This document shows positions 1 through 64,000 of a stretch of 64,000 nucleotides of DNA, piece by piece. Numbering within the stretch: the first letter of the stretch is position 1; each line of letters opens with the position of its first letter. Below the pieces are notes generated by a model, which had not been told where the DNA came from, made no database searches, and saw only the letters and a program-made list of their open reading frames with translations. This stretch comes from Planctomycetota bacterium. GTDB lineage: Bacteria > Planctomycetota > MHYJ01 > WSZJ01. The translations under genes and the position numbers were made by a program. The stretch spans positions 272,082 through 336,081 of the forward strand of contig JBBTCT010000009.1 in assembly GCA_038060895.1 (NCBI GenBank). Direction: 5' to 3'.

Positions 1-263
1 GCGGCGGCGGGGCCGAGAACATCGCCATGGGGAACGTCGAGGGAGAGCCGACGTTCCTGCAGTGGTACAACTCGAGCGGCCACCATCGCAACATGCTGGG
101 CGGCCACACGCAGATCGGCATCGGCCGTTCGAACAACTACTGGACCGAGAACTTCGGCTCCAGCGGACCCTCGATGAAGGACAAGACCTCCGACGCGGGC
201 GTCAAAGGTGCAAGTGTCGCGGGCGGTTCGACGGGCGGAGTGACCTGCGAAGACGGAAGGTAA
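1..263 (+). CDS. CAP/SCP-domain protein, C-terminal part (5' truncated by window edge)
   Basis: Frame is open from nt 3: GGGAENIAMG...WYNSSGHHRNML...IGIG...YWTENFG, matching the CAP motifs ENIA, W-x-x-S-x-GH-x-x-N and YWT-x-x-F. Confidence 0.8.
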   Translation, partial: GGGAENIAMGNVEGEPTFLQWYNSSGHHRNMLGGHTQIGIGRSNNYWTENFGSSGPSMKDKTSDAGVKGASVAGGSTGGVTCEDGR

Positions 264-378
264 AGTAAAAGTTCGGTAGAAGACGCTTGATTTCACCCCC
301 GGGCGGGGTTCACAATAGCGCAGGGCGATTCGCAGCCGGCCACTACGGACGGCCCGAATACGCTGCAAAAAAAAGGGA

Positions 379-2034
379 GTGCGGCGCATGACCAAGCAGA
401 GGCTCTTCCTCGGGGCGCTGGGCCTCGTCCTGGCCCTCGCGATCCCGCTCGCGGCCGGGCCGTCCGGCGCCGAGTGGGACCAGATGAAGAAGGACTTCTA
501 TCGCGACTTCGCCAACGCCGACATGGGCGTGAAGAAGTCCGCGCTGGAGCGCATCGCCGCGGTCAACACCGCCGATGCCGGCAAACTCCTGATCTCCGTG
601 TACGGCGCGATCAAGCGCGACACGGACGCCCAGGAAAAGAAGATCCAGGTGGAAATCGACGACCTGGAGAACACGCTGAAGTCGTTGCGCAAGAATCCCT
701 CCGCTCTTTCCGCGGGCGAGCAGGACCGGAAAGCGAAGCTGGAAGCGCAAGTGAAGGTGCAATCCGATGCCATCCAGAAGATCAAGAACGAGTCGAAAAA
801 CCTGCTGGACACGATTGCCGGAGCAATCGGGAAGTTCACCGATCCGGCAGCGGTCGCCGAACTGCGGGCCCTGGTCATCAACAAGAACTCGGACTGGGCC
901 GACCGGTACGCGGTTCTGTCCGGCCTCATCTCCGCCAAGTCGTCCGGCGTCGGCTCGATCTGCCTCGAAGCCGCGAAGGATTCGGACCCTCGGGTTCGCA
1001 TCCTCGCCCTCGATGCTCTTCTGAACCTGGACGAATGCAAGGCCGCCGAGTCGCTCTTCGTGACGGCCATCGAAGACCCCGCTCAGTGGCAGATCCGCCT
1101 CTGCGGCGTGTCGGGTGCCGAGAAGCTCCGCAGCAAGAACGGCATCGCCGCGATGATCCGCCAGCTCAAGAAGGAAGACGGTCGCCTTCGTGACGACATC
1201 TCCGGCGCGCTGAAGCGCATGATCGGGATGGATTTCGGCTACAACGCGCTGTCGTGGGAAGAGTGGTGGAAGACGAACGGCGACAAGTGGGACGGTAAGC
1301 CGATCGGCGGTGGCGCGACTGCAGGGAAGACTGAAAAGTCCCCCGGCGGCGCTCCGGGTGGAACCACGACCGAACCGCCGACGTTCTTCGGCCTCAAGAT
1401 CACTTCCAAGAAAATCGTCTTCGTCCTCGACGTCTCCGGCTCGATGCTCGACCCGAGCGCTCCGCCGGAAGGCGCTGACAAGCCGCCGCCGGTGGTCTCA
1501 GGCGGCGGGAACGGCCCGGCGCCGGCCCCGTGGGAGCCTGGCCTGAAGGGCGCGAAAATCGATGTCCTGAAGTACGAGTTCGAGAAGACGATGAACAAGC
1601 TGGAAGTCAAGACGACGTTCAACATCATCGTCTTCAGCGACAACCCGCTTCAGTGGAAGGACAAGATGCAGACGGCGACGCCGCCGATCAAGGCCGAGGC
1701 GATCGACTTCGTGAAGAAGCAGGCCGCCGCCGGCTCGACGAATACGGGCGACTCGCTCGAGAAGGCGTTCGAGCTCGCGGGGAACGGGTTGCACGACAAG
1801 TCATACGCCGCGCTCGTGGACACGATCTACCTCATGTCCGACGGGATGCCGTGCGCCGGCAAGTGGCCGACCCCGGACGAAGTCATCAAAAAGGTGCGGG
1901 AGTGGAACGTCCTCTCGAAGGTCATCATCAACACCGTCGGCATGGGCGACAAGGCCCTTGGCCCCGGCAACTTCAACGGGCAGTTCCTGCAGTCGCTTTC
2001 GCAGATGACGGGCGGGATTTTCGTGAAGCGGTAG
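379..2034 (+). CDS. Exported HEAT-repeat + von Willebrand factor A domain protein
   Basis: N-terminal signal peptide; HEAT-like repeats (DSDPRVRILALDAL, WQIRLCGV); vWA MIDAS DVSGSM, TNTGDSL, LMSDG. The start may be ATG 388. Confidence 0.8.
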   Translation: MRRMTKQRLFLGALGLVLALAIPLAAGPSGAEWDQMKKDFYRDFANADMGVKKSALERIAAVNTADAGKLLISVYGAIKRDTDAQEKKIQVEIDDLENTLKSLRKNPSALSAGEQDRKAKLEAQVKVQSDAIQKIKNESKNLLDTIAGAIGKFTDPAAVAELRALVINKNSDWADRYAVLSGLISAKSSGVGSICLEAAKDSDPRVRILALDALLNLDECKAAESLFVTAIEDPAQWQIRLCGVSGAEKLRSKNGIAAMIRQLKKEDGRLRDDISGALKRMIGMDFGYNALSWEEWWKTNGDKWDGKPIGGGATAGKTEKSPGGAPGGTTTEPPTFFGLKITSKKIVFVLDVSGSMLDPSAPPEGADKPPPVVSGGGNGPAPAPWEPGLKGAKIDVLKYEFEKTMNKLEVKTTFNIIVFSDNPLQWKDKMQTATPPIKAEAIDFVKKQAAAGSTNTGDSLEKAFELAGNGLHDKSYAALVDTIYLMSDGMPCAGKWPTPDEVIKKVREWNVLSKVIINTVGMGDKALGPGNFNGQFLQSLSQMTGGIFVKR

Positions 2035-2055
2035 TCTTGTACCCGGCAACACTGG

Positions 2056-2090
2056 GACCGGCCGCCTGCGAGGGCGGCCGGTTCTTTTTC
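2056..2090 (+). terminator. Intrinsic terminator
   Basis: GACCGGCCGCC / GGCGGCCGGTT hairpin followed by CTTTTT, just after the 2034 stop. Confidence 0.75.
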
Positions 2091-2151
2091 CGGGCGCGGA
2101 TCACCGCCCCGGGTATCTTGATGTCCCCGGCACTGGGAGCTTGTCTTCACC

Positions 2152-3684
2152 GTGAGTGACGCTGCCAAGCAGGTCAAGATCTCGCCCGACACCGTCGAGG
2201 GGTACACCCTTCAGCAGCCCCTTGGACAGGGCTCTACCGGCTCCGTATTCAAGGCGAAGCGGACGTCCGACGGAGCGATGTTCGCGATCAAGCTGATTTT
2301 CCCTGCGCTCTCGAAGAAATCCGACTTCAACGCCAAGTTCGTCCGCCTCGCGCAGATCGGCGGCAAGGTCGATCACCCGAACATCGTCAGGACGATCGCT
2401 TCAGGCATCTCCAACGGATTCCATTTCGTCGTCATGGAGCACGTCGAGGGCAAGACGCTCGAGAGCGTGCTTTCGCGCGGCGCGATGGACGAACAGCGCG
2501 CCCTCCAGATCGTCCTGTCGGTGGCCCGGGCGCTGAAGCACGCGCAGGATGCCGGCGTGGTGCACCGTGACGTCAAGCCCGCGAACATCCTGTTGCCGCG
2601 AGGCGGGGAAGCGAAGCTGGCGGACCTCGGGCTCGCCATCATGGCGACGAATCCGAAGCTGGTCGGGGGCGCGACAGGGACGCCGCACTACATGTCCCCG
2701 GAGGCTGCCCGCAGCGACGCCAATATCGACGTTCGCTCCGACATCTACAACCTCGGCGCCACGCTTCATCACATGCTCACGGGCCAGACACTGTTCACCT
2801 TCAACAACATCGCCGAGATCGTGGCCGGGCATCTCTCCGAGCAGCCCAAGGCCGCGAACAAGGTCAATGCGACCGTTTCGAAGGGTGCCTCGAAGCTCGT
2901 CCAGCGCATGACGGAGAAAAAAGCGCAGGACCGCCCCTGGCCTGCCGACGTGATCGGGTTCGCCGAGGCCCTCCTGCGCGGCGACAAGCCCTTCGAGTCG
3001 GTCGGCGGGCGTCCATCGCGAGCCAAGTCGCAGGAAGCCGAACCCCGGATTTCCAAGGATTCCCCGACGCCCGCGATGCCTCCACCCGCACTTCAGATAC
3101 CTCTTCCGAACCGCGTGAGCAACCCATACGAAGAGACGATTTCGACGCCGATGCCTTCGAGCGGGAAAGGGGCGCCCGGCCGCTCCCCGGCACCGCATCC
3201 TTCGCCCTATCCGCCGGCGCCGCCGGTGGCGCCGCCAGCGGCTCCAGGGCCGCCGCCCGGTCATCGGCACCCGAATACGGCCTATCCGACGCCTCCGGCG
3301 CAGCAGCCCGGGCAGGGGCCGCCGTCGTGGCCGCCGCAGCCCGCGCCGCCCCCGGGCCGCGCTCCGTCGGGTTATCCTTCGCCCTATCCCCCCGCGGCGC
3401 CCTATCCGCCGCCGTACCCGCCCCAGGGCTACCCGCCTCCTCCGTACGGGTATCCGCCGCAGGCGCCGCCGCCACAGGGCTACCCACCGCAGGGGTATCC
3501 CCCGCAAGGCTACCCGCCCCAGGGGTATCCGCCGCAGGGCTACCCGCCCCCTGCCGCCCCACCCGGCACGCCGGCGCAACCGCCACCCTCCCAGCCGCCC
3601 GCACCGCCGGCAGCGAAGCCTCCGAAAAAGGGGCCGCCCAAGGGAAAGCGGCATATCGGGCGGCGATGGGGCGACCTGATTTAG
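2152..3684 (+). CDS. Hanks-type Ser/Thr protein kinase with Pro/Gly/Tyr-rich tail
   Basis: GQGSTG loop, FAIK, HRDVKPAN, DLG, GTPHYMSPE, DIYNLG; no TM segment; C-terminal GYPPQ repeats. Confidence 0.92.
   Translation: MSDAAKQVKISPDTVEGYTLQQPLGQGSTGSVFKAKRTSDGAMFAIKLIFPALSKKSDFNAKFVRLAQIGGKVDHPNIVRTIASGISNGFHFVVMEHVEGKTLESVLSRGAMDEQRALQIVLSVARALKHAQDAGVVHRDVKPANILLPRGGEAKLADLGLAIMATNPKLVGGATGTPHYMSPEAARSDANIDVRSDIYNLGATLHHMLTGQTLFTFNNIAEIVAGHLSEQPKAANKVNATVSKGASKLVQRMTEKKAQDRPWPADVIGFAEALLRGDKPFESVGGRPSRAKSQEAEPRISKDSPTPAMPPPALQIPLPNRVSNPYEETISTPMPSSGKGAPGRSPAPHPSPYPPAPPVAPPAAPGPPPGHRHPNTAYPTPPAQQPGQGPPSWPPQPAPPPGRAPSGYPSPYPPAAPYPPPYPPQGYPPPPYGYPPQAPPPQGYPPQGYPPQGYPPQGYPPQGYPPPAAPPGTPAQPPPSQPPAPPAAKPPKKGPPKGKRHIGRRWGDLI
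3472..3549 (+). repeat. 15-nt tandem repeat encoding (PQGYP)n
   Basis: About 5 copies with synonymous variation (ggctac/gggtat, cag/caa). Confidence 0.85.
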
Positions 3685-3704
3685 GGCGAACGGGCGAGCG
3701 TCAG

Positions 3705-3738
3705 AAAAAACGGCCTTCCGAAACTCGGAGGCCGTTTT
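3705..3738. terminator. Bidirectional intrinsic terminator
   Basis: AAAAAACGGCCTTCCG-aaact-CGGAGGCCGTTTT between convergent genes. Confidence 0.8.
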
Positions 3739-3764
3739 GTCGTTTGCCCGCCTGCCCGCCCTCC

Positions 3765-5900
3765 CTACTTAGCGTCGAACGAATGCGCGAAGGGCTTGTA
3801 CTCCGCAACCGTGTCCGCTTCGACCTTCGCCTTTTTCAGCACTTCGATCACGGCACGCTGGGCCTGCGTGTCGGCATTCAGGTCCACCAGGAATTCACGC
3901 TTCCGGTCGTCCGCGACCCGTTTGCGGACGAGCTGCCGCACCAGCTGGGCGATTTCTGCCGCCTCCGCCTTTGATTTCAGCGTCGAGATAAGGCCCGGGA
4001 AGAGCGGGTAGGCACTCGGGTCCGCCACCGTCTCGTCCGCGAGCCTGGTAAACAGGTCCTTGTTCTCGTCGTAGTTCGCGGTGAGGTAGTCCTCCAGCTT
4101 TCCCGAATCCAGAATCTTCGCGAATTCAAATTCCTTCCAGAGATCCCGCTCCGGCAGCTTCACCATGATTTCCGGGATGACTCCGCCCTCGGCCTTCTCA
4201 TCAACCTTGCCGTAACGGTCGCGCTCGATGTGGATCGACCGTCCGCTGGGAAGGTAGTACTTCGCGAACGTGTACTTGAAGGCCGTGTTCTTGTCCGTCT
4301 TCAGCCCCTGGATCCGCTGCACGGAGCCTTTGCCGTAGCTGCGCTCGCCGAGCGTGACGGAGATTTCGAAATCCTGAAGCGCGCCCGACATGATTTCCGC
4401 CGCGCTCGCGCTTCCCTCGTTGATCAGCACCGCAACCGGCAGGTTGAACGAGTCTTCACCCGTGCTCTTGAGCTCGTCGAGGATTTTCCCGTCGCGGTCC
4501 TTCGTCGTGCAGATGACTTTCCCTGCGGGGACAAAGCGGTCCACCATTTTCACGACTTCGCCGAGCAGACCGCCGGGGTTGTTCCGGAGATCGATGATGA
4601 GCGCGATGGCGCCGTCCTTGGTGAGCTGGTCCATCGCCGCGCGCATTTCAGTGTTGGTGTCGCCGCCGAAGGAATTGATCTGGATGAAGCCGACCTTGCC
4701 CGGAAGCATCTCGGAGGGAGCGGTGCGGATCGTGATCTGCTCGCGGCCCAGCGTGAACTCGCGGGGCTCGGCCCATCCGCGGCGGACCACCTTGAAGCGG
4801 ACGTTCGTCCCCGGCTCGCCCTTGAGGCGCGACACGCAGTCTTCCAGCGGCAGCTTGTACGTCGATTTCCCCTCGATCTCGACGATGCGGTCGAGCGAAC
4901 GCAGCCCGGCACGGTAGGCCGGCCCGCTGTACACCGGCCGTTCGATCGTGAGCCAGTCGTCCCGGCCCGAAACGTGGGCTCCGACTCCTCCGTACTTCTT
5001 GTTGATCCCCTCCGTCAGCTCCCTGAGGTCCTTCTCGCTCAGGTACACGCTGTACGGGTCCAGAGTTTCCGCAATCCCGCGAGCAGCGCCCTCGATCAGC
5101 GCCTTCCTGTCCGCCTTCGTCTTGTCGACGTAGCTTCCCTCGATGAGCTTGATCATCTCGTCGAGAAGCGCGTACTCGCCTCCGCCGGCCGCGGGGCCCA
5201 CGACCTTGCGAGCGACGCTGTCAACCAGCTCCTTGTGCTTGATGTGCAGGCGGGCCAGCGCTCCCTTTTCACCCGGCTCCGAGGCCATCTGCTTCAGGAT
5301 CGGAAGAGCTGAATCGAAGTCCTCGAGATCCGCGAGCGCGAGCGCCGCTTCCTTGCGAACCTCCCCATCTTTCGCCTTCAGGAGCTTTTTCAGTTCGTCG
5401 AAGGCGCGGATGCTGTTCGAGATGCGGAAGAGCGCGCGGGAGAGGGCGATGATGAACCGCTGGTCGTCTGCGTTGTCGATCGCTTCGTCGATGACGCTCC
5501 CGATTTCCTTGCGGTCGCCGATGTTCGTGTCGGTGCGCGTCAGGTCGGCGAGGAGATCCGCCGAAGTCCGCCGGACGTCCTTCTCTTTTTCGCCGAGGAG
5601 CGACACGAGCGCCGCCACGGCTTCTTTCTTCTCTCCGCAGCGGTACAGCGCCTTGGCCACGCCCATGCGGACTTTCGCTTCCGGCGCTTTCAACGCCTCG
5701 GTCAACGGACCGACGGCCTCCGGCCCGAGCTGCTCCATCTCAGAAACCAGCCGCCAGAACTCGTGGCCTTTCGCCGACGGCAGCTGGTCCACCCTCGACT
5801 TGACTTCCTCGGCGGTGTCCGCGGAGGCGTTCCCGGCAAAGACGACCAGGAGGGCCGAAAGGGCGACGGACGAGAGCAGACATGCGCGCAACCTGGTCAT
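3765..5900 (-). CDS. S41 family carboxyl-terminal protease with N-terminal HEAT repeats and PDZ domain
   Basis: Signal peptide; HEAT repeats; LDPYSVY, YGGVG (PDZ), DLRNNPGG, SASAAE (catalytic Ser), GKGSVQ (catalytic Lys). Confidence 0.92.
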   Translation of the reverse strand: MTRLRACLLSSVALSALLVVFAGNASADTAEEVKSRVDQLPSAKGHEFWRLVSEMEQLGPEAVGPLTEALKAPEAKVRMGVAKALYRCGEKKEAVAALVSLLGEKEKDVRRTSADLLADLTRTDTNIGDRKEIGSVIDEAIDNADDQRFIIALSRALFRISNSIRAFDELKKLLKAKDGEVRKEAALALADLEDFDSALPILKQMASEPGEKGALARLHIKHKELVDSVARKVVGPAAGGGEYALLDEMIKLIEGSYVDKTKADRKALIEGAARGIAETLDPYSVYLSEKDLRELTEGINKKYGGVGAHVSGRDDWLTIERPVYSGPAYRAGLRSLDRIVEIEGKSTYKLPLEDCVSRLKGEPGTNVRFKVVRRGWAEPREFTLGREQITIRTAPSEMLPGKVGFIQINSFGGDTNTEMRAAMDQLTKDGAIALIIDLRNNPGGLLGEVVKMVDRFVPAGKVICTTKDRDGKILDELKSTGEDSFNLPVAVLINEGSASAAEIMSGALQDFEISVTLGERSYGKGSVQRIQGLKTDKNTAFKYTFAKYYLPSGRSIHIERDRYGKVDEKAEGGVIPEIMVKLPERDLWKEFEFAKILDSGKLEDYLTANYDENKDLFTRLADETVADPSAYPLFPGLISTLKSKAEAAEIAQLVRQLVRKRVADDRKREFLVDLNADTQAQRAVIEVLKKAKVEADTVAEYKPFAHSFDAK

Positions 5901-6094
5901 GAGATCTCCTGAAGTCCCCCGGGGTGTCTGAAGGCGGGAAAGGCGTCGTTCGCCGGGAAAGTATACGGGAAGAAGGGCGGTGCCGTGAGGTTCGGAGGGT
6001 GGCCCTATTCGACGGGGAAGGCCCTTTTGACGCCGCGGACGTCCCGTTGGTTCCCCGGCTTGTCGGGGCGTCGCGCCGCGGCTACCTTGGACGC

Positions 6095-6958
6095 GTGCGC
6101 AAGATCCTCGTCCTGCTGGAGATGATCAAGATCCAGCACTCGCTGTTCGCGCTGCCGTTCGCGGCGGCGGCGGCGATCGTCGCGGCGGAAGGGAAGTGGC
6201 TGCCGCGGGAGTACGGGCTGATCCTGGCGGCGATGGTGACGGCGCGGGCGGCGGCGATGGCGTTCAACCGCTGGGCGGATGCCGGGATCGACGCGGAGAA
6301 TCCGCGGACGGTGGGGCGGGCGATCCCGAAAGGAGACGTCTCGCGCGGGGGGGCGATGCTCTTTACGGTCGTCTGTTCCGCCGCGTTCATCGGGTCCGCG
6401 GCGCTGCTGAACCGGCTGACGCTGATGCTCTCGCCGGTCGCGCTCGTCATCATCCTGTTCTACAGCTTCACGAAACGATTCACGGCCCTGTGCCACTTCT
6501 TCCTCGGACTCTCCCTCGCCATCGCCCCGGTCGGCGCGTGGCTGGCGATCCGGCCCGGGTGGGATCCGCTTCCGTGGCTTCTCGGAGCGGGCGTGCTGCT
6601 CTGGACTTCCGGTTTCGACATTCTGTACGCGTGCATGGATGTGGAGTTCGACAGGCGGAAGGGACTCCATTCCGTTCCCGTGGCGCTCGGGGTGCCGGGG
6701 GCGCTCCGTGTTGCGGCGGTGCTGCACGCGCTGACTCTCGTTGCGTTTGCGGCGCCGATTTTCGTGTGCGGTTTCGGCGCCTGGTATGGCGTGGGTCTGG
6801 GCGCGATCGCCCTGCTTCTCGCGTACGAGCACCTCATCGTGCGCCCCGACGACCTCGCCCGCGTGAATCGGGCGTTCTTCCACGTCAATGCGGTGGTCAG
6901 CTTCGGGATGATGGCGGCGGTGCTGGCGGACTACTTCGTCCGCGGCTCGCGCCTGTAG
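6095..6958 (+). CDS. UbiA-family prenyltransferase (MqnP-like)
   Basis: MIKIQHSLFALPF, NRWADAGIDAENPRT, YSFTKRFT, FDILYACMD. Start set at GTG 6095; the ORF track starts at 5924. Confidence 0.88.
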   Translation: MRKILVLLEMIKIQHSLFALPFAAAAAIVAAEGKWLPREYGLILAAMVTARAAAMAFNRWADAGIDAENPRTVGRAIPKGDVSRGGAMLFTVVCSAAFIGSAALLNRLTLMLSPVALVIILFYSFTKRFTALCHFFLGLSLAIAPVGAWLAIRPGWDPLPWLLGAGVLLWTSGFDILYACMDVEFDRRKGLHSVPVALGVPGALRVAAVLHALTLVAFAAPIFVCGFGAWYGVGLGAIALLLAYEHLIVRPDDLARVNRAFFHVNAVVSFGMMAAVLADYFVRGSRL

Positions 6959-7143
6959 ACGATCTTGACGACCTTTCCGTCGGCGTCGAGCAGGGCCATT
7001 TCGAGGTCGGGGATGCGGGAGTACTGGGTGCGGAGGAAGGCGGCGACCTTGCCCTTGATGAGCTGCGTCGAACAGTCGAGGGCTTCCGCGAGGTCGAAGA
7101 ACCAGGTGCGGTGAAGGATGTGGGACGTGAGGCGGATGCGCAT
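6931..7143 (-). CDS. Small hypothetical protein (70 aa)
   Basis: ATG 7143 preceded by a G-rich RBS; GC3-biased codons; fills the gap between ubiA and the U32 gene and overlaps the ubiA 3' end. Confidence 0.5.
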   Translation of the reverse strand: MRIRLTSHILHRTWFFDLAEALDCSTQLIKGKVAAFLRTQYSRIPDLEMALLDADGKVVKIVYRREPRTK

Positions 7144-7297
7144 GTCGTTCCCCCCGAGGCGTGAGCCGGAGCGTACCATATGATTTGAAAGCATTTCAAG
7201 CGCTTAATGATATTGCTGCATTTGAGCGATTCGGTCGGAGCGGCGCGGTCCCCGGCCGCCTGTTCCCAACGGGCAGGACAGGGCTTACCCTTCGCCC

Positions 7298-9772
7298 ATG
7301 CCCGGCCTTTCCAAGCCCGAACTTCTCTCGCCCGCCGGCGACTTCGACTGCCTCAAGGCCGCCGTCGAAAACGGCGCCGACGCCGTCTACTTCGGCCTCG
7401 CCAGGTTCAGCGCCCGCGCCCGGGCCCACAACTTCGCCGTCGAGGACCTCCCCGGCACCATTCGCTTCCTCCACGAACGCGGCGTCCGCGGTTACGTCGC
7501 TTTCAACACGCTCATTTTCAGCGGCGAGTTGCCGGAGGCCGAGGAGATGCTCCGGGCGATCGCAGCCGCAGGCGCCGACGCCGTCATCGTGCAGGACATC
7601 GGGGTCGCGCGACTCGCGCGCGAGATTTCACCCACGCTCGAGATCCACGCCTCGACCCAGATGACCGTGACGTCCGCCGAGTCGCTCCGCTTCGCCCAGT
7701 CCGCCGGCGCCAGCCGCGCCATCCTCGCCCGCGAACTGTCCGTGGACGACATCGCGAAGATCCGCGCTTCCTGCGACCTCCCCGTCGAGGTCTTCGTGCA
7801 CGGCGCCCTCTGCGTCGCCTACTCCGGGCAGTGCCTCACCAGCGAGGCCCTCGGCGGCCGCTCCGCCAACCGCGGCGCCTGCGCCCAGGCGTGCCGCCTC
7901 CCGTACGACCTCGTCGTGGACGGGGAAGTCCACGGCGGCGACGACGTGAAGTACCTCATTTCGCCGCAGGATCTGGCCGCCTACGAGGTCCTTCCGCGCC
8001 TCGTCGAAATCGGCGTCGCCTCACTCAAGATCGAAGGCCGCCTCAAGACCCCCGAATACGTCGCCAACGTCACCCGTTTCTACCGCGAACAGATCGACAA
8101 GGTCTGCGCCGGCCTTCCGGCGACGCCGTCACGCGAGCGCGTGCGCGAGCTCGAGCTGTCGTTCTCGCGCGGATTCTCAAACGGATTCCTGGCCGGCACC
8201 AATCACCAGGAACTGGTCCGGGGGCGTTCGCCGAAGAAGCGCGGGATTTTTCTGGGGACGGTGGAAGCGGTCTCGCGGGGGCGAGTGAAGCTGCTGACGG
8301 CCGCACCGGTGAAGCCCGGCGACGGCATCGTTTTCGACCAGGGGCATCCGGAGCAAGAGGAGACGGGCGGCCGGGTGTACGAGGTCTTTGTCGAGGGGCG
8401 CAAGGCCGGTGAAGTCCAGGGCGGGCGTCTCGAGTTGGCGTTTGCGCGCGGGCTCGACCTCTCGCCGGTGAGGACGGGGGACCGCGTCTGGAAAACGGAT
8501 GATCCGGCGTTGGCGAAGAAGTGGGCGGAGACGTGGCAGGGGGAGGCTCCGAAGCGGCACTCGCCGGTCGATATTTTTATTTCGGGGCGGACAGGCGAGC
8601 CGCTTGCGACTGTGATGAGAGACGAGGCCGGACACGAAGCTTCGGCCCGCACCCCGTGCCCCCTGGAACCCGCGCTGAAGCGCCCGCTGGACGAGGCCAC
8701 GCTCAGGGCGCAGCTGGGGCGCCTCGGTGGGACTTCGTTCGAATTGAGATCGATTGAGAACCGCCTCGAAGGCCCGGTCATCGTCCCGCTCTCCGCGCTC
8801 AATGCACTCCGCCGCGACCTGGTCGAGCGGCTGGAGGCGCTTCGGAGGGACTCGGTTCGCCACACGCTCGCCGCCGCGCCGGTTCTGCCGCGTCTGCGCG
8901 CCTCGATCCCGCGAGAGGGGGGAACCGGCGCCCTCGAACTCTCCACACTCGCGAGGACGCAGGAACAGTCCGCCGCCCTTGCTCCCCTGGGGGGCCGGCT
9001 CACGCTGGACTACGAAGACCCTGCGAAATACCTGGAGGCGGTCCCGCGCCTCCGCGTCGCCGGCGCTTCTATCTGGCTCGCGACACCGCGCATCCAGAAA
9101 CCGGGAGAGGAGATCCGCGTCTTCGGCAACATCCTGAAAGCGGCGCCGGACGGAGTGCTTGCGCGCAATCCGGGAGCGATCGACTGGTTCCAGAAGCAGG
9201 CGCCCGGCCTGCCGCTCGCGGCCGACTTTTCGCTTAACTGCGCGAATGAGCTGACGGCGGACGCGCTCATGAAACTTGGCCTCGAGTTCCTCACCCCCGC
9301 CTATGACTGCGACTTCACCCAGCTCTCCGACCTGGCCCGGGCCGTCCCGCCCCGGTGGCTCGAGGCGGTGATCCACCAGCACATGCCGATGTTCCACAAC
9401 GAGCACTGCGTCTTCGCCGCCCGCCTTTCGAACGGCCGCGACTGGACCGAATGCGGCCGCCCGTGCGATACGCACAAGGTCGCGCTTCGCGATCGCGTCG
9501 GATACGAACACCCCGTCAAGGCCGACGTCGGCTGCCGCAACACGGTCTTCAACGCCGTTCCCCAGTCGGCGGGCGAATTCCTCGCGGACATGCGGCAGCT
9601 CGGGTTTTCGAAATTCCGGGTCGAGTTCCTGGAGGAAGGCGCCATGGAAGCGCTCTCGATCCGGGCAGCGTATCTCGAAGCGCTCGAAGGCCGCGCCGAC
9701 GGCGCCGCGCTCTGGCGCCGTTTCAATTCTTCGCGTCACTTCGGCGTGACGCGCGGCCCGCTGGGGATGTAG
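7298..9772 (+). CDS. Peptidase U32 family Fe-S protein (RlhA-like RNA hydroxylation protein)
   Basis: PELLSPAG, GADAVYFG, HASTQM, VHGALCVAYSGQC...NRGACAQACR Cys cluster, SLKIEGR; the 824-aa length fits the long RlhA type. Confidence 0.85.
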   Translation: MPGLSKPELLSPAGDFDCLKAAVENGADAVYFGLARFSARARAHNFAVEDLPGTIRFLHERGVRGYVAFNTLIFSGELPEAEEMLRAIAAAGADAVIVQDIGVARLAREISPTLEIHASTQMTVTSAESLRFAQSAGASRAILARELSVDDIAKIRASCDLPVEVFVHGALCVAYSGQCLTSEALGGRSANRGACAQACRLPYDLVVDGEVHGGDDVKYLISPQDLAAYEVLPRLVEIGVASLKIEGRLKTPEYVANVTRFYREQIDKVCAGLPATPSRERVRELELSFSRGFSNGFLAGTNHQELVRGRSPKKRGIFLGTVEAVSRGRVKLLTAAPVKPGDGIVFDQGHPEQEETGGRVYEVFVEGRKAGEVQGGRLELAFARGLDLSPVRTGDRVWKTDDPALAKKWAETWQGEAPKRHSPVDIFISGRTGEPLATVMRDEAGHEASARTPCPLEPALKRPLDEATLRAQLGRLGGTSFELRSIENRLEGPVIVPLSALNALRRDLVERLEALRRDSVRHTLAAAPVLPRLRASIPREGGTGALELSTLARTQEQSAALAPLGGRLTLDYEDPAKYLEAVPRLRVAGASIWLATPRIQKPGEEIRVFGNILKAAPDGVLARNPGAIDWFQKQAPGLPLAADFSLNCANELTADALMKLGLEFLTPAYDCDFTQLSDLARAVPPRWLEAVIHQHMPMFHNEHCVFAARLSNGRDWTECGRPCDTHKVALRDRVGYEHPVKADVGCRNTVFNAVPQSAGEFLADMRQLGFSKFRVEFLEEGAMEALSIRAAYLEALEGRADGAALWRRFNSSRHFGVTRGPLGM

Positions 9773-9775
9773 GCG

Positions 9776-9806
9776 AAAAAAAAACCGCGGGGCTCGGGCC
9801 CCGCGG
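9776..9806 (-). terminator. Intrinsic terminator for the minus-strand gene
   Basis: A9 tract then CCGCGGGGC-tcgg-GCCCCGCGG. Confidence 0.8.
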
Positions 9807-9829
9807 CTGTTGTTCCGGACGTTTGACGA

Positions 9830-11620
9830 CTACTTCTTCGCCGGCTCTTCCTCGGACTGGTAGACCTGGACCTGGACCTTGTGGACCGTGAGTTTCGCGC
9901 CTCCTGCGACACGGAACGAGAACCCGCCCTGCTTCGATCCCGACGGTGCGCAGCGTCCCGGATTCCCCGTGAATTTCATTTCCTTCCCGATGCGGAACTT
10001 GCCGCCGAAGACCATGAAGTCCACCGTGATCTTCTCGCCCGGCTTGATCGCGCCGTTCGACATCATCAGCTTGATGTCGTGCTGCACCGCGGGCGTCGCC
10101 CCCTCGCCCTGGGCTTGCCGCTGGAAAATCACGAACCCCTCTTCCCCGGCGGTGAATTCGAGCCTGAGCGTGAAATCCTGCCACGAAACCGGCTTGTTGA
10201 GCAGCAGGAACTCCACCTCCGCCGTGTTGTTCTGGACGTTCAGCCCGTCCGCTCCCACAGCGACCGTCAGGCCGAACTCCTTGAAGTCCGTAAACGCGAT
10301 GTCCTCCCAGGCGAACTTGGCCAGATACACCGGGTCGTCGTATCGCTTTGCAACCGCGTCCTCGGCGTCCTTCTGAAGCGTCCCCGCGTCCTGGGCGGAG
10401 AACACCTCGGGCGGAAGCGCGGCGGAAATCGTCGACGCAATGACGTAACAACCGGCAATCAGGATCCAGTCCTGGGGCGTCGCGGCCTTCGCCGTCTCCC
10501 CCGCGGCTTTCGCCGCTTTCAGGACCGTCAGCAAACGGTCCTGGTATTCCTTCTGCTCGTCCAGAACCCATTCGACCGACTTGACGAGTGACATTGCCTT
10601 CTTCGCCCTCCGGAGGCCCTCGTCCGTCCCTTCCACCGTCGCCAGGGCGCCAGCGATCCCGCTCAATTCCTCAAGGGCCATCTTCTTCAGTTTGTGGTGC
10701 TCTTTCCGGCGATTGACGAGCTTCGTGAACTCTTCCAGGTCCGCCTGGAACTTCGGATCCTTGGCGGCGACTTCCTCGAATTTTTTGAGAGCTTCGTCAA
10801 TGGCCTCGAAATCCTTCGGCTTCTCACGAAGCAACCGGTCCAGCTCCTTCTGCCGCTGCTTGCAGATCTCCGCGTTCTCCTTGTAGGCCTTGTTTTCCCT
10901 GCCGCGCTTGATGATCACGGTGAAGAACAGGCCTCCGGCGATGGCGAAAAAGATCCCGCCCACGACGGCCCACATCATCAACGTCGATTTCGACATCGGC
11001 GCCACGCCGGCGCTTCCGTCCTTGAATCCAATCTTCTTGCGCAGCGATCCGCTCGCGCCGGCCTCGTCTTCGGGTGGAGGCGCGGACTTCCGGATTCTGC
11101 TGGAAGCGGGCCCACCTCCGGGCTTGCCGTGGCGGCCGGACGCGGGGCCCCCGCGTGCGGGGGTGCGCCCGGGGGGCGGAGCTTCATCTTCCGCCGAGTC
11201 CTCGTCCAGAAGCGGCTGCTGTGGGGGCGGGACGGCGACTTTGCGGGACGCGGGCGCCGGAACAGGCTTCATCTTCGTTGAACTCGGAGGCGGGGCAGAC
11301 TTCAGGCCCGGGACGGCGCCGCTCGCGGGCGAGCGCTGCGCGACCGCGGCCGGGGCCCGATGCGCGCCGCTGCTCGGGGGAGCCTTCAGGACACCGCTGG
11401 CCGGCGCCCGATGCGCCCCGCTGGCTGGCGCGGGCTTCAGCGCGACAGCGGAACCACGCGATGAAGCGGGTGCTCCCGATCCTGCGGGAGATCCCGCCTT
11501 CGCGGCTCGCGCGTCGGCCACGCAGGTCGGGCAGTACCAGAACTCGCCGCGCTGAAGCGCGCGGCCCTTCTGAACGTCGGCCGGCGAGATCTCGGCTCCG
11601 CAGCGACGGCACTCGGACAT
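9830..11620 (-). CDS. Hypothetical membrane protein: Zn-ribbon, Pro/Ala/Ser-rich linker, single TM, C-terminal domain
   Basis: ATG 11620 after a CAGGAG RBS; CRRC...CPTC; TM segment MWAVVGGIFFAIAGGLFFTVII. Confidence 0.7.
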   Translation of the reverse strand: MSECRRCGAEISPADVQKGRALQRGEFWYCPTCVADARAAKAGSPAGSGAPASSRGSAVALKPAPASGAHRAPASGVLKAPPSSGAHRAPAAVAQRSPASGAVPGLKSAPPPSSTKMKPVPAPASRKVAVPPPQQPLLDEDSAEDEAPPPGRTPARGGPASGRHGKPGGGPASSRIRKSAPPPEDEAGASGSLRKKIGFKDGSAGVAPMSKSTLMMWAVVGGIFFAIAGGLFFTVIIKRGRENKAYKENAEICKQRQKELDRLLREKPKDFEAIDEALKKFEEVAAKDPKFQADLEEFTKLVNRRKEHHKLKKMALEELSGIAGALATVEGTDEGLRRAKKAMSLVKSVEWVLDEQKEYQDRLLTVLKAAKAAGETAKAATPQDWILIAGCYVIASTISAALPPEVFSAQDAGTLQKDAEDAVAKRYDDPVYLAKFAWEDIAFTDFKEFGLTVAVGADGLNVQNNTAEVEFLLLNKPVSWQDFTLRLEFTAGEEGFVIFQRQAQGEGATPAVQHDIKLMMSNGAIKPGEKITVDFMVFGGKFRIGKEMKFTGNPGRCAPSGSKQGGFSFRVAGGAKLTVHKVQVQVYQSEEEPAKK

Positions 11621-11751
11621 GTTGAAGCTCCTGGAGGCCGGGGAGGATGGACTCATCCACGCGACGACCCCCGGGACGGCGCGCGACAGCCCATTATATG
11701 ACCGTGTTGAGGCGGAATCTGCAACGAATGCGTATGTCTGCCTGTGCGATG

Positions 11752-12582
11752 TCAGTAGGCAGTTGTTGCGTCCAGCAGGCCTTTCCATTTCGCTTTCCGC
11801 TCGCCGACGGCCCATCCGTAGAAACCCATCGCGATGCTCAGCGCGCAGAAAGCACCCAGGATGCCGAGGATCAGCGCGGTCGAGTAGCCGGAGAGCACGC
11901 TTCCGAATTTCAGCCCGAGAGAACGGCGGACCAGTTCCAGCCACCAGGTCACGGGACTGGCGTAGGTGACAGGGCGCATCCAGAGAGGGAGGATGTCCAC
12001 AGGGAAGATCGCCGCGGAGCAGAGCAGGAAGACGCCGCCGATGGACTCGGTCATGAAGTGTCCGTGGCGGGCAAAATGGAGCGAGGCTCCGGCGAGGGCG
12101 AGGCCGAGGAACAGGAGGAGCGTGACACCCAGGACGAGCGTGGCGGTGAGAAGGAGCGGGTGGAATTCGGGCGGGCGGAGGCCGAGAACGAAGGCGCCGA
12201 AGGCCGCGAGCGCGACGGCGCCGAAGAGCGACTGGGCGGCGCGTGCGAGCGCGTGGCCGGAGAGGTAGGGAATGGCGCTTCCCGGCGCGAGGTAGACGTA
12301 CTTGAGCATCTGGTACCGCTCGCGGTCCTCCAGGATCGCCCAGGAAGTTCCGCCGAGGACGGCGGGGACGATCTGGAATGCCGCGAGCGAGTACCAGGCA
12401 GGGAGCAGGTACCCGGGAGGGCGGCCTGCGACGGTTGCCATGAGCCAGATGAGCATGGCGCCGGCCAGGGGGCGGGTGAGGGAGTAGGCGAGGTAGACGG
12501 GAGGACTCGTCCAGTTCGCCTCCTTTTTCCAGGCCAGCGAATATCCGGTTGAGATTTTTTTCAGCGTGGTGGCTATTGCCAT
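11752..12582 (-). CDS. ABC-2 type transporter permease
   Basis: Hydrophobic; EDRERYQMLKY, IFPVDILPLWMRPVTYASPVTW; start overlaps the upstream permease stop. Confidence 0.82.
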   Translation of the reverse strand: MAIATTLKKISTGYSLAWKKEANWTSPPVYLAYSLTRPLAGAMLIWLMATVAGRPPGYLLPAWYSLAAFQIVPAVLGGTSWAILEDRERYQMLKYVYLAPGSAIPYLSGHALARAAQSLFGAVALAAFGAFVLGLRPPEFHPLLLTATLVLGVTLLLFLGLALAGASLHFARHGHFMTESIGGVFLLCSAAIFPVDILPLWMRPVTYASPVTWWLELVRRSLGLKFGSVLSGYSTALILGILGAFCALSIAMGFYGWAVGERKAKWKGLLDATTAY

Positions 12583-13382
12583 TTCAGGGTCAGCTTTCCG
12601 TCGCGCTTGGCGCGGTCCTCCATCAGGCGGAGCATGCGTCTCGCAAGCAGGAAAAACAGCACGGCGAGGGCGGCCAGGGCGCCCGCTTCGACACCGACCG
12701 GGAGGAAGCCCGCCTTCGAGCCGAGCGCGGTCTGGCGGATGGCGTCCATGCCCAGGGCGAGCGGGAACGCCGACGCGATGGCGGCGACGGTGAACCCGAG
12801 ATTGGCGATGGGGAAGTAGAAGCCGGAGAGAAGGTAGACGGGTTCCTGGGCGACCTCGACCCAGCGCTGGGCGCCGCGGCCGAAGAGCAGAAAGAGGGAG
12901 GCGAGCATCATGCCCAGGCCGTAGAGCGCGGTCATGGAGAGGAGGAAGATTCCGAAAGCGGCGGCGAGTCCGCCGATTTCGAAATGAACGCGGAAGACCG
13001 CGATGCCGAGGATGAGGATGACGATGGAGCGCATGGCGGTGCCCATCATCCCGCCGACGGCCATCCCGAGGAGGATCGACATGCGGGAGATCGGGGCCAT
13101 CATGTAGATGTCGAGGTTGCCCATGTCCTTTTCCCAGAAGAACTGGGCGGCCATCCCCCACAGGACGTTGAGCCAGAACGCGGTCATCACGCCGCCGAGG
13201 ATCACGTACGACTCGTATTCCGGGGGAGCGCCGAGCGCGCGGTAAACGAGCACGTACCCGGCCGTCGTCATCGCAGGCAGTAATGTCTCAAAGAAGACCC
13301 ACGACAATTCGCGGTTCGCAGCGACGACGCGGATCCAGGCGCGGGCGCTCGCCGCCCGCAGGTTGTTCGCCAGCGAACTCAC
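12573..13382 (-). CDS. ABC-2 type transporter permease
   Basis: WEKDMGNLDIYMMAPISR, LSGFYFPI; GTG start overlaps the ATPase stop. Confidence 0.85.
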   Translation of the reverse strand: MSSLANNLRAASARAWIRVVAANRELSWVFFETLLPAMTTAGYVLVYRALGAPPEYESYVILGGVMTAFWLNVLWGMAAQFFWEKDMGNLDIYMMAPISRMSILLGMAVGGMMGTAMRSIVILILGIAVFRVHFEIGGLAAAFGIFLLSMTALYGLGMMLASLFLLFGRGAQRWVEVAQEPVYLLSGFYFPIANLGFTVAAIASAFPLALGMDAIRQTALGSKAGFLPVGVEAGALAALAVLFFLLARRMLRLMEDRAKRDGKLTLKWQ

Positions 13383-14386
13383 TCGGCGCTCTTTTCCGCT
13401 TCGGCAATCGACTGCCCGGCGATTTTGACGAAAACGTCCTCGAGGGTGACCTCGTGCTTGGAGAGATTCACGATCTTCCCGCCGAGGGCCGCCATGCGGG
13501 AAAGGGCGCCCGTGAGGGCCGCGTCGTCGGGGAGCGTGAAGCGAACCGTGGTGCGCCCCGCGGCCACGTCCGAATCGAGACGGGAGACTTTCATGTCCGC
13601 GTCCTGTTTCAGCCGTTCGGCCTGGCCGTCCAGTCCGGAAAGCGTCACTTCGAACACGGCGTCCCCGCGGTGCGCCGCAATCAGGTTCAGCGGCGTGTCG
13701 CACGCGCGGATCCGCCCCTGGTAAATAATCGCGACCCGGTCGCAGAGCTCCTGCGCTTCCGCAAGATAGTGCGTCGTCAGGAGAATCGTTCTCGTCCGGT
13801 CCTCGGCCATCCAGTCGCGGATGAAGCCGCGTGCCTGTCGCGCGATGTGCGCGTCGAGCCCCAGCGTCGGCTCGTCGAGAAACAGCACCGACGGCCCGGT
13901 CATAAACCCGCGGATCAGGTTCATTTTCTGCCGCATCCCCGTGGACAACCGGTTGATCTTCGTCCCCGCGTCCTGTGCCAGCCCGTACTGGTCGAGCATC
14001 CGGTCGATGCGGGACAGCGCTTCCTTTGTCGTCAACCCGTAGAGCTGCGAAAACACCCACAGCTGCTCGCGAATCGTCAGGAGCCCGTATCCGCTCGGCT
14101 CGCCGCCGCTCACCATGTTGATTTTCTCACGCACCCGCTCGCAGTCTTTCACGATGTCGAGGCCGCAGACTTCGGCGACGCCTGAGGTCGGAAACAGAAG
14201 CGTGCAGAGGATCTTGATCAGTGTCGTCTTCCCGGCTCCGTTCGGCCCCAGCAGACCGAACAGCTCGCCGGATTGCACTTCGAGATTCACCCCGTCCACG
14301 GCGCGGAACTCGACCGCGGGCGCGCCGCGCTTCGGCGATTTGCGGTAGAGGCGGGTGAGGTCTCGGGTTCGAATGGAGGGGGGCAT
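13379..14386 (-). CDS. ABC transporter ATP-binding protein (DrrA-like)
   Basis: GPNGAGKTT, LSTGMRQK, FLDEPTLGLD, TTHY, C-terminal TLEDVF. Confidence 0.92.
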   Translation of the reverse strand: MPPSIRTRDLTRLYRKSPKRGAPAVEFRAVDGVNLEVQSGELFGLLGPNGAGKTTLIKILCTLLFPTSGVAEVCGLDIVKDCERVREKINMVSGGEPSGYGLLTIREQLWVFSQLYGLTTKEALSRIDRMLDQYGLAQDAGTKINRLSTGMRQKMNLIRGFMTGPSVLFLDEPTLGLDAHIARQARGFIRDWMAEDRTRTILLTTHYLAEAQELCDRVAIIYQGRIRACDTPLNLIAAHRGDAVFEVTLSGLDGQAERLKQDADMKVSRLDSDVAAGRTTVRFTLPDDAALTGALSRMAALGGKIVNLSKHEVTLEDVFVKIAGQSIAEAEKSAE

Positions 14387-14577
14387 GAAGGCGGCGGATT
14401 GTAAGGCAGCCGGGAGGATTGAGGGTTGTGTGTTGAGGAGCGGGGCAGTCTGGAGTGGGGGCATGGATCCGGATTGATCGCCTGTGGCCCGCAACAGGTT
14501 CGGGGAATCCTGCGGGCTCACGCGAATCTTCCCGCTGCCGTATACAATGGGCGAACTCATTCCACGGAGCCTCCACC

Positions 14578-15354
14578 ATGTCCAAGGGCCTCACCGCCGT
14601 CTCCCTCGTCGTCTCCGCCGGCGCCGTGGCCGGCGTCGTGTTCGCCTCGGCGCAGATGTCACGAGTCGCCGGGTCGCTTGAGAAGGTCGAGGCGCGGCTC
14701 CTGGCGCTCGAAAAAAACCCGTCGACCTCCACTCCCGGGGAATCCCGCGACGCAGAAGGCGGTTCCGGCGGCACGGACGCGCCGCGGTCCGCCGCGTCGA
14801 TCGAGACGCTGGGAGAGGCCATCCTCGAAGTAAGGAAACTGCGCGAAGATGTCGCGATCCTCCAGGATCGCGACCTGGCTCCCGGACAGAAGAACCCGGC
14901 CGCAGGCGACCCCGCTGAAGGAGCGATTTCCCGGGACGAAATCGCAATGCGGAAAGTCGTAGAGGACGTTCTCGCCGCGCGCGAAAAAGAACGCGTCGAA
15001 GCGGACAAGAAGCGCTCCGCGGATTGGGCAAAGGCGCGGCTCGATCGGACTATCAACGACCTGGCCGAACGGCTGCAGCTGTCTTCGACCCAGAAGGAGG
15101 AAGTCGCGAAAATTCTCACGGCCGCTTCAGCCCAACAGCAGGAACTCTGGGCGAATCGCAAGGAAGGCGAGAATCCCTGGGAGAAAATGCAGGCGATCCG
15201 CAAGGAACAGGATGCAGCCGTCAAGCCGCTTCTCACCGGCGAGCAGCAGGTCAAATACGAGGAATACATGAAGGTCGCCGGCGGCCCGAGGAGCTTCTCT
15301 TCAGGTGACGGAGGCGGTGTGTTCGTCCAGCCCGGGGGCGGGCAGCCCCGGTAG
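14578..15354 (+). CDS. Hypothetical N-anchored helical protein (LTxxQ-like motifs)
   Basis: GGAG RBS before ATG 14578; N-terminal hydrophobic helix; coiled coil; LSSTQ and LTGEQ motifs. Confidence 0.65.
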   Translation: MSKGLTAVSLVVSAGAVAGVVFASAQMSRVAGSLEKVEARLLALEKNPSTSTPGESRDAEGGSGGTDAPRSAASIETLGEAILEVRKLREDVAILQDRDLAPGQKNPAAGDPAEGAISRDEIAMRKVVEDVLAAREKERVEADKKRSADWAKARLDRTINDLAERLQLSSTQKEEVAKILTAASAQQQELWANRKEGENPWEKMQAIRKEQDAAVKPLLTGEQQVKYEEYMKVAGGPRSFSSGDGGGVFVQPGGGQPR

Positions 15355-15371
15355 GGAGCCCGTCATCCACC

Positions 15372-15400
15372 GGCCCGCGCTTCCCGCGCGGGCTTTTTTT
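15372..15400 (+). terminator. Intrinsic terminator
   Basis: GCCCGCGC-ttccc-GCGCGGGC followed by T7. Confidence 0.85.
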
Positions 15401-15418
15401 ATCTCCGCTTTGCAGGTT

Positions 15419-15450
15419 CTTAATAGTTCCTTAACAGTCGCGTCCTAACT
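15419..15450 (+). promoter_or_regulatory. Candidate Pho box upstream of pstS
   Basis: CTTAATA (15419) and CTTAACA (15430) are 11 bp apart, with a weaker CCTAACT at 15444, in an AT-rich island before pstS. Confidence 0.55.
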
Positions 15451-15487
15451 TCCGTGAAACTTTCTGCAAAGAGAAGGGGAAGACGCG

Positions 15488-16288
15488 ATGAGAACGCTGG
15501 CTCTTGCGGTGTGCGCCGTGGCGGGGATCGTCGGAAGTTGCGGATGTGGCGGACGGACCAGCACGAACCACCTGACGATTGCGGGCTCGACGGCATTCAC
15601 TCCCGTCGCGCAGAAACTGGCGGACGCGTTCAAGGCGAAGCACGCCGGCGTGACGATCGACATCCACTCGGTGGGCTCGATGGTCGGCATCAAGAACGTG
15701 AACGACGGCGCCTGCGACGTGGGAATGGCCGATCTTGCCGATCTGCCCGCCGAAGCCAAAGGGCTCAAGTCCTTCACGGTTTCCCGCGACGGCATCGCCG
15801 TGGTAGTCAATCCGGCGAATCCGGTCTCCGGGCTGGGCATGGACCAGATCGCGAAGATCTTCGACGGGTCGATCACCAACTGGAAAGACGTTGGCGGCGC
15901 AGACAAGTCGATTACGGTCATCTGCCGCGAAGAGAGCAGCGGTTCGCGGAAGACGTTTGACGCTATCGTGAAGGTGAAGGGAAAGGTCACCAAGACCGCC
16001 CAATTTCAGAACTCGAACGGCGCCTGCCGGACGGCGGTCGCGAGCGATCCGAACGCCATTTCCTACGTCACGATGGTCCAGGTCGATGCCTCCGTAAAAT
16101 CGCTCGCGATCGACAAGGTCGCGGCGACCATCGACAGCGTGCGCGAGGGAAAGTACACGATCGCCGCAACGGACTTCCTGCTGACGAAAGGGGAGCCCAC
16201 CGGGCTGGCGAAGGAGTTCATTGATTTCACGCTGAGCGATGAGGGGCAGAAGCTGATCAGGGAATCGGGATTGATCCCTGTGAAATGA
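15488..16288 (+). CDS. pstS: Phosphate ABC transporter substrate-binding lipoprotein
   Basis: Lipoprotein-like signal; IAGSTA, GSMVGI, DGIAVVVN, REESSGSR; first gene of the pst cluster. Confidence 0.9.
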   Translation: MRTLALAVCAVAGIVGSCGCGGRTSTNHLTIAGSTAFTPVAQKLADAFKAKHAGVTIDIHSVGSMVGIKNVNDGACDVGMADLADLPAEAKGLKSFTVSRDGIAVVVNPANPVSGLGMDQIAKIFDGSITNWKDVGGADKSITVICREESSGSRKTFDAIVKVKGKVTKTAQFQNSNGACRTAVASDPNAISYVTMVQVDASVKSLAIDKVAATIDSVREGKYTIAATDFLLTKGEPTGLAKEFIDFTLSDEGQKLIRESGLIPVK

Positions 16289-17142
16289 AGCGGGAAGAAG
16301 CCATCCGGCTGACCCTGCTGGGGTTGGCCATGTCGGCGGTGACCGCGCTGGCGGTGATCACGACATTCATCCTGAAGGAAGGGCTTCCCGTGATTTTCCG
16401 CCACGGGCCGGCCTCGTTCCTTTTCGGGTCGGACTGGAGTCCGTCCGCCGAGCCGCCCGTCTTTGGCGTGTTTGCCATGATCGCGGGGACATTTGCCGTG
16501 ACGTTCGGCGCGCTGGGGATCGGGGTTCCCGTTGGGCTGGGCTCCGCAATCTTCCTCTCGGAATTCGCACCGCGCCGGGTCGCTACGATTCTCAAACCCG
16601 CCCTCGAGCTCCTCGCGGGCATTCCCAGCGTCGTCTTCGGGTTTATGGGAATGCTCGTGCTCCTCCCGTTCATCCGGACTCATGTCGGAGGCCAGGGCGC
16701 CTCCGTTCTCGCCGGCTCCACCATCCTGGGCATCATGATCCTCCCGACCGTCATTTCAATCTCGATGGACGCCCTGCGATCCGTTCCTCGCAGCTACCGG
16801 GAAGGTTCCTTCGCCCTGGGCGCGACGGGGTGGCAGACGACCTGGAAGGTCACGCTTCCCGCCGCCCGACCAGGTCTCGTGGCCGCCGTCATTCTCGGAA
16901 TGGGGCGCGCAGTCGGCGAAACCATGGCCGTCATCATGGTGACGGGCAACACGGTCCAGATGCCGAAGTCCTTCCTCGCCCCGGTTCGGACCCTGACCTC
17001 GAACATCGCGCTGGAAATGTCGTACGCCGACGGGGAGCACCGCGAGGCTCTGTTCGCAACCGGCGTCATCCTCTTTGCCATCATCATGGCCCTCAATACC
17101 ATCGCTAACTCCGTCGGCAGGCTGGGGAGGAAGCGCTCGTGA
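16285..17142 (+). CDS. pstC: Phosphate ABC transporter permease
   Basis: ELLAGIPSVVFG, GRAVGETMAVIMV, TLTSNIALEM. Confidence 0.93.
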   Translation: MKREEAIRLTLLGLAMSAVTALAVITTFILKEGLPVIFRHGPASFLFGSDWSPSAEPPVFGVFAMIAGTFAVTFGALGIGVPVGLGSAIFLSEFAPRRVATILKPALELLAGIPSVVFGFMGMLVLLPFIRTHVGGQGASVLAGSTILGIMILPTVISISMDALRSVPRSYREGSFALGATGWQTTWKVTLPAARPGLVAAVILGMGRAVGETMAVIMVTGNTVQMPKSFLAPVRTLTSNIALEMSYADGEHREALFATGVILFAIIMALNTIANSVGRLGRKRS

Positions 17143-17987
17143 GAGTTCCCCCGAAAGTGGTTCACGTATCGATGCTCGGAGTCCTGTGGACTGTGACGCT
17201 CGCGGCCGTTTTTACGCTCGTCGGGATTGTGGGATGGGTTCTCTGGCACGGACTGCCCGATGTCACGCCGCAATTCCTGTTCTCCATGCCGGCGGAGTCC
17301 GGCGCCGAGGGCGGCATCCTGTCCGTCATCGCCGGGACACTCTTCATCATCGTCGGCGCAGTCCTCGTGGCCACGCCCCTGGGCGTCGGGACGGCGATCT
17401 ACCTCGTCGAGTACACCCGCGAGAACTGGGTGACTCGCGTTATCCGCTACGGCGCCGACTGCCTCGCAGGCATCCCGTCGATCATCTTCGGGCTCTTCGG
17501 GTACGTCTTCTTCGTCATCACGCTCGGCCTCCGCTGGTCCATCCTCTCGGGCGCGCTCACCTTGGCCTTGATGTCCCTCCCGACGATCATCCGGACGGCC
17601 GAAGTCGCCCTTCGCGCCGTGCCCCAGGGGTATCGCGAAGTTTCCTACGCCCTCGGGGCAACCCGCTGGCAGATGGTCCTCCGGGTCGTCCTTCCCGGAG
17701 CGCTCCCGGGAATCGTCACCGGCATCGTCCTGGCCCTGGGAAGGTCCATGTCCGAAACCGCGGCCGTCATCTTCACCGCCGGAACCGTCCTCCCTGACCG
17801 CATCCCGACTTCCACGGGGGACTCCGTCCGCACCCTCGCCGTCCACTTTTACCTCCTCGCCACCGAGGGAACGGCCGGCTCACAGCCCAAGGCCTTCGCG
17901 ACAGCCGCCATCCTCGTTCTCGCCATCCTCGTCATCAACGTCTCCGCCTATACCGCCATGCACCGCTTCCTCGCAAGGTACCGTTGA
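17139..17987 (+). CDS. pstA: Phosphate ABC transporter permease
   Basis: GGILSVIAGT, LAGIPSIIFGLFG, GRSMSETAAV. Confidence 0.92.
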   Translation: MRVPPKVVHVSMLGVLWTVTLAAVFTLVGIVGWVLWHGLPDVTPQFLFSMPAESGAEGGILSVIAGTLFIIVGAVLVATPLGVGTAIYLVEYTRENWVTRVIRYGADCLAGIPSIIFGLFGYVFFVITLGLRWSILSGALTLALMSLPTIIRTAEVALRAVPQGYREVSYALGATRWQMVLRVVLPGALPGIVTGIVLALGRSMSETAAVIFTAGTVLPDRIPTSTGDSVRTLAVHFYLLATEGTAGSQPKAFATAAILVLAILVINVSAYTAMHRFLARYR

Positions 17988-18739
17988 TCCCTCTCCTCGA
18001 AGCACGCGGATTTGGCGTCTCCCTCGGAGGTGCCTCCGTACTCCGGAATGTCGATCTCGCCATGAATCCCAACGAGATCCTCTCGATCATCGGGCCGGCG
18101 GGAAGCGGCAAGACGACCTTCCTGCGTTGCATCAACCGGCTGAGCGACCTGGTGCCAGAAACCCGCGTCGTGGGAAATCTGTCCTTCGAGGGACGGGACG
18201 TTTTCGCACCAGGGACAGACGTCGCCGCCCTGCGCCGCCGCGCCGGAATGGTGTTCGCAGTTCCGAACCCGCTTCCCAGGTCCATTTACGAGAACATCGC
18301 CTTCGGCCCGAGACTGACGGGATTGCGGTCCCGCGACGTCCTCGATGAAATCGTCGAGCGCACCCTGCGCGCGTCGGTGCTGTGGGACGAAGTCAAAGAC
18401 CGGCTGCATACCTCTGGGACGAAACTCTCGGGCGGCCAGCAGCAGCGCCTCTGCCTGGCGCGGACGCTGGCCCTGGGACCGCAGGTGCTTCTCCTCGACG
18501 AGCCGTGCTCGGGACTCGATCCGATATCGACTGCGAAAATCGAGGAAGCGCTTCAGGACCTGAAAAAAACGCTGACCGTCGTGCTCGTGACGAACAACGT
18601 GAAGCAGGCGGCGCGATCGAGCGACCGCACCGCGTTCTTCCTGATGGGAGAAATGGTCGAGATCGGCGTGACGGGGGAGCTGTTTACCCACCCGCGGGAC
18701 AAGCGGACGAACGACTACATCTCGGGGAGGTTCGGGTAA
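17984..18739 (+). CDS. pstB: Phosphate ABC transporter ATPase, copy 1 (degenerate A-, Q- and H-loops)
   Basis: GPAGSGKTT, VFAVPNP, LSGGQQQR, LLLDEP, VTNN, YISGRFG. Confidence 0.88.
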   Translation: MIPLLEARGFGVSLGGASVLRNVDLAMNPNEILSIIGPAGSGKTTFLRCINRLSDLVPETRVVGNLSFEGRDVFAPGTDVAALRRRAGMVFAVPNPLPRSIYENIAFGPRLTGLRSRDVLDEIVERTLRASVLWDEVKDRLHTSGTKLSGGQQQRLCLARTLALGPQVLLLDEPCSGLDPISTAKIEEALQDLKKTLTVVLVTNNVKQAARSSDRTAFFLMGEMVEIGVTGELFTHPRDKRTNDYISGRFG

Positions 18740-19485
18740 TGCTGGAGGCCCGTAACCTGAAGCTCTGGTACGGCGACTTCATGGCGCTCAATGGCGTCTC
18801 CATGTCCATCATTCCCAACGCCATCACGGCCATCATCGGTCCGTCCGGCTGCGGCAAGTCGACGCTGCTGCGCTGTTTCAACCGCATGAACGACCTGGTG
18901 GAGGGCTCGCGGACCGAGGGCGAAATCCTCTTCGAGGGCAAGAACATCTATGAGCGCCGCTTCGACATGACGGAGCTTCGGAAGCGCGTCGGAATGGTGT
19001 TCCAGCGCCCGAACCCGTTTCCGCTCACCGTTTTCGACAACGTCGCCTACGGCCCGCGCATCCACGGCCTTGCCACCGGCGACGCGCTCCGGGAAACCGT
19101 CAAGAAGGCGCTCCAGTCGACGCTTCTCTGGGACGAACTCGGCGACAAGCTCGAAGCCCCGGCGCTGTCGCTTTCCGCGGAGCAGCAGCAGCGGCTCTGC
19201 ATCTCCCGGCTGGTCGCTGTCGAGCCCGATGTCCTCCTGATGGACGAGCCGTGTTCGGCGCTGGATCCGATGGCGACGCAGAACATCGAGGAACTGATGC
19301 TAGAATTGAAGAAGCGATTCACGATCGTGATCGTCACCCACAATATGCAACAGGCCGCCCGCGTCAGTGACTTCACCGGGTTCATGCTCCTGGGGGACCT
19401 TGTCGAGTTCGGCGAGACGCAGCAGGTGTTTACGGCGCCTCGCCAGCGGAAGACGGAGGAGTACATCACCGGGAGGTACGGCTAG
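18739..19485 (+). CDS. pstB: Phosphate ABC transporter ATPase, copy 2 (degenerate signature motif)
   Basis: ATG overlaps the previous TAA; GPSGCGKST, VFQRPNP, LSAEQQQR, LLMDEP, VTHN, YITGRYG. Confidence 0.9.
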   Translation: MLEARNLKLWYGDFMALNGVSMSIIPNAITAIIGPSGCGKSTLLRCFNRMNDLVEGSRTEGEILFEGKNIYERRFDMTELRKRVGMVFQRPNPFPLTVFDNVAYGPRIHGLATGDALRETVKKALQSTLLWDELGDKLEAPALSLSAEQQQRLCISRLVAVEPDVLLMDEPCSALDPMATQNIEELMLELKKRFTIVIVTHNMQQAARVSDFTGFMLLGDLVEFGETQQVFTAPRQRKTEEYITGRYG

Positions 19486-19487
19486 AG

Positions 19488-20165
19488 ATGAAGCGGCACT
19501 TCGACGAAGAGCTGGCGCAGGTCAAGGAGCGGCTTCTCCGCATGGGGGCCAATGCTGAGAAGATGATCCATCTTTCCGCGAAGGACCTGCTGGCGCGGAC
19601 GGAATCGGACCGGGCGGAGCTGGAGCGGCTCGAGAAGGACGTCAACAGCCTGGAGATGGAAATCGACGACCGGGTCGTCAAGCTGATCGCGCTCCGTCAG
19701 CCGATGGCCACGGACCTGCGCTTCCTGATGATGGCCAGCCGCATCGCGGGCGAGCTGGAGCGGATTGCGGACCAGTCGATCAACATCATCGAGACGACGC
19801 ACTGGTACCTGTCCGGTCCACCGTTGAAGCCGATCATGGATCTGCCGCTGATGGCGGAGATCGTGCAGGAGATGCTGCGGGACTGCCTGGACGCATTTGT
19901 GAGGCAGGACGTGGGGGCGGCGAAGCGGGTGCTGGAGAGCGACGACAAGGTGGACACGTGCAAGAAGCGGATCTTCGACGAGATGATCGCGACGATGGAG
20001 GGCGATCCTCAGACGGTCAGGCGCGGGGTGTGCATCGTGCTGATTTCGCGGAACCTGGAACGGATCGGGGACCACGCGACGAATATTGCGGAAGAAGTCA
20101 TCTACATGGTGGAGGCGCGGGACGTGCGCCACCACCACGGGGAAGAATCGAAGCCAGGGGAATGA
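19488..20165 (+). CDS. phoU: Phosphate signalling protein PhoU
   Basis: QPMATDLR, ELERIAD, NLERIGDHATNIAE. Confidence 0.95.
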   Translation: MKRHFDEELAQVKERLLRMGANAEKMIHLSAKDLLARTESDRAELERLEKDVNSLEMEIDDRVVKLIALRQPMATDLRFLMMASRIAGELERIADQSINIIETTHWYLSGPPLKPIMDLPLMAEIVQEMLRDCLDAFVRQDVGAAKRVLESDDKVDTCKKRIFDEMIATMEGDPQTVRRGVCIVLISRNLERIGDHATNIAEEVIYMVEARDVRHHHGEESKPGE

Positions 20166-20181
20166 AAGGACGGGATGGAGT

Positions 20182-20871
20182 TTGGCGAAAATACTGGTGA
20201 TCGACGACGAAGCAGACCTCGTCACGCTCGTGAAGTTCAACCTCGAAAGGGAGGGCTGGAAGGTCAGGTCCGCAGCGGACGGCGCGTCCGGGCTCGATGC
20301 GGCGAAGCGGGATCTGCCGGACCTGATCCTGCTGGACCTCATGTTGCCCGGAATGGACGGGCTGGAGGTCTGCAAACGGCTTCGTTCGGAGCCGCGGACG
20401 GCGCGCATTCCTGTGATCATGCTCACCGCGAAGGGCGGGGAGTCGGACCGCGTGGTCGGGCTGGAGATGGGCGCCGATGACTACGTCGCGAAACCTTTCA
20501 GCCCACGGGAACTCGTTGCGCGCGTCAAGGCGGTGCTCCGCCGGGCTTCCGGCCCCGCGGAGGGAGAAGACGCGGCAGGGGTTTCCCATGGTGACCTTCA
20601 GCTGGACCCGGGACGGCACGAAGTCCTCGTAAAAGGAAAGCCGGTCACGCTGACCGCCACGGAATTCCGGCTGCTGCATACCCTCCTCAAGCGGCCCGGG
20701 CAGGTCTTTTCGAGAGACCGGCTCATCGACGGCGCCATCGGCGAGGACGCCCACGTCGTCGACCGCACGATCGACGTGCACGTCACCGCGCTTCGCAAGA
20801 AACTCGGAAAGTCCGGCGCCATGATCGAGACGGTCCGTGGCGTCGGCTACCGCGTGAAAGACGAGGGATAG
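20182..20871 (+). CDS. phoB: OmpR-family response regulator (PhoB/PhoP)
   Basis: ILVIDDE, DLILLDLMLPGMDG, GADDYVAKPFS, DRTIDVHV, ETVRGVGY; TTG start after GGAG. Confidence 0.9.
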   Translation: MAKILVIDDEADLVTLVKFNLEREGWKVRSAADGASGLDAAKRDLPDLILLDLMLPGMDGLEVCKRLRSEPRTARIPVIMLTAKGGESDRVVGLEMGADDYVAKPFSPRELVARVKAVLRRASGPAEGEDAAGVSHGDLQLDPGRHEVLVKGKPVTLTATEFRLLHTLLKRPGQVFSRDRLIDGAIGEDAHVVDRTIDVHVTALRKKLGKSGAMIETVRGVGYRVKDEG

Positions 20872-20877
20872 GCTCGC

Positions 20878-22590
20878 ATGCTCACCGACCCCGCGTTCCG
20901 GCGCACCTTTCTTACGGCCGCGCTGCTCTCAGGGGTCGGTATGGCGGCGATAGCGGGAACCCTCTGCTGGCAGCAGGAAACGGCACACGAAATCCTCGTG
21001 CGGTCGAAGATGGCGCACGAGGCCGTGCTCGTTTCCGTGCATTGCTCTACTCGTTTCTTGCCGGCTCAGCCGCGCTTGCTCGAGGCCGAACTCGGCCCCC
21101 TCGCCCGCTCGCTGGGCGCCCGCATCGACGTCTACGACCCGTCGAACGGCAGCGTTCTGGCCTCGGGAGACGCGGGAAGCGGCGTCACGGCGTTCAAGTC
21201 TTCGCCGGCCGGCGGAGATTTTCGCGGCCCGGACGGCGCGGGGCGGGAAGTGGTCTCGGCGACGTTCGGCCCGGTCCCGTTGAACCGGGGCCGGGGGATT
21301 GAAGTGCGGGTCACGCGCCTCGCGGAGGTGGTCGACGCGCCGCTTCGAGAGTCTCAACGCCGGATCGCAGGCGCAGCCGCGGCAGCCTGGATCGCATCTC
21401 TCGCCATTTTCTTCATGGCGTTCTCTTCCATCCACGCGCGCGCAGCTTCGCTCCGGCTCGCGCTCAACGAACCCAAGGCAATCCTCCCGCCAGACCTCGG
21501 CGGCGTCCTCGGCGACATCGCCCGACGGACCGCGGGGCTTCTAGAGGAGTCCCGCGACGTCCAGAAGGACCGAAGCGCGATCCGGACCGAGGCAGACGCG
21601 ATCCTGGGCGGCATGACGGAAGGCGTCATTGCCGTCGACCGCGAGGGGCGCCTGAGGATCGTGAACGCGGCCGCGGCAGAGATCCTGGGGCTGGGCGGGG
21701 GCACGACGCTGGGCCAGCCGATCGGCGGCGTGGTGCGCTTCGAGGGGATCGCCGAAGCCGCCGCCAGGGCCGCGGGCGGGGCAGAACGGACCATCCGGGT
21801 CGACATTCCGGGGCCGCCACCGCGCGTGCTCGAGGTCCATGCGGAGCCGATTCCACAGGCCGGCGGAGCGGTGCTGGTGCTTCGCGATGTTTCGGAGGAA
21901 GCGAAGTACGCGGACATGCGCCGCGATTTCGTCGCGGCGGCATCGCACGAACTTCGGACTCCGATCGCCGTCATCCGGGCCGCCGCGGAAACCCTTCAGG
22001 ACGGCGCGTTGGAGCAGCCGGCACAGGCGAAGCAATTCCTCGACTCGATTCACCGGCACGCGCTGTCGATGGAAGCCCTGATCAAGGACCTGCTCGACCT
22101 GGGCAAGCTCGAGTCGCGCCCGGACCTGACGCTGCGCCCGACCGACGTCGCGCAGGTGCTGGACCGCGCGGTCGCGCTTCATGAGCCGGAGGCGAAGAAG
22201 CGCCGCCACGAAATCAAGGTTGCTGCGGCGGACACCCTTCCGCGCCTCATCGCCGATGCATCCCTCCTGGAGCGGGCCTTCTCGAACATTGTGGAAAACG
22301 CGGTCCGGTACACGCCGGACGAAGGGAAGATCTCTATCCGCGTGACGGCTGAGGGCGACAAGGTGCGGGTCGAGATTGAGGACACGGGGGCCGGAATCCC
22401 GGAGAAGGAACTCAAGAGGATCTTCGAGAGGTTCTATCGCGTCGACCGTTCGCGCTCACGGGAGCAGGGCGGCACCGGTCTCGGGCTCGCGATCGTGAAG
22501 CACGTTGTTCAGCTGCACAAAGGCGAGGTGTGGGCTGAGAGTGGGGCGGGGAAGGGAGCGAAATTCATCGTGGTACTGCCCGGGATCTAA
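20878..22590 (+). CDS. phoR: PAS-containing sensor histidine kinase (PhoR-like)
   Basis: Two TM segments, PAS (EGVIAVD), SHELRTP H-box, ENAVRY, FERFYRVD, GGTGLGL. Confidence 0.9.
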   Translation: MLTDPAFRRTFLTAALLSGVGMAAIAGTLCWQQETAHEILVRSKMAHEAVLVSVHCSTRFLPAQPRLLEAELGPLARSLGARIDVYDPSNGSVLASGDAGSGVTAFKSSPAGGDFRGPDGAGREVVSATFGPVPLNRGRGIEVRVTRLAEVVDAPLRESQRRIAGAAAAAWIASLAIFFMAFSSIHARAASLRLALNEPKAILPPDLGGVLGDIARRTAGLLEESRDVQKDRSAIRTEADAILGGMTEGVIAVDREGRLRIVNAAAAEILGLGGGTTLGQPIGGVVRFEGIAEAAARAAGGAERTIRVDIPGPPPRVLEVHAEPIPQAGGAVLVLRDVSEEAKYADMRRDFVAAASHELRTPIAVIRAAAETLQDGALEQPAQAKQFLDSIHRHALSMEALIKDLLDLGKLESRPDLTLRPTDVAQVLDRAVALHEPEAKKRRHEIKVAAADTLPRLIADASLLERAFSNIVENAVRYTPDEGKISIRVTAEGDKVRVEIEDTGAGIPEKELKRIFERFYRVDRSRSREQGGTGLGLAIVKHVVQLHKGEVWAESGAGKGAKFIVVLPGI

Positions 22591-22707
22591 CAAACGGCGC
22601 TTCCGGGATTCTCCCTGGTCGCCATCGCTGGGGCCTTTTTCTTCCGACCAGAGCCCTCCTGGGTTCATCCTCTGTCCTGCGGTTTCTGATGCAGGACATG
22701 TCCGGAT

Positions 22708-23937
22708 CTACCAGCCGTAGTCCCCGATGCTCGCCGGGACCATCCGGTCCGTCGGCGTATCAGGCGCGAGCTGAATCGCGTAGCCCATCGGCGCGGGATC
22801 GAAGTCGTTGTTCCGGAAGTTGTAGCGTGTGCCGCCCCAGCGGGTGCCGGTGCTGGTGAGGTCGAGTGAAATGAAGCGGCGGCCCTGGAGGCTCCAGACG
22901 CCGCGGCCGAGGATGGTGCCGCGGTAACCGCGCTCCTGATCTTTTTCTCCGGTGTCGTCGGCGGCCCAGCGGCCCTTGTGGACCAGTTCAACCGGGCCTT
23001 CGTAGCGGACGGTGACCCTGTCTCCCTTGACGGACTCGATCGTGGCCTTGAGTGACGCCTGCTTCACGGCCTCATCGGGAAAAGCGTTCGTCTGGCCGCG
23101 GACGTTATCGACGAAGTGGCACCGCACGAGCCGCCGGACCAGCGCCTCCGGAACCTCGCGGTAAGCGCCTTTCGAAGTGGACTCCGGCATCCATGACGTC
23201 ATCTCGTCCTTGAGGAACCACGCGTAGTCGATGTTCCATGCGGGATCGCGCCAGTCGCCGAATTTCTTTTCGCGCGGGAGGTCGCGGGAGTACACGCGCA
23301 ACGCCATTCCGTCCCCAGGGTAGCGGTCCTCCCAGCGGCCCTTGATTTCCTCCGGTTTCTCCTTCAGGAGGCGCCGGTCCTTCGGCAGGTCTTCCCAGGC
23401 CTTCAGCGCTTCCTTGAGCATCCGTTCCACGGCGTCGGCACTCGTCGAGTTCACGCTTGCCAGGAACTCGCCGGACGGCGCCAGCGCGTAGATGCCTTGC
23501 CGCGTCGCGTCCATCGGGTTGCCGGCGTAGTGGCCTTTCTCGGAGACGAGACGGAAGTGTTTACCCGCGGGGCCCTGGTTGCGGTGAAGGGTGTGGACTT
23601 CGTCGGTCGCGGGGATGAACGATTTCATCAGTTCCTGGACATCGGGTTCCGCCCAGACGGACCGCCGGGCGCGGACGCCGTTGTTTCAGGTGCAGGCGAG
23701 CGGGTGCCCGTTCATCGTCCAGAGGAGAACGGGCCGGCCGGCCTTGTTTCCGTCGAGCACCGCGGTCCAATAAGAGGTGCGCCACGGGATGGCGCGCCAC
23801 TTCTCTTCGTCGGGCTTCGGGAGAATCGTCTCCCGCATTGCGGCGAGGTTCTTTTCCGTCAGGACGGGATCGGCTGGCTGCGCGGACGCCTGCAGGCCTG
23901 CGAGGAGGAGAAGAGCGGCGGCGTGAGGGCGCATCAT
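22708..23937 (-). CDS. Putative exported thioredoxin-like selenoprotein (409 aa, Sec84 in C-T-U)
   Basis: ORFs 23686..24081 and 22708..23628 share a frame and are joined by one TGA: ...WTMNGHPLACT-TGA-NNGVRARRSVWAEPDVQELMKSF...; signal peptide MMRPHAAALLLLAGLQASA; hairpin downstream. Confidence 0.78.
23651..23670 (-). promoter_or_regulatory. Candidate SECIS hairpin
   Basis: mRNA GCCCGGC-GGUCC-GUCUGGGC at +16..+35 after the UGA; G-led loop. Confidence 0.62.
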
Positions 23938-24079
23938 GTCCCGGCATCTTAACCGGGCACACTGAAGGACGTACCGCGGGATCAAACGTTTCAGGCATCC
24001 GGTGGTCGACGGGCCGTTACGCGGGTCGCGCGGTTCGGTTACGATGATTGCGGTCCGGGGGGACCGGAGAACCCACTTC

Positions 24080-25483
24080 ATGCGCCAGCTTGCCGCATTT
24101 TTCTGCCTGATGGCCGCCGCGGCCGCCGCGGAAACCCCGTACCGCGACCTCCGCCGGCCGCCGATTCAGCGCCCCTACAAGTCGCTCGTCATTGAATGGA
24201 TTTCGCAGGAGCCGAAGAACAGTGTTTCGAAGGACGGCGATTCCAGCGGACCTTCGGAAGGGCAGTCGCTTTCCTACACCGCGCACCTGCGGAATCTGGG
24301 TTCCGTGAACACGGAGCCGGTGATGGTGCGGTGGTTCGTGGATGGCCTTCAGAAGTCCACCGGGACGATCCCCGGGATCGGGGCGGGCCAGCGTTCGACC
24401 GCGACCTTTGCGTGGACGGCGGCCGAGGGCCGGCACTGGATCCAGTGCGAGCTGCTCGGGCACGAGGAGTGGCTGACGATCGCCAGCGACGGGCTGACGG
24501 TGAAGGTGCTCGTCGAAAAAAAAACATTGGAGAAGTACGAGGACGAATTCGGCTCGTTCGCGCGCCGCTTCCAGGATTCATTCTCGGGCCTCCACGCCTC
24601 GTGGTCGGCCGTCCGCGACGCCCGGTTCGCTCCTGAAGGGATCGACGAGCGCCTCCGGATCGACGACGTCGCCGTCTACGAACGCGGCGGCAAGGATGCC
24701 GAGGTCCCGAAGGAATTCTGGGATCACCCCGACTTCGACCTCGAGATCGCCTGCGACCAGGGAGGCCCGATCGCCGGCTTCTACATCCCGGGTTACTCGA
24801 TCGGCCACAACTACTCCGGGAACCCCGGCCACGAATCCCTCTTCTCAGACTGGGGCGAGAACTGCCTCTGGCACGAGATCGGACATTTCCGCGGCGTGCA
24901 GGACTTCTACATCTTCCCGACGAAAGAGGGCGACGTCGGCAAGCTCGACGCCGCCGGGAACCCCCTGGAACTCCTCACCCTGCGCCCGGAATTCGCCGAC
25001 GACACCATGAACTCGCCGTACAAGCCGACCCGCTGGAACGAGTACTCGACGGCGGTGATTCGCATGAAGCGCGGCATTTCGCGCGTCGGGCGATGCGAGG
25101 ATCCGGCCAACACCTTCGGGCACATGTGGCGCCACGTCCCGGCGGCGGTGGAAATCCAGGTCATCGGGGAGGAAGGCAGGCCGGTGAAGTACGCCGAAGT
25201 CGAGGTTTACCGGCCGGTGCTCGGAGAAGATGGACGTGCCCGGGTCGCGAAAGACGCGAAGCCCCTGTACGAGGGAGCGGTCGATGACCAGGGACACTTC
25301 ATACTCGGCGACGATCCTTTCGGGAAGCGCAAGGCCGAGGCAAATCGCGCGCCCTGGGTGCTGATCCTGATCCGGAGAGAAGGAGTGATTCGCGGGCGGT
25401 ACCTGACCCTCATGGACATGAACCTGGCGTACTGGAAAGACCAGAAAGAGAAGGCCATTTTCCAGGTCGTCTGGAACAAGTGA
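24080..25483 (+). CDS. Exported protein with CARDB/Ig-like domain and HExxH metalloprotease motif
   Basis: Signal peptide MRQLAAFFCLMAAAAAA; TAHLRNLGS...VRWFVDG Ig-like segment; LWHEIGHF. Confidence 0.65.
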   Translation: MRQLAAFFCLMAAAAAAETPYRDLRRPPIQRPYKSLVIEWISQEPKNSVSKDGDSSGPSEGQSLSYTAHLRNLGSVNTEPVMVRWFVDGLQKSTGTIPGIGAGQRSTATFAWTAAEGRHWIQCELLGHEEWLTIASDGLTVKVLVEKKTLEKYEDEFGSFARRFQDSFSGLHASWSAVRDARFAPEGIDERLRIDDVAVYERGGKDAEVPKEFWDHPDFDLEIACDQGGPIAGFYIPGYSIGHNYSGNPGHESLFSDWGENCLWHEIGHFRGVQDFYIFPTKEGDVGKLDAAGNPLELLTLRPEFADDTMNSPYKPTRWNEYSTAVIRMKRGISRVGRCEDPANTFGHMWRHVPAAVEIQVIGEEGRPVKYAEVEVYRPVLGEDGRARVAKDAKPLYEGAVDDQGHFILGDDPFGKRKAEANRAPWVLILIRREGVIRGRYLTLMDMNLAYWKDQKEKAIFQVVWNK

Positions 25484-26583
25484 CAATCTGTCGAGAGAGC
25501 CGAATGAATCGCGGGAAGCGGGGTGGGGGAGTGGGACAGTTGACGGCGAAACGGGCGGACCAGAAGACGCTTAAGGTCTTCGCGCCCGGCCGCGTCAACC
25601 TGATCGGCGAGCACGTCGATTACTCGGGCGGCCCGGTCCTCCCGTTTCCTCTTCCCGGGCTCGGGACGACCATCTCGGGAAGGCGTTCGCCTGAGCTGCG
25701 GGCGACCAGCGACGCGTGCAGCGGCGCGGTGCGGCTTCACGCAGCGCAGCGCGGGCGCGGCTGGGGGTTGTACCTTTCCGCCGCATGGGACGCGCTTCGC
25801 GTCAAGTGCCCCGGAGTGGGAGGCTGGACGGGCGCGGTCTCCAGCAACCTGCCGATCGGCGCCGGACTCTCCTCGTCGGCGTCTCTCCTGGTCGCCGCGC
25901 TCCAGCTCTGGAACCGGTTGTACTCGCTTCGACTGGGCCCTCCCGACATCGCACACCTCGCCTGGCTCGCAGAAACGCGCGGCGTCGGGAAGCCCGTCGG
26001 GCCCATGGACCCCTACGCCATCGCCCTCGGCCGCGCCGGCTCCGCCCTGCTCTTCGATTGCGCTTCCCTGAACGGCCGCCACGTGCCGCTCCCGCCCGCC
26101 TACGCGGTGGTCTTTCATTCGGGGATTTCCCGGGCGCTTGCGGGGAGCCAGTACGGGAAGCGGCGGGCGCAGTGCGAGGCCGCGGCGAAGTCGCTCGGCG
26201 TGCGCCGGCTCGCGCAGGCCCGGGAAGAGGACTTGTGGCGGCTGAAGGGCGCGGAGCATAAACGCGCGAAACATGTGGTCGGCGAGTGCAGCCGCGTGCA
26301 CTCCGCGGCGCGATTGATGAAACGGGGCGAAACACGGTTTCTCGGGAATCTCCTGATCACGTCCCACGAGTCGCTTCGCACGGACCACGAGGTTTCTCTT
26401 CCCGCCGTCGATCGCCAGGTTCTGGAAGCGCGCGCCGCGGGTGCTCTGGGCGCGCGCATGGTCGGAGGCGGTTTCGGCGGAGCGATCCTCGCGATTTTCG
26501 AAAAGGGGGATCCACGCGGTCCACGCTTCGCCCGCTGCCAGCGCCGGGTCCTCTGGTCTGGGGACTGGCGCGCAAAGACCTAA
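25480..26583 (+). CDS. galK: Galactokinase-like GHMP kinase (start uncertain)
   Basis: APGRVNLIGEHVDY, PIGAGLSSSAS, SHESLRTDHEVS, GARMVGGGFGG. Confidence 0.8.
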   Translation: MTICRESRMNRGKRGGGVGQLTAKRADQKTLKVFAPGRVNLIGEHVDYSGGPVLPFPLPGLGTTISGRRSPELRATSDACSGAVRLHAAQRGRGWGLYLSAAWDALRVKCPGVGGWTGAVSSNLPIGAGLSSSASLLVAALQLWNRLYSLRLGPPDIAHLAWLAETRGVGKPVGPMDPYAIALGRAGSALLFDCASLNGRHVPLPPAYAVVFHSGISRALAGSQYGKRRAQCEAAAKSLGVRRLAQAREEDLWRLKGAEHKRAKHVVGECSRVHSAARLMKRGETRFLGNLLITSHESLRTDHEVSLPAVDRQVLEARAAGALGARMVGGGFGGAILAIFEKGDPRGPRFARCQRRVLWSGDWRAKT

Positions 26584-26627
26584 GGGAAGGAAGCCCGCGG
26601 CTCCCGGCCCTTCCGGGATCGGACGGG

Positions 26628-27026
26628 CTACCGTCCCGAGATGCCCAGGACATTTCCTTCAGGGTCCGCGAACGAAGCGCACCGGATGTCGTCACAGACT
26701 GCCTCGGCCTGGCGGACGATTTTGACCCCGCGGGAGACCAGGGCGTTGACGGTGTCATCCACGTTGCCGACGTTGAAAGAGATGCCGGTGTCGCGCGGCT
26801 TCGCGTCGTCGGAATGATGGAGCGCGAAGGTCGCGCCCTCGGTCTTGAACTCGCTCCAGCAGTCGCTCTCGTACGAGCAGGGCAGGCCGATCGTGTCGCG
26901 GTAGAAAGCGACGGCCTTCTTCATGTTCTTCACGAACACCATCACGTGTCCGATTCTGCGAGGCAGGAACGATTCCGCGGCGGGGGCGGACTTCCGGGCT
27001 GTCTTCTTCGCTGCTTTCGCGGGCAT
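26628..27026 (-). CDS. VOC/glyoxalase family protein
   Basis: IGHVMVFVKNMKKAVAFYRD, ISFNV, FADPEGN. Confidence 0.85.
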   Translation of the reverse strand: MPAKAAKKTARKSAPAAESFLPRRIGHVMVFVKNMKKAVAFYRDTIGLPCSYESDCWSEFKTEGATFALHHSDDAKPRDTGISFNVGNVDDTVNALVSRGVKIVRQAEAVCDDIRCASFADPEGNVLGISGR

Positions 27027-27146
27027 GAGCGGCACCTCTTCTTGTGGGTGGACGAAGGCTAGAAATTGCCGCGGAGGCCTGTCAATGGAGAACCGGCCTG
27101 CCACGGCGGTAGACGCCCCCTCGACCTCGGCTTAGCATCGCCCAGC

Positions 27147-28589
27147 ATGCCCGACCCCGCATCCGCTTCGGCCGACCTCGCCCGACTCCGCATCGCACGC
27201 GACGACGACGACTCGCGAAGCGGATCTGCGTTCGCGCGCATGGCGATGATCGGAGTGGCCGCGCTGGTCCTCGCCGTAGGGGGATGGGTCGCCTGGGACC
27301 GGCTGCTCCGCCCGCTTCCCGTCGTCGGCGTCTTCCGCGTCCCCGCCACAGCCGCTTCCGCTTCAAAGACGCTCGATGCCAGCGGTTACCTCGTGCCCCA
27401 GCGCCGTGCGGAGGTCGCGACCAAGGTTGCGGGCGTCGTGGCGCGCGTGCTGGTCGATGAAGGCGACACGGTTGCGGAGGGACAGGCGCTCGCCGAACTC
27501 AACGGAGACGCCGAAAAAGCGCGACTCGACGAAGCGGAGGTCGGGGTGCGCGAAGCGAAGGCGCTGCAGGTTTCGGCCTGGAAGGGAATGGACGAGGCGA
27601 AGGCGCAGGTGGAGGCCTCGAAGCGGGCGGTTGAGGAGGCGGCGGCCGGAAAGCCCGCGGCGGCGGAAGCCCTGGAGGAAGCGGCCGCGAAGCGCGAGGA
27701 AGCGAGGCGGGATTTCGAGCGAAAGAAGAAGCTATTTGAGACGAAGGACATCGGCGAGGGCGAGTTCGAAACGGCCGAGGCGGCGTGGAAGTCGGCGGAC
27801 GCACGATGGCGCGGGGCGGAGGCGAACCTCGTGATGGCGGACGCGCGGCTGAAGCAGGCCTCCGCGAACGTCGCCACGGCCGAATCCGGCGTGGAGAGAA
27901 TGAAGGCCGCGGCGGAAGGGGCGGATGCCCGGGCCTCGGCGGCGGAGTCGCGCGTGAAGCAGGCGAAAATCGCGGTGGACGACATGGTCATCCGGTCGCC
28001 GATCGCGGGACGTGTGACGGCGCGAAAGATCCACCCGGGCGAGGCGGCGTCTCCGGCGGGGATCACGACGGGGACTCGCGGCGGGGCGCTCTTCACCGTG
28101 GCGGACTTTTCGACGCTTGAGGCGGAGGTGGACGTCAACGAGTCGCGGCTGTCGGAACTGCGACAGGGGCAACCTGCGCGGATTGCGGTCGATGCCGTCC
28201 CTTCAAAGAGGTACCGCGGCGAGCTGCGGCAGATCGTGCCGACCGCGGATCGGCAGCGGGCGGTCGTCAAGGTCCGCGTGAAGCTCATCGATCCGGACGC
28301 GGCGCTGCTCCCGGAAATGGGGCTACGCGTGACCTTTGTCGAAAACGCCTCTGTTTCCCTCGAGACCCCCGCGCCGCAGATCCCGCGCGAGGCCGTCGTC
28401 CGGGTGGACGGCAAGACCGTCGTGTGGATCGTCGCGGACGGCAAGGCGGCGAGGCGCGACGTGGAGCTTGGGGAAGAAAAGAACGGAAAAGTCGACGTGA
28501 AGAGCGGTTTGTCCGGCGGCGACCTCGTGGTGGTCGCCAATAGAGTTCCGATGTCCGAGGGCCTCAAGGTCAAGGCGGAGGAGAAATGA
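27147..28589 (+). CDS. Efflux periplasmic adaptor subunit (MacA/HlyD-like)
   Basis: Single TM; ASGYLVP, VDEGDTV, IRSPIAG lipoyl halves; long alpha-hairpin; EVDVNE. Confidence 0.88.
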   Translation: MPDPASASADLARLRIARDDDDSRSGSAFARMAMIGVAALVLAVGGWVAWDRLLRPLPVVGVFRVPATAASASKTLDASGYLVPQRRAEVATKVAGVVARVLVDEGDTVAEGQALAELNGDAEKARLDEAEVGVREAKALQVSAWKGMDEAKAQVEASKRAVEEAAAGKPAAAEALEEAAAKREEARRDFERKKKLFETKDIGEGEFETAEAAWKSADARWRGAEANLVMADARLKQASANVATAESGVERMKAAAEGADARASAAESRVKQAKIAVDDMVIRSPIAGRVTARKIHPGEAASPAGITTGTRGGALFTVADFSTLEAEVDVNESRLSELRQGQPARIAVDAVPSKRYRGELRQIVPTADRQRAVVKVRVKLIDPDAALLPEMGLRVTFVENASVSLETPAPQIPREAVVRVDGKTVVWIVADGKAARRDVELGEEKNGKVDVKSGLSGGDLVVVANRVPMSEGLKVKAEEK

Positions 28590-29272
28590 GCGACGTCCTC
28601 GTCGAGGTGGCCGAAGTCACGAAGGACTACCGGCGCGACAAGCAGTCGATCCGGGTGCTGGAAGCGCTGTCGCTGACGATTCCGCGGGGCGATTTCCTGG
28701 CGCTGATGGGACCGAGCGGTTCGGGGAAGACGACCCTCCTCAATCTCATCGCCGGCATCGACCAGCCCACCGCAGGGAGAATCACGGTCGACGGCAAGGT
28801 CATCACCGGGCTCGGCGAAGGCGCATTGGCGAAGTGGCGGTCGCGGACCACCGGCTTCATCTTTCAGCTCTACAACCTCATTCCGGTGCTCACGGCCTAC
28901 GAAAACGTCGAGTTGCCGCTTCTCCTCACGAACCTCTCGCGCAGCGAGCGGCGCCAGCACGTGATGCAGGCGCTCGACATCGTCGGGCTGACCGATCGCG
29001 AAAAGCACTTCCCGCGCCAGCTGTCCGGCGGTCAGGAACAGCGCGTGTCCATCGCCCGGGCCATCGTGGTGGACCCGCTGCTGCTCCTTGCGGACGAACC
29101 GACGGGCGACCTGGATGCGAAATCGGCGGAGGAAGTGCTGACGCTTCTCCAGCGGCTGAACAGGGAATTCAAGAAGACCATCGTCATGGTCACGCACGAC
29201 CCGAAGGCGGCGGCGAGGGCGACCAGGATCCTGCACCTCGAAAAAGGACAACTCGTGGAGAACGCAGCGTAA
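28586..29272 (+). CDS. ABC transporter ATP-binding protein (MacB/LolD type)
   Basis: GPSGSGKTT, GFIFQ, LSGGQEQR, ADEPTGDLD, VTHD. Confidence 0.93.
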   Translation: MSDVLVEVAEVTKDYRRDKQSIRVLEALSLTIPRGDFLALMGPSGSGKTTLLNLIAGIDQPTAGRITVDGKVITGLGEGALAKWRSRTTGFIFQLYNLIPVLTAYENVELPLLLTNLSRSERRQHVMQALDIVGLTDREKHFPRQLSGGQEQRVSIARAIVVDPLLLLADEPTGDLDAKSAEEVLTLLQRLNREFKKTIVMVTHDPKAAARATRILHLEKGQLVENAA

Positions 29273-30423
29273 TGCTCCGGCTCATCTGGAAGAACGCGTG
29301 GCGCAGCAAGCGCAGGACCGTGCTCACGGTGCTGTCGGTCGCGGTGTCGCTGTTCCTTCTCTGCACCATGCTCTGCTACCTCTCCTCGGGCGACACGCAG
29401 CTCGAAAACGCCGGCGCTTCGATGCGCGTCGTGACGCGCCACCAGACGTCGCTGACGTTCTTTCTTCCCGAGGCGTACACGCAGAAAATTGCAAACGTGC
29501 CGCACGTGACGACGGTGCAGGGGTGCGTGTGGTGGGGAGGCCAGGTGGAAGGGAAGGAAATGAGCCTCTTCATGAGCACGATCGCCGCGGACCTTGAGCC
29601 TACGGAGGCCATGTGGGACGACTATAAATTCGAGCCGGGCGTGATCGACAAGATGCGCGGTGAGGTTCGCGGGGCGGTGATCGCCAGGCGCCTGCTGGCG
29701 CGGTGCCAGGAGCAGTGCGGCGACAGCTGGCAGATCGGCAAGACGGTGACCATCAAGTCGCCGATCTTCAAGCACACAATCGACCTTGTGCTGCTGGGGA
29801 CGTGCGAAGGGCCCGACGAGAGCATTCTGATCTTCCGGAGGGACTACCTGGAGAAGGTAAGGGACAACCCGGGGCAGATCGGCTATTTCTGGGCCAGGGT
29901 CGACAAGGCCGAGAACATCCCTGGCGTGTGCCGTGACGTCGACGCGCTTTTTGCCAATTCTGAAAACGAGACGAAAACGGAAACCGAGAAGGCGTTCATG
30001 CAGAGCTTCATGTCGATGATGGGGAACATCCAGGACCTCGTGCGGAACATCGGCCTGGCAATCGTCATGATGATCCTCATGGTCGCGGCCAACACCATGG
30101 CGATGGTCGCGCGCGAACGCACGACGGAACACGCGGTCATGCGCTGCCTCGGGTTCACCCGCGGCCGCATCGCGATGCTCTTCGTCTCGGAAAGCGTCCT
30201 GATCAGCCTGCTCGGCGCCGTCGTCGGAGTCGGTGGCGCCATCCTTCTCTGGAGGCCGGGCAAATTCGACCTCGGCGGCATGGCGCCCTTCTTCCAGATG
30301 ACCCCGGGCACCACGCTCATCGGCCTCCTCGTCGCCCTCGGCGTCGGGCTGGTCGCAGGCGCCGCACCGGCGATCGCCGCGGCGCGTCGAAGCGTCGTCG
30401 ACGGCCTGAGGAGGGTTGACTAG
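29272..30423 (+). CDS. MacB/FtsX-like ABC permease
   Basis: KNAWRSKRRTVLT, NTMAMVARERTTEHAVMRCLGF. Confidence 0.88.
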   Translation: MLRLIWKNAWRSKRRTVLTVLSVAVSLFLLCTMLCYLSSGDTQLENAGASMRVVTRHQTSLTFFLPEAYTQKIANVPHVTTVQGCVWWGGQVEGKEMSLFMSTIAADLEPTEAMWDDYKFEPGVIDKMRGEVRGAVIARRLLARCQEQCGDSWQIGKTVTIKSPIFKHTIDLVLLGTCEGPDESILIFRRDYLEKVRDNPGQIGYFWARVDKAENIPGVCRDVDALFANSENETKTETEKAFMQSFMSMMGNIQDLVRNIGLAIVMMILMVAANTMAMVARERTTEHAVMRCLGFTRGRIAMLFVSESVLISLLGAVVGVGGAILLWRPGKFDLGGMAPFFQMTPGTTLIGLLVALGVGLVAGAAPAIAAARRSVVDGLRRVD

Positions 30424-31584
30424 GTGGGACTGATCCTCAAATACAACTTCCGAAACCTGTTCGTCCGTCGCGTCTCCACGCTCATGACGCTCGCCGGCGT
30501 CGCCATGGTCGTCGCCGTGTTCCTCGTGCTCATGGCCCTCGCCCAGGGCATCCTCTCCATCGGCGAGTCGACCGGGGATCCGCTCCAGGTCATCGTGCTC
30601 CAGAAAGGCACCAACGCGGAAACCTCCAGCGGGATTTCCGACGCGGCCGCGGACCAGGCCGAGAACGTCACGCTCCTTCCCCGCGACACGCAGGGACCCA
30701 TCGTTTCCCGCGACCTGTTCGTGGTCATCATGCTTCCGCGTCCCGACGGCGGCGCCCCCGCCAACCTGGTCGTCCGCGGCGTCACCGGCCGGGCGTTCGA
30801 TATCCGGCCGGAAGTGAAAGTCGACGGAGGGAAGCGGCCGCAGGGGAGCGACATCGTCGTCGCGCGACCGCTGGCGAAGCGATTCGCGCATCTGAACGTC
30901 GGCGACAAAGTGCATTTCGGGAAGCGCGACTGGAACGTGATCGCGCATTTCGACGCCGATGGACAGGCGTGGGAATCGGAAATCTGGGCCGACCTGCCCG
31001 AGATCCAGGCGGATGCCCACCGCGGAAGCACGGTCAGTTCTCTCTACGTCCGGCTGTCGCGGCCGGAAGACCTGGCCACGCTGAACGCCGAACTGGAAAA
31101 GTCGTCGGAGACGAAAGGACTTAAGGCTACGACGGTGCGCGAGTATTTCGCGGGACAGACGGGCACCGCGGGAATGCTCAAGGTCGTCGGCAGCGTCATC
31201 ACCTTTCTCCTCTCCCTCGGCGCAGGCCTCGGCGCGATGAACACCATGTACGCCGCCATCGGCAACCGCTCCCGCGAAATCGGCACTCTTCGCGCCCTTG
31301 GCTTCGGGCGCAGGACGATCCTGGTGTCCTTCCTCTTCGAGTCATCGCTCATCGGTCTCGCCGGCGGCGTCCTCGGCTGCCTCATAGCTCTTCCCGTCAA
31401 CGGCCTTCAGACCGGCACCATGAACTGGGTGTCGTTCACGGAGACCGCGTTCAGTTTCAGGATCACGCCCGGGATGCTTCTCATCGGTCTCGCGATCGGC
31501 GGCTTTGTCGGCGCCGTCGGCGGTTTCCTGCCGGCGCTCGCGGCCGCGCGCAGGCCGATCCTGGACAGTTTGAGGGCTCACTAG
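30424..31584 (+). CDS. MacB/FtsX-like ABC permease
   Basis: YNFRNLFVRR, NTMYAAIGNRSREIGTLRALGF. Confidence 0.88.
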   Translation: MGLILKYNFRNLFVRRVSTLMTLAGVAMVVAVFLVLMALAQGILSIGESTGDPLQVIVLQKGTNAETSSGISDAAADQAENVTLLPRDTQGPIVSRDLFVVIMLPRPDGGAPANLVVRGVTGRAFDIRPEVKVDGGKRPQGSDIVVARPLAKRFAHLNVGDKVHFGKRDWNVIAHFDADGQAWESEIWADLPEIQADAHRGSTVSSLYVRLSRPEDLATLNAELEKSSETKGLKATTVREYFAGQTGTAGMLKVVGSVITFLLSLGAGLGAMNTMYAAIGNRSREIGTLRALGFGRRTILVSFLFESSLIGLAGGVLGCLIALPVNGLQTGTMNWVSFTETAFSFRITPGMLLIGLAIGGFVGAVGGFLPALAAARRPILDSLRAH

Positions 31585-31586
31585 GG

Positions 31587-32885
31587 GTGATGCGCGATTG
31601 CGTCATCATTGGCGGAGGCCCGGCCGGAAGCGCCGCCGCGACGGTCCTGGGCCGCGCCGGGCGGAGCGTCCTGGTTCTCGAAGCCGCCCGCTTCCCGCGC
31701 TTCCATGTCGGCGAGTCCATCGTCCCGGCGACGACAGGCCTCTGGAAGTCGATCGGGCTCTGGGAAAAGCTCCAGTCCACCGCCTTCGCCCGCAAAGGCG
31801 GCGCAGATTTCCTGATCGCGGACGGCTCGAAGGAAGAGAAATTCTGGTTCGCGCGCTACCTGGACGAGAGGTTTCATCGCGTCCTCCAGGTGGACCGTTC
31901 GCAGTTCGATACGATCGCGCTGGAGCACGCGCGCGCGAGCGGCGCGGAGGTGCTGGAGGGATGCCGGGTGACGGACGTCGCATTCCTGGAGCCCGGATTC
32001 GAAGTCGCCTGGAAGGACGAGGCCGGCGCGGTCCGGAGCGAGCGGGCGAAATCGCTTCTCGACTGCTCCGGGATGAAATGCCTGCTCGGGAAAAAACTCG
32101 GGCTCCGCAAGGCCATTCCCGGAATGACGAAGGTCGCGATCTTCGCACACTACGAAAACGTCGTGCTTCCGGAAGCGGACAGGGCCGGCAATACCGAGAT
32201 CGTCGCGGCGGAGGATGCCTGGTTCTGGCTGATCCCGATGACGATCGAACCCGGCGGCCGCAACACGTGCAGCGTCGGCGTCGTGATCGACCGCGCGATC
32301 CGGGACGGATGGCGCGGAGAACCGCTGGACCTGATGGAGCAGCTCTTCGACGCATCTTCCGTCGTGCGCGAGCGCCTCGCGCCGGCGAGGCGATTGACGC
32401 CGGCTCACGTCGAAGCCGATTTCTCATACCGTTGCGATCCCGGCTTCGGGACGGGCTGGTCGCTCATCGGCGACGCGGCCGCGTTCCTCGACCCGATCTT
32501 CTCGACCGGGTTCTTTCTCTCGCAGAGGCACGCCGTCGAGGCCGCCGAGTCCATCGTGCGGGCACTTTCGAAACGCGATCGAGTCACCGCTGCGGATCTC
32601 GCCCGGCCTGCGAAGAATCTGTTCCAGAGCGTCGGCACCTACACGCGTTTCGTCCGCGCCTTCTACACCCAGGCGTGGTACGACATTTTCCTCTCCGACG
32701 CGAAGAGCCCGAGAGTCCGCAAGGCGGTTGTTCGAGTGCTTGCCGGCGACGTCTCGGGCATGAATTTCTACCTGTGGACGTTCTTCGCGATCCTGTGGGC
32801 CCAGAAGAAGTGGGGAATCCAGCCGGTCGTGAAGCGGCCGCGCGTCACGGACGCCCTTGAACTTCACTCGCCTGCGCGATCCTGA
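31587..32885 (+). CDS. FAD-dependent oxidoreductase, halogenase-like
   Basis: IGGGPAG, FPRFHVGES, FARKGGA, VDRSQFD, WFWLIP, GDAAAFLDPIFSTG. Confidence 0.85.
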   Translation: MMRDCVIIGGGPAGSAAATVLGRAGRSVLVLEAARFPRFHVGESIVPATTGLWKSIGLWEKLQSTAFARKGGADFLIADGSKEEKFWFARYLDERFHRVLQVDRSQFDTIALEHARASGAEVLEGCRVTDVAFLEPGFEVAWKDEAGAVRSERAKSLLDCSGMKCLLGKKLGLRKAIPGMTKVAIFAHYENVVLPEADRAGNTEIVAAEDAWFWLIPMTIEPGGRNTCSVGVVIDRAIRDGWRGEPLDLMEQLFDASSVVRERLAPARRLTPAHVEADFSYRCDPGFGTGWSLIGDAAAFLDPIFSTGFFLSQRHAVEAAESIVRALSKRDRVTAADLARPAKNLFQSVGTYTRFVRAFYTQAWYDIFLSDAKSPRVRKAVVRVLAGDVSGMNFYLWTFFAILWAQKKWGIQPVVKRPRVTDALELHSPARS

Positions 32886-34066
32886 CTCACCCGGGGCTCC
32901 TTCGACACGCGCGCCGCCCTGCGCTTCAGCCCTTCGAGCAGCAGTGAAGGCGTGTCCTTCGCGATCGTCACCGGCCCTTCCACTTCCGGGCCCACCATGA
33001 ATTCAAATCGCCCCTTCGACTGAAGCAGCGCCTCGTAGAAGACTTCTTCGCCCAGTTCCCCGTTCGCCTCGGCATGCCGGATCGAGCCTGCCGTGAACTG
33101 AATGTAGTACGTCCGGTCCGGGGTTTGCAGCCGCAGCACTCCCGTCTTTCTCGCGCCGTGCAGGATGCCCATCAGGTCCCCGACCGGAAGGGACTCCACC
33201 TCTCCCGCAAGGCCGCGCTCGACGGCCTTGCGGTCGTCCGCCTTCTGGAAACGACGCGCCCGCTCGGTTGCGATGTTGCGAAACGAGTAGAAAAGGACCG
33301 GGTGGCGTTTTCGTAAATCGTCAACCGTTGCGGCCACTTGCGTCGAGAGCCAGACTTCGCCTTCGGCGCGCAGCGTCAGGGCCGTGAACGGGAAGCCGCC
33401 GAAGGTCGCTTCGGCCAGAAACTGTCCCGGTCCGAGGCGGTACTCGAGCTCGATCCCGTCGGCCCGGATTTCCGACACCATGACGCTTCCGGATTCGATC
33501 CAGTGAAGCGGAGCTCCGGCGTGGAGCTCCATGGTGCCGCCCGGTTTCAGGTACGCGGACTTTGCGCCTTTCCGGAGCTCGGACTCGGCCGCGCCCATCG
33601 CTGCCGCAGGCAGCTGTACCCGGGCGGGCGGTTCGTTCGCGAGGATGCGGAATCGAGTCGTCGGCGAAGGCGCCCGCTTCCGGTTTGCAATCGCCTTCTT
33701 TTCAATCTCGACCAGCGCCTGCAGGAGCATTTCGGGATCGACGGGCTGCGGCATGTACTGGGTTGCCCCGCAGGATTTCGCGGCCTTCTCCTGCGCGGGG
33801 GTTGGCGGTCCGACGGCGATGAAGCCGATGTGCGCGAAGCCCGGGACCGCGCGCAGTTGCTGGATGAGGTCGCTGGCGCCGACGGTCGCCTGTTCCCACT
33901 CGCAGACGATGGCATCGACGTTGAATTCTTCGCGACGCAGGAGTTCCATTGCCGCGTGGCCGTTTCCGGCTTCCAGCACGTTTTCGGACGCGTGACCGCC
34001 GTCCGCGAGCCACCCGCGGACCTTCTTTCTGAACGAAGCGAGCTTGTCGACGACCAGGATGCGCAT
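32864..34066 (-). CDS. Pseudo-receiver + cNMP-binding-like + DUF4388 protein (paralog 3)
   Basis: MRILVVD receiver start; WIESGSV...GPGQFLAE; GEVESLPVGDLMGILHGARKTGVLRL. Confidence 0.72.
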   Translation of the reverse strand: MRILVVDKLASFRKKVRGWLADGGHASENVLEAGNGHAAMELLRREEFNVDAIVCEWEQATVGASDLIQQLRAVPGFAHIGFIAVGPPTPAQEKAAKSCGATQYMPQPVDPEMLLQALVEIEKKAIANRKRAPSPTTRFRILANEPPARVQLPAAAMGAAESELRKGAKSAYLKPGGTMELHAGAPLHWIESGSVMVSEIRADGIELEYRLGPGQFLAEATFGGFPFTALTLRAEGEVWLSTQVAATVDDLRKRHPVLFYSFRNIATERARRFQKADDRKAVERGLAGEVESLPVGDLMGILHGARKTGVLRLQTPDRTYYIQFTAGSIRHAEANGELGEEVFYEALLQSKGRFEFMVGPEVEGPVTIAKDTPSLLLEGLKRRAARVSKEPRVSQDRAGE

Positions 34067-34217
34067 GTCCGACCCCCAGGTGCCAGGCCCGTCGCCGAAT
34101 AGCATGAATGAACGGCGGCTTCGAGCTGTCGATGCGCCGCTATCGTCGCACACGGATCAAGGTCGAACAAGCGAAGCGGTTGCCTCGCAAGCACCCCGCG
34201 GCATTCATTTCGCCGCT

Positions 34218-35471
34218 TCAAGCATCCGGCGGAATGCCTTCGTCGCGCCTCTTGAGTCCCTGCATGATCACGAAGTTCGCGTCGCCCAGCACGGAGTGAG
34301 GGCCCTGCAGGTTGGCCTGGGGGCTGAAGGAGAACCGGCCGCCGGCCCAGGTGCAGATTCGGAAGATGACGGCGTCGCCCTGGCGGCTGCCGCACTCCGC
34401 GTGCTTGAGAACGCCCGCGTAGAGGTGGAGCAGGGCGCTCTCGCCGGCGCTGTCGACGCGGAGGATCCCGGTTTTCTTCGTCGCGACCATCATCTGGATC
34501 AGGTCGGGGAACGAAAGCGACTCGAGGGACCCGTTCATCCCGCCCGCGGCCGATTCGTCGGGCATGTCTCCCACGGCATTGTTGCGGTGGCGCTCGGTCG
34601 TGATCGTCTTGAAATAGTGGGTCAGGATCGGCAGCCGTTGCATCGTCTGGGCGACCGCCTCGGCCTCCTGCCACCCGAGAATCGTCAGCGGTGACTCCGT
34701 CACGGCGCGCAGCTCAAGGAGCTTCTCTCCCACGAACGCCGCCTCGCCGAAAAACCGCCCTGGCGTCGCCCGGTATTCGACAACAGTTCCGTCTTCCCGC
34801 GTTTCGCGGACGAAGATCGTCCCCTGCTCCACCCAGTACAGCCTGTTGAGAAACGCCCCGGCCGCGATTACGGCGCCCAGCTTGCTGTACTTGCCGAGTT
34901 TTCCGGCCGAGCGAAGTTCCTGCGCAATCGTCGATGACAGCTTCGTTGACTGCGGCCGCTGCGAGGCCGCTTCCTGAAACCTCCGCCGCGTGTCGTCGGT
35001 GCGCGGCTTGAGCGTGCGCTGGACCGCCGAGAGCGCGCTCAGAAGCGTGACCGGGGTCACCGGCTTCACCAGGACCTCGTTCGCCCCGACGCTCCTTGCT
35101 TCGCGGAGCGCCGCCGGATCGTTACCGCACATCGCGATGAACCCGACGCGCGCCGTCTCAGGTTTCGAACGAAGCTGCTGCAGGAGTTCCACCGCGTTCA
35201 CGGACTCGTCGTCAAATTCGGCGACAACGACGTCGATGTTGAACTGCTCGTGCACGATCAGTTCCAGCGACTCTTCGCCCGTCGAGGCCTCAAGAACGTC
35301 GTCGGCCTTTGCGCCAATCTCGGTGATCCAGCCCTTCATCTTCGCTCGCCACGAGGCCAGGTTGTCCACGAGGAGGACACGCAGAAGCGCAACCGCCGGC
35401 TTGTTGATCTGCGGCGAATCGCTCACTCGCGGCTTCCCCGGTTTCCAGTGGCGCGGCGGCAGGTCGCTCAT
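34218..35471 (-). CDS. Pseudo-receiver + cNMP-binding-like + DUF4388 protein (paralog 2)
   Basis: RVLLVDN; WVEQGTI...PGRFFGE; GSLESLSFPDLIQMMVATKKTGILRV. Confidence 0.75.
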   Translation of the reverse strand: MSDLPPRHWKPGKPRVSDSPQINKPAVALLRVLLVDNLASWRAKMKGWITEIGAKADDVLEASTGEESLELIVHEQFNIDVVVAEFDDESVNAVELLQQLRSKPETARVGFIAMCGNDPAALREARSVGANEVLVKPVTPVTLLSALSAVQRTLKPRTDDTRRRFQEAASQRPQSTKLSSTIAQELRSAGKLGKYSKLGAVIAAGAFLNRLYWVEQGTIFVRETREDGTVVEYRATPGRFFGEAAFVGEKLLELRAVTESPLTILGWQEAEAVAQTMQRLPILTHYFKTITTERHRNNAVGDMPDESAAGGMNGSLESLSFPDLIQMMVATKKTGILRVDSAGESALLHLYAGVLKHAECGSRQGDAVIFRICTWAGGRFSFSPQANLQGPHSVLGDANFVIMQGLKRRDEGIPPDA

Positions 35472-36628
35472 CGCACCAGCTTCCGCGCGAGCCGCTGCGC
35501 CCCGCGCATGATCAGGCCTGCCGTGTCGACCGTGACGCTTCGAGCGCCCGGAATCTCCGGGCCGACGTAGAACTCGAAGGAGCCTGAATCGCGTGACATG
35601 GCGCGGTCGACGATCGTTTCTCCCACGAGCCCCAGTCCCTCGGCGTGGACAATCCGCCCTTCCACAAACTGCACGAACAGCATTCCTTCGCGCCCGTCGA
35701 GACGAAGAACTCCCGTCCGCTTGGCGCCGTGAAGAACCTGAAACAGGTCGAGCACAGGGAGGCTCTCCACCGTCCCTGACAGTCCTTTTTCGGCAGATTG
35801 GCCGGTCCGGGAATAGAGACTGAGACGAAGCGTCGAGAGGTTGCGAAGGTAATAGAACAGGAAGGGGCTCGCGGCGATCGCCCGGCGGACTGTGTCCGCA
35901 TCCTGGGAGCAGAGCCAGGAATCGCTTTCGGCGACGGCATCAAAGGAACGATACGAAGCGCCGCCGAAGGGAGCTTCGGCGAAGAACTCCTCCGGACCGG
36001 CCCTGTACGACGCTTCTGCTCCGCCGTCGCGAGTCTCGCGGATCCCGATCGTGCCGCGTTCAACCCACCACAGTCGTGTTCCCATCGGCGCCACGGGGAC
36101 GTGCGTGCCGGCGTGAATCTCCGCGTGCCGCGCATTGCGCCGAAGCGCTTCCCAGAGTTCCGGGGACAGCGGTGCGGGTTTCTCCGATGGCGCATCGACA
36201 GCGAGCATCCGGAAGCGCGCGGTATTGGAGGCTCCGGCGGCCGGCTTCGCCTGCGCGCGGCGCTTCTCGAGCGCCACGAGCTTCTGCATCAGCAGTTCGG
36301 GCCGGATCGGGTGGCCGATGGCGTCGGCGGCGCCCTCGGACAGCGCTTTCTCCCGTGCGCGCGAGTCGAAATCGCCGTGAGCAAGGAAATCGACGGCGGC
36401 GCCGGCCAGCCTGCGGACTTCGCGCGCAAGGGATGCCCCATCGACCCTCAGGTCCAGCCAGTCGCAGAGGACGACGTCGATCGAGAAGTCCAGCTGGCGC
36501 AGAAGCTCAAGGGCGGCGACGCCGTCCTCGCATTCGAGGACATTCGCCGCGGAGTACCCGCCCTGGACGAGCCAGCCGCGGAGTTTCTGCCGCTGTCCCC
36601 ACACTTTATCGACGATGAGAAGGCGCAC
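35468..36628 (-). CDS. Receiver-like + cNMP-binding-like + DUF4388 protein (paralog 1)
   Basis: MRLLIVD; WVERGTI...GPEEFFAE; GTVESLPVLDLFQVLHGAKRTGVLRL. Confidence 0.72.
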   Translation of the reverse strand: MRLLIVDKVWGQRQKLRGWLVQGGYSAANVLECEDGVAALELLRQLDFSIDVVLCDWLDLRVDGASLAREVRRLAGAAVDFLAHGDFDSRAREKALSEGAADAIGHPIRPELLMQKLVALEKRRAQAKPAAGASNTARFRMLAVDAPSEKPAPLSPELWEALRRNARHAEIHAGTHVPVAPMGTRLWWVERGTIGIRETRDGGAEASYRAGPEEFFAEAPFGGASYRSFDAVAESDSWLCSQDADTVRRAIAASPFLFYYLRNLSTLRLSLYSRTGQSAEKGLSGTVESLPVLDLFQVLHGAKRTGVLRLDGREGMLFVQFVEGRIVHAEGLGLVGETIVDRAMSRDSGSFEFYVGPEIPGARSVTVDTAGLIMRGAQRLARKLVR

Positions 36629-36691
36629 GATGCAGGGAATGATGTCACATCCATGGCAAGTGAGACAAGTCCCGCCACTCGGTCCGGGCGC

Positions 36692-37597
36692 CTAGACCCG
36701 GACCGCCCACCTCATCCTCGCCGACCAGCTCCGACGGTTTGCTCCCTCTTCTTCCTCCGAAGGCCGGACCGCATCGGCCGAAATCTCCGAGTACAGGCCC
36801 CGAGCGTGACCTTCCTTGAAACTCGTCTTCACGAGGCGGTCTTCGCCGCTGTGGAACGAGATGATCGCCGCGCGTCCTCCGGGGCGAAGGCAGGAGGGAA
36901 GGAAGGCGAGAAGAGCCTGGAGATTCTCGAGCTCGCGATTCACGATCATCCGCACGGCCTGGAACGCGAGCGCCGCAGGATGGAGCCGGCCCCATCCCCG
37001 CTTCGGCACCACGATTCCCTTGGCCTGGCAGACGAGCGAGACCAGACGCGCCGTGGTGTCCACGGGACGCTGCACGCGCGCCGTTGCGATCGTCCGCGCA
37101 ATCGCGACAGCGTCGGGTTCGTCCCCGAGTTCCCGGAGCGCCTGGGCGAGCCGCGCCTCGGGAATCTCCGCCAGCACGTCCGCGGCCGTCTTCCCGCGCG
37201 TCGGGTCCATCCTCATGTCCAGTTTCGCGGGCCGGATGAACGAAAACCCGCGCTTCGCCCGGTCGATCTGCGTCGAAGAGACGCCCAGGTCCGCGACGAG
37301 GGCGTCCACTCCGGTAAGACTGAGCGAGGCAAGCGCGGTCGCGAGTCCGGCGAAGTTCGCGTGAATGAGATCGAAGCGCAGTTTCGTCTTCGCAAGTTCG
37401 GATTGAGCCTCGGCCAGGTTTTCCGGATCGAGGTCGAGACCGATCAGCCGGCCGTTTTTCCCGGCGGCTTTGAGAAGCGGGACCGCGTGGCCCCCGACTC
37501 CGACCGTGACGTCGGCCACGACGTCGCCGCGCTTCACTTTCAGCGCCTCGCGCACTTCTTCGAGGAGGACCGGCACATGAAGTGATTCGGTTTTCAC
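36692..37597 (-). CDS. rsmH: 16S rRNA m4C1402 methyltransferase
   Basis: HVPVLLEEV, DVTVGVGGH, DLGVSSTQID, RGFSF, LDMRMD, ISFHSGEDR; GTG start overlaps the upstream TGA. Confidence 0.95.
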   Translation of the reverse strand: MKTESLHVPVLLEEVREALKVKRGDVVADVTVGVGGHAVPLLKAAGKNGRLIGLDLDPENLAEAQSELAKTKLRFDLIHANFAGLATALASLSLTGVDALVADLGVSSTQIDRAKRGFSFIRPAKLDMRMDPTRGKTAADVLAEIPEARLAQALRELGDEPDAVAIARTIATARVQRPVDTTARLVSLVCQAKGIVVPKRGWGRLHPAALAFQAVRMIVNRELENLQALLAFLPSCLRPGGRAAIISFHSGEDRLVKTSFKEGHARGLYSEISADAVRPSEEEEGANRRSWSARMRWAVRV

Positions 37598-38742
37598 GGG
37601 CGGCAGCGAAGAAGGGTCATGAGGGCGAACGCGGTGCCGTAGGGCTTGTGGAAGTCCCAGATCGCGTTGTAATCCCACCAGCAACCGTCGTCTTCCTGGT
37701 GTTTGCGGATGACGTCGCTGAGCTTCGCGGCGAACGGCGCGCGCTCCGCAGCGGGGAGGCGGGCGAGAAGCCGGGCGGCGTAATAGTGGCCGTAATAGTA
37801 AAAGTACCCGCTGACCGCGTAATAGGCCTCGTGGGGGACCGGGCGCTTGCGGCCGCACTCCAGGAAGCCCTGCAGCTTGAAAAGGTCGTCCAGCCCGCGG
37901 CGCGCATCGTCGAGCGAGACCTTGGGCGAGTTCCATGCGAGTAACGCCTCGTTGCAGCACTGCGTCCTGCCGATGCTGCCCTGGGGCAGGTTGACCGGAT
38001 GAAGCGGCCGGTAGCGGTGGCCCCACGCATAGAGGTACGCGTTGTTCCCCAGGCGGCACTTCTCCACGATGCGCACGCACGGTTTGATGAGAACGTCCGG
38101 CACCGGGATTCCGGCATCGACGGCGTCTCGGAATGCGACGAGTCCCGACGCCGTCGTGAAACTCGTCGGCGGATACCCCGGTGTCTGAGAGCGCGTCGCG
38201 AAGTCGTAGTACATCCAGCCGCCGTAGGCGCTCTGGTATCTCTTCAGGAGATCAATGTGCCCGGCAGCCGCTTCGCGCAGCTTCGCGGCCCAGGCAGGAT
38301 CGACTTCCTGTCGGGCGGCGAGCGCCAGCGCCTGGACTGCGTAGAGATCGCCCCAGACGTTGTAGATTTCGTCCTGGTCCCCGCGGCGCAACTTCACGGA
38401 CTCCTCCACCAGCCACTTCTCCGCCTTCCGGGCGGCCTCCATCGAAGCGGGGGAGCCCTCTTCCCGGAGAGCCAGCGCGCATAGCCCGGTCGTCCCGACC
38501 TTGAACGCGAACTGGGCGCTCGGAATGCTCCCGTAAATGTCGTATCCCCATGTCACGCAACCTGTTCCCCAGTACCCGCCCGGCTTCTGGTTCGCGATGA
38601 GCCAGCGGGCGCCGTCGGCGATCGCGGACTCCAGGGGGCGGGAGCGCACCGGAAGTTCGTCGGGGGGGACGGGCTGCGGCGGAGGTGGGGCAGAGCATCC
38701 CGCGGCGAATGCGAGCAGGACCGCGATCGCGGGGCGCTTCAT
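37594..38742 (-). CDS. Prenyltransferase/squalene-oxidase-repeat (alpha/alpha barrel) lipoprotein
   Basis: Lipobox FAAGC; QKPGGYW, YGGWMYY, HQEDDGCWWD (QW-like repeats). Confidence 0.75.
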   Translation of the reverse strand: MKRPAIAVLLAFAAGCSAPPPPQPVPPDELPVRSRPLESAIADGARWLIANQKPGGYWGTGCVTWGYDIYGSIPSAQFAFKVGTTGLCALALREEGSPASMEAARKAEKWLVEESVKLRRGDQDEIYNVWGDLYAVQALALAARQEVDPAWAAKLREAAAGHIDLLKRYQSAYGGWMYYDFATRSQTPGYPPTSFTTASGLVAFRDAVDAGIPVPDVLIKPCVRIVEKCRLGNNAYLYAWGHRYRPLHPVNLPQGSIGRTQCCNEALLAWNSPKVSLDDARRGLDDLFKLQGFLECGRKRPVPHEAYYAVSGYFYYYGHYYAARLLARLPAAERAPFAAKLSDVIRKHQEDDGCWWDYNAIWDFHKPYGTAFALMTLLRCRP

Positions 38743-39926
38743 TCCGCCCCGGCGTCGCGGCATCGCTTCAGGATCAGGATGGCGTAAGCGGTGCCGTAGG
38801 GCTTGTGGAAATCCCACATGCCGAAGTCCCACCACGAGCCGTCTTCCTCCTGGTGGGGCCGGATCGTGTCGGAAAGTTTTTTCGCGTAGACCCTGGCGTC
38901 CTCGGCAGGGATGAGCGACAGGATCCGCGCGGCGTAGTAGTGGCCGAAGTAGTAGAAGTACCCGGCGACGGCGTAGTAGGCCTCGTGAGGGTAGGGGCGC
39001 TTGCGCCCGCACTCGAGGTAGAGCTGCAATTTGAACAGGCGTTCAAGGCCGGCGGTCAGGTCTTTCGCCGGGACCGCATGCGAGCCCCATTCCGTCAACG
39101 CGTCGTTTCCCGCCTGGGTCCGGCCCAGCGACCCGGCCGGACGGTTGATCTCGTGCATCGGGCTGTAACGCCAGTCGTACGAATACAGGTACGCATTCTC
39201 CGGGGTGCGGCATTTCTCCAGCAGCCGCACGGCTCCCTTCGACAGCTTCTCCGGCACCGGAAGCCCCGCGTCCTTCGCCTCCTTGAGCGCAACCAGTCCC
39301 GCGGCCGTGCCGAATGCGGTCGGCTCCATCGACGGATGCTGTGTGAGGTACGCGAAATCGTAGTAGTTCCAGCCTCCGAACGTCGTCGCGTAGCGATCCA
39401 GCAGATCCAGGTGCTCCAGCGCGCCCTTTCTGAGCGCCTCCAGCCTCACAGGGTCGGCCTCCGCCTTGATCGCGGCCGCCAGCGCCTGCAGCCCGTACAT
39501 GTGTCCCCACACGTTGTAGATCTCGTCCTGCGAAGCGCGCCGGACCCGGAGACCGGGGCCGACGAGCCAGTCCTCTCCCCGCCTGCCCGCTGCCATCGCT
39601 TCGGACTTCTGCGGTTCAGGCAGAATTCCTGAAGCGGCCGCCTCGCGGAGCGCCAGGGAGCAGAGCGCAGTCGTGGCGACCTTGAACGCCATGTGCGATC
39701 CCGGCGCCGAGGCGTAGATATCCCAGCCGAGCGGCCGGCAGCCCGTCCCCCAGTAGCCGCCTTTTTCCTGGGACTTCAGCAGGAAGGCGACTCCTTCCCG
39801 CATCGACGCGTCCAGAGCGCGAGTACGAACCGGCTGCTGCTCGAGGGGCAGCGGCTTCGGCGGCTCGGGGGCCGAAGAGCAGCCCGCGAACGAAGCGGTG
39901 ACCAGAAGGAGAGCGAGGCGTCGCAT
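38739..39926 (-). CDS. Prenyltransferase/squalene-oxidase-repeat lipoprotein (tandem paralog)
   Basis: Lipobox FAGC; QEKGGYW, FGGWNYY, HQEEDGSWWD; collinear with its neighbour. Confidence 0.75.
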   Translation of the reverse strand: MRRLALLLVTASFAGCSSAPEPPKPLPLEQQPVRTRALDASMREGVAFLLKSQEKGGYWGTGCRPLGWDIYASAPGSHMAFKVATTALCSLALREAAASGILPEPQKSEAMAAGRRGEDWLVGPGLRVRRASQDEIYNVWGHMYGLQALAAAIKAEADPVRLEALRKGALEHLDLLDRYATTFGGWNYYDFAYLTQHPSMEPTAFGTAAGLVALKEAKDAGLPVPEKLSKGAVRLLEKCRTPENAYLYSYDWRYSPMHEINRPAGSLGRTQAGNDALTEWGSHAVPAKDLTAGLERLFKLQLYLECGRKRPYPHEAYYAVAGYFYYFGHYYAARILSLIPAEDARVYAKKLSDTIRPHQEEDGSWWDFGMWDFHKPYGTAYAILILKRCRDAGAE

Positions 39927-41347
39927 TACTTTTTCAGCGCGTTCTGCAGGATCGTCTCCCCGCCTTTCAGCCCGGCCTTCACCTCGTGCCACTGACCGTT
40001 GTTCATTCCCAGCGTGATCTCGACCACCTTCTCTTTTCCGCCTTCCATCACCCAGACCGCCGGCTTGCCGTTCTCGACGCCGACAGCGCTCGCCGGGACC
40101 AGGACCACGTCCTTGAGGTCCGCGACTGCGATCGACACTTTGCACTTCATCCCCGGCACCACCGACTCCGCCGCCGACGAAAGCTGCAGTTTGGCCGCGA
40201 TCACGCCGCCGGAAGGAACCGGCGAGATTTCGGACAGCGTCGCTTCCAGTTTCTTGTCCTGCGAGCCGAGCGCGGCGACGGTCGCCTTCTGTCCGACCTT
40301 TGCCTGCATCGCGCGGTCCTCGGGGATCGCGACGCGCGCCATCTTTGCGCCGGACGGGATCACGGTCAGCACGACCACGTTGGCGCCGACCTTTTCGCCC
40401 GTGCGATACGCCTTGAGGAGCTCATCATTCGTGGACCAGTTGCCGCCCGCGAGCTGGCCGTAGATCGCCCAGCCGTCAATCGAGGAGGTAATGGTCAGCT
40501 TGTCGCCGTCTCTCTTCAGCTTTTCCAGCGCTTCTACCTGCTGCTCCCGCGCCGCCGTCGCACGCACTTTCTGCGCGTCGCGCTGCACTTTCCCGTTGGC
40601 CACGTTCGACTCCGTCTGCGCCAGGCCTACCTTCGACTGCTCGACCGCGCGCTCTACCTGGATCTTGCGGCGCGGGTACTCCCAGTCCGGCGTCTTCTTC
40701 GAGGACGCACGGCGCATCTCGAGGAAAATCTTCGAGTTCTCCAGCGAACGCTTCGCACGGTCCCGGACGATGTCCGCCGTGTCCGTCGTCAGTTCCTCGC
40801 TCTTGTACATCTTCTCCAGCTGCTCCAGCTCCTGCGCCTGGTCCTTCACGTTGTCCTCGTAGTTCTTCAGGCCGAGCTCGTTGTACTTCAGCATGTGCGG
40901 GCCGTCGATCGTGTTGAAGTACTCCAGCTCCTTTTCCGATTCCAGCACGGCGTCCTTCGAGTTCGCCAGCGTCAGGGAGTCCTGCTTGTCCCCCCAGGCG
41001 CACGAGTCGCTCGCCGCTTTCAGACCCGCATCCGCCGCGCGCAGCTCGTTCTCGGCCGCCGCAACCGCTCTCTGCCAGGGCGCCGGATCGAACTGCAGCA
41101 CCACGTCGCCTTTCTTCACCGCCGCGCCGTGCGAAGCGATCTTGGAGATCGAGAGTTCGCCTCCGTAACCGTCCGGCCGGAACTTCGCCTCGAACAGTTC
41201 GGGCGAGTCGTACGAGCCGTCCAGGTCAAGCGTCACGGCAAGCGGACCACGCGCGACCGAGTGCGTCGGCCGGGCGTCCTCGGAGTAAGCCGCGATCAGG
41301 GTCCCAAGGGCGAAGACGGGGGCGAGGGCGAAGGACAGGCGCTTCAT
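39926..41347 (-). CDS. HlyD/periplasmic adaptor-like protein with very long coiled coil
   Basis: Signal peptide; HGAAVKKGDVVLQFD and ITSSIDG lipoyl halves; PGMKCKV; EVKAGLKGGE. Confidence 0.75.
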   Translation of the reverse strand: MKRLSFALAPVFALGTLIAAYSEDARPTHSVARGPLAVTLDLDGSYDSPELFEAKFRPDGYGGELSISKIASHGAAVKKGDVVLQFDPAPWQRAVAAAENELRAADAGLKAASDSCAWGDKQDSLTLANSKDAVLESEKELEYFNTIDGPHMLKYNELGLKNYEDNVKDQAQELEQLEKMYKSEELTTDTADIVRDRAKRSLENSKIFLEMRRASSKKTPDWEYPRRKIQVERAVEQSKVGLAQTESNVANGKVQRDAQKVRATAAREQQVEALEKLKRDGDKLTITSSIDGWAIYGQLAGGNWSTNDELLKAYRTGEKVGANVVVLTVIPSGAKMARVAIPEDRAMQAKVGQKATVAALGSQDKKLEATLSEISPVPSGGVIAAKLQLSSAAESVVPGMKCKVSIAVADLKDVVLVPASAVGVENGKPAVWVMEGGKEKVVEITLGMNNGQWHEVKAGLKGGETILQNALKK

Positions 41348-41487
41348 CGTGGATTCTCCCGTGAGTGTTGTGGGTTCGGTCGAGCGCGGCAGGCTACCAA
41401 GAGCGGGAGCGACCGGAGAAGCAACTTCGCAGAGCGCGGGAGAACTCGCGCGACTCGGACTGCGTCGGCCTGGCCACGGTCATGGAC

Positions 41488-41802
41488 TCAGGATTCAGGT
41501 TCCATGGAAAAAGTCAGCGGCCAACCGGCTCCTCGCGCCATGGAGTGCGCCTGCTCGATGTGGAATTCAGCCTGCTCCCGGGACTCGACCTTCACGAGGG
41601 CGACCCCCTTGAAGTGAGCCTCGAGCATCACCTTCGCCGAGGAAAGGAAGCCGAGTTTCCAGACTTCCTGGAGCACTTTGGTCACGTACTCCATCGGCGT
41701 GACGTCGTCGTTATGGATGAGAACGCGCCACAACGGCGCCAGCCGCGTCTCGACGTGTTCCTTCGGGACGCTGCGGACCGCAGGGGCGGCTGTCGGCGGC
41801 AT
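41488..41802 (-). CDS. clpS: ATP-dependent Clp protease adaptor
   Basis: WRVLIHNDDVTPMEYV, MLEAHFKG, PLTFSMEPE. Confidence 0.92.
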   Translation of the reverse strand: MPPTAAPAVRSVPKEHVETRLAPLWRVLIHNDDVTPMEYVTKVLQEVWKLGFLSSAKVMLEAHFKGVALVKVESREQAEFHIEQAHSMARGAGWPLTFSMEPES

Positions 41803-41845
41803 GGATGCATTGTCGGAGCCGGAGCCCGGTCGCGGCAACCGGGAA

Positions 41846-43108
41846 CTATTTCAGGACGGGAAGCGACACGGCAAGCGGTTTGCCGTCGCGAAGCAGCTTC
41901 AGCTGCACGGACTTGCCCGCCTCGCGGGTGAATCGGAACCAGGTCTGGAAGTGCTGGTGCGACCTGAAGTCGGAAACACCGTCCACGGCGAGCAGGATGT
42001 CCCCCTTCTGCACGCCTGCCTTCCGGGCGCTGCGGCCGGTTTCCGCGCGCTCTCCCCAGTCGATCAGGTAGGAGATCCGGATGGCGAAGGCGTCCGGTGC
42101 GAGCCCGAGTTTTTTCTTTTCGTCCGCCGGGAGATCACCGCCGCCGAAACCGGGATCGGGTTTCAGCAGCCACATCGCCGGGCGCCACGAATACTCCAGC
42201 GGCGTCGAGGCTTTCCAGCCTTCAGACAGGACGATCTTCGCCGGGCGCTCGTCCTGGCCGCGCGCGAACATGACCTCGATCGTTCCCCCCGACGGCGGGG
42301 TGTTGTGGAGAACCCATTGCACGTCCGGTTCCGTGCTCACCCTCGCTCCATTTACGCTGACCAGGCGATCGCCCGCGGACAACCCGGCGATCGCCGCAGC
42401 CGAGTCCTTCGTCACTTCTTTCAGGACGGCGGGATTCGCCGGGTCCAGGCGCAGGCCGAGTTTGTCGGGAAGCGGCCAGATCCACTTTCCCTCGGGCGTC
42501 CACGTCCGGTCGCTCATCGACTGCTCGCGCATCGCCTCCGTCGCCATGTGGCAGTGAAAACACGAGATCTCCTTGTTCTTCTTGAGCCGCTCCGCGAAAA
42601 CCGGGATCTCCTCGATCGGGAGAGGCGCCGTCGCTTCGCGCACCTTTCCGGAAGCGCGGTAGGCTTCGTCCTCCTTCAGACCCGCGGACAGGAGATGCGT
42701 CAGGGCCTCCATCGACAACCGGGCGTCCGCGGATTCCCAGCTTCGACCGCCGTAACGGTGGTAAATGGTGCCGTCCGCATTCATGAGCAGCGCCGCGAAC
42801 GTGAGATCCCAGTCGAACACGTAGGTGTTGAGATCCACGCCTTTCATATTCGTCACCCGGACGCACACCCAGGCTTTCGCGGCGTCACGGAACCCCTGCG
42901 GCGGACGGACGACCTGCCCGTCGAACCCGGAACAGTCTTTTCAGGATTCGCAGCGAAAGACGACCAGCATCGGCCGCCCGGACTTCCGGGACTCCTCGCG
43001 CGCCGCAGCCAGGTCCGTGAGCCACGGAAAATCTTCTCCCCCCGCGGAAGCGGGACGCAGGAGCGCAAGGGCGAGCAGGGAAGCTGCGAGAGCGAGGCGG
43101 GATCGCAT
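41846..43108 (-). CDS. Putative exported thioredoxin-like/PDZ selenoprotein (420 aa, Sec56 in C-E-S-U-K-D-C) with CxxCH motif
   Basis: From ATG 43108: MRSRLALAASLLALALLRPASAGGEDFPWLTDLAAAREESRKSGRPMLVVFRCES-TGA-KDCSGFDGQVV..., in frame with ORF 41846..42868; two PDZ-like segments (AGLSAGDRLVSVNG, AGVQKGDILLAVDG). Confidence 0.85.
42904..42922 (-). promoter_or_regulatory. Candidate SECIS hairpin
   Basis: mRNA GACGGGC-AGGUC-GUCCGUC (7-bp stem) at +19..+37 after the UGA; GCAGGUC matches the apex of the E. coli fdhF SECIS. Confidence 0.75.
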
Positions 43109-43115
43109 GCGGCCG

Positions 43116-44249
43116 CTACTCCTTGTGACGCTGCCAGTTCTCGAAGAGCGCGATGAACTCCGGGTCGCGCTTCCTCAGATTCTCGTGGTCGATCTTACCG
43201 CTCCGGGTCATCAGCACGTAGGCCAGTTCCTCTGGCGCCAGGCGCATGTCCCGCCTGGCGTTCTCAAACCACTCCATGCTCGTCTGCGCCGCGGCCTGCA
43301 GGTCCTCGACCTTGGGCCTCCGCGAACGCTCGAATTCGGCCAGCGCGGCGGGGACATTGCCGGTCCGTTCCATCGCTTCGAACAGCGCGATCGAATCCTC
43401 GAAGGCGAGGCGCGTGCCGGAACCGATCGAAAAGTGCGCGGTGTGAAGCGCGTCGCCGATGAGGACGGTGTTGCCGTGGACCCAGCGCCGGTTCTTCACC
43501 ACGTTGAAATTCAGCCACGCGGACTTGTTCGACATCAACGCCGCCCCCCTCAGGTCGTCCGCGAACACGCCCTGCAGGTACTTCCGCGTCTCCGCTTCGT
43601 CCTTCCTGTCCATCCCCGCTTTCTTCCACGTTTCCGGGTCCGTCTCAACGATGAAGGTGCTGGTCGCGGTGTCGAACTTATAGGCGTGCGCGATCCAGAG
43701 TCCGTCGGAGTTCTCGCGGAAGATGAGCGTGAGTCCGTGGAAGAGCGTATTGGCGCCGTACCAGATGTACTTGTTGGGGCGGACGTCGATGGAGGGGCCG
43801 AATTCTGTGGCATAGGTGCGCCGCACCGTGGAATTCAGGCCGTCGGCGGCGACCACCATGTCGTAACCGGCCCACTGGGAGGGCTGGGTCAGTTCGGTCT
43901 GGAAGCGGACGTCCACGCCGGCGTCGATGCAGTGTTTCTGGAGGATCTGCAGGATCGAGAGTCGGCGGATTCCGGCGAAGCGGTTGCCGCGGATCGAGAT
44001 CTTGCGGCCCTTGTGGACGATGTCGACGTTGTCCCACATCTGGAATGTGGAGGTGATGTCGCGCCACGAGGGTTCGTCGTTGTCCTTGAGGTAGTTCTGG
44101 GTCTTGTCGTTGAAGACGACTCCCCATCCGAATGTGGCGTCGGGGGCGTTGCGCTCGGCGACGCGGATGTCCCAGTCATTGTGCTTCTTCTTCGCGAGGA
44201 GCGAGAAGTACAGGCCGGCCGGGCCGCCGCCGAGGACGAGGATTCTCAT
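43116..44249 (-). CDS. FAD-dependent monooxygenase (like the N-terminal module of salicylyl-/anthraniloyl-CoA hydroxylases)
   Basis: GGGPAGLY, TFGWGVVF, AADGLNS, GDALHTAHFSIGSGTRLAFED. Confidence 0.85.
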   Translation of the reverse strand: MRILVLGGGPAGLYFSLLAKKKHNDWDIRVAERNAPDATFGWGVVFNDKTQNYLKDNDEPSWRDITSTFQMWDNVDIVHKGRKISIRGNRFAGIRRLSILQILQKHCIDAGVDVRFQTELTQPSQWAGYDMVVAADGLNSTVRRTYATEFGPSIDVRPNKYIWYGANTLFHGLTLIFRENSDGLWIAHAYKFDTATSTFIVETDPETWKKAGMDRKDEAETRKYLQGVFADDLRGAALMSNKSAWLNFNVVKNRRWVHGNTVLIGDALHTAHFSIGSGTRLAFEDSIALFEAMERTGNVPAALAEFERSRRPKVEDLQAAAQTSMEWFENARRDMRLAPEELAYVLMTRSGKIDHENLRKRDPEFIALFENWQRHKE

Positions 44250-44347
44250 GCGCGTAGCGTATCGAAGTCCGCCCGCGGCTTACAGGAATTGGAAATCGGC
44301 CAGGCAGGCGCCTTAACCGGACGGCTGCAGGATCTTGACTTCCGTTC

Positions 44348-45007
44348 CTAGGCTCTCGCCTCGCTGCTGAACAACGCCCTGTAGGTGAAACTCGCCGCCA
44401 CGGCGCCGATCGCGGGGCCGAGAAGGTAGACCACCGGGTCGGGGCAGCACTTGCTCGCGAAAATCCCCGTCCCGAGCCACCGCGCCTGGTTCATGGCGGC
44501 GCCTGTGACCGGCCCGCCCATCAGGATGTCCATGCAGACCGTGAGGCCGATGCCGAATCCGCCGATCTTCGGTGCGTTCTTGTCCACCGCCGTGCCGAGA
44601 ACCGCGGTCAGGAGGAAAAACGTCAGCGCCGCTTCAACCAGGATCCCGATTCCGACGGAAGTCTTGTCGAGGTGCGGGGTGGCGCCCAGAAGATCGGCGC
44701 CGCTGAAAATGGATTTGAGGAGCAGGCCCGCGACGAAAGCTCCCGCGCACTGGGAAATCCAGTAGGGGATCGCTTCGCCGATCTTCATCTTGCCGATCGA
44801 GAGCAGCCCGAGCGTGACGGAAGGGTTGAATTGTCCGCCCGAAATGTGGCCCATCGCCGAAATCATCGTCGCCAGCGCCAGACCGTGTGCGATCGCGATC
44901 GCCAGCAGGCTGTTCCCGCCGTTCAGGATCGCCCCGCCGCCGATGAACGTCAGCGCAAATGTCCCGATCAGTTCCGCGACGCACGCCCCCATCAGCTTCT
45001 TGTCCAT
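44348..45007 (-). CDS. MIP/aquaporin channel
   Basis: AELIGTF, HISGGQFNPSVT, TGAAMNQARW; six TM segments. Confidence 0.92.
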   Translation of the reverse strand: MDKKLMGACVAELIGTFALTFIGGGAILNGGNSLLAIAIAHGLALATMISAMGHISGGQFNPSVTLGLLSIGKMKIGEAIPYWISQCAGAFVAGLLLKSIFSGADLLGATPHLDKTSVGIGILVEAALTFFLLTAVLGTAVDKNAPKIGGFGIGLTVCMDILMGGPVTGAAMNQARWLGTGIFASKCCPDPVVYLLGPAIGAVAASFTYRALFSSEARA

Positions 45008-45049
45008 GCGCTTCAGTTTCCTTATCTCGGGTTGCGAAGTCCGGGAATC

Positions 45050-46207
45050 CTATGCCCTCGCCCGTTCCTCGACCACTTTTGAAAGCGCCTCCTTGACCAA
45101 CCGGTCCACTTCCAGCCCTTTCTCAGCTTCCGCCGCCTTCTCCGGCGAGCTGGCCGTGGCCGGGGCGCGCGGCATGAGGAAGGAGCAGCAGTCGTCGTGA
45201 GGAAGGTTGCTGATGTCGAAGGTAAAGATGCGGCGGGCGGTGTCGATGATTTCCTGCTTGTCCATGCCGATGAGCGGGCGAAGGACGGGGATCGTGGCGA
45301 CGGCGTTGATGGTCTCGAGGTTTGTGAGGGTCTGGGAAGCGACCTGGCCGAGCGAGTCGCCGGTAACGAGCGCGTGGGCGTCCTCGCGGCGGGCGATGGC
45401 TTCGGCGATGCGGGTCATGAAGCGCCGGTAGAGGATGATGCGGAATTCCTGCGGGGAGTTGGTGACGATTTCCTGCTGGATGGGAGCGAACGGCACGAGG
45501 TGAAGGCGCGCGGTGCCCTGCCAAGGCTCGAGTTTCTGGGAGAGTTCGCGGACTTTGTCGAGCGAAGCCTGGGACGTGAAGGGCATGGAATGAAAATGGA
45601 CGAAGCTCGTGCGGCAGCCGCGGCGGATCATGCGCCAGGCGGCGACGGGGGAGTCGATGCCGCCCGAGAGAAGGGTGACGACGCGGCCGGCCGTGCCGGC
45701 GGGGAGACCGCCGGGGCCGGGCTCTTTGCGGAAGTAGGCGTAGAAGTCCTTGTTCACGACCTCGACGAATATTTCGAGGTCCGGGGACTCCAGGTCCACG
45801 GTGGTTCCCGGGATCAACTTCTGCACGAACGCGCCGAGCCGGCGGTTCATCTGCTCGGACGTGAGCGGGTACTCCTTGTTCATGCGGCGGCAGCGGCAGG
45901 CGAAGGACTTCACGTTCATTGAGGGCAACTCCGCCGCGAGGAGAGCCTCGAGAGCGTCCATTTCGGCCTTGAGGACGTGAATGCGCGCGAAGTAGGAGAT
46001 GCCGAATACGCACGAGAGGCGCCGGCGGACTTCGTCCCACGGGGCGGCTTCGGGGAGGCTGAGCAGGATTCGGCCCGGCTGGCGACGGATCTTGAGTTCG
46101 CCCAGCGGCGCAAGCAGGCGCTTGGCGTTTTCGGCCAGGCGGATCTCAAAATAGGGGCGATTCTTGCCCTTGAGGCCGAGTTCGGCGTAGTGGAGGACGA
46201 TTTGCAT
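45050..46207 (-). CDS. thiI: tRNA 4-thiouridine synthase (THUMP + PP-loop, no rhodanese domain)
   Basis: YAELGLKGKNR, GGLPAGT, LLSGGIDSPVA, GDSLGQVASQT, RPLIGMDK, DDCC. Confidence 0.93.
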   Translation of the reverse strand: MQIVLHYAELGLKGKNRPYFEIRLAENAKRLLAPLGELKIRRQPGRILLSLPEAAPWDEVRRRLSCVFGISYFARIHVLKAEMDALEALLAAELPSMNVKSFACRCRRMNKEYPLTSEQMNRRLGAFVQKLIPGTTVDLESPDLEIFVEVVNKDFYAYFRKEPGPGGLPAGTAGRVVTLLSGGIDSPVAAWRMIRRGCRTSFVHFHSMPFTSQASLDKVRELSQKLEPWQGTARLHLVPFAPIQQEIVTNSPQEFRIILYRRFMTRIAEAIARREDAHALVTGDSLGQVASQTLTNLETINAVATIPVLRPLIGMDKQEIIDTARRIFTFDISNLPHDDCCSFLMPRAPATASSPEKAAEAEKGLEVDRLVKEALSKVVEERARA

Positions 46208-46368
46208 TGTGGGAGGAAGTCTATAACAGGAGTGGAAGCGGAAAGCGAGGTGGAAGGGTTGGCCCGCAGGGCTGGCCAGTCCATTTCATCTCAGCTTTTC
46301 TGTGAACCTCATTCAAACCTCACGCGATCAAGGTGGTACAGCGCCGAAGTACGAAAGGACCTACTGTC

Positions 46369-47616
46369 ATGACATGCGACGCAACTCGTTCACAGCTAAC
46401 GGATTATGTTAAAAACGAGCTGACGAGAGCCGAAGCCGATGACGTCGCCGCTCACCTCAATACCTGCGAAAATTGCCGATCCAACGAGGCCGAAATTCGA
46501 AAGAATTTCGGCCTTCTTCGTTTGGCAACGGCTCCCAAGCCCCCCGACGCTCTCTGGGCCCGGATTTCCGCTTCTGTTGATGAGATCGAAGCCGGCAGGG
46601 GGCTGGAAGTGGCCGCAAGGCCAGCCGCGTGGGTCTGGCGGGGGATGGCCATCGCCGCGACCCTCCTCATTACCATCTCTGCCGTCATGCTGTTCAATCA
46701 CACCGGACGCCCCGATGCTCCGGCCGTTGCCCGCCTGGATCTGCTCGGACCGGGAGTCACGATTTACCGTATGACAGGTACGGACCGCCAGCCGATGAAA
46801 CAAGGCAGCACGCTGGCGCAAGGCGAGACACTCGTCATGGACCCAGGAGCGGCTGCAATTTTTACGATCCAGGGCGTCGGAAAGTTCAGGGTTGCGGGCG
46901 GCTCCACGCTTCGTATCACAGGCCCCCGCGCCATTCAGCTGGAAAAAGGCGAACTCATCGCCGACATCAACCCGGGCGGCAAAGGTTTTGAGATTTCGGC
47001 GCCGCAGGCAAGCGCCATCGTCCTCGGAACCCTCTTTCGCGTCAGCGCCGCCGGCGAGCGCACTTCGCTGACCGTCGCCCGGGGAAGCGTCAGATTCAGC
47101 AATTCATCCGGTGCCGTCGACGTGAAGGCCGGATATCAGTCGGCCGCGCTCGCAGGAAAGTCTCCCGCGGCCCCCCTTGAACTCGCCGCCGATGCCGCCG
47201 ACTGGGATCTCTTCCGGTCCGTCGCACCCGCCCCGCGCGTCGAACTCTCGATCGAAGCGGCGACCGCGGGAAAGCCGGTGCACTTCCAGATTACGCTCAG
47301 TTCCGACGCGCCGACGGACATCGAGGCGGGCGTCACGGAGCGCACCTACGTCATCCTCACGCTCGAAGACCCGACCGGCGCCCGCCGACTGGTCCGCCTT
47401 GCGGCCGGGGATCTCACCGCGTCCTGCGACGGGCAGGTCGTGAATGGCCTCGCTTCCATCGATCGCGAAAAGAGACTCGTCCTCAAGGGCGAATTGCGCG
47501 GGCTCGCCGCGGACGGAACGTGGCGCGTCAGCGCGCTCTTCGCCAGCGGCGGCCGCGAGGACTCGTGGGCCGGTTATTCCGAATCGCAGACCATGGCGAT
47601 CGAGGTGAAGCGGTGA
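46369..47616 (+). CDS. Zinc-finger anti-sigma factor with TM and FecR-like domain
   Basis: HLNTCENC (HxxxCxxC); TM MAIAATLLITISAVMLF; LEKGEL, IVLGTLFRV, VARGSVRF (FecR). Confidence 0.8.
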   Translation: MTCDATRSQLTDYVKNELTRAEADDVAAHLNTCENCRSNEAEIRKNFGLLRLATAPKPPDALWARISASVDEIEAGRGLEVAARPAAWVWRGMAIAATLLITISAVMLFNHTGRPDAPAVARLDLLGPGVTIYRMTGTDRQPMKQGSTLAQGETLVMDPGAAAIFTIQGVGKFRVAGGSTLRITGPRAIQLEKGELIADINPGGKGFEISAPQASAIVLGTLFRVSAAGERTSLTVARGSVRFSNSSGAVDVKAGYQSAALAGKSPAAPLELAADAADWDLFRSVAPAPRVELSIEAATAGKPVHFQITLSSDAPTDIEAGVTERTYVILTLEDPTGARRLVRLAAGDLTASCDGQVVNGLASIDREKRLVLKGELRGLAADGTWRVSALFASGGREDSWAGYSESQTMAIEVKR

Positions 47617-47683
47617 ACCGATCCGTGGCTGGCGGCGTCCATTCCAGTAGCATCCGGCACTTCATTGAAACCCGGAGGAACTG

Positions 47684-49795
47684 ATGGACCTGTCGCCAAT
47701 CCTGGGGAAGATCGAATCGGTTCGCGGCCGCGCGCGGCAGCTTGTGACGCTGGACGGCGCGTGCCGCGTGGCGCTCGTGGTGCTGGTCGCGGCGCTTTTC
47801 TCGTTCTGCATCGACTTTTTCATTCCGAAATTGCCGCTCGGCGTCCGCGCCACCGTCCTGATCGCCGGCCTCGCGGCGGCCGGGTTCGCGGCCTGGCGCT
47901 ACGTCGTCACGCCGCTCTCGGTCAAACTCTCGGATGACGACCTCGCGCTTTGCGTCGAGCAGCAGTTCCCCGACTTGCAGGACCGGCTGATCAGCGCGAT
48001 CCAGCTCAACCGGCAGCGCGGCGAATTCTCGCGCTTCAATTCGCCCGAACTCGTCGACGCCCTCGTGAAAGACGCCATGAACGAAGCGGCGCCCCTGGAC
48101 TTCTCGCCGGTGCTGCTCCCCGCGGGCCCGATGAAGATTGCAGCGGGGACGGCGGCGGCGGTTCTGGTAGCGGGAGCCTTGGCGATCTGGCAGTTCGATG
48201 CCGTGAAGACCTGGGCCGCGCGCCTCTTCAGCGATTCGGTTCAGTGGCCGAAGAAGACGCGGATCGTCGTGCTGGAGCCTTCGGGCAACCCCGTGACCGT
48301 GGCCAAGGGCGACGACCTGCGAGTCGAGGTCGAGACGCAGGGGTCCGTGCCCCGCAAGGCGCTGATTCACTATCGCTTCTCCGGCCAGGGTGAGCCGATC
48401 TCCCGGCCGATGCGCGCCGGTTCGAAGGGCAACTGGCTCTTCGATTTCTCGAAGGTCATCGAGCCGATGGAGTTCTGGATCGAGGCCGGCGACGACGAGA
48501 CGCTTCCCGTGACGGTGCAGGTGCTGAACCCGCCGACGGTCGAGCGGATCACGCTTCTCTATGACTACCCGGACTACACGCAGCTCAAGGACACGGACCC
48601 GTCGGCGCCGGTTGAGGACGGGAATATCGTGGCGCCGCCCGGGACGCACGTGACGGTGACGGCGCAGGCGAACCTCGACATTTCGAAGGCGAAGGCGGTG
48701 TTCGGGAGACGGGGCGAGGAAGACATGCGCGAGCTGGTGGTGAAGAACGACGCGCAGGGCCGGCCGCGGATGGTGGTGGCGGAGATCGACGTGCTGGCAA
48801 ACACGCAATACGCGATCTGGCTGCAGGCGACCAACGGGCTGCAGACGAATTCGCCGGTGCGGTACTCGATCAAGGCGATCGAGGACAGGCCGCCGGAAAT
48901 CAAGATCAGCGAGCCCAACCTCGACAAGTTCTGCACGGTGCAGGCCCGGATCCCGATCCGGTTTGCGACTTCGGACGACTTCGGCGTGATGAAGCTCGAA
49001 CTGATGATCAAGACCAACGACGCCAAGCGGCCCGAGCAGACCGTGGCCCTGGACGCGTTCAACACCGAGAGCTACCCGTCGAAGAAGATCGACACCGAGT
49101 ACTTCTTCGACATGACCGAGTTCGGCGCCAAGGAAGGCATGGTCATCCAGTACCAGATCGTCGCTCGCGACGGCCGCGAAATCCCGAAGGCGAACGAAAC
49201 GCGGTCGAGGCTCTTCCAGTTCACCGTGATCAAGCGCGACGACCTGCTGAAGAAGATGGAGGACCGCCTGGCTCGGATCCGCGAGGAACTGCAGCGCGTG
49301 ATCCAGTTCCAGGACGGCGGACGCGGGGAAGTGTCGCGCCTGATGGATGCGGTCGGTACGAAAGACATGCTCAGCGCGGTCGAGCGGCAGGCCGTCAACG
49401 GCGCCGCGGGGAACCAGCGCCGCATCACGCAGCACATGGAGCGCATCACGCACGAGTTCGACGAGATCGTCCGCGACATGCGCTACAACAAGCTCCTCGA
49501 GGGCGGCTCCGAAGCCCGCCTCAAGAAGCCCGGCGACCTGCTCCATGGCGTCACCGAGTACAAGTCGCCCGAAGTCGCGACGCTTCTCGGCTCCGCCGCC
49601 AGCGTCGGGCAGGCGAAAGATCGCATGAACAAATTGCAGGACACTTCCATTAAGCAGGAAGACATCCTCACCGACCTGACCACCGTCCTGGCTCTCCTGA
49701 CCGAGTACGAGACCTACCTGGAGGTTGTGCGCTACGTGCGCGAGCTGCTCCAGAAGGTCAAGGGGAACCTCGACGAAATGAGACGCACCAAGTAA
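47684..49795 (+). CDS. Membrane protein with Ig-like repeats and coiled coil (DUF4175-like)
   Basis: Three TM segments; VEQQFPDLQDRLISAIQL; YPDYT; DRPPEI; SDDFGV. Confidence 0.68.
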   Translation: MDLSPILGKIESVRGRARQLVTLDGACRVALVVLVAALFSFCIDFFIPKLPLGVRATVLIAGLAAAGFAAWRYVVTPLSVKLSDDDLALCVEQQFPDLQDRLISAIQLNRQRGEFSRFNSPELVDALVKDAMNEAAPLDFSPVLLPAGPMKIAAGTAAAVLVAGALAIWQFDAVKTWAARLFSDSVQWPKKTRIVVLEPSGNPVTVAKGDDLRVEVETQGSVPRKALIHYRFSGQGEPISRPMRAGSKGNWLFDFSKVIEPMEFWIEAGDDETLPVTVQVLNPPTVERITLLYDYPDYTQLKDTDPSAPVEDGNIVAPPGTHVTVTAQANLDISKAKAVFGRRGEEDMRELVVKNDAQGRPRMVVAEIDVLANTQYAIWLQATNGLQTNSPVRYSIKAIEDRPPEIKISEPNLDKFCTVQARIPIRFATSDDFGVMKLELMIKTNDAKRPEQTVALDAFNTESYPSKKIDTEYFFDMTEFGAKEGMVIQYQIVARDGREIPKANETRSRLFQFTVIKRDDLLKKMEDRLARIREELQRVIQFQDGGRGEVSRLMDAVGTKDMLSAVERQAVNGAAGNQRRITQHMERITHEFDEIVRDMRYNKLLEGGSEARLKKPGDLLHGVTEYKSPEVATLLGSAASVGQAKDRMNKLQDTSIKQEDILTDLTTVLALLTEYETYLEVVRYVRELLQKVKGNLDEMRRTK

Positions 49796-49823
49796 CGAAA
49801 CCGGGGGCCAGAAGGAGATCGCC

Positions 49824-52814
49824 ATGCGCAGATTCGCCGGACTCATCAGCACGGGGCTCGCCCTGTGCGTTCTCGTCACCGCGCATCTGTACGCGGACGA
49901 CCAGGGCGGGAACGCCAATCGCGTCGTGCTCGAACGCGAGAAGGAGATCGAGAAGCGAGTTAACGACCTGAAGGACAAGATGAAGCGCGTCGCCGATGGG
50001 CTCCAGGAGAAAGAACCCGAGGCGGCCGCGCGGCTCTACGCCGCTGGCCAGGCACTCCAGGGATCGCTTCTTGAGGAAGACATCAGGAAGGTCATCGCCA
50101 ACATCGCCGAGGCCAAGATGGGAACGGCGATCGAGCAGCAGGAAGAGATCGTGAGCGACCTCCAGGTGATTCTCGACATTCTCGAGAACCGGAACAACGA
50201 GGGCGACCTGAAGAAGAAGCTCGAGGCGATCCGGAAATTGATCGCCGAGCTGAAAGGAATCCAGAAGGAACAGAACGACACCACCAAGAAGACCGAAGAG
50301 ATGAACAAAGAGCGGGAGCAGGACACCGCCGAGATGAAGGAGAAGCTCGACGCCGCGATCAAGGAACAGCAGGCGCTCGAGGACACGCTCAAACAAAATG
50401 ACACAGCCGGGATGGAAAAGGACATCGAGGCGGCGAAGAAGGAGCTCGAAGCGCTCAAGGCCGAGCAGGACAAGCTTCAGAACGAGACGAAGGACGCGCA
50501 GTCGAAGGAAGTGCGCGACCTGGCCGACGCGGTCAAGGGCCTGAAGGACGTCATCAAGAAACAGGAAGACGCGATTGCGAAGGCGAAGGCGTCCGCCGAA
50601 GGCGCGCAGACGACGAAGGAAGCGATCGAAGCCATCGAGAAGATCCAGAAAGAACAGGAAGCGATCCAGAAGCGCACGAAGGAAGCCGCCGACGAGGATT
50701 CAGCGCAGAAGATGGGTTCGATCCAGAAAGCGCAGGAGAAGAACTCGAAGGACACGGCGCGCGCCGGCGAGAAGCTGGACGGCATGCCGGAGACAAAGGG
50801 TTCGAACGAGGCGAAGAAGGCGCTCTCCGACGCGAAGAAGGCGATGGACCGGGCTGCCAAGGACCTCGAGGACGAGACGCCCGGCCTCGCGCAGCAGAAC
50901 GAGCAGAAGGCCTCCGACGCGCTCGAGAAGGCGAAGCAGGCCCTGAAGGACGAGATGGCCAATGCCGAGAAGAATCGCGAGCAGGATCTGGCCGACCAGG
51001 CCAAGGCGCAGGGCGATCTGAAGGAAGCGACGCAGAAGCTCGCCGACCAGATGTCCAAGGTCGGTGAGGAATCGGCCAGCAAGCCCACCAAGGACGCCCT
51101 CAAGGAAGCCGGCGAGAAGACCAAGGGTGCTTCCGGCGACATGAAGAAGGCCGAGCAGGAACTGGGCCAGAAGAACCCGTCGGGCGCCAAGTCGAACCAG
51201 GACCAGGCGCTCAGTTCGCTCAACCAGGCGAAGGAGAAGCTGGAGCAGCTCGAGGCCCAGCTTGCGCAGAAGGACGCCAAGGCGATGAGCGAGGTCGCCA
51301 AAAAGCAGCAGAACCTGCAGGACAAGGCGAACGAGCTGGCCAAGCAGCTGCACGAGATGGGGCAGAAGTCCGGCGAGAACGGCGACATGAAGAAGGCCGC
51401 GGACCAGGCTTCCAAGTCGACCAAGAGCGCCAGCCAGGAGATGGGCGACGCTTCCCAGAAGATGAGCGACGGCAAGTCGTCCGAGTCGCAGGACAACCAG
51501 CAGCAGGCGAGCAAAGATCTGCAGAAGGCCGCCGACGCGCTGGACAAGATGAAGAAGGCGCTGGCCGCTTCGAAGGAAGGCCAGGAAAAGAAGGCGAAGG
51601 AAGTCGCCGACAAGCAGGCTGAGCTCGAGAAGAAGATGAAGGACCTGGCCGAGAAGATGGAAGAAGTGGCCAAGAAGAACGCAGACAAGGATCCGCAGGG
51701 CGCCGCTTCGATGAGCAAAGCCGGCCAGAAGACCGACCAGGCTTCCGGCGAGATGAAGAAGGCCGGGAAGCAGATGGAGCAGAAGGACAACGAGAGCGCG
51801 CAGGCGAACCAGGCGCAGGCCAAGAAGGCGCTGGAAGAAGCCAAGAAGGAGCTGGAGAAGCTGAGCCAGCGCGAGTTGACGGAGGAGCAGAAGCGCCGGC
51901 TCGAGCAGTTGAAGGAACGTCAGCGGAAGATCGAAGAGCAGCTGAAAAAGATGCAGGAGAATGCTGCGAAGGTGCCGGAGAAGAAGTCGGCGGCGTCGCT
52001 CGGAGAGGCGTCGAAGTCGGCCGGGCAGACGGGGCAGAGCCAGCAGAAGCAGGATACGCAGAAGTCGCAGGAGGACAGCGAGAAGACGGAAGAAGACATG
52101 CAGAAGGCGCTGGAGGACCTGGAAGAAGCGGAGCGGCAGTACGCGCAGCAGCTGCAGGAAGAGCAGCTCCAGCAGATGGAGAACAAGCTGAGGGAGCTGG
52201 TGGAGAAGCAGCAGCGCATCAACGATGAAACGCGCCGGCTGGATGCGATCAAGGTGAAGGAGGGCGATCTCGACCGCAAAGGCCAGATGGATGTGCGCAA
52301 GATCAAGAACGAGCAGGAAGAGCTGAAGAAGCAGTCGGAGGAAGTCCGGGCCAAGACCGAGGAGGAGAAGTCGACTGTCGCGGAGTGGATCCTCGAGACG
52401 TGCCGTGACGACATGGGGGCCATCGCCGAGGAGCTCGGGAAGCAGGAAGTCGGCGAGTACACGCAGGAACTGCAGCTGGACGTGCTCACGCGGCTGAAGG
52501 AGCTCGTGCAGGCGCTCGAGAAGGAGCGCCAGCGCCGCAAGAAGAAGCAGCAGCAGCAGGGCGGAGGCGGCGGTGGCGGCGGGCCGCTGATCCCGGACGT
52601 GGCCGAGCTCAAGCTCCTGAAGACCATGCAGGTTTCGCTCAAGAAGAAGACGGAGCGCTTCTCGGCCGAATCGACGAAGGAAGCGCACAAGGAGCTGGAT
52701 CCCGTGCAGAAGGCCATTCTTGCCCGGCTCCGTGCGGAGCAGGGGCATATCGCTGAGCTCACCCGTGAATTCACGGACAAAATCAAAGAGAAAATGCAGG
52801 GAGGCGGGAAATAA
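49824..52814 (+). CDS. Exported very long coiled-coil protein (K/E/Q/A-rich repeats)
   Basis: Signal peptide ending LYA; about 900 aa of helical repeats (ASxxMxxAxxxL); QQQQGGGGGGGGPLIPDVAELKLLK near the C-terminus. Confidence 0.8.
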   Translation: MRRFAGLISTGLALCVLVTAHLYADDQGGNANRVVLEREKEIEKRVNDLKDKMKRVADGLQEKEPEAAARLYAAGQALQGSLLEEDIRKVIANIAEAKMGTAIEQQEEIVSDLQVILDILENRNNEGDLKKKLEAIRKLIAELKGIQKEQNDTTKKTEEMNKEREQDTAEMKEKLDAAIKEQQALEDTLKQNDTAGMEKDIEAAKKELEALKAEQDKLQNETKDAQSKEVRDLADAVKGLKDVIKKQEDAIAKAKASAEGAQTTKEAIEAIEKIQKEQEAIQKRTKEAADEDSAQKMGSIQKAQEKNSKDTARAGEKLDGMPETKGSNEAKKALSDAKKAMDRAAKDLEDETPGLAQQNEQKASDALEKAKQALKDEMANAEKNREQDLADQAKAQGDLKEATQKLADQMSKVGEESASKPTKDALKEAGEKTKGASGDMKKAEQELGQKNPSGAKSNQDQALSSLNQAKEKLEQLEAQLAQKDAKAMSEVAKKQQNLQDKANELAKQLHEMGQKSGENGDMKKAADQASKSTKSASQEMGDASQKMSDGKSSESQDNQQQASKDLQKAADALDKMKKALAASKEGQEKKAKEVADKQAELEKKMKDLAEKMEEVAKKNADKDPQGAASMSKAGQKTDQASGEMKKAGKQMEQKDNESAQANQAQAKKALEEAKKELEKLSQRELTEEQKRRLEQLKERQRKIEEQLKKMQENAAKVPEKKSAASLGEASKSAGQTGQSQQKQDTQKSQEDSEKTEEDMQKALEDLEEAERQYAQQLQEEQLQQMENKLRELVEKQQRINDETRRLDAIKVKEGDLDRKGQMDVRKIKNEQEELKKQSEEVRAKTEEEKSTVAEWILETCRDDMGAIAEELGKQEVGEYTQELQLDVLTRLKELVQALEKERQRRKKKQQQQGGGGGGGGPLIPDVAELKLLKTMQVSLKKKTERFSAESTKEAHKELDPVQKAILARLRAEQGHIAELTREFTDKIKEKMQGGGK

Positions 52815-52816
52815 CC

Positions 52817-53530
52817 ATGAACATCATCACGAACGTGCTGCGTTTCGCGACGGCCGGCGCCCTGGCGGCGGCCCTGATGGTCCCGGCGTGGGCGGACGAC
52901 GAGGAATTCCCGGACGGTCCCGCGGCGGAAGGCGAAGAGGCTCTTCCGGGCTCGGACGAGGAGGAGATGGAGGAGGCGGAGATCGACCCGCTGAAGACGC
53001 TCGACGAGATCATCTCGAAGATGAAGGACGCGGAGTCTTCCCTGGCCCAGGCGGGATCGTGGAAGGCGACCGACAAGCAGGGAAACGTCATCGAGGAGAT
53101 CGAGAAGCTGGTGAATGCAAAGGATCTGCAGGACAAGGCGATCCGCGAGATGGAGAAGATTTTCACCGGGTCGAAGGAAGGGCAGGGCCAGGCGGTCGAG
53201 GGGCTGGAGAAACTGATCAAGGCGGCGAAGGAGCAGGAGGGGCAGGGCGAGGGGAAAGAGCAGCAGAAGAAGAAAGAGCAGCAGCAGAAGCAGCCCGGGC
53301 AGCAGAAGCCGAACAAGCCGTCGAACCCGGCGCAGCAGCCCTACAATCCTTCCGGCAATCCGGAGACTGGCGCCCGCGAGCGGACAGGCGAATTGACCGA
53401 ACGGTGGGGAAGCCTTCCTGATAGACTGAGAGACGAAATCAGCCAGGCCGACGACGAGTTCAGGAGCACGAAAGGGACGTATCGCGAGAAGCTGATGGAG
53501 TACAGCCGGCTCCTCGGGGCGTCCGAATAA
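52817..53530 (+). CDS. Exported acidic helical protein (Cys-free paralog A)
   Basis: Signal peptide ending AWA; Q/K-rich linker; C-terminal WGSLPDRLRDE...YREKLMEY. Confidence 0.8.
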   Translation: MNIITNVLRFATAGALAAALMVPAWADDEEFPDGPAAEGEEALPGSDEEEMEEAEIDPLKTLDEIISKMKDAESSLAQAGSWKATDKQGNVIEEIEKLVNAKDLQDKAIREMEKIFTGSKEGQGQAVEGLEKLIKAAKEQEGQGEGKEQQKKKEQQQKQPGQQKPNKPSNPAQQPYNPSGNPETGARERTGELTERWGSLPDRLRDEISQADDEFRSTKGTYREKLMEYSRLLGASE

Positions 53531-53588
53531 TAGAGTGAACGAGGTGCACCCGTCGGGCGTCTAACCAGCAGGAATCGGAGGAACGACC

Positions 53589-54290
53589 ATGAGATGGAAC
53601 CTGGTGCTGAGCGGAGTCCTTTCGCTGGGATTGTCGTTCCCGGCCTTTGCGGACCCCGGAGAGGAATTCCCGGAGGGGCCGAAGGGTGAAGAAGAGGCGC
53701 TGCCGGGAAGTGACGAAGAGGAGATGGAAGAGGAACAAATCGATGTGCTGGGCACGCTGGAGACGATCGTCGGCGATATGAAGGATGCTGAAAAGAGCCT
53801 CGCCGACATCAACGGCTGGAAGGCGACGGATGCGCAGGGCAACGCGATCGACGACGTGAAGCGACTGATCGACGCCCAGGACCTGCAGAAGAAGGCGATC
53901 GACGACATGTCCCGTATCTTCGAAGGCGGCAAGAACGAGCAGGAAGCCGCTGTCCAGGGCCTCGAAAAGCTGATCAAGGCCGCGAAGGAAGGCGACTGAG
54001 GGGGCAGCTGCTCCGACAAGAAAACCTCCCAGGCTGGGAGCAAGCAGAAGACGCCGAAGAATGCGAATCCCAAGACTGCCAGCAATCCTGCGACCGCGCC
54101 CTACAACCCGAGCGGATCGCACGACGACACGCCGCTGGTCGACCGCACTTCAGAACTCAAGGATCGCTGGGGAAACCTGCCCGATCGCCTCCGCGACGAG
54201 CTCAGCCAGGCCGACGATGACTTCCGCAACGTCAAGGGCGACTACCGCGAGAAGCTTCTCGAGTACTCGAAGATGTTGAGCCAGGAGTAG
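53589..54290 (+). CDS. Paralog B of the preceding gene with an in-frame TGA at codon 137 (putative selenoprotein, 233 aa)
   Basis: After AAKEGD-TGA the frame continues GGSCSDKK...PYNPSG...WGNLPDRLRDELSQADDDFRNVKGDYREKLLEYSKMLSQE-TAG, collinear with paralog A. Confidence 0.72.
54026..54040 (+). promoter_or_regulatory. Candidate SECIS hairpin
   Basis: CUCCC-AGGCU-GGGAG at +27..+41 after the UGA; no equivalent in paralog A. Confidence 0.5.
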
Positions 54291-54311
54291 CAGACCCAGA
54301 AGGCCAGCGCC

Positions 54312-54348
54312 GCCCGCGCGGATCCTTCGGGACTGCGCGGGCTTTTTT
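54312..54348 (+). terminator. Intrinsic terminator
   Basis: GCCCGCGCGG...TTCG...CTGCGCGGGC followed by T6, 21 nt after TAG 54290. Confidence 0.85.
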
Positions 54349-54374
54349 GCAGGCCGCATTTAAGGAACGCAACA

Positions 54375-55454
54375 GTGTCCCTCTTCGATCGCCGCAGCTT
54401 CCTCACCCGCTCCCTTGGACTCGCCGCCCTGCCGTTCGCGGGGGCCGCTTCACGCGCCCTCGGCGAAGACAAGCCGGCCGAGCCGCCGCCGGTTGAGCGC
54501 AAGAACCTGATCACCGAAGGGCAGATTGCGGCGACGCGGAAGGGGCTGGAGTACCTGCGGAAGGTGCAGGACAGCAAGAAGGGCTCGTGGGGAGGAAGCG
54601 TGCAGGTCGCGGTGACGTCGCTGGCCGGGTGTGCGTTTCTGGCGGAGGGGCACCAACCGGGGCGCGGCAAGTACGGCGAATGTGTGCAGAAGGCGATCAA
54701 TTACATCCTGAACTGCAGCAAGAGTTCGCGTAAGGGATACATCTCGGAGCCGGCGGGGGACCAGTCGCGGATGCACGGCCATGGGTTCGCGTCGATGTTC
54801 CTGGGTGAGGCTTACGGGATGATGAAGATGGACGACGACACCCGGACGAAGATGGAGAGCGCGATCAAGAAGGCGGTCGGGATCATCGCCTACTCTCAGA
54901 CGCAACTCGGCGGATGGGGATATGTGCCGGAGCCGACCTACGACGAGGGCTCGGTCACGGTGGCGGAAGTCATGGCGCTCCGCTCCTGCCGCAATGCCGG
55001 CTTCCAGGTCGACAAGAAAGTGATCGAGAAGGGCATCGGGTACCTCAAGAAGTCGGCCAACCCGGACGGTTCGTTCAAGTACTCCCTTCAGGGAGGAGGC
55101 GGTGGCGGCACGTTCCCGCTCACGGCGGGCGCCGTGGCCTCGATGCAGCTCTTCGGCGAATACGAAGCCAAGGAAGTCAAGAAGGGGCTGGAGTTCCTGA
55201 AGAAGAACCGGCAGAACCAGGTCGGCGGGAACTGGGGCCACAAGTTCTACGGCAACCTGTACTCGACGATGGCGGCGTACTACGCGGGAGGGCAGTTCTG
55301 GGAGGACTGGTTCCCGACGATGCGGGACGAGTACATCAAGACGCAGCAGGGGGACGGCTCCTGGCAGGGAGAATACGACGGCACGTACTGCACCGCGTTC
55401 GCGGTCCTGACGCTGGCCGTTCCTTACCAGTACCTCCCAATTTTTCAGGCTTGA
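54375..55454 (+). CDS. Tat-exported prenyltransferase/squalene-oxidase-repeat protein
   Basis: Twin-arginine DRRSFL; QDSKKGSW, MHGHGFA, GGWGY, NPDGSFKY, QQGDGSW, LPIFQ. Confidence 0.82.
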   Translation: MSLFDRRSFLTRSLGLAALPFAGAASRALGEDKPAEPPPVERKNLITEGQIAATRKGLEYLRKVQDSKKGSWGGSVQVAVTSLAGCAFLAEGHQPGRGKYGECVQKAINYILNCSKSSRKGYISEPAGDQSRMHGHGFASMFLGEAYGMMKMDDDTRTKMESAIKKAVGIIAYSQTQLGGWGYVPEPTYDEGSVTVAEVMALRSCRNAGFQVDKKVIEKGIGYLKKSANPDGSFKYSLQGGGGGGTFPLTAGAVASMQLFGEYEAKEVKKGLEFLKKNRQNQVGGNWGHKFYGNLYSTMAAYYAGGQFWEDWFPTMRDEYIKTQQGDGSWQGEYDGTYCTAFAVLTLAVPYQYLPIFQA

Positions 55455-55475
55455 GAAAAGCCTGGAGACCCATCG

Positions 55476-56717
55476 ATGCTTCCAGCCCGGAGCCTTCTGC
55501 TGTTGTTCCTGGGCGCCTCCTTTGTTTGCGCCGATCCACCGGACCCCGCGAAGGCTCCTTACCCGGCGCGGCGCGAGAGGCTGCAGAAGCACCTGGGAAA
55601 AGGGCTGGCACTTGTGCCGGCGGCTCCCGCCGCGGAGCACTTCCGCCAGGACAATGACTTCTGGTACCTGACCGGGCTTGACTGGCCCGACGCTGTCCTT
55701 GCCATGACCAGGGAGGGGGCGTGGCTCTTCGAAGGAGACGGCACGCGGGCGGCACCGGAAGGCTTCGCGGAAGTCACCCCTGTCAGTCAGCTGAAACTCG
55801 CTGCGGGACGGTACTTCACGGAGGGGCTCTGGATGCCGGGAGGCCGCTACGAGTTCTACTCGACGTTCAACTCGCCGGGCGAGAAGCGGGAGTTCGGCGA
55901 TCCTTTTGGCCAGTCGGAATGGCGCGAGGGCTGGGTGCGGAAGATGAAAGAGAAGCTGGACTATCCGGACGTGCAGGGGCTGGAGTCGCGGCTGGCGCGA
56001 ATGCGGCTGGTGAAAGACGACGTGGAACTGGGGCTCCTGCGACAGGCGCTCAAGATCACGGGGGATTCCCTGATAGCGGCGATGGCGAAGGCGACTCCCG
56101 GGATGAAGGAACGGGAATTCCAGGTGTTGCTGGAGCAGGGATACCTGGACGGGGGAGCGGAGTGGCTTGCGTTTCCGTCCATTGTCGGAAGCGGAATGAA
56201 CGGGACCATGGTGCACTACACGGAAAACGGGGAGCAGCTGGACCGGAACGAGCTGGTCGTGGTGGACACGGGGGCGGAGTTCGGCATGTATGCCGCCGAT
56301 GTGACGCGGACATTTCCTGCTTCCGGCAAATTTACGAAGCGGCAGCGTGAGGTCTACGAAGCGGTGCTGGCCGCGCAAAAGGCGGGGATTGCGGCGATCA
56401 AACCAGGCACGACACTCTTGCAAGTGGACGCCGTGGCCCGCCGGACACTGGACGATCTCGGGTTTGCCGGAAAGATGCCGCATTTGACGGGGCACTGGGT
56501 GGGGATGCAGGTCCATGACGTCGGGAGTTACGCGACGCGGCTGGAGCCGGGAATGGTCGTCACCGTCGAACCGGGCGTGTACCTCGCGGACGAAGGAATC
56601 GGCGTCCGGATCGAGGACGTGTTCGTGGTGACGAAGGACGGCGCGGAGAATCTCTCGGCGTGGATCCCGAAGTCCATCGACGAAATTGAAAAACTCGCGG
56701 GCTCAGCCGTAAAGTGA
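55476..56717 (+). CDS. Xaa-Pro aminopeptidase (M24B)
   Basis: FRQDNDFWYLTG, VDTGAEFGMYAADVTRT, GHWVGMQVHD, TVEPGVY, GVRIED; signal-like N-terminus. Confidence 0.92.
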   Translation: MLPARSLLLLFLGASFVCADPPDPAKAPYPARRERLQKHLGKGLALVPAAPAAEHFRQDNDFWYLTGLDWPDAVLAMTREGAWLFEGDGTRAAPEGFAEVTPVSQLKLAAGRYFTEGLWMPGGRYEFYSTFNSPGEKREFGDPFGQSEWREGWVRKMKEKLDYPDVQGLESRLARMRLVKDDVELGLLRQALKITGDSLIAAMAKATPGMKEREFQVLLEQGYLDGGAEWLAFPSIVGSGMNGTMVHYTENGEQLDRNELVVVDTGAEFGMYAADVTRTFPASGKFTKRQREVYEAVLAAQKAGIAAIKPGTTLLQVDAVARRTLDDLGFAGKMPHLTGHWVGMQVHDVGSYATRLEPGMVVTVEPGVYLADEGIGVRIEDVFVVTKDGAENLSAWIPKSIDEIEKLAGSAVK

Positions 56718-57343
56718 AGATGTCGCGGTGGAGAGTCGGGGCGTTTTTCGCCGCCTGCGCGATGACGGCGCTCGCTCTTCCCGCGGACGCGGCAGTGTCG
56801 CAATGGTTCGAGGCTCACCGTCAGGGCGGGCTGAATGCGGCCGTCCTGGGCACGACCAACGCGTGGACGCTGGGCGCGTTCGTCTGGATCACCTGTGCCG
56901 GGCTGGCGTTCGTGAAGAAATGGCAGCAGTCGCTGATCGTGGGCGCGACGACCGGCGCCTCCCTCGCCATCGGATCGCTCGTGAAAATCGTCGTCAACCG
57001 GGATCGCCCCTACAAGTCGCTCGAGGATTTCGTCGCGCTGACCGTCGCCCACGACGCGTCGTTTCCGAGCAACCACACCAACGGCGCATTCGCAGCAGCC
57101 ATCGTCCTGTCCGCTTTCCTGCCCCGCCTGCGCCCCGCGTTCTACCTGTTCGCAGCCGGGGTCGCGCTCACGCGACTCTATGTCGGCGTCCACTTCTTCT
57201 CCGACGTCTGCGGAGGTATCGCTCTCGCCCTGCTGTCTTCGTCCGTGGCGCTGGGGATTGCAGAAGCGAAGGGGCTGTTGCCCGCGAAGGCGGGGGAGTT
57301 GAAGGAGGAAGTCGGCACGGAAGCGGCGCCGGAGTCGGAATAG
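56714..57343 (+). CDS. PAP2-family membrane phosphatase
   Basis: KIVVNRDRP, SFPSNH, TRLYVGVHF. Confidence 0.85.
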   Translation: MKMSRWRVGAFFAACAMTALALPADAAVSQWFEAHRQGGLNAAVLGTTNAWTLGAFVWITCAGLAFVKKWQQSLIVGATTGASLAIGSLVKIVVNRDRPYKSLEDFVALTVAHDASFPSNHTNGAFAAAIVLSAFLPRLRPAFYLFAAGVALTRLYVGVHFFSDVCGGIALALLSSSVALGIAEAKGLLPAKAGELKEEVGTEAAPESE

Positions 57344-57396
57344 CCCGCAGGGTCCTGATCGCGCCCCTGAGTTCCTTCCAGTATCATCCGGACCCC

Positions 57397-58422
57397 ATGG
57401 CCGCCCCCCCTTTCCCCCGAATCCCCCTGCGTTTCCGGGAGATCCTGGTCGAGAAGCCCTGGGGCGGACGCCGGCTTGCTGCAGCGTTGGGAAAACCGCT
57501 TCCTGCCAAAAAAAACATCGGTGAGTCCTGGGAAGTCGCCTGCCGCGAAGGCGCGGTTTCCGTGGTGGCCGACGGGCCGTTCAAGGGCAAGTCTCTTCGT
57601 GCCCTGCTGGAGAAGTTTCCCGTCGAAATCCTCGGCCGCGACATCGCCGGAGGGTGGCGCGGGAACTTCCCTCTTCTCGTGAAGATAATCGACGTCGCGT
57701 CCCCGATGTCCATCCAGGTCCACCCGAGCGACGAATTCGCGGCGATTGCGGAGGGAGAAGGCGTCCCCGGCAAGATCGAGGCCTGGATCGTGCTCGCCAC
57801 CGGGCCAAAGGCGCGGCTGTACAAGGGGCTGGTTCCCGGGATGACCCGCGAAAAGTTCTCCGCGGCCCTGGCCAAAGGAGAAGCCGGCAGTTGCATGAAC
57901 GTTTTCCCGCTCTCGGAAGGGGACATCATCCTGATGCCGCCCGGGACCGTTCACGCCGCGGAAGACGTGACGTTCGCCGAATTCCAGCAGAACTCCGACA
58001 CGACTTATCGCCTGTGGGACTGGGGGAGAGGCGGAAGATCGCTTCAGCTCGAGAAGGGTCTCTCGGCGATCGACTGGCACACGACCGGGCTGGCGAAGTG
58101 CAAGTCGGCGGAAGTGCGGGAGAATCTGCGGACGTACGAGATGATGAAAGTGAAGCGCGGAACCGGGAAGGGCAAGAGGGAAGTGCTGGTCTGGTGCGGT
58201 CGGTTCGTCCTCGAGTCGCTCACGCTTGCCGGGAAGGCTTCCTGGTCCGGGGACCCGACGCGGTTTTACGTCTTCATGGCGGTGGAGGGGCAGGGGGAGT
58301 TCGTCGTCGCCGGAAAGTCGCACAAGTGGAAGAAAGGGCAGACGTTCCTGATGCCTGCGGCGCTCGGGGAATACGAAATCAAGACTCGCGGCGGGAGGCT
58401 CCTCTGGTGCTACGTTCCGTGA
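57397..58422 (+). CDS. manA: Mannose-6-phosphate isomerase, type I (cupin)
   Basis: KPWGGRRL, IGESWE, FPLLVKIID, SIQVHP, GKIEAW, PGTVHA, EFQQNSDTTYRLWDW. Confidence 0.88.
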   Translation: MAAPPFPRIPLRFREILVEKPWGGRRLAAALGKPLPAKKNIGESWEVACREGAVSVVADGPFKGKSLRALLEKFPVEILGRDIAGGWRGNFPLLVKIIDVASPMSIQVHPSDEFAAIAEGEGVPGKIEAWIVLATGPKARLYKGLVPGMTREKFSAALAKGEAGSCMNVFPLSEGDIILMPPGTVHAAEDVTFAEFQQNSDTTYRLWDWGRGGRSLQLEKGLSAIDWHTTGLAKCKSAEVRENLRTYEMMKVKRGTGKGKREVLVWCGRFVLESLTLAGKASWSGDPTRFYVFMAVEGQGEFVVAGKSHKWKKGQTFLMPAALGEYEIKTRGGRLLWCYVP

Positions 58423-59594
58423 ACCTTCGCGCGTGCTGCGCGGCTTCGTTTCCCGGGGCGCTGGACTTCGCCCGCCGCCTCGTGCGGACTCCTTCGATGC
58501 CCGGCGAAGAGAAAGCGATGGCGCGGCTCGTGGCACGGGAGATGACGGATCTCGGGTATGACTCGGTGGAGCAGGATCGCGCGGGAAACGTCGTGGGGAC
58601 GATTCGCGGAGGGGGAGGGCCGGTCCTGATGCTCAACGGGCACATGGACCACGTGTCGCCGGGCGAGGACAAGGCGTGGCGGCGAGGGGGACCGTTTTCG
58701 GGCGCCATCGACGGCGGGAGGTTGTGGGGGCGCGGCGCGACGGACATGAAGGGCGCGCTCGCCATGATGGTGTACGCCGGGGGCGCGTTGAAGCGGTGCG
58801 GCGTGATACCGGACGGAGACGTCGTCGTGGCAGCCGTGGTGATGGAGGAGACGGGTGGTTTGGGGACGCGGTTCCTGCTGCGCAAGGGACGCAGGCCCGA
58901 CCTGTGCGTGATCGGAGAGCCGACGGATGGGCAGGTGCGGATCGGGCATCGGGGGCGCATGGCCGTGTGGGTCACGTTCCGGGGCAAGGCGGGGCATGCT
59001 TCGATGCCCAGGCTTGCGAGGAACCCGAACTACGCCGCTGCGCGCTTCCTCGCTAAACTGGAAAAGGCCGTGGCGAAGCTGCCCGTGCACGCGCTTCTCG
59101 GTCCCTCCACGATTGCCCCGACCCTGGTGCAGGTGGACGCAACTTCTTCCAACGTGATCCCGGGAGTGACGAAGGTGTTCCTGGACTGGAGGACGACGGT
59201 GGAGTGCCCCGCGGATGCCGGGCGCTGGCTCAAAAAAAACATCGGTGGATTCTTCGAGGTCGATCTTCCCTCGAAGGACTATCGTTCCTGGACCGGCTAC
59301 GAGGAAAGGGGAGTCTCGACAACGCAGGCGGGGTTTGAGACGGAGCGGGGGCATGCGCTGGTCCATCGCGTGTCCGCGGCGGTCCGGGCCTCAACGGGAC
59401 GCTCCCCGCGCGTCGGCATCTGGAAGTTCGCAACGGACGGGCGCTTGACGAGTGCGGCAGGGATCCCCACCGTGGGGTATTCTCCAGCAGAGGAAGCGGG
59501 ATGCCACGTGACGGACGAGTCGGTGGAAGTGAAGAAACTGAGGTCGGGCCTGGAGGCGTACGCACGGATGGCGGCGTTCACGCAAGAGTCATGA
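58419..59594 (+). CDS. M20/ArgE-DapE family metallohydrolase (YgeY-like)
   Basis: NGHMDHV, GRGATDMKG, MEE, GEPT, GHRGR, GHAS, NVIP, SWTG, WKFATDG, GIPTVG; GTG overlaps the previous stop. Confidence 0.85.
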   Translation: MNLRACCAASFPGALDFARRLVRTPSMPGEEKAMARLVAREMTDLGYDSVEQDRAGNVVGTIRGGGGPVLMLNGHMDHVSPGEDKAWRRGGPFSGAIDGGRLWGRGATDMKGALAMMVYAGGALKRCGVIPDGDVVVAAVVMEETGGLGTRFLLRKGRRPDLCVIGEPTDGQVRIGHRGRMAVWVTFRGKAGHASMPRLARNPNYAAARFLAKLEKAVAKLPVHALLGPSTIAPTLVQVDATSSNVIPGVTKVFLDWRTTVECPADAGRWLKKNIGGFFEVDLPSKDYRSWTGYEERGVSTTQAGFETERGHALVHRVSAAVRASTGRSPRVGIWKFATDGRLTSAAGIPTVGYSPAEEAGCHVTDESVEVKKLRSGLEAYARMAAFTQES

Positions 59595-59655
59595 AGCGAT
59601 TTCCCGGCTTTCACCTCCTGTTGGCGAGAATTGCCGGCTTCATTCGGAATTCACC

Positions 59656-60252
59656 ATGATTCGCCCGTCCGAAATCACCTGGCGCAACGGCCTGATCATC
59701 CCGATCGGCGTGGGTTGGCTCGCCATTGCGCGGCCGGAGAAACTTCCGCCGTGGGTGCTTGCCCTCGGCGCCGGCCTGACGGTCGCCGGGCTTGCCATGC
59801 GTCTCTGGAGCGCCGGCTGTCTCATCAAGAACGACAAGCTCTCGACCGGCGGCCCGTACCGCTTTCTTCGCGACCCCATGTACTTCGGCTCGATGCTGTG
59901 CGTCACGGGCCTGCTCACCGCAGCCGGGAATTTCGGAATGCTTGTCGCGTTCCACGTCGTCTTTCACCTCTTCGTGATGCCCCGCAAACAGCGGCAGGAA
60001 GGGCAGCGGCTCCTGCGGCGCTTCGGCACCGATTACGCCAACTACGTCGTCTCGGTGAGCAGCCTGGTTCCGCGCCTGGTGCCCTATGACTCAAAGGAAC
60101 CGACCGAGTTCGATTTCAAGCATGCGCTGGTGCGGAACCACGAGTGGGGGATCTGGATGCTCGTGCTGGCCGTCGGCGCAGTGCTCGCGGCGAAGGCGGC
60201 CGGACTGACGCCTTGGCTGAAGCTGCCCTGGCAGGCGCCCTGGTGGCTATAG
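59656..60252 (+). CDS. Isoprenylcysteine carboxyl/phospholipid methyltransferase family membrane protein
   Basis: LSTGGPYRFLRDPMYFGS, LLRRFGTDYANY. Confidence 0.8.
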   Translation: MIRPSEITWRNGLIIPIGVGWLAIARPEKLPPWVLALGAGLTVAGLAMRLWSAGCLIKNDKLSTGGPYRFLRDPMYFGSMLCVTGLLTAAGNFGMLVAFHVVFHLFVMPRKQRQEGQRLLRRFGTDYANYVVSVSSLVPRLVPYDSKEPTEFDFKHALVRNHEWGIWMLVLAVGAVLAAKAAGLTPWLKLPWQAPWWL

Positions 60253-60256
60253 GGCT

Positions 60257-60372
60257 CAGAGCGTGAACAAAATCCGGCGGATCAGGCTGCGTCGGCCCAG
60301 CCATCACTATTCGCAGGGTTCTTATTTTTCGGGCCGACTCCGCCCGACCCGCCAGATTTTGTTCACGCCCTG
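60257..60372. repeat. 116-bp imperfect palindrome (42-bp arms, 32-nt spacer); MITE/REP-like or structured RNA
   Basis: 60257-60298 matches the reverse complement of 60331-60372 at 36 of 42 positions. Confidence 0.8.
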
Positions 60373-60420
60373 CGGAAAAGGACAATGACTTGATCAGCGC
60401 GGACCGCCCGGCCCGTCCCA

Positions 60421-61683
60421 TCAGGATGTCGGAAGCGCCGCGCGGTCCTTCATGGCGGCGCGCCACGCTCCCAGCGTCGCCGCGAGGCACGCGAACATTG
60501 GCAGGCCGATCGCTCGCGTCCAGGGATGGACGATTCCAAGCTCGAGCAGGACCGTTGTGAAGAGCCACCTGCGGAATTCCGGGTCCTGGCGGCGGTCTAG
60601 CAGGCAGACCACCGACGGAAGGATCACCGCGAGGTGAAATGTCCACGCGACCGGCGAGACGAAGGTTGTGACGGCGCAGAGCAGCCCTGCCTCGGGAAGC
60701 GACATGGCTTCACCGTTGCGGCGAGCCAGGAATGCCAGGAGGCACAGGATGGCGAGCGGCAGCTGAAGCGCGCGGACGATCCATGCGACCGTCCCCGGCG
60801 ACAGATTCGTGAGATTGACCTGGAAGGGCTTGCTGCTCTTCCCGGCATTCACATCCATGAAGACCCGTGCGGCCCATGCGTGGAGCGACTGGTTGTTGTA
60901 CCGGACGGACTCGCGGAGTTCGAAGAACCTGGAGCCGGTTGTGGAAGCGCTTTCGCTGAGCCACCGTTCGTGAAGTTCCCGGGACCTCGAGGCTCCCCAG
61001 ACCGGGACGGCCAGCGCGCAGAGAAGTACGAAGGCCGCGGCGCAGGCGGCGGCGGCGGCCCAGCGCCTCTTCATGAGGAAGTACACCCCGACGATTGCCG
61101 GCGTGACCTTGATTGCCGCCGCGAGACCGGCCAGCGCCCCCCCGATCCACGGCCTCGTCCGGGCGAGGTCGACAGCCGCCAGCGAGAGCGCAAGTGTCAC
61201 GATGCCGATCTGGCCCATCGTGAATGCATCCGCCCAGAATACCGCGGTCGCAATCAGGACTGCGAGGGCGTCCCCGGAATCGAGCGGCCGCTCGCGGCCC
61301 GAAAGCCGGAAGGCGCACTTCAGTGAGAAGAGCAGCGCGGCGAACGAAAAGCAGTGCCAGAGGAGACAGGAGGCGTCCATCGGGAGGAGAGCGAAGGGAG
61401 CCATGAGGATGCCGAAGAACGGCAAGTAGCGAGTTACTGCCGAGTCCGTCTCCAGGTCATCCAGCTTGACCGGCCCGGTTTTGCGAAGTCCGGGGAACAT
61501 CAGCCGGTCGGCTTCCGGGCCCGGGATCCGCTCGTAGGGATCATGCCCGTCCAGGACGGCGCGGCCCGCGCGCCAGAATCCGTCATAGTCGGTCTTGAGG
61601 GTGTAGACGCGGCGGACGGACTGGAAAGCGGTGAAGAGGAAAAGGAGAGCGTACGCTGCGACGAAGGCGCGGCGCGAAGTCAT
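60421..61683 (-). CDS. Glycosyltransferase family 87 (GT-C) membrane protein
   Basis: TDYDGFWRAG...DPY, YLPFFGILMAPF, GQIG, AAAIKVTP, NQSL, SPVAWTFH. Confidence 0.82.
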   Translation of the reverse strand: MTSRRAFVAAYALLFLFTAFQSVRRVYTLKTDYDGFWRAGRAVLDGHDPYERIPGPEADRLMFPGLRKTGPVKLDDLETDSAVTRYLPFFGILMAPFALLPMDASCLLWHCFSFAALLFSLKCAFRLSGRERPLDSGDALAVLIATAVFWADAFTMGQIGIVTLALSLAAVDLARTRPWIGGALAGLAAAIKVTPAIVGVYFLMKRRWAAAAACAAAFVLLCALAVPVWGASRSRELHERWLSESASTTGSRFFELRESVRYNNQSLHAWAARVFMDVNAGKSSKPFQVNLTNLSPGTVAWIVRALQLPLAILCLLAFLARRNGEAMSLPEAGLLCAVTTFVSPVAWTFHLAVILPSVVCLLDRRQDPEFRRWLFTTVLLELGIVHPWTRAIGLPMFACLAATLGAWRAAMKDRAALPTS

Positions 61684-64000
61684 CGGGTGTCCTCGCAGCA
61701 TTCCGCGGTGTGCTCCCGCATCAGCCTGAGCCCGTTGAAAATCACAAGGAGGGAGACGCCGACGTCCGCGACGACGGCCATCCAGAGGTTGGCGAGGCCT
61801 GCGGAGGCGAGGACGAGGAACGCGGCTTTGAACGCGACCGACAGCACAATGTTCTGTGCGATGACGCGAGTCGCCAGGCGGCCGAGGCGGACGGCAAAGG
61901 GGAGCTGGCGCAGGTCGGGGGACATGAGGGCAACGTCGGCGGCCTCGAGGGCGACATCGGAGCCGGCGGCGCCCATGGCGATGCCCACGTCGGAGGCGGC
62001 GAGCGCCGGGGCGTCGTTTACCCCGTCGCCGACCATGGCCAGACGGCCATGAAGCGCGCGAAGCGCGGCGACGGCTGCCAGCTTGTCCTGCGGAAGGAGG
62101 CCCGAGCGAATCTCGTCCAGGCCGAGCGATGAGGAGGCGGCGCGCGCCGCCGCTTCGGAGTCACCGGTCAGCATCGAAACGCTGGTGATTCCCGCGCTGC
62201 GCAGTCCGCGGATGGCCGCTGAGGCGTGGTCGCGGACCCTGTCTGCGAACGCCAGGACTCCGACGGGGCCTTCGGAAGTGGCGAGCACGGCGCACGTACG
62301 GCCTTCGGCCTCGAATCGCGCGACTGCGGCCTCCGCCGGACCGGCCGGGAATCCCTTTTCCCGCAACAACCTGAGCGAGCCGAACAGGTGCTCGACGCCG
62401 CCGATGTCAACGCGGGCGCCGAGCCCCGGGATTGCCTCGTAGAGTTTGGCGCCTTCAGGGCGGATTTCCTCGCCGTGGGCGCGGGCGACGACGGCTTTCG
62501 AAAGCGGGTGCTCCCCGGCGAGCGCGGCGACCGCAGCGCGGCGCAGCAACTCCTCTTCGGAGACGCCGAACGCCACTACCGCCGAAACTTCGAACGCGCC
62601 TTCCGTCAGTGTGCCCGTCTTGTCAAACGCGACGGCTCGCACGCGGCCGAGCGCTTCGAGCGCGGCGCCGCCCTTGAAGAGAACCCCGCGGCGCGACGCG
62701 GAGGAGATGGCGGCAAGGATCGTGACGGGCGTGGAAAGGATGAGGGCGCACGGACACGAGACGACGAGAAGAGTGAGCGCGCGGCCGAGCCACGGGGTCC
62801 ACGCGGCGCCGAGGGCCAGGGGGGGGATGACGGCGACGCCTGCTGCGAGCAGGAAGACGACGGGCGTGTAGACGCGCGCGAAGCGGTCCACGAAGCGCTG
62901 CGACGGCGCTCGGCGGGACTGGGCCTTCTCGACGAGATCGACGATGCGGTTGACGGTCGCGTCGGCGACCGCGCGCGTGACGCGGATCTCCAGCGCGCCG
63001 CGGCCGTTCAAGGTCCCGGCGTAGACAGCGGATCCCTGCGACTTCTCGACGGGCGCCGCCTCTCCCGTGATGAACGCTTCGCTCACGGACGATTCGCCCG
63101 TGGCGACAAGCCCATCGGCGGGGAAGCGTTCGCCGGGCCTGACAAAGACGATCATGCCGGGGGTGAGTTCTCCGACGGGGATGCGTTCCTCGCGCCCGTC
63201 GCGCCGGACCGTCGCATCGCGCGGAGCGAGTTCGACCAGTGCGCGGATGGCTTCGCGTGCGCGCCCGAACGTCAGGGCTTCCAGCAGGGTTCCGACGGAG
63301 AACAGGAACATGGCGGTTGCGGCTTCCGCCCAGTCCCCGAGTGCCGCAGCTCCTGCGCAGGCCGTGCTCATGAGGAGGAACATGTCGAAGGACCGGGACT
63401 TCCATGCCATTCGCAGGCCCCGGACCATTGCCGGGAGGCCGCAGAGCGCGAGGGAGGCGGCGAAGCAAGCGACGGATGCGGAGGGGAAGCGGGTCCACTG
63501 GAAGGCGAAGCCCGCGGCCAGGGGAGCGGCGGCGAGCGCCGGGGGAAGGACGGCGGAGCGTGGGAGGCGGGGCGCGGTGGCCGCCCTGCCGGCCTCAGCG
63601 CGGCCGGGCGGGCGGTCGGAAACGCCGTAGCCAAGCCGGCGGATCTCCTCGGCTACGCGCGGGCCCGCGTCGCGCTCCGCGTCCGCCACGAGCCGGCCGG
63701 CCCCGAAATCGACCTCAGCCCAGGCGACACCCTGCACGCGCATGACCGCCTTCGAGATGCCGACGCCGCACCCAGGGCAGTCCATTCCGCTCACGTACCA
63801 CGTCCCGTGCCACGCCTTCTCGGCGATCGCCCGGGCAACCGATCGGGCTTCCTCCGAAAGCCGCTCGCGCGTCCAGGCGGATTCGTCGAACTCCACCGCC
63901 AGCGCCTCGGCATCCGCGTCGACCCGTGCCTCGCGGACGCCGGGAAGCGTCCGAATCGAGGCGACGAGCTCGCCCTCGCAGCGTCCGCAGCGGGAAGCGA
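61680..64000 (-). CDS. Heavy-metal P1B-type ATPase, Zn/Cd/Pb class (5' truncated)
   Basis: HMA GMDCPGC plus a second CGRC at the window edge; TGE, SCPCAL, DKTGT, HP, GDGVNDAP; the TM Lys (AFKA) and Asp (ADVG) indicate P1B-2. Confidence 0.92.
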   Translation of the reverse strand, partial: ASRCGRCEGELVASIRTLPGVREARVDADAEALAVEFDESAWTRERLSEEARSVARAIAEKAWHGTWYVSGMDCPGCGVGISKAVMRVQGVAWAEVDFGAGRLVADAERDAGPRVAEEIRRLGYGVSDRPPGRAEAGRAATAPRLPRSAVLPPALAAAPLAAGFAFQWTRFPSASVACFAASLALCGLPAMVRGLRMAWKSRSFDMFLLMSTACAGAAALGDWAEAATAMFLFSVGTLLEALTFGRAREAIRALVELAPRDATVRRDGREERIPVGELTPGMIVFVRPGERFPADGLVATGESSVSEAFITGEAAPVEKSQGSAVYAGTLNGRGALEIRVTRAVADATVNRIVDLVEKAQSRRAPSQRFVDRFARVYTPVVFLLAAGVAVIPPLALGAAWTPWLGRALTLLVVSCPCALILSTPVTILAAISSASRRGVLFKGGAALEALGRVRAVAFDKTGTLTEGAFEVSAVVAFGVSEEELLRRAAVAALAGEHPLSKAVVARAHGEEIRPEGAKLYEAIPGLGARVDIGGVEHLFGSLRLLREKGFPAGPAEAAVARFEAEGRTCAVLATSEGPVGVLAFADRVRDHASAAIRGLRSAGITSVSMLTGDSEAAARAASSSLGLDEIRSGLLPQDKLAAVAALRALHGRLAMVGDGVNDAPALAASDVGIAMGAAGSDVALEAADVALMSPDLRQLPFAVRLGRLATRVIAQNIVLSVAFKAAFLVLASAGLANLWMAVVADVGVSLLVIFNGLRLMREHTAECCEDTR

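Follow-up and report, generated by a model that had tools for sequence, protein, structure and literature searches.

An apparently split planctomycete gene encodes a predicted exported thioredoxin-fold selenoprotein with a C-terminal beta-barrel domain

Two 'hypothetical' open reading frames in the window (the whole stretch of Planctomycetota DNA that was analysed, 64,000 nucleotides) are very probably one gene, at positions 22708 to 23937 of the minus strand, whose product is a predicted exported thioredoxin-fold selenoprotein; this judgement takes UGA decoding, export and fold jointly. Thioredoxin-fold proteins are the commonest kind of selenoprotein. The reading rests on the continuity of the frame, the position of the TGA codon among relatives, a stem-loop behind it, the selenocysteine (Sec) machinery of the same genome, and a structural model that spans the codon.

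Reading frame and SECIS-like stem-loop

The open reading frame at 23686..24081 (minus strand) terminates in MNGHPLACT-TGA, with its stop codon at 23686-23688, and past this codon the unchanged frame reads NNGVRARRSVWAEPDVQELMKSFIP... on into the open reading frame at 22708..23628. Read from the ATG at 23937, the frame is interrupted solely by this TGA, which is codon 84 and the proposed selenocysteine U84, and the read-through translation has 409 residues before a TAG at 22708-22710. The original prediction that the two frames form one gene agrees with this in-phase continuity, and its statement that the downstream frame has no convincing start of its own was also borne out: the ATG of that frame encodes M105 ('MKSFIP'), and at this place, within a conserved block, relatives carry L, A or V, which means that the start is not conserved. 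Residues 1-19 (MMRPHAAALLLLAGLQASA, then QP; 23881..23937, minus strand) read by eye as the predicted Sec-type signal peptide that had been proposed from ATG 23937; they have low pLDDT in the structural model, and similar hydrophobic leaders are found in relatives. Removal of the signal peptide would leave a mature protein of about 390 residues.

Bacterial SECIS elements are stem-loops with G or U in the apical loop, a short distance 3' of the UGA (a distance range that belongs to the bSECISearch literature), and the hairpin found here has these features. It had been placed at +16 to +35, where pairing and covariation do locate a SECIS-like stem-loop (23643..23680, minus strand): with columns numbered from the T of TGA, the core helix occupies columns 19-37 (23652-23670, about +16 to +34), the G-U-C apical loop lies at 23660-23662, and a weaker outer helix pairs columns 9-15 with 40-46. 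Pairing is conserved across relatives, with 70.0% of cells paired versus 29-46% when the partner is slid; this percentage was reached in 1 of 500 shuffles and the covariation score in 3 of 500. At pair 26-30, 14 sequences have G-C (CGG...UCC) and 12 have A-U (CAG...UCU), so that a synonymous change in a Ser codon is matched by a change in its pairing partner. Changes on both sides occur in only 5 of the 14 pairs, a count that 182 of 500 shuffles reach, and within the fixed register several of the central pairs are often unpaired (22-34 in 26 of 40 sequences, 20-36 in 23 of 40). Twelve divergent paralogues with different arm sequences have a hairpin in the same place (65.5% paired versus 15-48%). 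As a single sequence in this GC-rich locus the hairpin has a fold energy like that of shuffles (z = -0.71), and the case for it accordingly rests on how relatives conserve and covary this structure and not on the single-sequence fold; a search of the whole window against Rfam gave no match at the gathering threshold. Since the hairpin lies inside the codons for A-R-R-S-V-W and overlaps the conserved peptide ARRxVW, most of its conservation could be at the protein level.

Relatives and the selenocysteine trait

In a sample of 401 genomes of the phylum, relatives were found in 126, often as several paralogues per genome, and the family is also present in Armatimonadota MAGs. Among the matches listed (150 of 188), 138 have exactly one TGA, three have two and nine have none, and in-frame TAA or TAG occurs in none of these 150. 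Homologues of the upstream part that end in TAA or TAG as often as in TGA, or a downstream frame that is unlinked or variable in phase, would speak for two separate genes; we found TGA only, among the matches listed, and a downstream frame in phase in every locus examined. The TGA stands at the motif column in 54 loci from the sampled genomes and in all 80 loci from a scan of genome contigs, a scan that was seeded with W[AT]MNGHPL and favours Sec-type members, so that '80/80' overstates the Sec fraction. Cys homologues were looked for and found: Cys occupies the U column in five of the ten aligned full-length non-TGA database homologues (P0022, P0127, P0171, P0189 and P0240) and likewise in loci L070 and L071.

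In public annotation the family appears as a cut-down 'hypothetical protein' that begins a few codons past the TGA. Of the best 120 database matches, 119 extend over no more than 79% of the query and start with [MV][IR]ARRSVW, four codons after U; the remaining match spans the site and carries Cys at it. A search of representatives gave a similar picture, with 139 of the best 150 matches beginning at query residue 88 or beyond (>=88) and 11 spanning residue 84. Judged from these sequences, the family would be almost always Sec-containing.

The existing annotation treats the TGA as a true stop, which would give two products, an exported peptide of 83 residues and a cytoplasmic protein of 306-325 residues, or else mark a decayed gene. 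Gene callers read the locus in this way, and TGA is also the genuine terminator of many family members, but we find this reading scarcely credible: the halves are adjacent and in phase, the TGA stands at one column in every locus examined, TAA and TAG are absent at that place among the matches listed, the downstream part lacks a conserved start, and the Cys homologues are continuous. Furthermore, in the structural model the TGA falls between strand beta-1 (residues 70-75) and helix alpha-1 (residues 85-93) of one thioredoxin fold, which means that neither half would fold alone.

The same genome encodes selA (541 bits), selB (310.7 bits), selD (364 bits, itself with one in-frame TGA) and tRNA-Sec (71.7 bits, anticodon tca), all over curated cut-offs. 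Across the 401-genome sample the Sec machinery is kept in about 70% of genomes, and selB (E <= 1e-60) was found in 120 of the 126 family-bearing genomes and in 165 of the 275 that lack the family. Among the six family genomes without selB, G142 and G303 have only a Cys-less, TGA-less form; the others (G290, G023, G165 and G379) have TGA forms and no selB was seen in their assemblies, which are 85-93% complete. With this machinery and the conserved hairpin in place, UGA codon 84 would be decoded as selenocysteine by the cell's own SelA, SelB, SelD and tRNA-Sec, guided by the stem-loop 16-34 nt past the UGA.

Read-through of the UGA by other means, either near-cognate insertion of Trp or Cys or a reassigned code, would keep the frame equally open. 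We regard this as highly improbable, given the complete Sec machinery, the way in which the family tracks selB, the conserved and positioned hairpin, and a homologous residue that is Cys and not Trp or Gly; moreover, TGA ends many family genes in the same genomes, and hence the code is not reassigned.

Domain architecture and active-site motif

AlphaFold gives a single confident model of the read-through protein across the TGA (pLDDT 95.0, pTM 0.91). Its thioredoxin-fold domain, residues 46-185 (23383..23802, minus strand), is of the Thioredoxin_7, DsbD-gamma and AGR-like kind. A fold search that covered residues 44-189 matched 3f9u_B (Z 11.3, rmsd 2.0 over 108 residues), 2lst (Z 10.5), 3ph9_B (Z 9.8) and 2ju5 (Z 8.8), with a further match at Z 8.6, and Foldseek returned AGR2, 3f9u and ERp19 at probability 1.00 (best E 3.6e-3). 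Thioredoxin_7-type structures lead both fold searches, as the arrangement originally read from the sequence had suggested. Profile searches of the read-through protein found no Pfam family at E <= 1 except a chance GIDA row (E 0.091), with no match to Thioredoxin_7 (PF13899) at that threshold, and no NCBIfam family at E <= 1; in the PDB profile search 3f9u_A came only at E 0.38.

The nearest solved structures are extracytoplasmic thioredoxin folds of the Thioredoxin_7 type and eukaryotic PDI-related proteins. Against residues 46-185, 3f9u (the C-terminal domain of an exported cytochrome c biogenesis-related protein), DsbD gamma (1vrs, 2fwe), DsbH 2ju5, and the Thioredox_DsbH proteins 3ira and 7tkv gave Z 11.3, 7.6, 8.8, 8.6 and 7.9, respectively. 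In common with these Thioredoxin_7-type folds the present protein is predicted to be extracytoplasmic and has its nucleophile at the start of alpha-1, and the block ...VW.DP.V..L...FVP...D after the motif aligns with them; unlike them, it has Sec for Cys, and alpha-1 begins with U-N-N-G, which includes an invariant Gly, where they have a CxxC dithiol. Ahead of Sec84 it also has five inserted residues (M-N-G-H-P) and an additional Cys at -2 (Cys82), and it has a fused beta-barrel of about 215 residues. The best Foldseek matches, AGR2/AGR3 and ERp18/19 (9i3u_B, 3ph9_B and 1sen), are PDI-related proteins that are secreted or luminal, and they resemble the present protein in fold only (identity 14-17%); they differ in being eukaryotic, Cys-based and without a barrel domain. 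AGR2 has only the first Cys of its motif (CxxS), which would parallel the U-x-x-G here.

The active-site motif G77-H-P-L-A-C82-T-U84-N-N-G87 (23677..23709, minus strand) was defined by conservation in 55 aligned sequences, in which G77, P79 and G87 are invariant, U84 is nearly invariant and H78 is near-constant. In profile alignments the U column falls on the leading Cys of C-V-N-C in 3f9u_A and of C-H-W-C in 3ira_A, with G87 on the second Cys of the CxxC; the E-values are weak (0.38 and 1.7), and these alignments carry weight only in that both structures are also among the top matches by fold. They weakly suggest that Sec84 and Gly87 correspond to the first and the second Cys of CxxC, respectively. 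Position -2 is Cys in 75 of the 80 contig-scan loci and His in one; in a minority of loci it is H (as in L039 and L041), N, Q, S, P or A, and in Cys-form homologues it is often S or Q (S-T-C, Q-A-C), and a Cys82-Sec84 redox pair therefore cannot be essential family-wide. Of the CxU active site originally proposed, the TGA at the active-site position stands, and the motif is better written as C-x-U-x-x-G, with Cys82 as a frequent but non-universal extra.

The same pattern could be taken to describe a metal- or metalloid-binding site with no thiol-disulfide chemistry, in which His78, Cys82 (or His) and Sec84 would be ligands and the barrel a carrier or docking domain, by analogy with Sco-type proteins, which hold copper in a thioredoxin fold. 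The conserved H-P-x-x-C-x-U spacing with its constant residues, the exchange of Cys and His at -2 that is typical of ligands, and the lack of a canonical resolving Cys (Gly87) are all in its favour, yet the non-ligand residues N, Q, S, A and P also occur at -2, the Cys forms have S-T-C or Q-A-C, and metal-transport or chaperone genes are not conserved nearby; on balance we consider a metal site unlikely.

The C-terminal domain, residues 195-409 (22711..23355, minus strand; pLDDT 96), is modelled by AlphaFold as a long antiparallel up-and-down beta-sheet or barrel with conserved blocks RDLPR, WNxDxAWF, HLVDNVRGQT and RWGGTQYN. What had been described as an uncharacterised region of about 300 residues accordingly contains this separate beta-barrel, and the rest of it, up to about residue 185, belongs to the thioredoxin fold according to AlphaFold and the fold searches. 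Searched alone, the domain found no Foldseek match at E <= 0.001 and no Pfam family, and its best VIA match was Z 7.0 (to 8-stranded barrels of the NspA, PagL and OmpW type, and to porins), a value within the stated background of the tool. Homology to outer-membrane proteins was considered and set aside, as Z 7.0 denotes a generic up-and-down barrel and is not evidence of homology. At this background level the modelled fold need not be new, and it has no clear solved relative.

Possible function and relation to known selenoproteins

We propose that the signal peptide directs the protein across the cytoplasmic membrane and that the mature protein, with its predicted thioredoxin fold, presents Sec84 at the N-terminal end of alpha-1, the place of the attacking Cys. 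Sec84 would perform single-selenol redox chemistry by attacking an oxidised sulfur, selenium or peroxide substrate; Cys82, where present, may resolve the adduct as a Cys82-Sec84 selenenylsulfide, and an external reductant would regenerate the enzyme. The beta-barrel domain would pack on the thioredoxin domain and most likely supply substrate or partner binding. The specific chemistry and the barrel role together, with substrate, reductant and type of chemistry drawn from fold and motif, have in our estimation about an even chance of being right.

A periplasmic 1-Sec peroxidase resembling GPx or Prx, in which peroxide would oxidise Sec84 to a selenenic acid and Cys82 or an external thiol would recycle it, shares with this proposal the thioredoxin fold and a lone nucleophile after Thr (T-U). 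Also consistent with a peroxidase are a conserved Gln147 just before beta-3, probably at the place of the thioredoxin cis-Pro, and the general rule, in line with PMC13188914, that Sec tends to be kept at nucleophiles exposed to strong oxidants. The nearest structures, however, are of DsbD-gamma, AGR and DsbH type, the GPx-type structure 3cmi comes only at Foldseek rank 41 (E 0.12), the Pfam GPx, AhpC-TSA and Redoxin families give no match at E <= 1, and the large barrel domain is left unexplained, all of which make a peroxidase improbable.

Gene neighbourhood showed lineage-level synteny only, both in 30 loci with 1.5-kb flanks and in 20 loci with 8-kb flanks. The copy in the window adjoins pstB-phoU-phoR-like genes, and the second copy in the genome adjoins ppx, CHAD and a phosphate porin. 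PhoU, Ppx, CHAD, PstA/C-like proteins and porin O/P are found in 0 of 20 other loci within 8 kb, and a phosphate link was therefore dropped as a family-wide feature. An ECF sigma factor together with a protein of about 550 residues lies upstream in 7 of 20 loci, six of them from one taxonomic family, and was set aside as offering too few independent cases. One Ser/Thr kinase-Kelch protein ends in a redox-dead copy of the module, which suggests a further role for the module as a sensor domain.

A likeness to SELENON had also been suggested, and it was not upheld: SELENON has an adjacent C-U, and the present family has C-T-U in most loci, with N-C-U in one distant paralogue (L060) out of about 130 loci. 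The two share only Sec near a Cys before a helix in a secretory-pathway protein (by prediction in the present case), and they differ in that SELENON has adjacent S-C-U-G, whereas here the spacing is C-x-U and the Cys is dispensable in some members. The comparison is one of motifs, and no result of the analysis links the two.

Table 1 of a 2026 review (PMC13188914) lists 119 prokaryotic selenoprotein families, and that table holds no name, motif or domain identifier that matches the present family, nor the H-P-x-x-C-T-U-N-N-G motif or the domain architecture. Its entries with a thioredoxin-like fold or a CxU motif are Trx7/PDZ (NF041199, CxxU), thioredoxin-like Sec.1 (PF13192, CxU), UshA-like (NF041198), rhodanese form 3 (NF041203) and ferredoxin-thioredoxin reductase (NF041072). 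Like the present family these are bacterial with Sec in a redox-type motif, and C-x-U spacing is found in some of them and a Trx7-like domain in one; none of the five models (NF041199, NF041198, NF041203, NF041072 and PF13192) matches the protein at E <= 1. A full-text search of a limited collection of literature, including passages of PMC12013277, PMC1794560 and PMC4807772, found no description of the family. Table S9 of PMC4807772 includes, from a planctomycete, a 'hypothetical' Sec candidate in split form that has a Cys homologue in Rhodopirellula sallentina.

The gene is at present split in two or deposited as a cut-down 'hypothetical protein' in hundreds of genomes, which a TGA-spanning profile would correct. 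With a family that is absent from Table 1 of PMC13188914 and yet occurs, often in several copies, in 126 of 401 sampled genomes of the phylum, selenium use in Planctomycetota and Armatimonadota has been underestimated. The protein is unusual for a thioredoxin-fold selenoprotein in its UxxG single nucleophile with an upstream Cys, its inserted loop, its barrel of unassigned family and its predicted export, and with these four differences it offers a clear target in the search for a new redox activity outside the cytoplasm. A bolder reading, which we hold to be doubtful, is that it represents a new class of Sec-dependent extracytoplasmic enzyme, with a Thioredoxin_7 scaffold rebuilt at H-P-x-x-C-T-U-N-N-G, a ligand-binding barrel and chemistry new to selenoproteins. 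If that were true, the enzyme might, for example, use redox chemistry to process a specific component of the envelope or a species of sulfur, selenium or a metalloid, and it may be one of the main reasons for the retention of the Sec machinery in about 70% of the sampled genomes of the phylum.

The gene and its interrupted relatives

The minus-strand ORF at window 23686..24081 ends in ...LLWTMNGHPLACT followed by the TGA at 23686-23688, and its frame stays open past this codon (NNGVRARRSVWAEPDVQELMKSFIP...) up to the TAG at 22708-22710; the original prediction, which joined two 'hypothetical' ORFs across the TGA, is thus borne out at these coordinates. Read-through from the ATG at 23937, with the TGA taken as a residue, gives a 409-residue protein whose residue 84 is U. 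Judged by eye, residues 1-19 (MMRPHAAALLLLAGLQASA) resemble a signal peptide of the cleavable kind, and the hydrophobic N-termini of relatives resemble that of the window protein. The divergent neighbour (24002-25483, plus strand) encodes a 493-aa protein that has a CARDB domain (E 3.7e-6) and whose N-terminus is hydrophobic, and adjoins a galactokinase-like GHMP kinase gene (25480-26583).

Database relatives are largely truncated at the same place. A word-indexed search with the window protein gave 173 matches, and among the best 120, query coverage was at most 79% in 119; the short matches inspected start [MV][IR]ARRSVW..., four codons past U, and the sole site-spanning protein, P0022 (...GHPLGSTCGNGV), has Cys at the U position. 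Searched exhaustively, the 50%-identity representatives yielded 1713 matching proteins at E <= 0.001, of which 259 reach E <= 1e-30; among the 150 matches listed, 139 start at or after query residue 88 and 11 span residue 84.

The family was matched in 126 of 401 genomes sampled across the phylum. Among the 150 genome matches listed (38 more lie outside the count), 138 contain one in-frame TGA, three contain two and nine none, while no TAA or TAG occurs in frame; the prediction, for which the type of stop had been fixed beforehand as the test, came through it with 141 TGA-containing matches. Since the genuine terminators of family genes are a mixture of TAA, TAG and TGA, TGA is also an ordinary stop in these organisms. 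The TGA lies inside the motif G-[HND]-P-x(2-5)-U-x(1-3)-G in 54 loci from the sampled genomes, including paralogues merely 24-38% identical to the query. TGA directly follows [AG]C[TV] in 80 of 80 loci of a one-genome-per-species scan, which was seeded with W[AT]MNGHPL and so favours Sec-type members. The matches with two TGAs are G116:C359:1634-2806, G226:C31:308933-310120 and G359:C4:346220-347356. In loci L078 and L079 the second TGA is probably a real stop, because the protein ends there (388 and 392 residues); in L077, which is the G116 locus, the frame past U84 stays open for about 154 codons before another TGA or other stop. A distant paralogue (L060:319-1521, in G144:C131) has Cys adjacent to Sec (F-G-D-P-R-G-N-C-U-Q-N-G), the adjacent arrangement that the original prediction had in mind for SELENON, seen only there among the loci inspected.

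Decoding capacity and the hairpin past the TGA

The window's own genome can read UGA as Sec, because selA (541 bits), selB (310.7 bits), selD (364 bits, with an in-frame TGA of its own) and tRNA-Sec (71.7 bits; tRNA-SeC with anticodon tca by ARAGORN) all exceed curated cut-offs. Of the 401 genomes sampled across the phylum, 285 have selB at E <= 1e-60 (282 exceed the curated cut-off), and Sec decoding is therefore common there. The family tracks the Sec trait: cross-checking the genome scans, selB at E <= 1e-60 is present in 120 of 126 family-bearing genomes versus 165 of 275 family-free genomes, counts given without a test statistic because related genomes are not independent. The six exceptions are of two kinds, namely genomes carrying a Cys-less family form alone (G142, G303) and MAGs 85-93% complete with TGA forms (G290, G023, G165, G379).

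Past the TGA, the codons for A-R-R/Q-x-V-W fold into a CCAGAC-GGUCC-GUCUGG-type hairpin at columns 19-37 from the T of TGA, that is +16 to +34 past the codon, in agreement with the +16..+35 originally proposed. Among 40 sequences, 70.0% of its cells are paired, versus 29-46% with the 3' partner slid by 1-3 columns; this pairing is reached by 1 of 500 shuffles and the covariation score by 3 of 500. At pair 26-30, 14 of the sequences have G-C (CGG...UCC) and 12 have A-U (CAG...UCU): a Ser codon changes synonymously at its third base in step with the pairing partner, a covariation that protein-level selection does not explain. Four results weaken the case for the hairpin: changes on both sides occur at only five of 14 pairs, a count reached by 182 of 500 shuffles; in the fixed register, pairs 20-36 and 22-34 fail to form in over half of the 40 sequences; the fold energy of this single sequence is ordinary (z = -0.71); and Rfam gave no match in the window at gathering threshold. 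In 12 divergent paralogues (...D-R-x-S-T-F) the sequences of both arms differ, and a hairpin displaced by half a step still pairs at 65.5% versus 15-48% when slid, with the G-U-C loop kept in 10 of the 12.

Predicted fold and forms without selenocysteine

From a 55-row alignment, AlphaFold2 gave a model of the read-through protein with a mean pLDDT of 95.0 and a pTM of 0.91. Strand 70-75 precedes the TGA and helix 85-93 begins directly past it, so in the model the codon cuts through a single domain. Residues 46-185 are predicted to be a thioredoxin fold, and the model and fold searches together support the Thioredoxin_7-like fold with TGA at the active site that had been proposed. Compared with 48,161 chains by VIA-align, the matches include the exported cytochrome c biogenesis-related protein 3f9u_B (Z 11.3, rmsd 2.0, 108 aligned), thioredoxin 2lst (Z 10.5), AGR3 3ph9_B (Z 9.8), DsbH 2ju5 (Z 8.8), the one-domain conserved protein 3ira_A (Z 8.6) and DsbD gamma 1vrs_D (Z 7.6). 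Foldseek placed AGR2, 3f9u and ERp19 on top at probability 1.00, with a best E of only 3.6e-3. The family profile aligned weakly to PDB sequences 3f9u_A (E 0.38) and 3ira_A (E 1.7), alignments that count here only because both entries are also among the top structural matches. In them U falls on the first of the two Cys in C-V-N-C / C-H-W-C, Gly87 falls on the second, and the loop ahead of the U site has five inserted residues, M-N-G-H-P. Alike in fold to Thioredoxin_7, DsbD-gamma and AGR-type domains, the window protein nevertheless fails both the family profile test and the CxxC test. The suggested likeness to SELENON is not supported, and the spacing does not fit. Folded alone, the C-terminal 215 residues (pLDDT 96.1) form long antiparallel strands; the closest structures are small up-and-down barrels, none above Z 7.0, the stated background of the method, and Foldseek gave none at E <= 0.001. 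We call this region a predicted beta-barrel-like domain outside any assigned family.

The Cys homologues that the original prediction proposed to look for exist. Ten full-length database homologues without TGA were aligned: Cys occupies the U column in five of them (S-T-C in P0022 and P0127, Q-A-C in P0171, C-T-C in P0189, C-N-C in P0240), and the others have A, R, S, D and D. Genomic matches without TGA likewise include Q-A-C (L070) and C-N-C (L071), together with Asp (L075), a form lacking Cys (L076), and the Cys-less loop QGNPLGLPD.APS (L072, L073 and a second copy in L074). Cys82, at position -2, is C in 75 of 80 loci, while the remaining five have H, N, Q or S; other paralogues have P or A, and the Cys forms often lack this Cys too. 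The whole module, redox-dead with Asp at the U column, also occurs as the C-terminus of a 1541-aa protein that combines a Ser/Thr kinase domain with Kelch repeats (P0122; G305:C321:10121-11305); a TGA-containing copy (A-A-G-U-D-N) is found about 4 kb off on that contig. Another fusion joins a family copy to a following PQQ-like propeller.

Neighbourhood, distribution and proposed mechanism

In 30 loci with 1.5-kb flanks and 20 with 8-kb flanks, family loci have no conserved neighbour beyond lineage synteny. Convergent with the selenoprotein gene, window 18382-22590 (plus strand) holds genes for a pstB-like ABC ATPase (18382-19485), PhoU (19488-20165) and a PAS/HisKA/HATPase sensor kinase (20878-22590). 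A second copy in the same genome (G000:C2:54476-55681, minus strand; locus L069:7474-8670), 48% identical with its TGA within ...GHPLACTUNNGV, is immediately followed on its own strand by Ppx/GppA and CHAD genes, with a phosphate-selective porin nearby and selD (C2:48628-49548), which has its own in-frame TGA, about 5 kb away. Both copies thus sit beside phosphate-related genes; PhoU, Ppx, CHAD or porin O/P occurs within 8 kb of none of 20 other family loci, and we rejected this neighbourhood as a general family trait. An ECF-type sigma factor gene (Sigma70_r2/r4), with a gene for a ~550-600-aa protein matching no Pfam family, lies just upstream on the same strand in seven of 20 loci (L161:5840-8001 and equivalents in L163, L165, L168, L169, L175 and L177), at most two independent cases since six come from one taxonomic family.

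Named family records come mostly from Planctomycetota MAGs (Planctomycetia, Brocadiia, Phycisphaerae, Pirellulaceae, Gemmataceae); eight carry the labels of Armatimonadota lineages, and single records, possibly mis-binned, those of Verrucomicrobiota, Marinimicrobia and Glaciecola. No Pfam or NCBIfam model matches the read-through protein at E <= 1. Its motif and architecture are absent from the 119 prokaryotic selenoprotein families tabulated with model accessions and motifs in a 2026 review (PMC13188914, Table 1), and none of the CxU or Trx-like entries having models matches it. We found no description of the family in the full-text literature searched, including PMC12013277 and PMC1794560, and papers beyond it could exist. 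Table S9 of PMC4807772 gives a split 'hypothetical' Sec candidate from a planctomycete, with a Cys homologue in Rhodopirellula sallentina; the candidate may or may not belong to this family.

Building on the open frame, a TGA shared throughout the family, the Cys pairs, the genome's Sec machinery, the hairpin at its set position and the fold prediction, we propose that SelB would insert Sec at UGA 84 and that the protein would be exported. Sec84 would act as the attacking residue at the helix N-terminus in a single-selenol mechanism, with Cys82 as an optional resolving partner, and the barrel domain may bind a substrate or partner. Because Cys82 is replaced in some loci and often missing in Cys forms, residue conservation favours a 1-Sec mechanism that relies on an external reductant over an obligatory C-x-U redox pair. 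Set against the 119 tabulated families, Pfam and NCBIfam, this is a selenoprotein family new in motif and architecture, and one that is real, widespread and systematically mis-annotated.

Follow-up and report, generated by a model that had tools for sequence, protein, structure and literature searches.

The prototype of the bacterial selenocysteine insertion element (SECIS) is that of E. coli fdhF. In the general bacterial model a stem-loop in the coding region follows the UGA, with an upper stem of 4–16 bp, a loop of 3–9 nts whose first two positions include a G (mostly as GG or GU), and 16–37 nts between the UGA and the loop (PMC13188914, section 5). Among the selenoprotein families in Table 1 of the same 2026 catalogue are NF041199, entered as 'CxxU, 1 Sec', and the UGSC-containing selenoprotein NF041046. 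The ten genomes heading the BSepDB list have 46–63 selenoprotein genes each and belong to Desulfobacterota, UBA8248/Nitrospinota and Dehalococcoidia (PMC13326102, Table 2).

The window, meaning the whole stretch of DNA analysed, is 64,000 nts from a Planctomycetota bacterium (GCA_038060895.1, contig JBBTCT010000009.1, positions 272,082–336,081, forward strand). Three of its genes are interrupted by an in-frame TGA and, judged from their sequences and those of their relatives, are very probably unbroken, with exported Sec-containing proteins as their products. The joint reading, to which a probability of roughly 0.88 is given, is that the three TGAs would be read as Sec by the standard bacterial machinery, with exported products that would belong to one large, export-biased selenoproteome. 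The three genes have no functional linkage; they are three samples of that selenoproteome. Their recoding mechanism is ordinary and offers nothing new on recoding. The features, in window coordinates, are:

22708..23937, minus strand: gene 1 coding sequence, 409 aa; modelled thioredoxin-fold N-domain and beta-rich C-domain, motif C-T-U
23881..23937, minus strand: gene 1 signal-peptide-like N-terminus, MMRPHAAALLLLAGLQASA, called by heuristic script only
23686..23688, minus strand: gene 1 putative Sec codon TGA (Sec 84), context PLACTU-NNG, same column in relatives
23650..23671, minus strand: gene 1 candidate SECIS hairpin, 8 bp with one bulged U; loop GGUCC at 23663–23659, starting at +23
41846..43108, minus strand: gene 2 coding sequence, 420 aa; Thioredoxin_7 domain with C-E-S-U, then two PDZ domains
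43043..43108, minus strand: gene 2 signal-peptide-like N-terminus, MRSRLALAASLLALALLRPASA, called by heuristic script only
42941..42943, minus strand: gene 2 putative Sec codon TGA (Sec 56), context FRCESU-KDC
42904..42922, minus strand: gene 2 candidate SECIS hairpin, 7 bp; loop AGGUC at 42915–42911, starting at +26
52817..53530, plus strand: Sec-free paralogue of gene 3, 237 aa, directly upstream of it; has Gly in place of Sec and lacks Cys
53589..54290, plus strand: gene 3 coding sequence, 233 aa; largely helical or disordered, predicted to be exported
53997..53999, plus strand: gene 3 putative Sec codon TGA (Sec 137), context EGDU-GGSC
54001..54014, plus strand: small hairpin GGGGC-AGCU-GCUCC directly past the gene 3 UGA
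54026..54040, plus strand: gene 3 candidate SECIS hairpin, CUCCC paired with GGGAG, 5 bp; loop AGGCU at 54031–54035, starting at +32

The original prediction had described three unrelated genes, each with a signal peptide, a TGA close to a Cys and a 3′ hairpin, and all of these features were found where it placed them, including the loop starts 23, 26 and 32 nts past the UGA. 'Unrelated' is only partly right, as genes 1 and 2 both begin with a thioredoxin-fold domain. Counted from the TGA, gene 1 has its nearby Cys at −2 and gene 3 at +4; gene 2 has one on either side, at −3 and +3. Cleavage sites of the SPase-I type were read by eye after MMRPHAAALLLLAGLQASA (before Q), MRSRLALAASLLALALLRPASA (before G) and MRWNLVLSGVLSLGLSFPAFA (before D) in genes 1, 2 and 3, respectively, and all three passed a crude script; the N-termini of gene 1 orthologues are likewise hydrophobic. 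By the mechanism proposed, SelB carrying Sec-tRNA(Sec) would bind the coding-region hairpin, with its G-containing apical loop 23–32 nts downstream, and the ribosome would then insert Sec at the UGA without terminating. The products, given their putative Sec-type signal peptides, would be destined for the cell envelope, that of gene 2 with a CxxU redox motif and that of gene 1 with CxU on a thioredoxin-fold N-domain, where Sec-free relatives have Cys.

The three hairpins are of the general bacterial SECIS type and are not lineage-specific: their position directly past the UGA, their loop distances and their stem lengths all lie within the model (the stem of gene 3 being near the short end), and no defining feature differs. 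The 60-nt folds have energies of −22.2, −19.5 and −17.1 kcal/mol for genes 1–3. At minimum energy one further pair forms within the 5-nt loop of gene 1 and within that of gene 3, which leaves triloops (GUC and GGC, respectively). A search of the window against Rfam matched no family at gathering score. The stems are conserved with compensatory changes, some made at the cost of amino acid changes. That of gene 1 is the consensus structure of 12 orthologues (91.7% of cells paired), with a covariation of 0.235 compared to 0.110 in shuffles, none of 500 of which reached 0.235; since it overlaps the conserved peptide RRSVW, part of its conservation is at the protein level. For gene 2, 14 orthologues share the hairpin as their consensus (99% of cells paired), two of its pairs being altered on both sides, and in gene 3 three pairs are altered on both sides among four orthologues.

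At 65% GC, the genome has SECIS-like hairpins, loosely defined, after some 24% of in-frame positions taken at random, and a hairpin on its own is therefore weak evidence. The narrower motif of the original prediction (five loop nts reading GGY.. or AGGY., on a stem of 5 bp or more, with the loop beginning at +16 to +37) follows 4.4% of random in-frame codons (4408 of 100000) and 4.8% of true TGA stops (74 of 1540); its presence in all three genes is unlikely to be due to chance (about 1e-4, for a motif defined post hoc). The comparison of TGA-split with TAG- and TAA-split reading frames that had been proposed was run on 614, 538 and 301 sites, respectively, with coding sequence on both flanks, and the motif proved commoner after TGA (45 sites versus 13 and 9; 22 of 839 for the two controls pooled). 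A strong G-loop hairpin follows 60 TGA, 19 TAG and 22 TAA sites. Among 52 candidates hand-picked from the scan lists, whose paralogues are not independent of each other, it is present in 26, versus 221 of 4000 positions chosen at random and 90 of 1541 TGAs that are true stops, so that rather than being equally frequent at all these places it is enriched about nine-fold after candidate Sec TGAs. This excess of the strict motif, and the fact that AGGUC is the commonest single loop (5 of the 52), would also suit a SECIS peculiar to the lineage, of the form stem-(A)GG(U/C)-stem with a 5-nt loop and distinct from the general element, as had been suggested. Such an element is nevertheless improbable: its motif is a subset of the general model as given in section 5 of PMC13188914, it is absent from most of the 52 candidates, whose loops are heterogeneous (AGGUC, GUC, GGC, AGUU, GAUA and others), and the C-terminal domain of SelB, which the original prediction had proposed to inspect, is an ordinary winged-helix SECIS-binding domain (PF09107, 71.8 bits). 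The further suggestion that the small hairpin directly past the gene 3 UGA shortens the effective spacing did not hold up either. It is identical in the nearest orthologue only and is broken in two of four sequences (two of its five pairs in L019 and three in L020), and to judge from this comparison it is probably incidental.

That the TGAs are true stops, each gene being either a pair of neighbours or a pseudogene with a nonsense mutation, is slightly less probable still. Table-11 gene calls do split the genes, pieces P0005 and P0126 from the window stand as separate database proteins, and same-frame adjacent genes are common (for example 54375–55454 followed by 55455–56717), so that a naive filter for coding flanks lets TAG and TAA controls through as well. 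Against this, the TGA is kept at protein identities of 33–87%, at the identical column in 12 of 12 loci fetched from relatives for gene 1 and in 14 of 14 for gene 2, and homologues and family models cross it uninterrupted, with Cys substituting in relatives. By our own count from the match table, 43 of the 47 site-spanning matches to gene 1 in relatives have an in-frame TGA; in full-length database homologues the column is Cys in five of seven. The TGA of gene 3 is retained in four same-genus orthologues, and P0125 (64% identical) has C-QGS-C in place of U-GGS-C. The part of gene 3 past the TGA has no separate start and corresponds by homology to the C-terminus of the upstream paralogue, which is uninterrupted; this indicates that it belongs to the same protein. 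The evidence of Cys homologues comes from alignments for genes 1 and 3, and for gene 2 from the score above cut-off of a '(seleno)protein' equivalog. Standard annotation had been expected to fragment such genes, gene callers stopping at the TGA, and public calls do shorten relatives of genes 1 and 3 at the Sec codon: most annotated relatives of gene 1 are C-terminal pieces of 272–347 aa named 'hypothetical protein', and pieces of 136–137 aa make up 14 of the 30 relatives of gene 3, the four aligned ones stopping exactly at the TGA.

The Sec machinery, on which the original prediction depended, is all there. The genome has selA (448.7 bits), selB (with GTPase, beta-barrel, wing_2 and wing_3 domains), selD (364 bits; itself Sec-containing, with one in-frame TGA) and one confirmed tRNA-Sec (71.7 bits versus a gathering score of 47), while a second tRNA-Sec called by ARAGORN, on contig C1, had no Rfam confirmation. 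TGA is not reassigned in this genome. The least probable of the alternatives is that the codon specifies a different amino acid, Trp or Gly as under codes 4 or 25, or is passed by near-cognate read-through. It could draw on P0010, a full-length database homologue of gene 1 with W at the site (either a real TGG or the outcome of a table-4 gene call), but no codon ends more long ORFs than TGA (1112 of 2313), the full Sec machinery is present, the gene 1 homologues just mentioned mostly have Cys and not Trp or Gly, and the sites lie within CxxU, CxU and UxxxC redox-type motifs. Conserved TGAs and hairpins, Cys homologues and Sec machinery together point to the TGAs very probably being Sec codons, as first proposed.

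Gene 1 matches no family at E ≤ 0.01 in Pfam or NCBIfam, and no thioredoxin at the sequence level. Its AF2 model (pLDDT 90.8) has an N-domain that is, as modelled, a thioredoxin fold: residues 42–185 superpose on folds of the Thioredoxin_7, DsbD C-terminal domain, DsbH and AGR types (PDB 3f9u, 2ju5 and 3ph9, with Z of 11.9, 9.2 and 10.1 and rmsd of 2.4–3.5 over 114–119 residues; best, 3f9u_B with rmsd 2.9 over 119 residues). Seven chains reach Z ≥ 8, all covering residues ~42–190, though Foldseek E-values are weak (best 4e-3). Like those proteins the product is predicted to be exported; unlike them it has an extra beta-rich domain of ~220 residues, and C-x-U past a six-residue insertion (MNGHPL) in place of CxxC. 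Sec 84 would lie at the CxxC position, where local pLDDT is ~64. The protein is most likely a thiol/selenol-disulfide oxidoreductase, and its family looks, from the sequences compared, like an uncatalogued selenoprotein family, widespread and unnamed.

Gene 2 is not new: its sequence places it in NF041199, the catalogued family of Trx7/PDZ (seleno)proteins, which it matches at full length (419.1 bits against a cut-off of 300; residues 28–417, model positions 2–389 of 390). The Thioredoxin_7 domain (PF13899, residues 29–106) with its CxxU (C53-E-S-U56) and two PDZ stretches (Pfam) are as in the family, from which the window gene does not differ. Though the family is listed with one Sec, seven of the 14 gene 2 orthologues also have TGA at the Cys position (UxxU), and two paralogues elsewhere on the contig have two TGAs.

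For gene 3, no Pfam or NCBIfam family was matched (E ≤ 0.01), NF041046 included. It resembles that entry of PMC13188914 Table 1 in motif only; its product is predicted to be exported and helical, with U-G-G-S-C opening a low-complexity linker beyond which is a conserved C-terminal helical region (the AF2 model has low confidence, pLDDT 50.1). In more remote relatives the motif reads CGGGSC or CANGAC, the alignment being shifted by one residue. Neither Sec nor Cys is present in one same-genus orthologue or in the adjacent paralogue, so some relatives can do without this residue. The family again looks like an uncatalogued selenoprotein family, on comparison of its members. The protein would be helical and exported, its UxxxC loop being CxxxC in one relative, and is probably redox-active or metal-binding. 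Genes 1 and 3 represent widespread families that have no Pfam or NCBIfam model, one with at least 286 database relatives.

The large envelope-targeted selenoproteome that had been envisaged is supported by dozens more candidates genome-wide. A Cys is at most four residues away at 121 of the 614 TGA sites versus 37 of 538 TAG and 30 of 301 TAA sites, and a paralogue with Cys or TGA aligned was found for 54 TGA sites versus three and three controls. A family model spans the TGA in 34 of the 49 candidates outside the window. Signal-peptide-like N-termini are in excess (31 of 52 candidates versus 888 of 3208 long ORFs), where signal peptides and export bias alike are as read by eye and by the crude script. 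Candidate Sec sites number about 50–60, the hairpin excess giving an estimate of ~60, and from these counts the selenoproteome seems large, with roughly 50–60 candidate genes, and biased towards export. A stronger reading, which we favour by a narrow balance, is that the genus holds one of the largest bacterial selenoproteomes (about 50–60 genes in an 86.5%-complete genome), mostly exported to the envelope and with many families outside the 119-family catalogue, among them the Trx-fold CxU family of gene 1, the UxxxC family of gene 3 and alpha-2-macroglobulins encoded elsewhere in the genome, in which Sec takes the place of the thioester cysteine. Homology-based surveys would in that case have systematically overlooked a redox network of the periplasm that is based on selenium. 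The scan bears on the undercount of bacterial selenium use by homology-based catalogues and on the envelope redox chemistry of planctomycetes, suggesting as it does an export-biased selenoproteome matching those of the current record holders in a phylum outside them. The candidate count, which is not curated to BSepDB standard, is comparable to those of the BSepDB top ten; that table (PMC13326102) has no planctomycete, and what sets this genome apart from those in it, besides its phylum, is that many of its candidates lie outside catalogued families and show a signal-peptide bias.

The three genes, each with a single in-frame TGA, lie in DNA of about 65% GC whose proteins have their closest named database relatives in Planctomycetes MAGs. 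They are very probably real selenoprotein genes that are read through by the ordinary mechanism. Gene 2 belongs to a catalogued family and genes 1 and 3 to uncatalogued ones (the catalogue being the 119-family list in Table 1 of PMC13188914). The features are, with U for selenocysteine (Sec):

22708 to 23937, minus strand: gene 1; TGA at 23688-23686 in ...LLWTMNGHPLACTU-NNGVRARRSVW; hairpin loop GGUCC starting at +23 from the UGA, stem of 8 bp with one bulge
41846 to 43108, minus strand: gene 2; TGA at 42943-42941 in ...PMLVVFRCESU-KDCSGFDGQVVR; hairpin loop AGGUC starting at +26, stem of 7 bp
47684 to 52814, plus strand: two large DUF4175 proteins (703 and 996 aa), 5′ of the gene 3 paralogue pair
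52817 to 53530, plus strand: Sec-free paralogue of gene 3, directly upstream of it
53589 to 54290, plus strand: gene 3; TGA at 53997-53999 in ...KAAKEGDU-GGSCSDKK; hairpin loop AGGCU starting at +32, stem of 5 bp

A pattern test returns the same three loops, 23, 26 and 32 nt from the UGA, as the original prediction. It was used in place of loop typing from the minimum-energy fold, which finds a 5-nt loop in one gene of the three because the loops close further. Rfam at gathering threshold has no match within the window. The signal peptides that had been proposed are borne out as far as sequence goes, the N-termini being SPase-I-like with a basic n-region, a hydrophobic core and ASA, ASA and AFA, respectively. 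Sec would be inserted at each of the three codons, and the products would be exported and have redox roles. The genes are on different strands among unrelated neighbours, the same layout is kept in a congener (contig C18 of G002), and no functional link among them is seen in strands or neighbours. To call all three unrelated goes too far, since genes 1 and 2 both appear to encode exported thioredoxin-fold selenoproteins.

A hairpin as such proves little here. A loosely defined SECIS-like hairpin is present 3′ of 1476 of 6000 random in-frame codons, and with this background of 24% the loose criterion by itself is useless as evidence in so GC-rich a genome. The motif proposed for the three genes (a 5-nt loop GGY.. 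or AGGY. starting at +16 to +37 on a stem of at least 5 bp) follows 4408 of 100000 random in-frame codons (about 4.4%), 592 of 13401 Cys codons, 74 of 1540 true TGA stops, 39 of 1160 TAG stops and 14 of 504 TAA stops. Its presence in all three genes is therefore improbable by chance, with the caveat that the motif was defined post hoc. When stops are restricted to those where, on each flank, the coding score is the highest among the six frames (the coding-flank set), the motif is found at 45/614 TGA versus 13/538 TAG and 9/301 TAA, and with a stem of at least 7 bp at 22, 2 and 1, respectively. A measure free of the motif (a terminal hairpin of −9 kcal/mol or lower, loop start at +14 to +37, G in loop position 1 or 2) gives 60/614 TGA versus 19/538 TAG and 22/301 TAA. 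That such hairpins are equally frequent after true stops or at random positions, the outcome named at the outset as fatal to the idea, is thus not what the pattern and energy tests find with their TAG, TAA and random controls. These tests were preferred because there would be little information in a covariance model of hairpins of only 19-22 nt.

A naive search for stops between coding-like flanks was of no use: neighbouring genes so often share a frame that TGA showed no excess relative to TAG and TAA, and gene 2, with its short upstream part, escaped the search. An example of such confounding neighbours is a prenyltransferase/squalene-cyclase-like gene (54375-55454, plus strand) that ends in TGA and is followed in the same frame, with zero gap, by an M24 aminopeptidase gene (55455-56717, plus strand); the domains are separate and there is no Cys near the junction.

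Gene 2 is a member of a known family and not new. It matches NCBIfam NF041199, 'Trx7/PDZ domain-containing (seleno)protein', over almost the full length (419.1 bits, cut-off 300), and has one Thioredoxin_7 and two PDZ domains; the family is listed with the motif CxxU in Table 1 of a 2026 review (PMC13188914). Its TGA is at the same column in 14/14 relatives' loci. The RNAalifold consensus is the hairpin GACGGNC-AGGUY-GNCCGUC, with 99% of cells paired, pair 27-35 in GU, AU and GC forms and two pairs changed on both sides. One shuffle in 500 reaches its covariation score, and slid controls have at most 55% of cells paired. In seven of the 14 orthologues (L035-L040 and L042) the Cys of CxxU is also TGA, giving UxxU, with two Sec codons 9 nt apart and one hairpin for both. 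Two paralogues on the same contig but outside the window (G000:C9:126523-129073) likewise have 2 TGAs, whereas the catalogued family has one Sec.

Gene 1, without a Pfam or NCBIfam match at E ≤ 0.01, is a member of an unnamed, widespread family. It has matches in 18 of 41 related genomes, with an in-frame TGA in 43 of the 47 matches spanning the Sec position (a count made from the match table) and at the same column in 12/12 relatives' loci. A search of a large protein database gives 286 relatives (E ≤ 0.001). Almost all of the best 120 of these are 'hypothetical proteins' of 272-347 aa that cover the last 65-79% of the query, and so the listed relatives are mostly the piece after the TGA, in keeping with the expectation that standard annotation fragments such genes. 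Full-length homologues number seven among the matches listed (120 of 286), with Cys in five, Trp in one and Ala in one at the Sec column. Twelve orthologues have the gene 1 hairpin as their consensus structure, with 91.7% of cells paired. Pair 18-39 is CG in eight and GC in three, pair 20-37 CG in six and GU in four, and pair 24-32 GU in seven and AU in four; covariation is 0.235 versus 0.110 in shuffles, 0/500 of which reach it. In two relatives the loop is AGGUC or AGGUG and the stem has been re-matched. The AF2 model (61 sequences, pLDDT 90.8) has no Foldseek match at E ≤ 0.001, the best rows being AGR2 and 3f9u. With an exhaustive aligner, residues 42-185 of the model superpose on thioredoxin folds of the DsbD-C, DsbH and AGR type (best 3f9u_B, Z 11.9, rmsd 2.9 over 119 residues; Z of at least 8 in seven chains), and the C-domain of 220 residues is beta-rich. 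The orthologue in one congener, L009 at G002:C18:11944-13153, is in two frames, residues 43-201 and 208-457, through a frameshift or an assembly error; its synteny with genes 2 and 3, which share the contig, is otherwise conserved.

Gene 3 has no Pfam or NCBIfam family match. Its paralogue and all other relatives run on into a conserved C-terminal ...RWGNLPDRLRDELSQADDDFR...EYS... region, and the part after the TGA is therefore the same protein. The TGA is kept in four same-genus orthologues, in ...KAAKE(G/S)(D/S)U-G(G/S)SC..., and both Sec and Cys are absent at the site from another orthologue of the genus and from the paralogues. P0125, a full-length database protein 64% identical to gene 3, has C-QGS-C there and distant relatives have CGGGSC and CANGAC; judged from the alignment, these and gene 3 make up a Sec/Cys pair with a one-residue offset. 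Fragmentation had been expected here also: of 30 relatives in the database, 14 are fragments 136-137 aa long, and the four that were aligned all end exactly at the TGA. Compensation is clearest in this hairpin of the three, with stems CUCCC...GGGAG in the window, UUCCC...GGGAA in orthologue L018 and CUUCUC...GAGAAG in L019, and three pairs changed on both sides among four sequences, partly via S to N and G to E. The extra small hairpin suggested right after the UGA does not hold up, being lost in L019 and L020. In the AF2 model, which is of poor quality (pLDDT 50.1), residues 53-135 and 183-232 seem to be helical and Sec 137 to stand where a disordered linker begins. The second DUF4175 protein (996 aa) upstream is acidic and strongly purine-skewed, and the pair is downstream of a FecR/zf-HC2 anti-sigma-like gene; the region may be an envelope operon.

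The genome's use of Sec appears unusually broad and envelope-biased. In the coding-flank set, a Cys is within four residues of the site at 121/614 TGA versus 37/538 TAG and 30/301 TAA, and a genome paralogue aligns Cys or TGA at 54/614 TGA sites versus 3 TAG and 3 TAA. The genome-wide scan against TAG and TAA controls thus finds TGA in excess for hairpins, Cys and paralogue alignment alike. From lists of candidate sites, among them the Cys-nearby and paralogue lists, 52 were hand-picked, three in the window and 49 others. A strong G-loop hairpin is present at 26 of the 52; the controls have it at 221/4000 (random positions) and 90/1541 (true TGA stops). The motif-free hairpin excess at TGA is about 30 sites which, with the 50% sensitivity in the hand-picked set, suggests about 60 true sites, the exact count being an estimate. 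The 49 sites were searched against NCBIfam, and 15 of these also against Pfam; on reading of the match tables, a family model runs across the TGA at 34. The spanning matches include catalogued types (SelD, FdhA, MoeB, MsrA, AhpD-like, deiodinase-like, thioredoxin, ResA/TlpA-like and DsbD-like) and, further, many Thioredoxin_7-like UxxC proteins, DUF1223, two alpha-2-macroglobulins and a BNR protein. The remaining 15 have motif or paralogue evidence only. Some 52 genes in 5.4 Mb gives about 0.3 expected per 32 kb, and the three observed are therefore a mild local cluster. The ten richest bacteria in BSepDB have 46-63 selenoprotein genes and include no planctomycete (PMC13326102 Table 2). In the literature searched, no account of a large selenoproteome in planctomycetes was found; a 2016 paper names a handful of putative selenoproteins from two Planctomycetes (PMC4807772).

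Absence of the Sec genes would have been as damaging; selA (448.7 bits), selB, selD (364 bits, itself with one in-frame TGA) and one tRNA-Sec (C4:13533-13624, 71.7 bits versus a gathering score of 47) are all present. A second 'tRNA-SeC' called by ARAGORN at G000:C1:472898-472990, with 34 of 93 bases as in the real one and absent from the Rfam tRNA-Sec matches, is probably a spurious call within coding sequence. Among long ORFs, TGA is the stop used most often (1112 of 2313), which argues against global reassignment. The SelB frame of 670 aa (PF09107, 76.2 bits) has GTP_EFTU, D2, beta-barrel, wing_2 and wing_3 domains, and its SECIS-binding wing is standard. A lineage-specific SECIS had been envisaged and none is seen. 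In the bacterial model of PMC13188914 the apical loop is 3-9 nt with G at one of its first two positions, mostly then G or U, the upper stem 4-16 bp and the UGA-loop distance 16-37 nt, and all three hairpins fit it. Loops at the 52 candidate sites are varied (AGGUC five, GUC four, GGC three, AGUU three, many singletons) and start at +17 to +37.

The proposed bias to export agrees in direction with a crude script (basic n-region, uncharged hydrophobic stretch of 9-16 residues, small-x-small site), by which 31 of 52 candidates versus 888 of 3208 long ORFs have a signal-like N-terminus, though the 31 are inflated by paralogues and some may be membrane anchors.

Two alpha-2-macroglobulin family proteins (G000:C12 ~5475, plus strand, and C21 ~65299, minus strand; L053 and L059:1-1803) have an in-frame TGA in ...LP(H/Y)G-U-FEQ..., with Pfam A2M and TED domains spanning the site. 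The U would be at the thioester cysteine position (GCGEQ), and a 'selenoester' macroglobulin is possible. Neither this Sec form nor DUF1223 is in the catalogue table (PMC13188914). The DUF1223 protein (G000:C9:183179, minus strand; L052:13146-14096) matches PF06764 across the site with 157.9 bits, and U-E-S-C replaces the N-terminal CxxC. Seven paralogues, each about 1150 aa long, have FG-GAP repeats, ASPIC/UnbV and a C-terminal thioredoxin-like domain, with no family model across the TGA:

G000:C24:200004, C30:16101 and C36:20001, 38552, 44030, 47398 and 50835: the seven paralogues

They have in common an in-frame TGA in ...APDYU-THFWRQV..., and in five of the seven the hairpin GGCGRC-AGGUC-GYCGCC is at +17.

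Follow-up and report, generated by a model that had tools for sequence, protein, structure and literature searches.

A mid-gene TGA conserved across many Planctomycetota and its probable reading as selenocysteine in an exported helical protein

Background

In a 64,000-nucleotide stretch of a Planctomycetota contig (JBBTCT010000009.1, positions 272,082 to 336,081; hereafter the window), two tandem paralogous genes, A and B, lie on the plus strand, and the second of them carries an in-frame TGA. Is this TGA a stop, or is it translated, and as which residue? A single TGA in frame, confined to one member of a tandem pair, resembles a fresh nonsense mutation, and an earlier reading made from the letters of the window (the sequence-only reading) had proposed a selenocysteine (Sec, U) codon instead. 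We find that the mid-gene "stop" is almost certainly a codon for selenocysteine, and one that many Planctomycetota conserve. Gene B is very probably a genuine selenoprotein, with hairpin-directed Sec decoding of its UGA, an exported product of 233 aa and membership of a Planctomycetota-wide family.

Reading frame of gene B and its paralog

The following features were identified in and around the two genes.

52817..53530, +, paralog A, 237 aa, without Cys or Sec, linker QEGQGEG
53577..53581, +, ribosome-binding site GGAGG, 7 nt upstream of the gene B ATG (read from the sequence)
53589..54290, +, gene B read through as a selenoprotein (U137), 233 aa, coordinates including the TAG stop (frame, homology to A)
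53589..53651, +, predicted Sec-type signal peptide of B, MRWNLVLSGVLSLGLSFPAFA, followed by DPGEE (from the sequence pattern)
53715..53990, +, helical hairpin domain of B, residues about 43-134 (low-confidence AlphaFold2 model)
53997..53999, +, TGA, taken as the Sec codon (U137), immediately following the last predicted helix (conserved column)
54000..54287, +, tail past the UGA, with a K/Q/P-rich disordered linker and a conserved C-terminal module, PYNPSG ... RWGNLPDRLRDE ... YREKLLEYSK
54009..54011, +, TGC, Cys141, the only Cys of B, probably paired with U137 (U-G-G-S-C)
54312..54348, +, intrinsic terminator, stem-loop and U6, 3' of the TAG (folding)

The open-reading-frame track stopped B at the TGA (ORF 53589..53999, 136 aa), and, as the sequence-only reading had pointed out, the frame stays open for a further 96 codons to the TAG at 54288-54290. 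By our own estimate, an open frame of 96 codons has a chance of roughly 6% at about 62% G+C, which is not rare, so that it is the homology of the tail, not the open frame alone, that places the tail beyond chance. The 96-aa tail was indeed collinear with the C-terminus of A (67% identity over 66 aa, E 3e-30), and the end-to-end identity of A and read-through B was 57% (E 2e-80). Paralog A proved to be free of Cys, as described earlier, and B has the motif D-U-G-G-S-C, in which U137 precedes the sole Cys. The terminator was likewise located 3' of the TAG and not of the TGA, with a strong hairpin and a U-run (dG -30.5 kcal/mol, z -2.6); a simple terminator pattern scan missed it, which we attributed to the 3-8 nt loop limit of that scan.

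The AlphaFold2 model of B, built from an 18-row alignment, placed helices at residues 43-74 and 83-134 (pLDDT 53, pTM 0.21), and its secondary structure, predicted with low confidence, consisted of helices and disorder alone; the quality of the model was insufficient for a fold search. Most homologs have a hydrophobic N-terminus that ends in A-x-A. We found no Pfam domain in B, and no redox fold or cofactor site was recognisable. A complex prediction for the helical domains of A and B scored 0.01, which is informative in neither direction, and in a protein atlas A fell into clusters named only "hypothetical protein, Planctomycetota".

Selenocysteine, cysteine or neither at the site in relatives

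The proposed occurrence of TGA or Cys at the aligned site of relatives was borne out. The in-frame TGA was identified in 15 of the 47 genomes of the class that have the family, all 15 in one MAFFT column (profile column 131), and in 11 genomes from other families of the phylum at profile columns 131-139, that is, within 9 columns, although for the profile columns C was substituted for U ahead of the alignment, and this pulls the placement towards conserved Cys columns; the genomes are also kin, so that these counts overstate independence. Cys (TGC) occupied the TGA column in G034, G030 and G054, and a database protein with 64% identity (P0002) had C-QGS-C opposite the U-GGS-C of B. Across the family, the motif at the helix-linker junction took the forms U-x3/4-C, U-x4-U with two Sec (G038, G042, G173 and G395), U alone, C-x3/4-C, or nothing; among the members with Sec and no nearby Cys is G433, with GGGGGGUGGGG. 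Homologs conserve C or U at the second motif position. The best 150 cluster representatives included 19 full-length proteins with Cys at the site and 29 that ended at the site. A metagenome scan with a 4-row alignment returned a single locus, and the named matches in a scan of genome contigs were all uncultured MAGs.

The side-by-side arrangement of Sec-free and Sec-containing versions, described earlier for this locus, was seen again in other genera, and across the family the paralog lacking Sec and Cys usually lay immediately upstream of the Sec paralog. In the congener G003, the B copy was without the motif and on a long branch of 0.9.

Selection on the tail and independent records of the TGA

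The ratio dN/dS was as low past the TGA as before it, the comparison that the earlier reading had singled out. Among the ten pairs formed by five sequences, nine had downstream values of 0.10-0.32 at dS 0.6-1.2, and the tenth (G002/L060) had zero nonsynonymous changes downstream of the TGA; upstream values were 0.02-0.40. The tail was without stop or frameshift, and residues W194, G195, L197, R202, P171 and Y172 were invariant in 18 of 18 sequences. Judged by these substitutions, the post-TGA tail is under purifying selection.

The TGA at 53997 was seen unchanged in an independent DNA run and in RNA-library contigs. The DNA contig, from another study, was identical to 53529-54116, and contigs from three RNA libraries bridged the TGA, one of them extending to 54279; because such libraries can contain DNA, these contigs are no proof of transcription. 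One contaminating contig common to the assemblies was ruled out by the 65-85% identities of the related sequences. In databases, 14 proteins, gene B's own among them, all terminate at the TGA column and are recorded publicly as "hypothetical proteins" of 136-137 aa, so public annotation truncates these genes at the TGA.

Candidate SECIS hairpin downstream of the UGA

54026..54040, +, candidate bacterial SECIS (bSECIS) hairpin, 6-bp stem, apical loop GGC, loop start 32 nt past the UGA

The bSECIS consensus has a loop of 3-9 nt with a G in its first two positions, a stem of at least 4 bp, a spacing of 16-37 nt and an energy of -7.5 kcal/mol or lower (PMC13188914). The hairpin CUCCC-AGGCU-GGGAG that the sequence-only reading had picked out is present in B and absent from the aligned place in A, as that reading had stated. 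At -7.3 kcal/mol it falls just short of the consensus cut-off, and the 60 nt past B's UGA folded no better than shuffles (z +0.30). Compensatory changes were found, with both sides altered at 3 of 7 pair positions among four species; within the genus, the loop was invariant, C-G had become U-A at two pair positions and a third was flipped.

Family-wide, the consensus features were found after 17 of 26 TGAs (8 of 15 in-class and 9 of 11 out-of-class), and at the aligned place in none of 34 Sec-less homologs, 28 of which had no hairpin at all. The strict scan was failed by the other 7 in-class and 2 out-of-class TGAs and was passed by one Cys homolog. Folding energies discriminate Sec from Sec-less genes weakly: the mean z was -0.82 for the 15 in-class genes vs -0.09 for Sec-less homologs (p 0.04). 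An Rfam search of the region returned nothing relevant. The pattern scan had also flagged 54026-54040 as a terminator-like element of the minus strand, a reading that we rejected, since the hairpin is embedded in a coding frame that is conserved and there is no supported gene on the minus strand with its end at this place.

Selenocysteine machinery and the ordinary use of TGA

All components of the Sec machinery whose presence the earlier reading had called for were identified in the genome over their cut-offs: tRNA-Sec (71.7 bits; ARAGORN call SeC(tca)), selB (344 bits), selA (541 bits) and selD (364 bits), the last with its own in-frame TGA (Sec-containing). The selA gene was present in 14 of the 15 in-class and all 11 out-of-class TGA-bearing genomes, the one in which it was not found being G044 (TGA form; genome 87% complete). 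With selA so widespread, in 290 of the 401 genomes sampled from the phylum (72%), this co-occurrence discriminates little. TGA otherwise serves as a normal stop and ends the Pfam-supported genes at 46333-47616, 54375-55454 and 55476-56717.

Comparison with described selenoprotein families

Neither the 2026 selenoprotein catalogue nor the scanned libraries, NCBIfam and Pfam, contain the family of B, in line with the sequence-only reading, to which no selenoprotein family of this kind was known. Read-through B matched 0 families in NCBIfam release 20 (P0001, E up to 1) and no Pfam model over its cut-off, and none of the 119 prokaryotic families in Table 1 of the catalogue (PMC13188914) fits; the comparison was with that table. 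Two likenesses were at the level of the motif only, namely the UGSC of the UGSC-containing protein (NF041046) to the U-G-G-S-C of B and the UxxxxU of TsoB (NF045694) to the U-x4-U of some relatives. Against whichever selenoprotein models NCBIfam release 20 contains, these two perhaps among them, B gave no score over cut-off. The helical part scored 13.8 bits (B) and 15.7 bits (A) against DUF4175 (PF13779), below the gathering cut-off of 27.3, and the C-terminal WGxLP module of A and B was covered by no Pfam model, DUF4175 included.

B shares with bacterial UGA and bSECIS selenoproteins, in the Zhang and Gladyshev model as set out in PMC13188914, an in-frame UGA with a Cys homolog at the same column, a small candidate hairpin with an apical loop starting G[G/U] 16-37 nt downstream, in B just short of the energy cut-off, and selA, selB, selC and selD in the genome. 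Unlike them, it lacks a thioredoxin-like or other recognised redox fold, and it is distinguished by its layout: exported and largely helical by prediction, with Sec at the end of a helix before a Gly/Ser-rich disordered linker.

In mammalian thioredoxin reductase, a flexible C-terminal arm with GCUG carries a Sec/Cys redox centre. B resembles this arm in that its selenol would lie within a few residues of a thiol on a mobile Gly-rich segment; the arm, however, serves a flavoenzyme, whereas B is predicted to be periplasmic and is without a catalytic domain, and its family spaces Sec and Cys by x3-x4, where in GCUG they are adjacent.

Mechanism and alternative readings

The UGA at 53997-53999 would be decoded as Sec by SelA, SelB, SelD and tRNA-Sec, under the direction of the small hairpin about 30 nt downstream. 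In order, the product would have a signal peptide, an acidic stretch, a helical hairpin with Sec exactly at its end, a Cys four positions later, and then a flexible linker that leads to a small helical module, conserved, at the C-terminus. As for function, our best guess is a redox or metal switch in the periplasm, with its selenol and thiol on the flexible linker, in which the selenol and its partner thiol could form a reversible selenenylsulfide (or diselenide) or bind a soft metal. The Sec variants without a nearby Cys fit poorly with a simple intramolecular selenenylsulfide. Under selenium limitation, translation would stop at the UGA and leave a product of 136 aa without the C-terminal module, with no effect on A.

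The comparative data go as far as translation of the codon and its interchange with Cys, without identifying the residue, and B's own hairpin is thermodynamically unremarkable. Both points would also suit a UGA read through without Sec, by near-cognate Trp or Cys insertion or by a suppressor tRNA. We consider this highly improbable, given that UGA/UGC alternation at a C-x4-C site is the signature by which selenoprotein families are defined (PMC13188914). It is further opposed by the complete Sec machinery, with selA in 25 of 26 TGA-bearing genomes, by hairpins with G[G/U] loops at 16-37 nt that follow the TGAs and not the Sec-less aligned sites, and by the ordinary genes here that end in TGA.

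The UGA could also act mainly as a selenium-dependent translational gate, with the 136-aa form as the default and the C-terminal module coupled to selenium supply, not to selenol chemistry. In bacteria, Sec insertion competes with termination, the Sec-independent A is kept beside B, and some members, such as G433, have Sec and no nearby Cys, all of which would agree with a gate. We give this little credence: the common Cys forms with the same C-x3/4-C spacing and the two-Sec forms U-x4-U point to selection on side-chain chemistry rather than on the stop.

The alternative that B is a decaying pseudogene copy of A, through a nonsense mutation of recent date or an error of assembly, finds some likeness in the motif-less G003 copy and can be dismissed, as the TGA recurs at one column in the class and close to it in the 11 other genomes, the database proteins end there too, the tail is constrained and its frame undamaged, and the TGA is also there in DNA sequenced independently and in contigs from RNA libraries.

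Known selenoproteins are mostly redox enzymes. Decoding of B's UGA as selenocysteine would add to the bacterial selenoproteome a family of an unusual type, a predicted exported helical/disordered protein with Sec at a helix-linker junction, in a phylum not mentioned in the selenoprotein literature searched. The family also offers a natural comparison set, with Sec, Cys or neither at one site and an adjoining Sec-less twin, useful for asking what advantage Sec has over Cys.

Gene cluster

Besides A and B, the following genes were identified in the cluster.

46333..47616, +, zf-HC2 and FecR anti-sigma-like protein, first gene of the cluster
47684..49795, +, DUF4175 protein (PF13779, 28.9 bits vs cut-off 27.3)
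49824..52814, +, K/E/Q-rich coiled-coil protein, 996 aa
54375..55454, +, exported alpha/alpha-toroid (prenyltransferase / squalene-cyclase-like) protein, RRSFL twin-arginine-like N-terminus

The Sec protein marks this conserved envelope cluster as probably chalcogen- or redox-linked, and B may serve as the redox or metal switch for the products of the anti-sigma, DUF4175, coiled-coil, A, B and alpha/alpha-toroid genes. A wider reading, which we regard as possible though unlikely, is a phylum-wide envelope system in which a tethered periplasmic selenol is the sensing or cross-linking element, B being a non-enzymatic structural or signalling selenoprotein that, with its selenium-independent twin, signals to a sigma factor. 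If so, redox state in the periplasm, soft-metal load or selenium supply would be sensed through the A/B pair and relayed to that factor. A literature search on DUF4175 gave nothing useful; the true DUF4175 gene, two genes upstream of A, belongs to this conserved cluster. G002, G012, G038 and G050 also have the order anti-sigma, DUF4175, coiled-coil, A, B, which was found partially elsewhere. The C-terminal ~200 aa of the coiled-coil protein adjoined A/B in 38 of 40 in-class loci, and the alpha/alpha-toroid protein was a frequent downstream neighbour.

Gene B, its paralog and the surrounding cluster

Gene B is supported as a real, conserved selenoprotein gene and founds a family distributed across Planctomycetota. 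The cluster in which it lies comprises the following features:

46333, + strand: zf-HC2/FecR anti-sigma-like protein, first gene of the cluster
47684, + strand: DUF4175 protein
49824-52814, + strand: 996-aa coiled-coil protein
52817..53530, + strand: paralog A, 237 aa, without selenocysteine (Sec, U)
53589..54290, + strand: gene B, start ATG 53589 with GGAGG seven bases ahead
54312-54348, + strand: terminator, a strong stem-loop followed by U6 (-30.5 kcal/mol, z -2.6)
54375, + strand: twin-arginine-type exported alpha/alpha-toroid protein, beyond the terminator

The gene structure proposed in the sequence-only reading held throughout. The ORF of B halts at TGA 53997-53999 after 136 codons, and its frame stays open for 96 more codons to TAG 54288-54290, giving a read-through product of 233 residues followed by the terminator. 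A is a paralog of this product, the two being 57% identical all the way from signal peptide to final helix (E 2e-80), and the 96-residue tail searched alone is 67% identical to the end of A across 66 residues (E 3e-30). A has no Cys; the single Cys of B, C141, lies four residues past the TGA in the motif D-U-G-G-S-C, and the proposed hairpin CUCCC-AGGCU-GGGAG was located at 54026-54040.

The C-terminal part of the coiled-coil protein adjoins A/B in 38 of 40 loci from the same taxonomic class as G000, the window's genome, and the toroid gene lies downstream in 15 of the 40. Nearly all of the 996-aa protein is a K/E/Q/A-rich coiled coil with an eight-Gly run near its end; class-wide conservation is limited to the final ~200 residues. 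Longer fetched stretches show the gene order anti-sigma, DUF4175, coiled-coil, A/B in four genomes (G002, G012, G038, and G050) and part of it in G025, G015, and G009, with pieces of the cluster also near the TGA genes of four Planctomycetota outside the class (G355, G395, G127, and G433). As the first gene is anti-sigma-like, the cluster may be tied to envelope signalling. In genomes beyond the class, the shared module forms the C-terminus of larger exported proteins, one with HEAT repeats (92 bits) and others with weak TPR-like matches, and consists of a helix, the U/C junction, a Gly/Ser linker, and WGxLP...Y..L..YYK.L.

Conservation of the in-frame TGA

We searched 61 related genomes with the read-through B protein, counting stops as read through, and obtained matches in 44. 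The expectation of TGA or Cys at the same site in relatives was borne out: 15 genomes, including G000, carry one or two in-frame TGAs within the match, with 84, 71, and 67% identity to B in three congeners and 25-36% in 11 genomes from other families of the class. Among 52 aligned homologs excised from all fetched loci, every in-class TGA falls in one alignment column, immediately after a conserved helix ending in ...KLIKAAK. The Sec motifs include U-GGSC, U-GSSC, UGSGSCRSC, UGGSSCKSC, UASSSCRPC, UGGGGC, UPDSDCSSC, UGGNGC, and USSGC, with double-Sec motifs (UGGGSU, UQGGSU) in two in-class genomes. Three homologs have Cys in the TGA column, each encoded by TGC (CGGGSC, CANGAC, and CQGSGSC), and the remaining 34 have a Gln/Gly/Ser-rich linker without Cys at the site; G024 was scored in this way despite a Cys cluster a few residues downstream.

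The family was identified in 47 of 56 class genomes of the collection (E <= 1e-8), and a profile search of the phylum matched 171 of 401 sampled genomes, mostly through the C-terminal half of the profile within longer proteins. Among the out-of-class matches listed, 11 had an in-frame TGA; all eleven loci were fetched, and all place it at the same helix-linker junction (motifs including UDSGSU, UEGGSU, USGDGC, CUNGSG, TUSGS, GUNGSG, and GGGGGGUGGGG); two more out-of-class homologs have Cys there. On the 230-column profile, the 15 in-class TGAs occupy column 131 and the second Sec codons column 136, and the out-of-class TGAs fall at 131 (six), 136 (three), and 139 (two), exact columns being softer than these figures since U was recoded as C for alignment and is thereby pulled toward conserved Cys columns. 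Two in-frame TGAs five codons apart (U-x4-U) were seen in four homologs (L042/G038, L050/G042, L091/G173, and L093/G395), and in G042 a single hairpin lies within 16-37 nt of both Sec codons.

Translation of the tail

Nei-Gojobori dN/dS was calculated for five genus sequences, all with the TGA (four genomes and the metagenome locus L060). Upstream of the TGA it was 0.02-0.40, and downstream it was 0.10-0.32 in 9 of 10 pairs (dS 0.6-1.2). G002/L060, the remaining pair, hardly differs in this part, with 0 nonsynonymous and 4 synonymous differences. The tail holds no stop or frameshift in the five sequences, and no in-frame start codon occurs downstream of the TGA; together with the low dN/dS, this places the tail under purifying selection as a same-frame continuation. 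We regard translation of the UGA, at a site interchangeable with Cys, as shown or strongly supported.

Database proteins ending at the site

A collection of 5.8 billion proteins contained 30 relatives of B at E <= 1e-5, all called "hypothetical protein" where named. Fourteen of these, among them the window's own protein, measure 136-137 aa, span the first 45-58% of the query, and share an end column (...KLIK[A/L]AKE[G/S][D/S]); a full-length relative, 64% identical, has C-QGS-C in place of U-GGS-C. Profile search of 1.84 billion cluster representatives gave 2142 matches at E <= 1e-3 (181 at E <= 1e-10). Relatives with named records are all uncultured MAGs labeled Planctomycetota, Planctomycetia, or Candidatus Brocadiia.

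Table. State of the site in the best 150 of 2142 cluster representatives
Stop <=4 residues from the site: 29
Full-length, Cys present at the site: 19, of which 7 have at least two Cys
Full-length, no Cys: 68
C-terminal fragments only: 9
Partial or other: 25, including six with C-x4-C-like motifs

Selenocysteine machinery and read support

The G000 genome (5.4 Mb, 47 contigs, 86.5% complete) encodes the machinery that the selenoprotein reading calls for, with tRNA-Sec (71.7 bits; SeC with anticodon tca by ARAGORN), selB (344 bits), selA (541 bits), and selD (364 bits). The selD match (contig C2:48628-49548, L018) is full-length and contains one in-frame TGA, which argues that the selenophosphate synthetase is itself a selenoprotein. 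TGA also serves as an ordinary stop, ending the Pfam-supported genes 46333-47616, 54375-55454, and 55476-56717.

Of the 15 in-class genomes carrying the TGA, 14 yielded selA (the exception, G044, is 87% complete), as did 11/11 of those outside the class; it was not found in G034 and G101, which have the Cys form. The co-occurrence carries little weight as evidence, because selA is present in 290 of 401 sampled phylum genomes (173 of 243 of good quality), a frequency at which Sec use looks very common in Planctomycetota.

The TGA itself was upheld by independent sequence: a DNA contig from another study matches 53529-54116 with zero differences, and three metatranscriptome libraries from a single study yielded contigs (53894-54279, 53659-54161, and 53896-54148) that all span it unchanged. 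As such libraries can contain DNA, this places the sequence in an RNA library but does not prove transcription.

Candidate SECIS hairpin

Within the genus, the hairpin lies 29-32 nt past the UGA with an invariant loop, and its stem varies by double substitutions, the covariation looked for in a functional element. One pair is C-G in G000 and G001 and U-A in G002 and G006, another is U-A in G006 only, and the outermost, which is unpaired in G000, reads G-C, C-G, or G-C in three species; several changes recode residues (S-Q-A-G-S, S-Q-A-G-N, and S-Q-A-E-K) with the helix still intact. The bSECIS consensus has an apical loop of 3-9 nt, a stem of >=4 bp, G in the first two loop positions, a distance of 16-37 nt from the UGA, and an energy of -7.5 kcal/mol or lower (PMC13188914).

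Table. Homologs passing the consensus hairpin scan (contiguous stems only)
In-class TGAs: 8/15
Out-of-class TGAs: 9/11
Cys homologs: 1/3
Sec-less homologs, aligned place: 0/34

In 28 of the 34 Sec-less homologs there is no candidate hairpin of any kind. Loops were GGC, GUG, CGUGCC, CGUGUC, GAAU, AGUC, GUA, CGUGC, GGUC, GUU, and AGUUC. At -7.3 kcal/mol, the window's own hairpin narrowly misses the cut-off; the folding of the 60 nt past its UGA does not exceed that of shuffled sequence (z +0.30), whole-window folding z-scores separated the groups weakly (p 0.04), and Rfam had no match. Decoding of the UGA by the Sec system, with the downstream hairpin as guide, is supported.

On the minus strand of 54026-54040, a T-rich run follows the hairpin, which a simple scan therefore scored as resembling a terminator; no minus-strand gene with support has its end at this place. 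The Cys form CANGAC of G030 (L032) keeps a correctly spaced SECIS-like hairpin, GCCCC-AGUC-GGGGC. An identical hairpin follows both Sec codons in G042, which points to a recent change from Sec to Cys.

Novelty and proposed mechanism

Read-through B had no NCBIfam match at E up to 1 and only sub-threshold Pfam similarity to DUF4175, and none of the 119 prokaryotic selenoprotein families in Table 1 of a 2026 review (PMC13188914) fits it. The UGSC-containing protein (NF041046) and TsoB (UxxxxU; NF045694) have only a short motif in common with the family, and their models, if part of the NCBIfam release scanned, gave no match. By term search, Planctomycetes go unmentioned in that review, the deep-Sep and BSepDB papers, and a 2016 ISME J survey, and a literature search combining them with selenoprotein or selenocysteine returned one relevant paper, a 2016 genome study whose pertinent passages concern known selenoprotein families, e.g., fdhA and fmdB (PMC4807772). 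The family is therefore undescribed in the literature covered, in agreement with the sequence-only reading. Sec use is apparently very common in Planctomycetota, yet the phylum is absent from the selenoprotein surveys searched. The recoding mechanism is a known one; the protein is a new, atypical selenoprotein.

B is probably exported, judging from its signal-peptide-like N-terminus. The Sec would cap the C-terminal end of a long helix, where a flexible arm begins, and might pair with the Cys 4-5 residues further along as a selenenylsulfide or, in U-x4-U forms, with the second Sec as a diselenide. The Sec may also bind a soft metal. Lone-Sec members point to an intermolecular partner in some lineages. 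The structure model of B (pLDDT 53) is too poor to bear on mechanism.

Evolution of the Sec and Sec-less pair

In a tree of 51 homologs, Sec/Cys and Sec-less copies from one genome are sisters in G042 (support 90), G025 (97), and G050 (99), and form separate subclades of one clade in the window's genus. On this tree the junction trait requires at least 11 changes, and at least 7 on well-supported branches. The pairs reflect either concerted evolution or repeated origin; the junction difference is kept either way, which we take as selection for both forms. Tandem copies in L039/G025, L050/G042, L051/G050, L040/G054, and the window (52817-54290) share long identical stretches and differ in junction motif, as if the copies evolve in concert but the motif is shielded from it.

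In one congener (G003, L025 781-1383) and three database proteins or clusters (P0018-P0020), the B-type copy lies on a long branch and has lost Sec as well as Cys, with linkers SESSSTSSA / DSESSATAD. Outside the class, G303 (L092) carries a Sec form (USGDGC) and a Sec-less paralog in a longer version of ~350 aa, so the pairing is not confined to the short form.
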